Positions 1 through 15,701 of a stretch of 15,701 bases of DNA are shown here, piece by piece. The stretch spans positions 1 to 15,701 of the forward strand of contig NZ_JBMFOX010000026.1 of assembly GCF_049969415.1 (NCBI RefSeq). The letters run 5' to 3'. The notes below the pieces were generated by a model that saw only the letters and a list, made by a program, of their open reading frames with translations, ran no database searches and was not told where the DNA came from. How positions within the stretch are numbered: the first letter of the stretch is position 1; each line of letters starts with the position of its first letter. The position numbers were made by a program, and so were the translations under genes. This DNA comes from Candidatus Hadarchaeum sp. (GTDB taxonomy: Archaea; Hadarchaeota; Hadarchaeia; Hadarchaeales; Hadarchaeaceae).

Positions 1-28
1 ACCCTAGCCGCCATAACACCGGTCTCAG

Positions 29-112
29 GACAATTTTAAAAATTTAATGCAACAATGCACGATTTTGAAAATGTATATAAGCTTCTTAGATAAGTTGTAT
101 TCAAAAAGTGAT
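29..112 (+). promoter_or_regulatory. Archaeal-type promoter and RBS of the cyclase gene (TATA box TATATAA at 74-80, A-rich BRE upstream, AGTGAT RBS at about 107-112)
   Basis: AT-rich stretch GAAAATGTATATAAG lies about 35 bp upstream of ATG116, and GTGAT sits just before the start. An imperfect 15-bp direct repeat occurs at 29-43 and 58-72. Confidence 0.55.
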
Positions 113-115
113 TCT

Positions 116-880
116 ATGAAGAAAATGAAAGTGATTGACCTTACTCAACCCTGGGGAATGAATACACCGCCGTGGCCGGGAGGAAAGGCACCGACGATAA
201 GGTATGTGAACATGATCTCCACCGACGGCTACAGCCAGCAAGAGATTACCTTCACCACCCACATCGGAACCCACCTCGACGGTCCGCTCCACTTTGATCC
301 CAAGGGCCGGGATCTGGCCAGCCTGCCAATGGACAAGCTGGTGGGCGAGGGTGTTGTGGTGGATGTCAGCGAGGTTGGTCCCTACGGAATTTACACACCG
401 AAACACATAACGAGCAAGGTTGACGTTAAGAAGGGCGACATCCTGATTATCCACACCGGCTTCCACAAATACTACGCCAACGCCGAGGAGCCCGACGAGA
501 TCACCTATTTTTACAAGCACCCGGGCCCGCACCGGGAGTTCCGGGACTGGGTGGCGGAGATGAAGTTCAAGTGGATCGGGGTCGACTGCGGTTCTGCCGA
601 TCACCCGATGAACACGGGACTTCAGAAGCTCAACCCGATTGTCGCCAAGGAAGCGGAGAAGAAGCTAGGGAAGCCCTTAAGCGAGATTTTCCCGCCTGAA
701 ATGGACCACATGATGCACCACACTTTGTTCAAGCAACCCTATGAAATCATCCATGTGGAGAACATCGGCGGGGATATTGACAAGGTACTGAATAAGCGGA
801 TGATAATCGGATGCTTCCCGCTCAAGACGATCGGCGGTGAGTCCACACCCTGCAGGGTTGTGGCCTTCCTCTTCGAGTGA
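116..880 (+). CDS. Cyclase family metal-dependent hydrolase (kynurenine formamidase/isatin hydrolase-like)
   Basis: HxGTHxDxPxH signature (THIGTHLDGPLHF), VIDLT N-terminus, GDILIIHTG, IGVD, ENI and C-terminal GGESTPCRVVA. Start moved from 47 to ATG116 (ATG125 also possible) because 47-115 is AT-rich promoter sequence. Confidence 0.9.
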   Translation: MKKMKVIDLTQPWGMNTPPWPGGKAPTIRYVNMISTDGYSQQEITFTTHIGTHLDGPLHFDPKGRDLASLPMDKLVGEGVVVDVSEVGPYGIYTPKHITSKVDVKKGDILIIHTGFHKYYANAEEPDEITYFYKHPGPHREFRDWVAEMKFKWIGVDCGSADHPMNTGLQKLNPIVAKEAEKKLGKPLSEIFPPEMDHMMHHTLFKQPYEIIHVENIGGDIDKVLNKRMIIGCFPLKTIGGESTPCRVVAFLFE

Positions 881-887
881 GGAACAG

Positions 888-928
888 AAAAAAGAGGTGG
901 CAGCGCGGAGCTGCCACTTTTATTTTTT
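888..928. terminator. Bidirectional hairpin terminator between the convergent cyclase and Rid genes
   Basis: Perfect 8-bp stem GTGGCAGC (897-904) / GCTGCCAC (910-917) with a 5-nt loop. It is flanked by A6 on the left and TTTTATTTTTT on the right, so each strand has a U-tract. Confidence 0.75.
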
Positions 929-1307
929 AGCGCAGCACGGCGATGCCGTCAATCTCGACCAAGAGTTCCTCCATGATGAGGCTCTTGACCGCAATCAGGG
1001 TACTGGCAGGAGGGTCTTTCTTGAAGTACTCCGACCTTATCTTTCGGAACTTGGCCAAGTTTTTGATATCGGTTAGATAGACCCTTATCTGCACTAGGTC
1101 GTCTAGGGTTCCACCTTCAGCGGCCAAGATGGCGCGTAGATTCTCGAAAACCTGTCGCACCTGTTTTTCAAAGTCACCCTTGCCCACGATTTCTCCCTTG
1201 GCATTCTCGGCTATTTGTCCCGAGATAAAGAGAAGGTTGCCCGCCCTGACCGCGGGTGAATATCCCGTGGGCTTGGGCAAACCTTCCGGGACCACTATCT
1301 TCTTCAC
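927..1307 (-). CDS. Rid (YjgF/YER057c/UK114) family protein lacking the catalytic Arg (Rid4-7 type)
   Basis: Motifs GYSPAVRAGNLLFISGQ, QVFENL..IL..G..LDD.V...VYL.D, PASTL.V..L and VEID.IA. Probable GTG start at 1307 after the purine-rich GAAGGGGAT; ATG1331 is the alternative. Confidence 0.88.
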   Translation of the reverse strand: MKKIVVPEGLPKPTGYSPAVRAGNLLFISGQIAENAKGEIVGKGDFEKQVRQVFENLRAILAAEGGTLDDLVQIRVYLTDIKNLAKFRKIRSEYFKKDPPASTLIAVKSLIMEELLVEIDGIAVLR

Positions 1308-1351
1308 TAACGATCCCCTTCCCGAAGGCATGTCTTTCTGTTTTTATAGGC

Positions 1352-2830
1352 TTACTCGCGCACCCACTTCAGTTCCCAGACTTCCGGCTTCTTCAGCCAA
1401 GGTGCAGTCGGGATAATTTTCTCGCCGAACTTCTGGACCTTGTCGATTACCTTTTCCTCGTCGACGGTCTTAACCACGCCCTTTTCCATGATTATCTTTC
1501 CGTTGACCATCACGGTGTCGCAGGAGTCACCCTTGCCGTTGTAGACGAAGCTGTTGATAACGTTCTCCTTGGTCACGGGCACCCAGTAAATTTTTCTGAG
1601 GTTCCACATGACGATGTCGGCTGCTTTTCCAACCTCAAGCGATCCGATTTCCTTGTCCCATTTCAGCGCCTTGGCACCGTTCACCGTCGCCATCTCTAGG
1701 GCCTTGGGGCTGGGATCGGCGGTTTTCAGCATGAACAGGTCGGGGTCCGGGAATATCATCGGGTGCCAGGCTTCCGCGTGTCCGACTGATACTGTCCAGA
1801 TGTCCCGGACTAGGTCGTGTGCGGTCCCGGTGCTTGACTCGTCGTTGCCGAGCGCCACATTTATCCCCATCTTGACCATTATGGGGAACTTTCCTCGCAT
1901 CGAGACGGCGGAGTAAACGCCGTGCATGCTAGATCCCGGGACGTGGACGACGTTGGAGTTAGTCTCCTTCAGCATCAGCAGTTCGCCGCCGTCAACCCAG
2001 GCCATGTGAGCAGCCATGAAATCCGGCCCGAGAACCCCTTGGTCGTAAAGATATTCGATGTCCCTGCGCCCGAATCTCTTGCGGGTCATCTCAACCATGT
2101 CGTGGGAAACCCCGGCGTGAGTAAGTATGCCTGAATCATACTTGTTCGCCAGTTCTCTCGTCGCTTTACAAAGCTCAGGTGACACATTACACACTTGCTG
2201 GAGATCCATCCAAGCCTTGATTCGGCCATCGGCGGCGCCATGGTATTTCTTTATGAACTCCTCACTGCGCCGGATGCACTGGTCGGTGGTTTCTCTCAAC
2301 CTGCTGCATAGTTCGGTGAAGGCGTCGTAGGAGGCGTAGGATGATTTGGTTGCCTCGTGGATGTCCATCAGGTCCCTGCCCAGCACCGCGCGAACGCCGA
2401 CATCGGTCACGGCCTTGGCAGCCGACTCCTCCATGGTCTGAATGGTGCCACAGTCGCAGAAGGTCGTGGTTCCGGTCTTGAGCCCCTCGATTAGGTTCTT
2501 AACCGCCGCGTAGTAGTAGTTCTCCTTGGTCAGATTCATATAGGTCCAGGAGAAATATCGTTCGCACCAAGGCACTACCGGAACGTCGTCTAGCATGCTC
2601 TTGTCGTAGGCAGATTCCAAATGGATGTGTCCGTTGATCAGGCCTGGCGTCACAAGGTAATTCTTGGCATCGATTACTCGGTCCGCCCTATATTTTCTTT
2701 TCAGCGCCGCCGTGTCACCGATGTCGATGATTTTTCCATCGTCAACGGCAATGGCGGCATTCTCAAGAAGTCTTCTCTTCGAGTCCATGGTAAGGACAAA
2801 TCTCGCATTTGCGATAAGGGTATCCACCAT
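1352..2830 (-). CDS. Amidohydrolase, MtaD/SsnA/AtzA-like (nucleoside deaminase/chlorohydrolase group), substrate unknown
   Basis: PGLINGHIH (HxH), GTTT, THAGV, AAHMAW, ALGND, ALEMATVNGAKAL and GSLEVGKAADIV. The true start is ATG2830 or ATG2839, not 3124, because the extension crosses the promoter region and the opposite gene. Confidence 0.9.
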   Translation of the reverse strand: MVDTLIANARFVLTMDSKRRLLENAAIAVDDGKIIDIGDTAALKRKYRADRVIDAKNYLVTPGLINGHIHLESAYDKSMLDDVPVVPWCERYFSWTYMNLTKENYYYAAVKNLIEGLKTGTTTFCDCGTIQTMEESAAKAVTDVGVRAVLGRDLMDIHEATKSSYASYDAFTELCSRLRETTDQCIRRSEEFIKKYHGAADGRIKAWMDLQQVCNVSPELCKATRELANKYDSGILTHAGVSHDMVEMTRKRFGRRDIEYLYDQGVLGPDFMAAHMAWVDGGELLMLKETNSNVVHVPGSSMHGVYSAVSMRGKFPIMVKMGINVALGNDESSTGTAHDLVRDIWTVSVGHAEAWHPMIFPDPDLFMLKTADPSPKALEMATVNGAKALKWDKEIGSLEVGKAADIVMWNLRKIYWVPVTKENVINSFVYNGKGDSCDTVMVNGKIIMEKGVVKTVDEEKVIDKVQKFGEKIIPTAPWLKKPEVWELKWVRE

Positions 2831-2839
2831 GTGTCTCAT

Positions 2840-2963
2840 TATGCTTAAGAGGCGGCGGTTAAAAAGATTTTTGGTAATAACTTTGTTATTCTTTCCGAAA
2901 AGCGGCGACAAAATTAATTTTTGTTCAACATTTTGTCTTATATTTGAATAAAAACAACAATTT
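2840..2963. promoter_or_regulatory. Divergent AT-rich promoter region with palindromic candidate operator sites
   Basis: Minus-strand AAAATCTTTTTAA (BRE/TATA, about 2859-2871) lies about 20-30 bp from the amidohydrolase start. Plus-strand TTATATTT (2938-2945) lies about 22 bp before ATG2967. Palindromes occur at 2876-2890 and 2907-2937. Confidence 0.6.
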
Positions 2964-2966
2964 GTG

Positions 2967-3683
2967 ATGTTAAATAAAACTAAAATCCGAAATTTGGCCC
3001 GGAAGTTTGGCGCGGATCTGGTCGGTTTTGGACCCGCCGATGCGATGGATGAAGCCCCCGCAGGACATCGGGCGAGGGACTTTCTCCCTAATGCCGGAAC
3101 CGTGATTTCGCTGGCGGCGCGCATAAATTATTCTGTCGTTGAGGGTCTTCCACAGACGAGGTGCGAATATATCAGCGCCAATGACAGTTCCCGCTCCTTG
3201 CTCAACGGTGCCATCTGTAGGATCGCGAGATACCTTGAGGAAGAGGGTTATTCGGCAATACCTTTTCTCCAAGGAACGGATTACAAAGTGCTGGCGGGGG
3301 ACCTCTCCTTGAAACATGCGGCGGTTGCGGCCGGTCTGGGCGAGTTCGGCCTCAATAACCTTCTGCTGACGCCCCAGTTCGGGCCTAGAGTGCTCTTGGG
3401 CGCGGTAGTTACAGATGCCTTGATTCCCGCGGACCCACCGTTAAAGAAACAGCTTTGTGATCTCTGTGGGGCCTGCCTAAAAGCCTGCCCCGTCGGTGCG
3501 ATATGGGAATCCGAGGAATACGACAGGAAGAAGGGATGGACTATAGACAAGCACAAGTGCTTTCATTATCTGCGCGAAGTTTTGGAACCGGACTACGGCC
3601 ATTACAGTTGCGGACTGTGCATCAAGGCCTGTCACGTTGGAAAGGCGAAAGTTGTTAGGGGCAGGCAGCTGAGGTTAAAGTGA
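2967..3683 (+). CDS. Epoxyqueuosine reductase (QueG)/reductive dehalogenase-like cobalamin and 2x[4Fe-4S] protein
   Basis: ARKFGADLVGF, SLKHAAVAAGLGEFGLNNLLLTPQFGPRVLLGAVVTD, CxxCxxCxxxCP (CDLCGACLKACP), then KC and CxxCxxxC (CGLCIKAC). No Tat signal. Start is GTG2964 or ATG2967. Confidence 0.82.
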   Translation: MLNKTKIRNLARKFGADLVGFGPADAMDEAPAGHRARDFLPNAGTVISLAARINYSVVEGLPQTRCEYISANDSSRSLLNGAICRIARYLEEEGYSAIPFLQGTDYKVLAGDLSLKHAAVAAGLGEFGLNNLLLTPQFGPRVLLGAVVTDALIPADPPLKKQLCDLCGACLKACPVGAIWESEEYDRKKGWTIDKHKCFHYLREVLEPDYGHYSCGLCIKACHVGKAKVVRGRQLRLK

Positions 3684-3699
3684 TGGAGTAGCGGATGCG

Positions 3700-4584
3700 A
3701 TGATCGTAGATGTGCACGTTCATTTGGGTGAACTAGGCAAGCACTTTCAGAAGTGGTGGATGGACGAGCTTTACCGCGGTTTTCCAAACGTTCCGGATAA
3801 GAACGTGAGATACAGGGAGGATCCGATTGCGGGGCTGATTGAGGATTTGGACTCTGCCGGAGTCGATGTCGCCTGCGTCATGGCCAGCGACCACCGGAGG
3901 CCCTATCCTTACGGCACGGGTTCGAGCTATACTCCAAATGATTACGTGGCTGAGTGCGTTCGCAGGCACCCGGATCGGTTCGTCGGCGTGTGCAACGTTG
4001 ACCCGCTGAGGGACCCGCATGAGGCTAGGAGGGAGATGGAGAAGTGCGTCCGGGATTGGGACATGCGTGCCCTGAAGCTTTACCCAACCTACGACCACTT
4101 TGACCCCCGGGATGAGCGGGTCTTTCCCATCTATGAAAAGGTCATCGAGCTCGAGATACCGGTCCATTTCCATATGGGCTACACCGGCACCGTCAATGCC
4201 CCAATGAAGTACCAGTTTCCCCACCTGCTTGATGAGGTGGGAATAAGGTTCCCGGAGATGAAGGTGATCGTCGCCCACATGGGGTTCCCCTGGGTTGACG
4301 AGTGCCTCTGCCTGCTGATGAAGCACCGCCACTGGTACGCCGATATCGCCTACTGGGGAGCCTTCCCGCCGACGTTTTTGATCGAGATGATGAAAAAGTT
4401 TGATTACATGTGCGGCTATCACCGGCTCCTCTACGGTTCGGAGAATCCTTGGAAGGCGACCTTTACGAAGACGTTCATGGGCCTGAACCGGATAGCCGAG
4501 GAAGAGGGGATTAAGTTCAGGATAAGTGATGAGGATTTAAAGAAGATCCTGGGGGAAAATGCAAGGAAGCTCTACCGGATTTAG
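3700..4584 (+). CDS. Amidohydrolase_2 family TIM-barrel metalloprotein (hydrolase, hydratase or decarboxylase)
   Basis: IVDVHVH, NDYVAE..RHPDRFVG, LKLYP, PVHFHMG, FPEMKVIVAHMGFPW, YADIA and LLYGSE. Starts 16 bp after the QueG-like gene with a GGAG RBS. Confidence 0.88.
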   Translation: MIVDVHVHLGELGKHFQKWWMDELYRGFPNVPDKNVRYREDPIAGLIEDLDSAGVDVACVMASDHRRPYPYGTGSSYTPNDYVAECVRRHPDRFVGVCNVDPLRDPHEARREMEKCVRDWDMRALKLYPTYDHFDPRDERVFPIYEKVIELEIPVHFHMGYTGTVNAPMKYQFPHLLDEVGIRFPEMKVIVAHMGFPWVDECLCLLMKHRHWYADIAYWGAFPPTFLIEMMKKFDYMCGYHRLLYGSENPWKATFTKTFMGLNRIAEEEGIKFRISDEDLKKILGENARKLYRI

Positions 4585-4598
4585 CTGGGTTGCCAATA

Positions 4599-5942
4599 TT
4601 ATTTTTTCTTCGGCTGGTACTGCTTTCTTCTCTCCAGTACCTCAGGGGTAATCCTCGTCGCTAGGTCGATGATCTTCTGCTCATCGACGTTTTTCAGGAC
4701 GCGGTTTTCCATCACGATCTTGCCATCGACAAAGACTGTTTCCACGTCGTCACCGTGGCAGGCGTAGACAAGATGAGAAACCGCATTGAAAAATTCACCA
4801 AAAAGGACAGGGGTTGTGCGCAGCTTGTTCAGGTCTACGAGGATCAGGTCCGCCTTTTTGCCCACTTCCAAGGAGCCGATTTCCCTCTCCCAGCCCAGCG
4901 ACTGTGCGCCCTTGATGGTGGCCATCTCCAGCACCTGATAGGCCGGAAGCACGGTGGCATCCAGCTTGGTTACCTTTTGCAGCAGCGAGGCGAACTTCAT
5001 AACCTCGAACATATCAGCAGTGTTGTTTTCCTTTAGGCCGTCTGTCCCCAAGCTTACGTTCGCCCCGTACTTCATCAACTCCGGCACCGGGCAGACCCCG
5101 TCGGCAAGCTTCTGGTTGCTCACGGCACAGTGAGCGACGTTGGTTCTGGTTTGGCCCAGCAACTGTCTTTCTTTTTCAGTTAACCAGCAGGCGTGGGCGA
5201 TCAGCGTGTTTTTACCCAGCAGGCCGAAGTCAGCGAAGGCCTCGATTGGGTGCTTTCCGAACCTCTTCATCGCCAGTTCCCACTCATCCTTTACCTCGTT
5301 GGAGTGAATGTGGATGCCCGTGTGGTATTTCTTTGCTCCTTCAACAACTTTGTGGATGTGGTCGTCCGAGCTGTAAAAGGCCCACTCCATACCGAACCAG
5401 ACCCGCACCCGGCCTTGAGCATATCCATTTCTGGATCGGACCAGTTTTTCGTTATCTTCAAAAGATTCGTATTTTTGGGTAGGTGAATCGGCAGCCATGG
5501 GTGCCAGAACAGCACGGAGGCCGATTTCCCTCACAGCGTCGGCACAGCGATGCATATATCGAAACATGTCGGCCACGCAAGTCGTCCCTGACTTCAGGGC
5601 CTCCGCGTAGGTCAGCATGGCGGCGGCATGGGCTATGTCGGGAGTCACGACCCAGTGCCAAGGTGCGATGTAATAGTCCAGCCACTCTATCAGCGGCAGG
5701 TCGTCCGCGGTGCCCCGGATCAGATCCGAGTGAATGTGGGTGTTTATCAGGCCGGGGATGACGGCCTTCTTCTTAGCGTCAATTACTCGGTCCACCTTGT
5801 ATCGCTTCTTCACCACGTCATGCGTCTTTCCTAAATCAATTATTCTGTCGTCCTTGATGACCACGGCGCCGTCTTCAAAAATTCTCCGGCGTTTGTCTAC
5901 GGTTATTACAATTCCGTTTTTTATCAGCGTTGTTTCGGACAA
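4599..5942 (-). CDS. Amidohydrolase, MTA/SAH deaminase (MtaD)-like group, substrate unknown
   Basis: PGLINTHIH, LIRG.ADDLPL.EWL, SGTT, IHSNE (HxxE), IAHACW, VAHCAVSNQKLADG, LGTDG..NN and GSLEVGKKADLI. Start is TTG5942 (after GGGTTGAT) or TTG5966. Confidence 0.9.
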   Translation of the reverse strand: MSETTLIKNGIVITVDKRRRIFEDGAVVIKDDRIIDLGKTHDVVKKRYKVDRVIDAKKKAVIPGLINTHIHSDLIRGTADDLPLIEWLDYYIAPWHWVVTPDIAHAAAMLTYAEALKSGTTCVADMFRYMHRCADAVREIGLRAVLAPMAADSPTQKYESFEDNEKLVRSRNGYAQGRVRVWFGMEWAFYSSDDHIHKVVEGAKKYHTGIHIHSNEVKDEWELAMKRFGKHPIEAFADFGLLGKNTLIAHACWLTEKERQLLGQTRTNVAHCAVSNQKLADGVCPVPELMKYGANVSLGTDGLKENNTADMFEVMKFASLLQKVTKLDATVLPAYQVLEMATIKGAQSLGWEREIGSLEVGKKADLILVDLNKLRTTPVLFGEFFNAVSHLVYACHGDDVETVFVDGKIVMENRVLKNVDEQKIIDLATRITPEVLERRKQYQPKKK

Positions 5943-5969
5943 GCCATCAACCCGCGAAATTTTCAACCA

Positions 5970-6083
5970 TCAATCTAATTTCTGCTCTTTTATCATTTCT
6001 CCTAGGATTAGAGTTTTAAACGTGGCGCGAGAGGGCTCATAAAAGTTTAATAGCTTTTGGTGTCCATCTTTACAAAGAGGTGG
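5970..6083. promoter_or_regulatory. Divergent promoter region between the amidohydrolase and enamidase genes
   Basis: Plus strand has AAAAGTTTAATA (6041-6052, BRE/TATA) followed by a GAGGTG RBS at 6077-6082. Minus strand has TTTAAAA at 6014-6020. Confidence 0.55.
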
Positions 6084-7330
6084 ATGCTATTAGCGAAATT
6101 TTGGCAATTGAGAATATAGGCAAGTTAGTTTCTGGAGACATAGACCAACCCATCTTGGAAGCCGACACGGTTTTGATTAAAGATGGGAAAATAGCGGAAA
6201 TTGGCTGGAAGGGAGAGGTCGACGTAGAGGCGGCCAAGACGCGCATCGACGCCATGGGCGAGGTGGTGACGCCGGGCTTCATCGACCCGCATACGCATAT
6301 GGTCATCGGCGACTGGACTCCCATCCAGAAGGCGATCGGCTGGATGGAGGGCGCCCTTTTGGCGGGTGTGACGACGATGATTTCGCAGGGTGAAAACAAT
6401 ATCGGCGGGCTGCCGATGGACCCAGCGGGCAACAAGGCTTTGGCAATCTTGGCCGCGAAGACCTACAAGAAGTACCGCCCCGGTGGTGCGCTGAAGGTTC
6501 ACGGCGGCGCGCTGATGCTGGTTGAAGGCCTGACTGAACGGGACTTTAAAGAGATGGCCGAGGCAGGAGTCTGGTTAATCGCCGAGATAGGCGGCTGTGG
6601 ACTCTACAAGCCCAAAGATGTGGTGCCGATGGTAACTTGGGCGAGGAAATACGGCTTCAAGGTCTCGGCCCATCTGGGCCCAGTCTCAATCCCGCTTTCC
6701 GCACCCCTGATGGCGGATGAGATTATTGAGATCAATCCAGATTTGGCCGTGCATGTGAACGGAGGATCGACTTCAGTCCCCTTCACCGAGGTGAAAAAGC
6801 TCGTTGACGATGCCGACTTCCACTTAGAGGCGGTTTTCAACGGAAACCCCAAGGCGGCCGTGGAAATGGTGGATTACATGAGAAAGAAGGATGCGCTGAG
6901 CAGACTTGTCATAGGTTCCGACACACCCACGGGCAACGGCATGATCCCTGTGGCAATCCTGAGGATGGTGGTGCAGATAGCTTCTCTGAACCAGTTGCCG
7001 GCCGCCGAGGTCATCGCCGCGGCCACGGGAAACACCGCCGACACCTTTGGACTGAATGTGGGCAAAATCGAGGTCGGCCGGGAAGCAGATATAATCATCC
7101 TGGATCGGCCGGCCGGTTCTCAGGGTCGCGACGCTCTGGAGGCGATAGAGATAGGCGATATCCCTGGGACGACATTGATCATGGTCGACGGCCAGATAGT
7201 TGCCCTCAGAGGCCGGGACACCAGGCAAACGGCGGGTTGCGTTAAGATAAATGGTGTGGAAAGGAGAATAACCACGATGGAGGATTATCTCTGGGGACCG
7301 TGGAAGTTCGCCGTCGACCGGTTGATCTAA
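6080..7330 (+). CDS. ena: Enamidase-like binuclear amidohydrolase
   Basis: End-to-end resemblance to Eubacterium barkeri enamidase as recalled: NIGKLVSGDI, PGFIDPHTH..GDWTP.Q, GVTTMIS.G, KALAI, KVHGGA..L..GLTE.DF.EM...GVW...E.G, MV.WA.K.G, H.G..SIP, H.NGG.T, GNPK, G.D.P.G.G.IP, ATGN and GDIPG. All six metal-ligand positions appear present. The start codon is uncertain (GTG6080, ATT6089 or TTG6101). Confidence 0.85.
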   Translation: MDAISEILAIENIGKLVSGDIDQPILEADTVLIKDGKIAEIGWKGEVDVEAAKTRIDAMGEVVTPGFIDPHTHMVIGDWTPIQKAIGWMEGALLAGVTTMISQGENNIGGLPMDPAGNKALAILAAKTYKKYRPGGALKVHGGALMLVEGLTERDFKEMAEAGVWLIAEIGGCGLYKPKDVVPMVTWARKYGFKVSAHLGPVSIPLSAPLMADEIIEINPDLAVHVNGGSTSVPFTEVKKLVDDADFHLEAVFNGNPKAAVEMVDYMRKKDALSRLVIGSDTPTGNGMIPVAILRMVVQIASLNQLPAAEVIAAATGNTADTFGLNVGKIEVGREADIIILDRPAGSQGRDALEAIEIGDIPGTTLIMVDGQIVALRGRDTRQTAGCVKINGVERRITTMEDYLWGPWKFAVDRLI

Positions 7331-7343
7331 ACACGGAGCGACT

Positions 7344-7385
7344 GCGCAAGCTATAAATTAAATGGGGCTTCAGAAAAGTTGTGAT
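7344..7385 (+). promoter_or_regulatory. Candidate internal promoter and RBS for the Mo/W oxidoreductase
   Basis: GCGCAAGCTATAAAT with the TATA box at 7352-7358, and GTGAT at 7381-7385 before ATG7389. Confidence 0.5.
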
Positions 7386-7388
7386 GGA

Positions 7389-9533
7389 ATGGCAGAAGTG
7401 AAGAGAACCATTTGTATGGGTTGTCACTGCGAGTGTGGTGTGTTAGTAACAGTTGAAAACGGAAAAGTGACCAAGATAATCGGTGATCCCGACCACCCCC
7501 AGAACGAGGGAGCGATTTGCGTTCGGGGGATGTCCTACCAGCAGCTGTTATACCATCCTGACCGGTTGCGCTACCCGATGGAGCGGCAGCCCAACGGGGA
7601 GTGGAAGAGAATCTCTTGGGACGAAGCGATGGAAAAGATCGCCCGGAAGTTCAAGGAGCTGATTGATAAGTATGGTCCGGATTCCTTGGCCTTTGTCTTC
7701 TGCGATGGCGACCGGGACAACATCCTCTTCAACGTAGACTGGCTCACGGCTATCCAGAGCCCTCATCTGATAGGAACCGATGCTCAGTACTGCATTCGGC
7801 CCAACTGGATTGCCGACGGTGTTACCTTCGGCCAGGCGCTGACGTGGGAGAAGGGTCCGGATTACAAGAACAGCAAGTGCATACTAATCTGGGGTGGAAA
7901 CCCGCTTGAGACCCACCTCGGTTCGAAGGGGCAGGAGATCCTTCAGGCGAAATATAACAAGGGAGCCAAACTCATCGTCGTTGATCCGCGCTTCACCAAC
8001 CTAGCTTCCAAAGCCGACATCTGGCTCCAGGTGAGACCGGCTACTGACGCCGCGCTGGCGCTAGGGATGCTTAACGTTATCATCAACGAAGGGCTGTACG
8101 ACAAAGAGTTCGTCGCTGAGTGGACAGTAGGCTTCGATAAACTGAGGGAAAGAGTTCAGGAATATCCACCTGACAAAGTTGCTGAAATCACTTGGGTGCC
8201 CGAGGAGAAGATCAAGGAGGCGGCTAGAATGTACGCCACCAATAAACCGGCCTCCGTGCACCACCGGATGGGCGTTACTATGAACACCAACGGACTTCAC
8301 ACTTGCAGGGCCGTTGACATGCTGATAGCCGTCACCGGCAACTTGGATATACCTGGCGGCAACCTGCTGCCTTTCCCCTCACCAACCAGCAAGGTCAGGT
8401 CGGCCTATGTGGAGTTTCCCAAGCTCTACGCGGAAAGACTACCCAAAGAGGTGAAGCAGAAGAGGTACGGGGTTAAGGAATTCCCCTTTGGTTATGATAA
8501 GGCCAACCCCTGGAACGATTCCCACCCAGTCCTCGCCTTTGATTCGATTCCTCAGGGGGGGATAAGGGGCATGTTCATCGTCAACGACCCCGTGATGGGC
8601 ATGCAGGGCAGCAAGCAGACGGCCAAGGACCTCGAACACTTGGAGTTCCTCGTGGTGATGGACTTTTGGATGACCCCAACCGCCAGCTTCGCCAACATCG
8701 TCTTGCCGGCCGCGACCTGGCTGGAGAGGGACTTGGTCCATGAGCTGCACTATCCCAGCTATGTTGGCGTGGCCCCAAAGGTGATCGACCCGCTCCCCGA
8801 GTGCCGCGACGAGAGGGAGGTTTCAATAGAATTGAGAAAGAGGTTAGGTCTGAAGAGCGCCTATCCGGTAGAAAGCGTGAAGGAATGGAACGATTATCGC
8901 CTGGAGAAACTCGGGGTGACCTTTGATGAATTTTATCAGAAATACGGCACGGTGCTGATGTTCCCGTTTGAGACCCAGAAGTACAAGAAGTTCAGAAAGT
9001 TCCCAGGAACCCCAAGCGGAAAGGTTGAACTTTACTCCAAGACGCTGGAGGAAAATGGAATCGACCCGCTTCCCCACTATGAGGAGCCGCCCGTTGGTCC
9101 GGTCACCACCCCCGAGCTGATGGAGGAGTATTCCTTCATCTTCATCTCCGGAAGCAGAAAGGTGCTCTACTTCCACGGTTACGGGAGGCAGCTGCCCTGG
9201 CTTCGCGAGATACAGCCCGACCCCGAGGTGGAGATAAACCCCGAGGCGGCGGAGAAACTGGGGATCAAGGACGGTGACTGGGTCTGGATCGAGACACCGC
9301 AGGCCAAGGGGGAGCGCGTGAAGTTTCGGGCCAGATTGACGTGGGGAATTCACCCCAAAGTGGTCAACGCCGATTCCCACTGGTGGTTCCCGGAGCGGAA
9401 GGACGACCCACATCGGGCTTGTTTCGAGTCCAACGTTAACGTGGTGGTGCCCAGATATCCGCCCTACGACCCGGTGTTTGGCTGCCCAATCATTCGCGGG
9501 GCCATCTGCAAGATAACAAAGGTGGAGGAGTAA
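7389..9533 (+). CDS. Mo/W-bisPGD (DMSO reductase family) oxidoreductase catalytic subunit, acetylene-hydratase-like clade, cytoplasmic
   Basis: N-terminal CxxCxxxC-x27-C [4Fe-4S] motif, HPDRLRYPM, ISWDEA, putative metal-ligand Cys in QYCI, KLIVVDPRFT..ASKADIWL..RP.TDAALALG, DFWMTPTA.FA.IVLPA and a C-terminal molydopterin dinucleotide domain (VEINPE.A.KLGIKDGDWV.IET). No Tat motif. Confidence 0.92.
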   Translation: MAEVKRTICMGCHCECGVLVTVENGKVTKIIGDPDHPQNEGAICVRGMSYQQLLYHPDRLRYPMERQPNGEWKRISWDEAMEKIARKFKELIDKYGPDSLAFVFCDGDRDNILFNVDWLTAIQSPHLIGTDAQYCIRPNWIADGVTFGQALTWEKGPDYKNSKCILIWGGNPLETHLGSKGQEILQAKYNKGAKLIVVDPRFTNLASKADIWLQVRPATDAALALGMLNVIINEGLYDKEFVAEWTVGFDKLRERVQEYPPDKVAEITWVPEEKIKEAARMYATNKPASVHHRMGVTMNTNGLHTCRAVDMLIAVTGNLDIPGGNLLPFPSPTSKVRSAYVEFPKLYAERLPKEVKQKRYGVKEFPFGYDKANPWNDSHPVLAFDSIPQGGIRGMFIVNDPVMGMQGSKQTAKDLEHLEFLVVMDFWMTPTASFANIVLPAATWLERDLVHELHYPSYVGVAPKVIDPLPECRDEREVSIELRKRLGLKSAYPVESVKEWNDYRLEKLGVTFDEFYQKYGTVLMFPFETQKYKKFRKFPGTPSGKVELYSKTLEENGIDPLPHYEEPPVGPVTTPELMEEYSFIFISGSRKVLYFHGYGRQLPWLREIQPDPEVEINPEAAEKLGIKDGDWVWIETPQAKGERVKFRARLTWGIHPKVVNADSHWWFPERKDDPHRACFESNVNVVVPRYPPYDPVFGCPIIRGAICKITKVEE

Positions 9534-9535
9534 AA

Positions 9536-10036
9536 ATGGCAAAATACAAACTACAGGCCGATGTTAAAAAATGCATCGGTTGCCACTCTTGTGAGATTGC
9601 CTGTAAGCAGGAGTTTAATCTTCCCGTGGGGCCGATGCCCATTCGTGTTGTTAAAATTGGTCCTAGGAAGACCAACGGCGGACTGAGGACGGACTATGTT
9701 CCAATTTTTTGCAAACACTGTGAGGATGCCCCTTGCATCAAGGCCTGTCCCGAGCACGCGCTGTACAAGAGGCCTGACGGAATCGTGATGGTGGATAAGG
9801 AGAAATGCATCGGCTGCCAGCTGTGCATCGATGTCTGCCCAATAAACGCGCCTCAGTTTAATCCCGAGCTTGGGAAGATTGAACTTTGCAATCTCTGTGC
9901 CCACAGAATTGATAAAGGTGAGAAGCCGCTCTGTGTTCTGGTCTGCCCGGCCAGATGTCTTTACTTCGGCGAAACAACGGAGATTAACAAGAAGATGCAG
10001 GAGATAAAAGTAAAGGACATCCTTAACTCAAGATAA
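9536..10036 (+). CDS. 4x[4Fe-4S] electron-transfer subunit (DmsB/NrfC/PsrB-like)
   Basis: Sixteen Cys in four groups: CIGCHSCEIAC, CKHCEDAPCIKACP, CIGCQLCIDVCP and CNLC...CVLVCP. Starts 2 bp after the catalytic subunit with a GGAGGAG RBS. Confidence 0.92.
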   Translation: MAKYKLQADVKKCIGCHSCEIACKQEFNLPVGPMPIRVVKIGPRKTNGGLRTDYVPIFCKHCEDAPCIKACPEHALYKRPDGIVMVDKEKCIGCQLCIDVCPINAPQFNPELGKIELCNLCAHRIDKGEKPLCVLVCPARCLYFGETTEINKKMQEIKVKDILNSR

Positions 10037-10050
10037 CTAGTTCAGTCGGT

Positions 10051-10611
10051 TCATTCCAACAAAAGCAACACGAAGCACTTGTAGTTTTCACCATCTTTGA
10101 CAACGTTGATATTAAACCCCGCCTTTCGTGCTGTCTGGTAGACATCGATTCCAACGGCTTCCATGGACGGCCTGGCCTTCCGCGGATACTTGCAGTCCGC
10201 CTTGCTTAGCATTCTGCGGTCCTCCGCTTTCTCCGCCACGCAGGGATTACAGTACCTGCAGGGCCCAGCAACGAGAATCAGTGCCCGATAGTAACCGCTC
10301 AGGAAAGCCTCACGCTCTAACTCTATGCCTTTTTCGTGAACTTGGTGCAAGTCCTCCTTGTCTTTTAGATTAATGAACTCAATAAGCAAAGCCCGGCGGT
10401 AGCTTTTCAACCACTTTCTGGTTTCCTCAGGTGTAGGCGTGTAAGGCGGGCAGGTAAGTCGGAGCCCGTACATTCCGCAGCCGTACTGACATTTTATTCG
10501 CACGTAGTCCTCGACAAAGACATCGTCGGTTGAGATAATTTTAGCGGAGTTGGCTCCAACTTTCCTTGCCTTTTCGATTAACACCTGTAATCGGTCTTGA
10601 ATGTCTGCCAT
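10051..10611 (-). CDS. DUF2284-type predicted metal-binding (Cys-rich) protein
   Basis: VR.KCQYGC..YG...TCPP..P, LEREAFLSGYY.A, GPC..C..C and C..P..ARPSMEA.GIDV..T match the family pattern as recalled. Confidence 0.82.
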   Translation of the reverse strand: MADIQDRLQVLIEKARKVGANSAKIISTDDVFVEDYVRIKCQYGCGMYGLRLTCPPYTPTPEETRKWLKSYRRALLIEFINLKDKEDLHQVHEKGIELEREAFLSGYYRALILVAGPCRYCNPCVAEKAEDRRMLSKADCKYPRKARPSMEAVGIDVYQTARKAGFNINVVKDGENYKCFVLLLLE

Positions 10612-10660
10612 ATGAAACCGACCCGCTGCTAAAAATCATCATCGACCCTTGATAAAAAAG

Positions 10661-12034
10661 TTATCCCGAGGAATGGGGCGTTTTCTGCCGAGGACAGAGT
10701 TTTCCGAAACCTTCTTGGCTCCAAGCGCTTCCGTCTTTCGACACTATTTTTCCCCGAACCATGGTCAGCTTGGGAACCCCTTTGACCATAAATCCTTCAA
10801 ACGGAGTCCAGTCGGCTCTTTGGTGCAATTTCTCCGCCTTTATCACCATCTCATCTTTTAGGTCTATTATCGTCAGATCGGCGTCAGACCCTGGTCGGAG
10901 AGTTCCCTTAGCCGGGTAAAGGCCGAATACCCTCGCTGGTTGGGTGGAGATCACCTCAACCAACCTTCCCAATGGTATTTTTCTCCGGTGATAGCCCTCG
11001 CTGATCGTCAGCATTACTCTGGTTTCAACACCCGGGACTCCTGCCTCGACTTCCCAGATGTTATTCCAGCCACTTTCCTTCTCAACCTGCAGCGGTGCGT
11101 AGTGGTCTGTGACCAGAATGTCCAGAACACCATCGGCCAGCGCCTTCCAGAGCGCTTCAGAATCGGCCTTGGTCCGCAGCGGCGGGTTGACCTGAAGATA
11201 AGGGCCGAATTTCTTCAGATCTTCTTGATTGAAAAGAAGATAGTGCGGGCAGGTTTCCCCGGATACCGACAGTCCCGCTTTTTTAGCTTCCCTGATTAAC
11301 CCCGCCCCGCGTTCGGAGGATATATGGAATACGTGAAGCGGTGCACCGGTTGTTGAGGCCAAAAGTATGGCTCGGGATATGGCCTCGACCTCGGCGATGG
11401 TGGGCCGGGATAGCGCGTGGGCAGTTGGGTCACTTCTTCCCAGTTTCTTGAGTTCCCTTAATCTGTGGAGTATGATGCTTTCATTCTCGGCGTGAACCGT
11501 GGCCAAGGATTGAGCTTCTCTAATTTTTCTGAAGGAATCTAGCATGACGCCGGTTTCCAGCGGGGACAGTCCGTCTGGGTTGGCCATGAAGTGTTTGAAG
11601 GACACCGCACCCATTTTTGCAACTTGGGGAATTTCCTCGATGTGCTCTTCCAAACAAACCGCGGCGTGAAGGGCAAAGTCGGCCGCGCACATTTTTTCAC
11701 CTGCAGACTTCATCAGGGTGAACGTTTTGACGAGGCTTTCTTTGCCGGGTATCGCAAAATCTATAACCGTCGTCGTTCCTCCAATGGCGGCCGCTTTGGT
11801 GCCGTTGGCAAAGTCCTCCCGGTGCAGGTAACCGGGCACGTGTAGATGGACATGAGCGTCTATGGCGCCAGGAATTATTATGTTGCCACTGGCGTCGATT
11901 TTTTCATCAGCTGCCGGAAGGTTGGGCTCCTTAGCTATCGAAACGATCTTGCCGGCTTCGATGGCTAGGCCTGCTTCAAGGAAAAAACCGCGGCTGAAGA
12001 TTTTTCCGTTAGTGACGACGGTCTCGGCCTTCAT
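10661..12034 (-). CDS. Cyclic amidohydrolase (dihydropyrimidinase/hydantoinase/allantoinase-like)
   Basis: PGAIDAHVH, GTKAAAIGGTTTVIDF, SFK (carboxylated Lys position), VHAEN, FHISS, ETCPHYL, NPPLR, TDH, G.PGVET and GSDADL. ATGA overlap with the stop of the upstream ureohydrolase. Confidence 0.9.
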   Translation of the reverse strand: MKAETVVTNGKIFSRGFFLEAGLAIEAGKIVSIAKEPNLPAADEKIDASGNIIIPGAIDAHVHLHVPGYLHREDFANGTKAAAIGGTTTVIDFAIPGKESLVKTFTLMKSAGEKMCAADFALHAAVCLEEHIEEIPQVAKMGAVSFKHFMANPDGLSPLETGVMLDSFRKIREAQSLATVHAENESIILHRLRELKKLGRSDPTAHALSRPTIAEVEAISRAILLASTTGAPLHVFHISSERGAGLIREAKKAGLSVSGETCPHYLLFNQEDLKKFGPYLQVNPPLRTKADSEALWKALADGVLDILVTDHYAPLQVEKESGWNNIWEVEAGVPGVETRVMLTISEGYHRRKIPLGRLVEVISTQPARVFGLYPAKGTLRPGSDADLTIIDLKDEMVIKAEKLHQRADWTPFEGFMVKGVPKLTMVRGKIVSKDGSAWSQEGFGKLCPRQKTPHSSG

Positions 12035-13041
12035 CGAGGCAACCTCTTAGACGACGCCACTCCCGCGAGCAGATAGAGTATGGTCCAAGTCGTGATCCAG
12101 TAAAGCGGCCACGCTGGCAATTGGTAGGGTTGCCAAGCCGGGGTCGGAATCCATTCCACGTTGAAGGCCGTCACCATGTTTTTACCCACACGGTAAGCGA
12201 TCTTGAGCAGTTCGGACGTGGTTATTCCGAGCGGTTCGTCCAGCCCCGGAGCGGCCCCGAGATCTAAGACATCTAAATCTAGGTTAAGGAAGAGGTGGTC
12301 CGTATCGGTCTTCGCTTTTGTTATGGCCTCTTCAGCAATTTCTTCGATCCCCCTTCTCTCAATTTCGGCAGAGGTATACACAGTCGCTCCTTTCTGCCGA
12401 TACCATTTCATCTGTTCCTTGAAGTTCCTCGGACCCCTCATTCCGATTTGGACGAAATTTTTCATGTTCATTCCTGCAATCTCGGATACCCGAGTCACCC
12501 AGCAGGCGAGAGACCACCTGTCGCCTTCATGAACTTCCATGTTGTCGGCGTGCGCGTCCAGATGAATGATGCCCAGCTTCCCGCCCATTCCGCAGATGGA
12601 TTTCGCGACGAGGTAAGGGTGCGCCCCGATGGTCAGCGGTATACATCTAGCTTCTAAAATTTCGGAAATTTTCTTCGCCGCAAGTTTAAAGTAATCACTT
12701 ATTTTTTCTTGACATGAGGGATAAAATCCGGTCACGTCGCCGCAGTCGACAAGATTTATTCGGTCGAGTACATCGATATCGAGTTCGGGCAGGTAGCCTC
12801 CGTATTTTATCGATGCTTTTCTCAGCCGCACGGTGTCCAGCATGTTTATGCCGACTTCTCTCCCGACCAACATTTCGGCGCCTTGAGACGGCAGGCCCAA
12901 AAAGGCGGCGTCAGTCCCCTTCAGCTCACCTTTTTCCTTCACCGCAGGCGCACCGAGGAAGGTGGGGACATCACCGTAAATGGTCGGGATGAGAATCTTT
13001 TGAAATTTTTCCATGGATTTCCTGTACTTGGTTTTGCTCAC
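12031..13041 (-). CDS. Divergent ureohydrolase (arginase/agmatinase family)
   Basis: PTFLG.P, D.AFLGLP, LRKAS, VDCGDV, IIHLDAHAD, VQIGMRG, LDLDVLD..APG and NVE. Start is GTG13041; ATG13014 is the alternative. Confidence 0.85.
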   Translation of the reverse strand: MSKTKYRKSMEKFQKILIPTIYGDVPTFLGAPAVKEKGELKGTDAAFLGLPSQGAEMLVGREVGINMLDTVRLRKASIKYGGYLPELDIDVLDRINLVDCGDVTGFYPSCQEKISDYFKLAAKKISEILEARCIPLTIGAHPYLVAKSICGMGGKLGIIHLDAHADNMEVHEGDRWSLACWVTRVSEIAGMNMKNFVQIGMRGPRNFKEQMKWYRQKGATVYTSAEIERRGIEEIAEEAITKAKTDTDHLFLNLDLDVLDLGAAPGLDEPLGITTSELLKIAYRVGKNMVTAFNVEWIPTPAWQPYQLPAWPLYWITTWTILYLLAGVASSKRLPR

Positions 13042-13044
13042 AGG

Positions 13045-13140
13045 ACCACGCTTTATCTTTTGGCGGTCATCCTAAAAATTTTCACATTTAAGCCGAAAGT
13101 TTAAACCTAACTTAGTTGAATTTGTCTTCTGGAGGAGGTA
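13045..13140. promoter_or_regulatory. Divergent promoter region with a clear BRE-TATA for moaD
   Basis: CCGAAAG-TTTAAA (13093-13105) matches the archaeal BRE/TATA consensus, followed by a GGAGGAGGT RBS at 13131-13139. A weaker minus-strand element GAAAATTTTTAG lies at 13072-13083. Confidence 0.65.
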
Positions 13141-13145
13141 GTTAT

Positions 13146-13445
13146 ATGCGCCAGATAGAGGTGTCGGTGGTTTACCTTTCCTTTTTCCAGGAGATCACTA
13201 AAACGAGAGAGGAGAAACTGAAGGTTCAGGAGGGGGCAACGTTGAGGGACCTTCTGGAACTTCTGTGCGCCAAACACGGCGAAAGCTTCAGGAAGGCCCT
13301 TTTTGACCCAAAGACCGGCGCCGTCTACGGTCACAACCACATAACCCTGAACGGGCGACTGGCTCATCTCGTGGATAAAAACTTCAGAGTTAACTTAGGT
13401 GAGGGAGATCGGGTGGCTCTCGCCCACGCGGTTTCGGGGGGCTAG
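13146..13445 (+). CDS. moaD: MoaD/ThiS/SAMP ubiquitin-like sulfur carrier
   Basis: About 99 aa with a beta-grasp pattern (V.Y..F.E......E......GATL.DLL..L, I.LNGR, L.EGD.VAL) ending in VSGG-stop. Strong RBS before ATG13146. Adjacent to the AOR gene. Confidence 0.88.
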   Translation: MRQIEVSVVYLSFFQEITKTREEKLKVQEGATLRDLLELLCAKHGESFRKALFDPKTGAVYGHNHITLNGRLAHLVDKNFRVNLGEGDRVALAHAVSGG

Positions 13446-13452
13446 TTTCAGC

Positions 13453-15378
13453 TCAATATGGAAGTTTGCCCAGCTTTTCCAGCTCATCGGCCACGTAATC
13501 TAAGCCTAGTTCTGCCAGTTTCTTCCTCGGGATAAGTCCTGTTCTCTGGTCCCATCCTCTTAAATAGTAGTATTCCTCCAGCATCTTGTCCAGTTCCACA
13601 ACGTGTCCTTTGTTTACCCCTTCGGGTGCCGGTGTTTTTGTAAATCTGTCGGGCAGGGTGTCGTCCTTTTTGTTCAGCCCCTCCCGGATATTGAAGGCCC
13701 TTTGGAGGTTAACTATCCTCTCGCCGGCTCTTCTCAAATCGTTCCCGGTTACCTTCATGCCCGTGGCCAGCCGCAAAATCTTGGCCATGTCCTCGAAATA
13801 GATCTGTCCGGTGTAAAGCGGCAGGCAGGTGCCGGAACTTTTGCAAAGCGATAGGCTGTCGCAGAGGACGCAGAGTTCTTCGCCATCCTTTACCTCGTAG
13901 GCCTTGTACTTGGGGCTCAGCGGTTGTGCCATCTCGGGAAGATATTCTTCACCGAACCGCGCTTTGATTGGCTCCTCCCTGCCGACCTCGTCCAATAACG
14001 GGAAGGCCTTGAGGTGGTCGGCACCGCGGCTGGCGACCGCTTGGGCCAGCCCCATGGATTTCTGGGCCCTGCCGTCTTGGGCCGGGATTTCCATTTTTTT
14101 CACAGTCATCAGATATTTTTCCGAACCCCGACCGATTAATTGCGCCGCCCGATAGCTGCCTTCAGCCAATATGGCGCCAAACCCTTCCCTCCGGGCAATT
14201 TTAGGAATCAAGTTTAACAACGCCTCGTGGTTGCCCCAGTTCAGCTCAATGCCATCCGTGTCCTGCTTGGTCAGTATGCCCTTCTCGTAGCATTCCATGG
14301 ACCAGGAGATGGTTCCTCCGGTAGAGATAGTGTCTAGGCCCAGCTCATCGCAGAGTTCGTTAGCATAGATAATCGCGTCCAAGTTTTTAATCCACAGTCG
14401 GGCTCCCAACGCCGAAAGGGTCTCGTACTCGGGCTGTTTAGCATAGGTTCCGGCGTAGGGTTGATTTTTAACTCGGACTGGCTTTTCGCAGGTGGCCCAG
14501 CAACCGAAGCCCCCTCGGTCCTTTATCCGGTACTCACTTCTGATCCTTTCTCCGCCTATTTCTTTGGCGAAGGGAAAGACTCCGGTTTGAAAATTCTTTA
14601 CGGGCCACCGAGCGATTTCGTTCATCAGCTCCACGAGAATCGGGGTGCCAAACTTAATCCGGTCAAGGATGTAAAAGTCCTTTTTATAAACTTCGATTAT
14701 CTTTTCCATGAATTCATAAAACGCGCCGGGGTTTTCGGTTTTTACGTCGTTCGTGCCCTTCACCGCCACCGCCTTCAAGTTCTTGGATCCCATCACTGCG
14801 CCTAGGCCGCAACGAGCCGCGGCCCTCCTCTGGCTGATGATTGAGGCATATCTGACCAGATTTTCGCCCGCAGGCCCGCAGCTGGCGACTTGAATTCTGT
14901 GTTCACCGAGGTCCTTTCTAATCATCTCCTCGGTTTCACCAGTGGTTTTGCCCCAGAGGTCGCTAGCGTCCATAATCTTGACGCTGCTGTTGTTAATCCA
15001 AAGATATACTGGCTTGCTGGCCCTGCCTTCAAAGACGATGGCGTCATAACCGGCGAACTTTAATTCCGGGCCCCAGTGTCCGCAGCAGCTGGAATCGCCG
15101 TAGATTCCGGTGAGCGGGGATTTGGCACCGACCTCAAATCTGCAGCTGACCGGCCAGCCGGTGCCGCAGAGAGGACCCACGGCGAAGATAAGCCGGTTTT
15201 TTGGAGACAGTGGGGCAGTCTCCGGGCCGACTTCATCCCACAAAATTTTGGTGATGAAACCCGCGCCACCAAGAAAGTCTTCGGCCAGCTTGGCGTCCAA
15301 AGGCTGTTTGGTGACCACGCCTTCGGTCAGATTTACCCGAATAATCTTCCCGGCATAGGCTTGATATTTAAAGTCCAT
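13453..15378 (-). CDS. aor: Tungsten aldehyde:ferredoxin oxidoreductase (AOR/WOR) family catalytic subunit
   Basis: GKIIRVNL, AKSPLTG, ELKFAGYDAIV.EG, GPAGENLVRYA, R.GLGAVMGSKNLKA, PEYET, DELGLDTIS, IARREG.G..LAEG, DSL.LC, R.FN.REG....DD.LP.RF and YY..RGWD. Confidence 0.95.
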   Translation of the reverse strand: MDFKYQAYAGKIIRVNLTEGVVTKQPLDAKLAEDFLGGAGFITKILWDEVGPETAPLSPKNRLIFAVGPLCGTGWPVSCRFEVGAKSPLTGIYGDSSCCGHWGPELKFAGYDAIVFEGRASKPVYLWINNSSVKIMDASDLWGKTTGETEEMIRKDLGEHRIQVASCGPAGENLVRYASIISQRRAAARCGLGAVMGSKNLKAVAVKGTNDVKTENPGAFYEFMEKIIEVYKKDFYILDRIKFGTPILVELMNEIARWPVKNFQTGVFPFAKEIGGERIRSEYRIKDRGGFGCWATCEKPVRVKNQPYAGTYAKQPEYETLSALGARLWIKNLDAIIYANELCDELGLDTISTGGTISWSMECYEKGILTKQDTDGIELNWGNHEALLNLIPKIARREGFGAILAEGSYRAAQLIGRGSEKYLMTVKKMEIPAQDGRAQKSMGLAQAVASRGADHLKAFPLLDEVGREEPIKARFGEEYLPEMAQPLSPKYKAYEVKDGEELCVLCDSLSLCKSSGTCLPLYTGQIYFEDMAKILRLATGMKVTGNDLRRAGERIVNLQRAFNIREGLNKKDDTLPDRFTKTPAPEGVNKGHVVELDKMLEEYYYLRGWDQRTGLIPRKKLAELGLDYVADELEKLGKLPY

Positions 15379-15700
15379 TTATTTCCTCCATTATCTCCTT
15401 CAATCTTTTCGAGTGTTTCATCCCAATTTCATAGGCGATTTCGTTAGGATCGGCTAATTTCAGTTTTCCCGTAGGGCAGTGTCTCACGCAGTTACCACAT
15501 TGATCGCATTTTATCGCCGTCCTCTTTTCCGGGTGCAGCCAGATGGCGCCGAAGGGACACTCTTGAACGCAGACACCACAGCCGATACATTTTTGATAAT
15601 TGACCGCCCACACCCAGCCCTTTCTCTCGATAGCCTCCACGGGGCAGCTTTGGGCGCAGGGCGCGTTTTCACATTGCCGGCAGACTATCGGACCGTCATA
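15368..15700 (-). CDS. Multi-[4Fe-4S] ferredoxin-like subunit associated with AOR (5' end truncated by the window edge)
   Basis: The frame stays open to the window end: YDGPIVCRQCENAPCAQSCPVEAI...CIGCGVCVQECPFGAI...KCDQC..CVRHCP. Its stop overlaps the AOR start by 11 bp and its 3' end carries the AOR RBS GGAGG. Confidence 0.9.
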   Translation of the reverse strand, partial: YDGPIVCRQCENAPCAQSCPVEAIERKGWVWAVNYQKCIGCGVCVQECPFGAIWLHPEKRTAIKCDQCGNCVRHCPTGKLKLADPNEIAYEIGMKHSKRLKEIMEEINGL

Positions 15701-15701
15701 G

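Follow-up and report, generated by a model that had tools for sequence, protein, structure and literature searches.

A composite gene island in Candidatus Hadarchaeum with a proposed role in anaerobic catabolism of nucleobase-type N-heterocycles

Results and Discussion

Gene content of the window

The window, i.e. the whole stretch of 15,701 nucleotides analysed here, is the entire contig C26 of a 1.47-Mb hot-spring MAG (genome G000) of a Candidatus Hadarchaeum archaeon. It carries 15 genes in about eight transcription units on both strands. Families were assigned with Pfam and NCBIfam profiles, and selected proteins were matched to PDB structures. The genes are as follows.

47..880, + strand: g01, cyclase-family metal hydrolase, kynurenine-formamidase-like (PF04199, 120 bits)
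927..1331, − strand: g02, Rid/YjgF-family enamine/imine deaminase, downstream of g03 (PF01042, 111 bits)
1352..3124, − strand: g03, divergent MtaD/AtzA/8-oxoguanine-deaminase-type amidohydrolase (PF01979, 162 bits)
2964..3683, + strand: g04, short RDH/QueG-like protein with two [4Fe-4S] motifs (start 2964 or ~3156)
3700..4584, + strand: g05, Amidohydro_2-family protein, 16 nt after g04 (PF04909, 119 bits)
4599..5966, − strand: g06, MtaD/DadD/SsnA-type amidohydrolase (PF01979, 244 bits)
6080..7330, + strand: g07, enamidase-like amidohydrolase of 416 aa, heading the g07-g08-g09 operon
7362..9533, + strand: g08, cytoplasmic Mo/W-bis-PGD catalytic subunit (PF04879, PF00384, PF01568)
9536..10036, + strand: g09, DmsB-type four-cluster Fe-S subunit, 2 nt after g08 (PF13247, 92 bits)
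10051..10611, − strand: g10, DUF2284 predicted metal-binding protein, last of the g12-g11-g10 unit (PF10050, 153 bits)
10661..12034, − strand: g11, hydantoinase/dihydropyrimidinase-like cyclic amidohydrolase, HyuA/PydB-like (TIGR02033, 371 bits, cut-off 393)
12031..13041, − strand: g12, divergent arginase-family ureohydrolase (PF00491, 121 bits)
13146..13445, + strand: g13, MoaD/ThiS-family small protein (PF02597, 34.9 bits, cut-off 22.5)
13453..15378, − strand: g14, tungsten-type aldehyde:ferredoxin oxidoreductase, AOR sensu stricto (PF02730, 269 bits; PF01314, 433 bits)
15368..15700, − strand: g15, AorA/YdhY-type polyferredoxin, partial at the contig end (multiple Fer4 families)

A preliminary description had counted eight C-N-cleaving or imine-handling genes among about 15, interleaved with three redox systems and a MoaD gene, and had suspected an archaeal host. 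The Pfam and NCBIfam assignments returned the same eight genes, the three Fe-S/pterin redox systems and the MoaD/ThiS-like gene, and added the DUF2284 gene, which had been absent from that list. The best loci were found in Ca. Hadarchaeum MAGs at 94–96% amino-acid identity, and the organism is an archaeon. No regulator was found among the 15 genes of the window.

Extent of the island and clustering of hydrolases

On a 107-kb contig of a relative the island continues beyond both ends of the window gene set. MobA-like and AllG genes flank it on one side, and a polyferredoxin, a DHO_dh+2Fer4 protein, an Amidohydro_1 protein and a Bmp/PnrA binding protein on the other, all co-directional and closely packed. 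The ends of contigs C23 and C34 of G000 carry the same flank genes, and the island spans C23 (reverse complement), C26 and C34 over ~21 kb with the window as its middle. The flanks, which had been proposed for inspection for transporters and redox genes, contribute the binding protein of a PnrA/Bmp-type ABC system, an SsnA-like amidohydrolase, a PydA/UacX-like (PreA-like) FMN/Fe-S protein, AllG and MobA. A mevalonate-pathway thiolase/DUF35 pair is also located within the wider neighbourhood.

Using tblastn, 15 Amidohydro_1-type loci were detected in G000 (eight MtaD/SsnA-like, five hydantoinase/DHOase-like and two enamidase-like). Four of them lie on the 15.7-kb contig, while 0.16 would be expected (Poisson P ~2e-5), so the clustering exceeds chance. 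The view that the window holds no housekeeping genes held up. Better candidates were located elsewhere in G000: housekeeping copies of MtaD and PyrD, a candidate PyrC and a candidate arginase-family enzyme. The MtaD-type deaminase on C25 adjoins SAH hydrolase and scored 620 bits (cut-off 609), a DHOase-like gene on C18 lies next to an OTCase-family gene, and PyrD/PyrK are on C10.

Enzymes of the right half and adjoining flank

No island enzyme reached a curated equivalog cut-off. The SsnA model scored three island proteins at 292, 237 and 171 bits (cut-off 444), the highest value being that of the flank SsnA-like protein. For g11, the pyrC_multi model gave 298 bits (cut-off 279), and the PDB matches ranked hydantoinases (291–250 bits; best, L-hydantoinase 1GKR, 291 bits) above allantoinase (241 bits) and DHOase (195 bits). 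The stop of g12 overlaps the start of g11 by 4 nt. g12 contains DAHAD and DLDVLD motifs and scored 76 bits with the agmatinase model TIGR01230 (cut-off 174); among known structures it comes closest to guanidine hydrolase 7ESR (91 bits) and to metformin hydrolase (85 bits). The small protein g13 ends in ...VSGG, a Gly-Gly C-terminus.

The tungsten AOR g14 matched P. furiosus AOR (1AOR) with 498 bits versus 285 bits for BamB. The N-terminal 53 aa of g15 are encoded at C34:3-161; the full-length orthologue has 158 aa, and its 16 invariant Cys fit four [4Fe-4S] clusters. The operon of g14 and g15 continues immediately past the contig end with the PreA-like protein, which has eight invariant Cys. 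This protein scored 171 bits with the PreA model (cut-off 335). The Cys that serves catalysis in the DHOD/DPD family is missing from it: where L. lactis DHODB has 'ISCPN' it has 'ISNPS', in a shorter loop. The protein may therefore be unable to reduce any pyrimidine-type ring.

Recurrence of the right half in archaea and bacteria

The core was defined as the SsnA-like hydrolase, PreA-like protein, polyferredoxin, W-AOR and MoaD-like protein together with g11 and g12. The right half and flank are kept in six Hadarchaeota genomes and, in rearranged order, in one Bathyarchaeia genome, and g13 adjoins AOR in all seven archaeal loci. In Hecatella orcuttiae (Bathyarchaeia, locus L180) the identities were 57% (PreA-like), 70% (SsnA-like), 58% (polyferredoxin), 70% (AOR), 42% (MoaD), 52% (g11, on the opposite strand) and 46% (g12); transport genes (Bmp, two permeases and an ABC ATPase) and an AH1 gene are present too. 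g10 follows g11 in L006, L007, L009 and L183, the last a more distant Hadarchaeota genome where the block is inverted relative to g07-g09. L179 and L180 gave no match to g10; g11 adjoins g12 in both of these loci as well. L179 carries two XDH large subunits and an FAD subunit immediately upstream of the core. Among 66 Hadarchaeota species genomes, g12 was found in seven and the SsnA-like protein in eight; the island is confined to one genus and to single genomes of two other genera.

Searching with aligned SsnA-like sequences gave 20 new loci, 11 with AOR and 10 with both AOR and the PreA-like protein; seven of the nine loci lacking AOR are on contigs that end too early. Eight of the 10 come from Spirochaetota, where one operon runs SsnA-like, Bmp, ATPase, permease, permease, AH1, AOR, polyferredoxin, PreA-like and lacks g11, g12 and MoaD. 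A ninth locus (L188) has the same order and ends ahead of the PreA-like gene. A partial core (AOR, HpcH aldolase, SsnA-like, Bmp, ATPase, two permeases, AH1) was found on an Atribacterota MAG contig, and the HpcH aldolase gene is immediately 5' of the hydrolase in all three annotated bacterial loci.

Among 62 loci anchored on AOR relatives, none had a PreA-like neighbour and two had an SsnA-like neighbour. In G000 itself, five of six AOR genes adjoin a PreA/DHO_dh-like, cyclic amidohydrolase, Amidohydro_2 or Bmp transporter gene, and in a FastTree tree of 79 AORs the PreA-linked AORs occupy three or more distinct positions.

The left half is confined to Hadarchaeum

Outside Hadarchaeum no recurrence was found for g01-g06 and little for g07-g09. 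The co-localisation expected of the whole locus is borne out for the right half and flank in seven archaeal genomes, and for the AOR set in Spirochaetota operons, but for the left half largely within Hadarchaeum only.

The best PDB match of g01 is kynurenine formamidase 4CO9 with 45 bits only. An AllG-like gene directly precedes g01 in relatives (in L006, AllG runs to 3480, with the g01 start at 3477 or 3489), and in G000 AllG forms the end of contig C23. g02 stayed below the cut-offs of TIGR00004 (96 versus 106 bits) and RutC (77 versus 169 bits). For g03 the best NCBIfam match gave 271 bits (cut-off 522) and the best PDB match 127 bits; relatives align only from residue ~80 (80–83), so the start is uncertain; it probably lies near 2830-2890.

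g04 scored 61 bits with the RDH model TIGR02486 (cut-off 160) and 54 bits with QueG (cut-off 200), and its PDB matches (41–50 bits) fall in the C-terminal core of PceA, NpRdhA and QueG. As it has only 175–239 aa and covers only part of the RDH/QueG core, B12 binding is putative. g05 belongs to a family whose members include metal-dependent decarboxylases, hydratases and lactonases; it had no NCBIfam match and PDB matches of at most 36 bits (4-oxalomesaconate hydratase, LigW), and it is missing from L006. g06 is a probable deaminase, below the cut-offs of PRK06038 (390 versus 609 bits) and SsnA (237 versus 444 bits); its housekeeping paralogue on C25 is 43% identical.

g07 matched enamidase 2VUN over residues 9–388 (360 bits, E 2e-106) and has a paralogue on C72. 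Its best match was 84–96% identical in five of seven other species of the genus; in the remaining two it was a relative of only 46–47%, like the C72 copy. g08 belongs to an acetylene-hydratase-like branch (best PDB match 2E7Z, 358 bits), with an Fe-S motif from residue 18 and without a twin-arginine leader. g09 scored 141 bits with TIGR02951 (cut-off 214) and adjoins g08 relatives in many other phyla. None of 75 loci anchored on the Mo enzyme outside Hadarchaeota contained any of the amidohydrolases.

Proposed function

We consider it rather probable that the window lies at the centre of a ~21-kb composite island by which Hadarchaeum catabolises nucleobase-type N-heterocycles anaerobically. 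Most likely the island imports and anaerobically degrades such nitrogen rings; within this reading, a purine-type substrate is a tentative best guess. The steps below are drawn from family membership and conserved gene order.

A nucleoside or base would be taken up by the PnrA/Bmp-type ABC system. Its exocyclic nitrogen would be removed by the deaminase-type amidohydrolases g06 and g03, with the enamine or imine quenched by the Rid protein g02. The PydA/UacX-like FMN/2x[4Fe-4S] protein just beyond the window may then reduce a ring C=C bond, the ring(s) would be opened by the adjacent SsnA-like amidohydrolase and hydantoinase-like g11, and a urea- or guanidine-type fragment would be released by ureohydrolase g12. 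Encoded in one operon, the tungsten AOR g14, the four-cluster polyferredoxin g15 and the PreA-like flavoprotein may form an AorAB-like module in which the flavoprotein replaces the FAD subunit AorC. Aldehyde oxidation by this module would pay for ring reduction; the aldehyde could come from later in the route, for example through enamidase-like g07 or, in the bacterial versions, the HpcH aldolase.

We read the left half as an accessory set specific to the genus, which probably broadens the range of substrates. Its members are g07 and the acetylene-hydratase-like Mo/W pair g08-g09, g04 and g05, g03 and g02, and the cyclase gene g01 together with AllG. Elsewhere, G000 encodes a true PreA (C3) and a cluster of SsnA-like, PreA-like and hydantoinase-like genes closer to the canonical type (C2), so the island copies may serve other substrates. 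Further findings that speak against the overall reading are the scores below equivalog cut-offs, the missing catalytic Cys, the results of anchoring on AOR and on the Mo enzyme, the narrow distribution in Hadarchaeota, the transcription units on both strands with no regulator, the thiolase/DUF35 pair nearby and the missing urate-route enzymes.

Comparison with known pathways

The preliminary description had proposed an undescribed route in which DMSOR-, AOR- and QueG-family enzymes take the place of xanthine-oxidase-family and flavin enzymes. Its reading of the locus as a neighbourhood for hydrolytic and reductive N-heterocycle breakdown is supported, unlike the replacement claim as worded. 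The window itself encodes no flavin enzyme, but the PydA/UacX-like FMN/Fe-S protein lies just past its end and the genome has four XDH-family large subunits, which weakens the idea of replacement and contradicts it genome-wide for the XDH family.

Novelty is likewise partial. Known pathways share the logic proposed for the island (PMC12507026; PMC7332683). The reductive urate pathway described in 2025 (PMC12507026) first reduces and then hydrolyses, and the reductive pyrimidine (Pyd) pathway offers the same parallel. YgeW/UacY, YgeY and YgeX, which act further down the urate route, are absent from the island; a nearby PALP gene in a relative is of the CysK/M type. The joining of ring-opening hydrolases to a tungsten AOR is a combination that we did not find described in the searchable literature.

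Gene content and taxonomy

The window comprises the entire contig C26 of G000, a Candidatus Hadarchaeum MAG of 1.47 Mb in 138 contigs, and 15 genes were assigned on it using the ORF listing together with Pfam and NCBIfam scans.

Genes of the window
g01, 47-880, plus strand, cyclase
g02, 927-1331, minus strand, Rid protein
g03, 1352-3124, minus strand, divergent MtaD/AtzA-type amidohydrolase, start uncertain
g04, 2964/3156-3683, plus strand, short RDH/QueG-like protein with 2x[4Fe-4S]
g05, 3700-4584, plus strand, Amidohydro_2 protein
g06, 4599-5966, minus strand, MtaD/SsnA-type amidohydrolase
g07, 6080-7330, plus strand, enamidase-like amidohydrolase
g08, 7362-9533, plus strand, Mo/W-bisPGD subunit
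g09, 9536-10036, plus strand, DmsB-type Fe-S subunit
g10, 10051-10611, minus strand, DUF2284 protein
g11, 10661-12034, minus strand, hydantoinase-like protein
g12, 12031-13041, minus strand, arginase-family protein
g13, 13146-13445, plus strand, ThiS/MoaD-family protein with C-terminal GG
g14, 13453-15378, minus strand, aldehyde oxidoreductase (AOR)
g15, 15368-15700, minus strand, polyferredoxin, truncated at the contig end

The families named in the preliminary description were borne out by these scans, 'enamidase-like' included; g10 had been missing from its list, and the 'QueG-like' g04 is indeed related to that family, but as a part-length relative only (41–50 bits to RDH/QueG cores). Solved relatives of g01, g03, g04 and g05 were weak. 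An ORF at 13107-13367, on the wrong strand for g13, had been a candidate for the MoaD gene and was rejected after matching no family. Amidohydro_1-type loci numbered 15 genome-wide with four on C26, which by our own arithmetic is about 25 times the expected density. No regulator was found in the window, which counts against the reading that we favour, an island for the anaerobic catabolism of nucleobase-type N-heterocycles. Rfam at gathering thresholds detected no RNA family within the window.

The supposed archaeal origin was confirmed, as the nearest loci belong to Candidatus Hadarchaeum MAGs (94–96% amino-acid identity of the Mo subunit) and archaeal rRNA genes are present in G000. Contigs C19, C41, C62 and C69 (L001-L004) gave four archaeal matches to SSU rRNA, one complete at 1505 bits and followed by tRNA and LSU, two partial and one full-length with a score of only 432 bits; four matches in one MAG suggest that there are several rRNA loci, that strains are mixed or that one contig stems from a second archaeon.

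Extent of the island beyond the contig

On L006, a 107-kb contig of a relative, the window genes follow in unchanged order. Its left flank carries a MobA-like gene and then an AllG-like gene abutting the cyclase, while the right flank carries the full polyferredoxin gene and the genes for a 337-aa DHO_dh+2x[4Fe-4S] protein (PreA/PydA-like), a 497-aa Amidohydro_1 protein (SsnA-like) and a Bmp/PnrA-type ABC binding protein, all codirectional with the AOR gene and closely spaced. Since these flank genes were found at the ends of two further contigs of G000, the island in G000 was assembled as C23 (reverse complement)-C26-C34, about 21 kb in length, in which the minus-strand unit reads Bmp, SsnA-like amidohydrolase, PreA-like protein, polyferredoxin and AOR. 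The earlier statement that flavin enzymes are lacking holds within the window, but the PreA-like flavin enzyme just past the contig end had been missed. Inspection of the flanks, which had been recommended for transporter and XDH genes, yielded the Bmp binding protein as the former and no XDH gene in the window or flanks of G000.

AllG is the only subunit of the oxamate carbamoyltransferase AllFGH whose gene adjoins the island, and AllF-like and AllH-like genes lie on other G000 contigs (C29 and C6). G003, from a more distantly related member of Hadarchaeota, has AllF, AllG and AllH in one cluster (L090, G003:C1:21794-27635), which also includes an OTCase-like gene and a cyclase-family remnant and adjoins arginine-biosynthesis genes; the All genes of G000 are split over three contigs. 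The 13-mer TGCAACAATGCAC occurs at both contig ends expected to join, at 48-60 of the window and at about 85-97 of C23, where it belongs to a GTGCA...TGCAC palindrome, and its orientation is inverted once C23 is turned. It may lie behind the assembly break or be an operator; a repeated operator was rejected, because it occurs once in the window and at least one match was found in 56 of 200 shuffles.

AOR, polyferredoxin and AOR paralogues

The product of g14 is an AOR sensu stricto, with 498 bits to the P. furiosus AOR (1AOR), 365 bits to 8C0Z and 285 bits to BamB, and with the domains PF02730 (269 bits) and PF01314 (433 bits), a match that from sequence does not distinguish W from Mo. The polyferredoxin gene and the start of the AOR gene share 11 nt, and 16 Cys in four CxxCxxC...C groups are invariant among 10 orthologues, which fits four [4Fe-4S] clusters.

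The unit resembles AorABC(DE) of Aromatoleum aromaticum (8C0Z) in its AOR catalytic subunit, four-cluster polyferredoxin and MoaD-like small protein encoded alongside, and the polyferredoxin matches AorA as described in the consulted text of PMC12096430. It differs in that no AorC-type FAD-subunit family occurs in the AOR operon, the third gene encoding instead a DHOD/DPD-family FMN/Fe-S protein without the catalytic Cys in the operon place of AorC. The third modules treated in that text of the review (PMC12096430) are of FAD type and HydABC type only, and the words purine, pyrimidin-, dihydroorotate and amidohydrolase do not occur in it.

Six AOR genes were found in G000, of which five adjoin related functions.

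AOR genes of G000 and their neighbours
C26/C34: Bmp, SsnA-like, PreA-like, polyferredoxin (island unit)
C49: DHO_dh-like, polyferredoxin, XdhC
C8: OTCase-like, hydantoinase-like, PreA-like
C36: MoaD-like, polyferredoxin, Amidohydro_2-like
C40: inside a Bmp/permease locus

The C40 paralogue (C40:2266-7916, 35% to g14) is flanked by a Bmp-type binding protein on one side and by two BPD_transp_2-type permeases on the other. A tree of 79 AORs was built with FastTree, leaving out the duplicate-record rows L178, L182, L183 and L184; because FastTree was used, branch support is limited to local SH-like values and long branches should not be relied on. PreA-linked AORs were spread over at least three positions, namely one archaeal clade, one Spirochaetota clade and the paralogues of G000, in a sampling biased by the way loci were found, and the FastTree clade of 42 members, nearly all from Chloroflexota, contained no PreA-linked member.

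PreA-like and SsnA-like proteins

Eight Cys are invariant among eight orthologues of the PreA-like protein, and all of them are cluster ligands, which fits two clusters; no other Cys is invariant. In the alignment with L. lactis DHODB, the motif 'ISCPN', whose Cys we take to be the catalytic residue of the DHOD/DPD family, is replaced by 'ISNPS' with a shorter loop, so that the catalytic Cys of the family is absent. The protein scored 171 bits against NF006183 (cut-off 335). Against the SsnA model (NF005540/TIGR03314, cut-off 444), 292.5 bits were obtained for the flanking SsnA-like protein, 236.5 for g06 and 171.2 for g03, and the nearest SsnA candidate in G000 was a paralogue on C2 with 410.9 bits. 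No island enzyme attains an equivalog cut-off, which counts against the nucleobase-type reading.

Conservation of the gene neighbourhood

With the Mo subunit g08 as anchor, 79 loci were obtained, and 11–15 of the 15 window genes were present in four of them, all from Hadarchaeota; the remaining 75 retained at most the Fe-S subunit, a polyferredoxin-like match and, in one locus, an AOR. This locus, L019 (Bathyarchaeia), has a g08 relative (47%) and Fe-S subunit less than 10 kb from an AOR (44%) and a polyferredoxin, and is the sole co-occurrence of Mo enzyme and AOR among the 75 non-Hadarchaeota loci. The AOR anchor gave 71 loci, 62 with a usable AOR, among which a PreA-like neighbour was found in none and an SsnA-like neighbour in two, one being an Atribacterota contig that also carries a Bmp transporter. 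In these two scans the association was mostly not found, which counts against the favoured reading.

The SsnA-like protein was the informative anchor. As a scan with the single sequence gave only 8 close loci, an alignment of SsnA-like proteins (A1) was needed, and it returned 28 loci, 20 of them new. An AOR was present in 11 of the 20 new loci and an AOR together with a PreA-like gene in 10, of which eight are Spirochaetota operons in the order SsnA-like, Bmp, ATPase, permease, permease, second amidohydrolase, AOR, polyferredoxin and PreA-like, one is from Hadesarchaea and one from Bathyarchaeia; L188 follows the Spirochaetota order too and ends before the PreA-like gene. Nine of the new loci had no AOR; in seven of these the contig stops too soon, and two (Lacrimispora and an actinomycete) truly lack one within 9 kb. 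In all three annotated bacterial loci an HpcH/HpaI aldolase gene lies directly upstream of the SsnA-like gene, and g11 and g12 do not occur in the bacterial versions of the operon. At L187:13370-16343 (Bathyarchaeia) a further AOR gene and a luciferase-like gene (PF00296) stand beside the SsnA-like, PreA-like and AOR genes; the PF00296 family has been proposed to provide an F420-dependent variant of the reductase in clusters of Chloroflexota (PMC12507026, main text).

Within the archaea the core was found rearranged. In L179, from a more distant member of Hadarchaeota, it is preceded by a further amidohydrolase, two XDH-family large subunits and an FAD subunit, and L183, also from Hadarchaeota, shows it in inverted orientation with respect to g07-g09. 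In Candidatus Hecatella orcuttiae (Bathyarchaeia) the set occurs in changed order and orientation (PreA-like 57%, SsnA-like 70%, g11 52%, g12 46%, polyferredoxin 58%, AOR 70% and MoaD-like 42% identity), together with Bmp, two permeases, an ATPase, an amidohydrolase and a CDA-fold deaminase. In a survey of 66 Hadarchaeota species genomes, G000 included, orthologues of g12 were found in 7 and of the SsnA-like protein in 8, and a g07-like gene in 9, of which two gave only a 46–47% relative like the C72 copy. The carriers are essentially the window's own genus and single genomes in two other genera. A flag for one internal TAG among the g12 orthologues was examined in L007, where the TAG is a stop upstream of the start and no in-frame stop exists. 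Gene-neighbourhood conservation, on which the preliminary description had made its proposal depend, is seen for the core, which recurs in Hadarchaeota, Bathyarchaeia and Spirochaetota, and fails for the left half (g01-g06 entirely, g07-g09 largely), which is specific to Hadarchaeum and in this respect counts against the favoured reading.

The same distribution bears on another explanation, in which the locus is not a pathway but a lineage-specific pile-up of independent small operons (g07-g09, g04-g05, g03-g02, AllG-g01, g12-g11-g10 and the AOR unit), each with its own substrate, and in which AOR, PreA-like and SsnA-like proteins form the sole functional module. About eight transcription units run over both strands of the window, the left half is kept within Hadarchaeum only, one species has g07 and the core on separate contigs, g05 is absent from L006, and relatives of g08 elsewhere retain the Fe-S subunit only. 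Amino-acid identity to relatives also differs between the halves, being 90–97% on the left (except g04 with 73–80% and g05 with 87%) and 64–88% on the right; a recombination step between the halves was considered and dropped, because identity across the blastn pieces shows only a gradual change between 86% and 78%. Nevertheless, the order of all 14–15 genes is kept in three species at a DNA identity of only 78–86%, four Amidohydro_1 genes in 15.7 kb far exceed the genome density, and each unit comes from a family used on N-heterocycles or amidines. We therefore regard such a mosaic as a serious but unlikely explanation, and prefer the nucleobase-type pathway.

Hydrolases and the Mo/W enzyme

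The product of g11 reached 371 bits against TIGR02033 (cut-off 393.25), and its best structure matches were hydantoinases/dihydropyrimidinases. For g12, PF00491 gave 121 bits (cut-off 22), and GAH, DAHAD (DAHxD) and DLDVLD (DxDxxD), presumably the metal-ligand motifs, are present; TIGR01230 (76.5 bits vs 174.3) does not class it as an agmatinase, and it lies far under the arginase and formimidoylglutamase cut-offs as well. Its nearest solved relatives are the Ni-dependent guanidine hydrolase (7ESR/7OI1, 91 bits) and metformin hydrolase (8SNF, 85 bits), from which it differs by its low similarity and by the translational coupling of its gene to the hydantoinase-like gene.

These relatives would also fit a catabolism of guanidino, hydantoin or amino-acid-derived compounds, in which g11 opens a cyclic guanidine or hydantoin of creatinine type, g12 releases urea or guanidine, and the AOR is the usual enzyme of amino-acid fermentation in anaerobic archaea. 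Among solved structures g11 matches an L-hydantoinase best, the closest match to g14 is the broad-range AOR of P. furiosus, and g11 and g12, missing from the bacterial operons, could form a separate function. This explanation appears improbable to us, since both genes stay beside the SsnA-like, PreA-like and AOR genes in 7 of 7 archaeal genomes despite rearrangement, the transporter belongs to the nucleoside-type Bmp/PnrA group, the core of L179 has XDH genes beside it, and the best score of g12 is low.

Over nearly its full length, g07 matches the enamidase of Eubacterium barkeri nicotinate fermentation (2VUN) with 360 bits. Enamidase converts a cyclic enamide to an aldehyde acid and ammonia, and an aldehyde of this kind would supply the AOR with substrate. 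Unlike in the E. barkeri nicotinate cluster, g07 is co-transcribed with the Mo/W-bisPGD enzyme and not with an XDH-family nicotinate dehydrogenase, and the other genes of nicotinate fermentation, for nicotinate dehydrogenase, 6-hydroxynicotinate reductase and the enzymes of the glutarate branch, are not in the window, the remaining 14 genes belonging to other families. The best solved relative of g08 is acetylene hydratase of Pelobacter acetylenicus (2E7Z, 358 bits, residues 14-716), likewise cytoplasmic and with an N-terminal [4Fe-4S] domain. A His follows the second cluster Cys in g08, at the position which we take to be that of the essential Asp13 in acetylene hydratase. Acetylene hydratase acts alone, whereas g08 has the dedicated four-cluster Fe-S partner g09, which indicates a redox reaction.

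The enamidase match invites a further explanation, namely turnover or salvage of a cofactor ring (flavin, pterin, vitamin B6 or nicotinate), with g07 and the Mo/W enzyme acting on a pyridine- or pterin-type ring. Bmp-family proteins are also riboflavin carriers in spirochaetes, and the sole NCBIfam match of the Bmp protein was 'putative B6 ABC transporter'. That match, at 130 bits, is far under its cut-off of 400, the rest of nicotinate fermentation was not seen in the window, and the SsnA-like, hydantoinase-like and PreA-like genes indicate diazine rings, so we hold cofactor-ring turnover to be very improbable. The riboflavin-degradation system of a recent preprint (10.64898/2026.02.13.705874) was set aside as a relative, as other genes are concerned in the text consulted.

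Coincidental clustering of housekeeping or salvage enzymes (MtaD, PyrC, SpeB and a general AOR), already disfavoured, is hardly credible. Although g11 passes the broad pyrC_multi domain cut-off (298 vs 279 bits) and the best models of g06 are of MtaD/DadD type, better candidates exist elsewhere, including a deaminase beside SAH hydrolase on C25 (620 vs 609 bits), a DHOase-like gene by an OTCase-family gene on C18, PyrD/PyrK on C10 and an arginase-family gene on C13. Furthermore, synteny is kept across phyla, and the island is absent from most Hadarchaeota, which is a poor fit to essential genes.

Comparison with known pathways

To our knowledge, the anaerobic breakdown of purines and pyrimidines has been elucidated in bacteria only, the reductive urate route only in 2025. 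The reductive uric-acid/2,8-dioxopurine cluster of E. coli comprises XdhD-YgfM, YgfK, SsnA, HyuA, YgeW, YqeA, YgeY and YgeX (PMC12507026; bioRxiv 10.1101/2025.04.24.650524, main texts). In the C. difficile variant with UacX and UacY, UacX is a PydA homologue (PF01180) without the FAD domain, presumably ferredoxin-fed, and accompanied by SsnA and HyuA (PMC12507026, main text). The island shares with this pathway a putative PF01180 FMN/Fe-S reductase without FAD/NAD(P)H domain beside an SsnA-type amidohydrolase, a putative hydantoinase-type second ring opener, a presumed reduction before hydrolysis, and XDH-family genes, which are present in G000 and adjoin the core in one relative. Set against UacX by its description, the PF01180+2Fer4 gene is directly beside the SsnA-like gene, but its product lacks the catalytic Cys. 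The differences are the archaeal host, the SsnA, HyuA and PreA scores below cut-off, and the absence from the island of YgeW/UacY, YgeY and YgeX, which counts against the nucleobase-type reading; a ureohydrolase, the W-AOR with polyferredoxin and MoaD, and the Bmp ABC transporter are found instead. Tungsten, AOR-family enzymes and archaea are unmentioned in the main text of both reports (PMC12507026; bioRxiv 10.1101/2025.04.24.650524).

In the reductive pyrimidine (Pyd) pathway, Clostridium chromiireducens uses the ferredoxin-dependent dihydropyrimidine dehydrogenase PydAc (PMC7332683, text consulted). The island is similar in having an FMN and Fe-S protein that lacks the NAD(P)H/FAD half and presumably receives its electrons from low-potential Fe-S carriers, followed by a dihydropyrimidinase-type hydrolase. 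It differs in the low PreA score, the lack of the catalytic Cys, the lack of a visible beta-ureidopropionase in the island, and the presumed electron wire, a dedicated polyferredoxin encoded between reductase and AOR. By these feature tests on sequence, the island is predicted to work like the reductive urate and Pyd pathways and the AorAB module, and is a member of none. In the main texts and abstracts searched, no description was found of a W-AOR with a DHOD/DPD-family protein and nucleobase-type amidohydrolases, or of such an archaeal pathway.

Proposed mechanism and significance

In the most likely course, all steps of which we infer, the substrate would be taken up via the Bmp system and deaminated by enzymes of g06/g03 type with Rid, the ring would be reduced at the FMN site of the PreA-like protein and opened by the SsnA-like enzyme and g11, and g12 would free a urea- or guanidine-type fragment. 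The AOR-polyferredoxin pair could serve as a built-in electron source through aldehyde oxidation. Putative aldehyde makers nearby are g07, the enamidase-like protein of Hadarchaeum, and, in the bacterial version, the HpcH aldolase. The core is likened to the Pyd and reductive urate routes for the shared logic of reducing before hydrolysing. Since XDH genes stand by the core in L179, the hydrolases are SsnA/HyuA-like, and AllG and a CDA-fold deaminase occur in the neighbourhoods, a purine-type substrate is favoured on present gene content.

We further propose, tentatively and at less than even odds in our own judgement, that AOR, polyferredoxin and the Cys-less PreA-like protein form a previously unrecognised W-flavin complex for N-heterocycle breakdown in several archaeal phyla and Spirochaetota. 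In one version, oxidation of a pathway aldehyde would be coupled directly to ring reduction, in a closed loop without NAD(P)H or free ferredoxin. In the bolder version, the tungsten centre itself would hydroxylate or dehydroxylate the purine ring, a reaction that we know solely from XDH-family molybdenum enzymes. If either version is true, part of the 'aldehyde oxidoreductase' annotations in subsurface archaea would be nucleobase-catabolic machinery. Tungsten AORs are usually regarded as generic aldehyde scavengers, and would here gain a specific partner. The results suggest that a route related to the bacterial ones, built from other parts, exists in thermophilic subsurface archaea.

Other putative ring-metabolism genes in G000

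Accounts of the Hadarchaeota lifestyle name sugars, amino acids, CO and H2, and nucleoside uptake in one paper (PMC10681998; PMC10811742, text consulted). The presence of 6 AORs, 7 DHOD/DPD-family, 15 Amidohydro_1-type and 4 XDH-family enzymes in a 1.47-Mb genome points to nucleic-acid-derived rings as a major substrate of the organism. Of the DHOD/DPD-family genes, that on C10 is PyrD with PyrK and that on C3 passes the PreA cut-off (454 vs 335 bits). A more canonical cluster on C2 (G000:C2:67000-73200, L093:8048-14129) contains MobA-like, XdhC, DUF5698/DUF2179, PreA-like (362 aa), near-SsnA and DHOase/hydantoinase-like genes. The four XDH-family large subunits lie outside the island, and the four-subunit XDH-family set could be worth a second look wherever it has been read as CO dehydrogenase. 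The OTCase-like genes on C2 and C8 scored 153–161 bits against the YgeW model (cut-off 453).

About 45 kb from the C2 cluster, the same contig carries an XDH LMS set and an atypical OTCase-like gene. On C35:1-7200 (L096), a PreA-like gene (418 aa) lies between an octopine-DH-like gene and genes for a corrinoid protein, an MttB-family methyltransferase and an FrhB-like protein, an arrangement that hints at a link of methylated-amine and ring metabolism. G000 also encodes a eukaryote-type topoisomerase IB on the minus strand of C2 (C2:64344-65942, L093:5344-6942), with Pfam scores of 230 bits for Topoisom_I, 198 for Topoisom_I_N and 65 for Topo_C_assoc.
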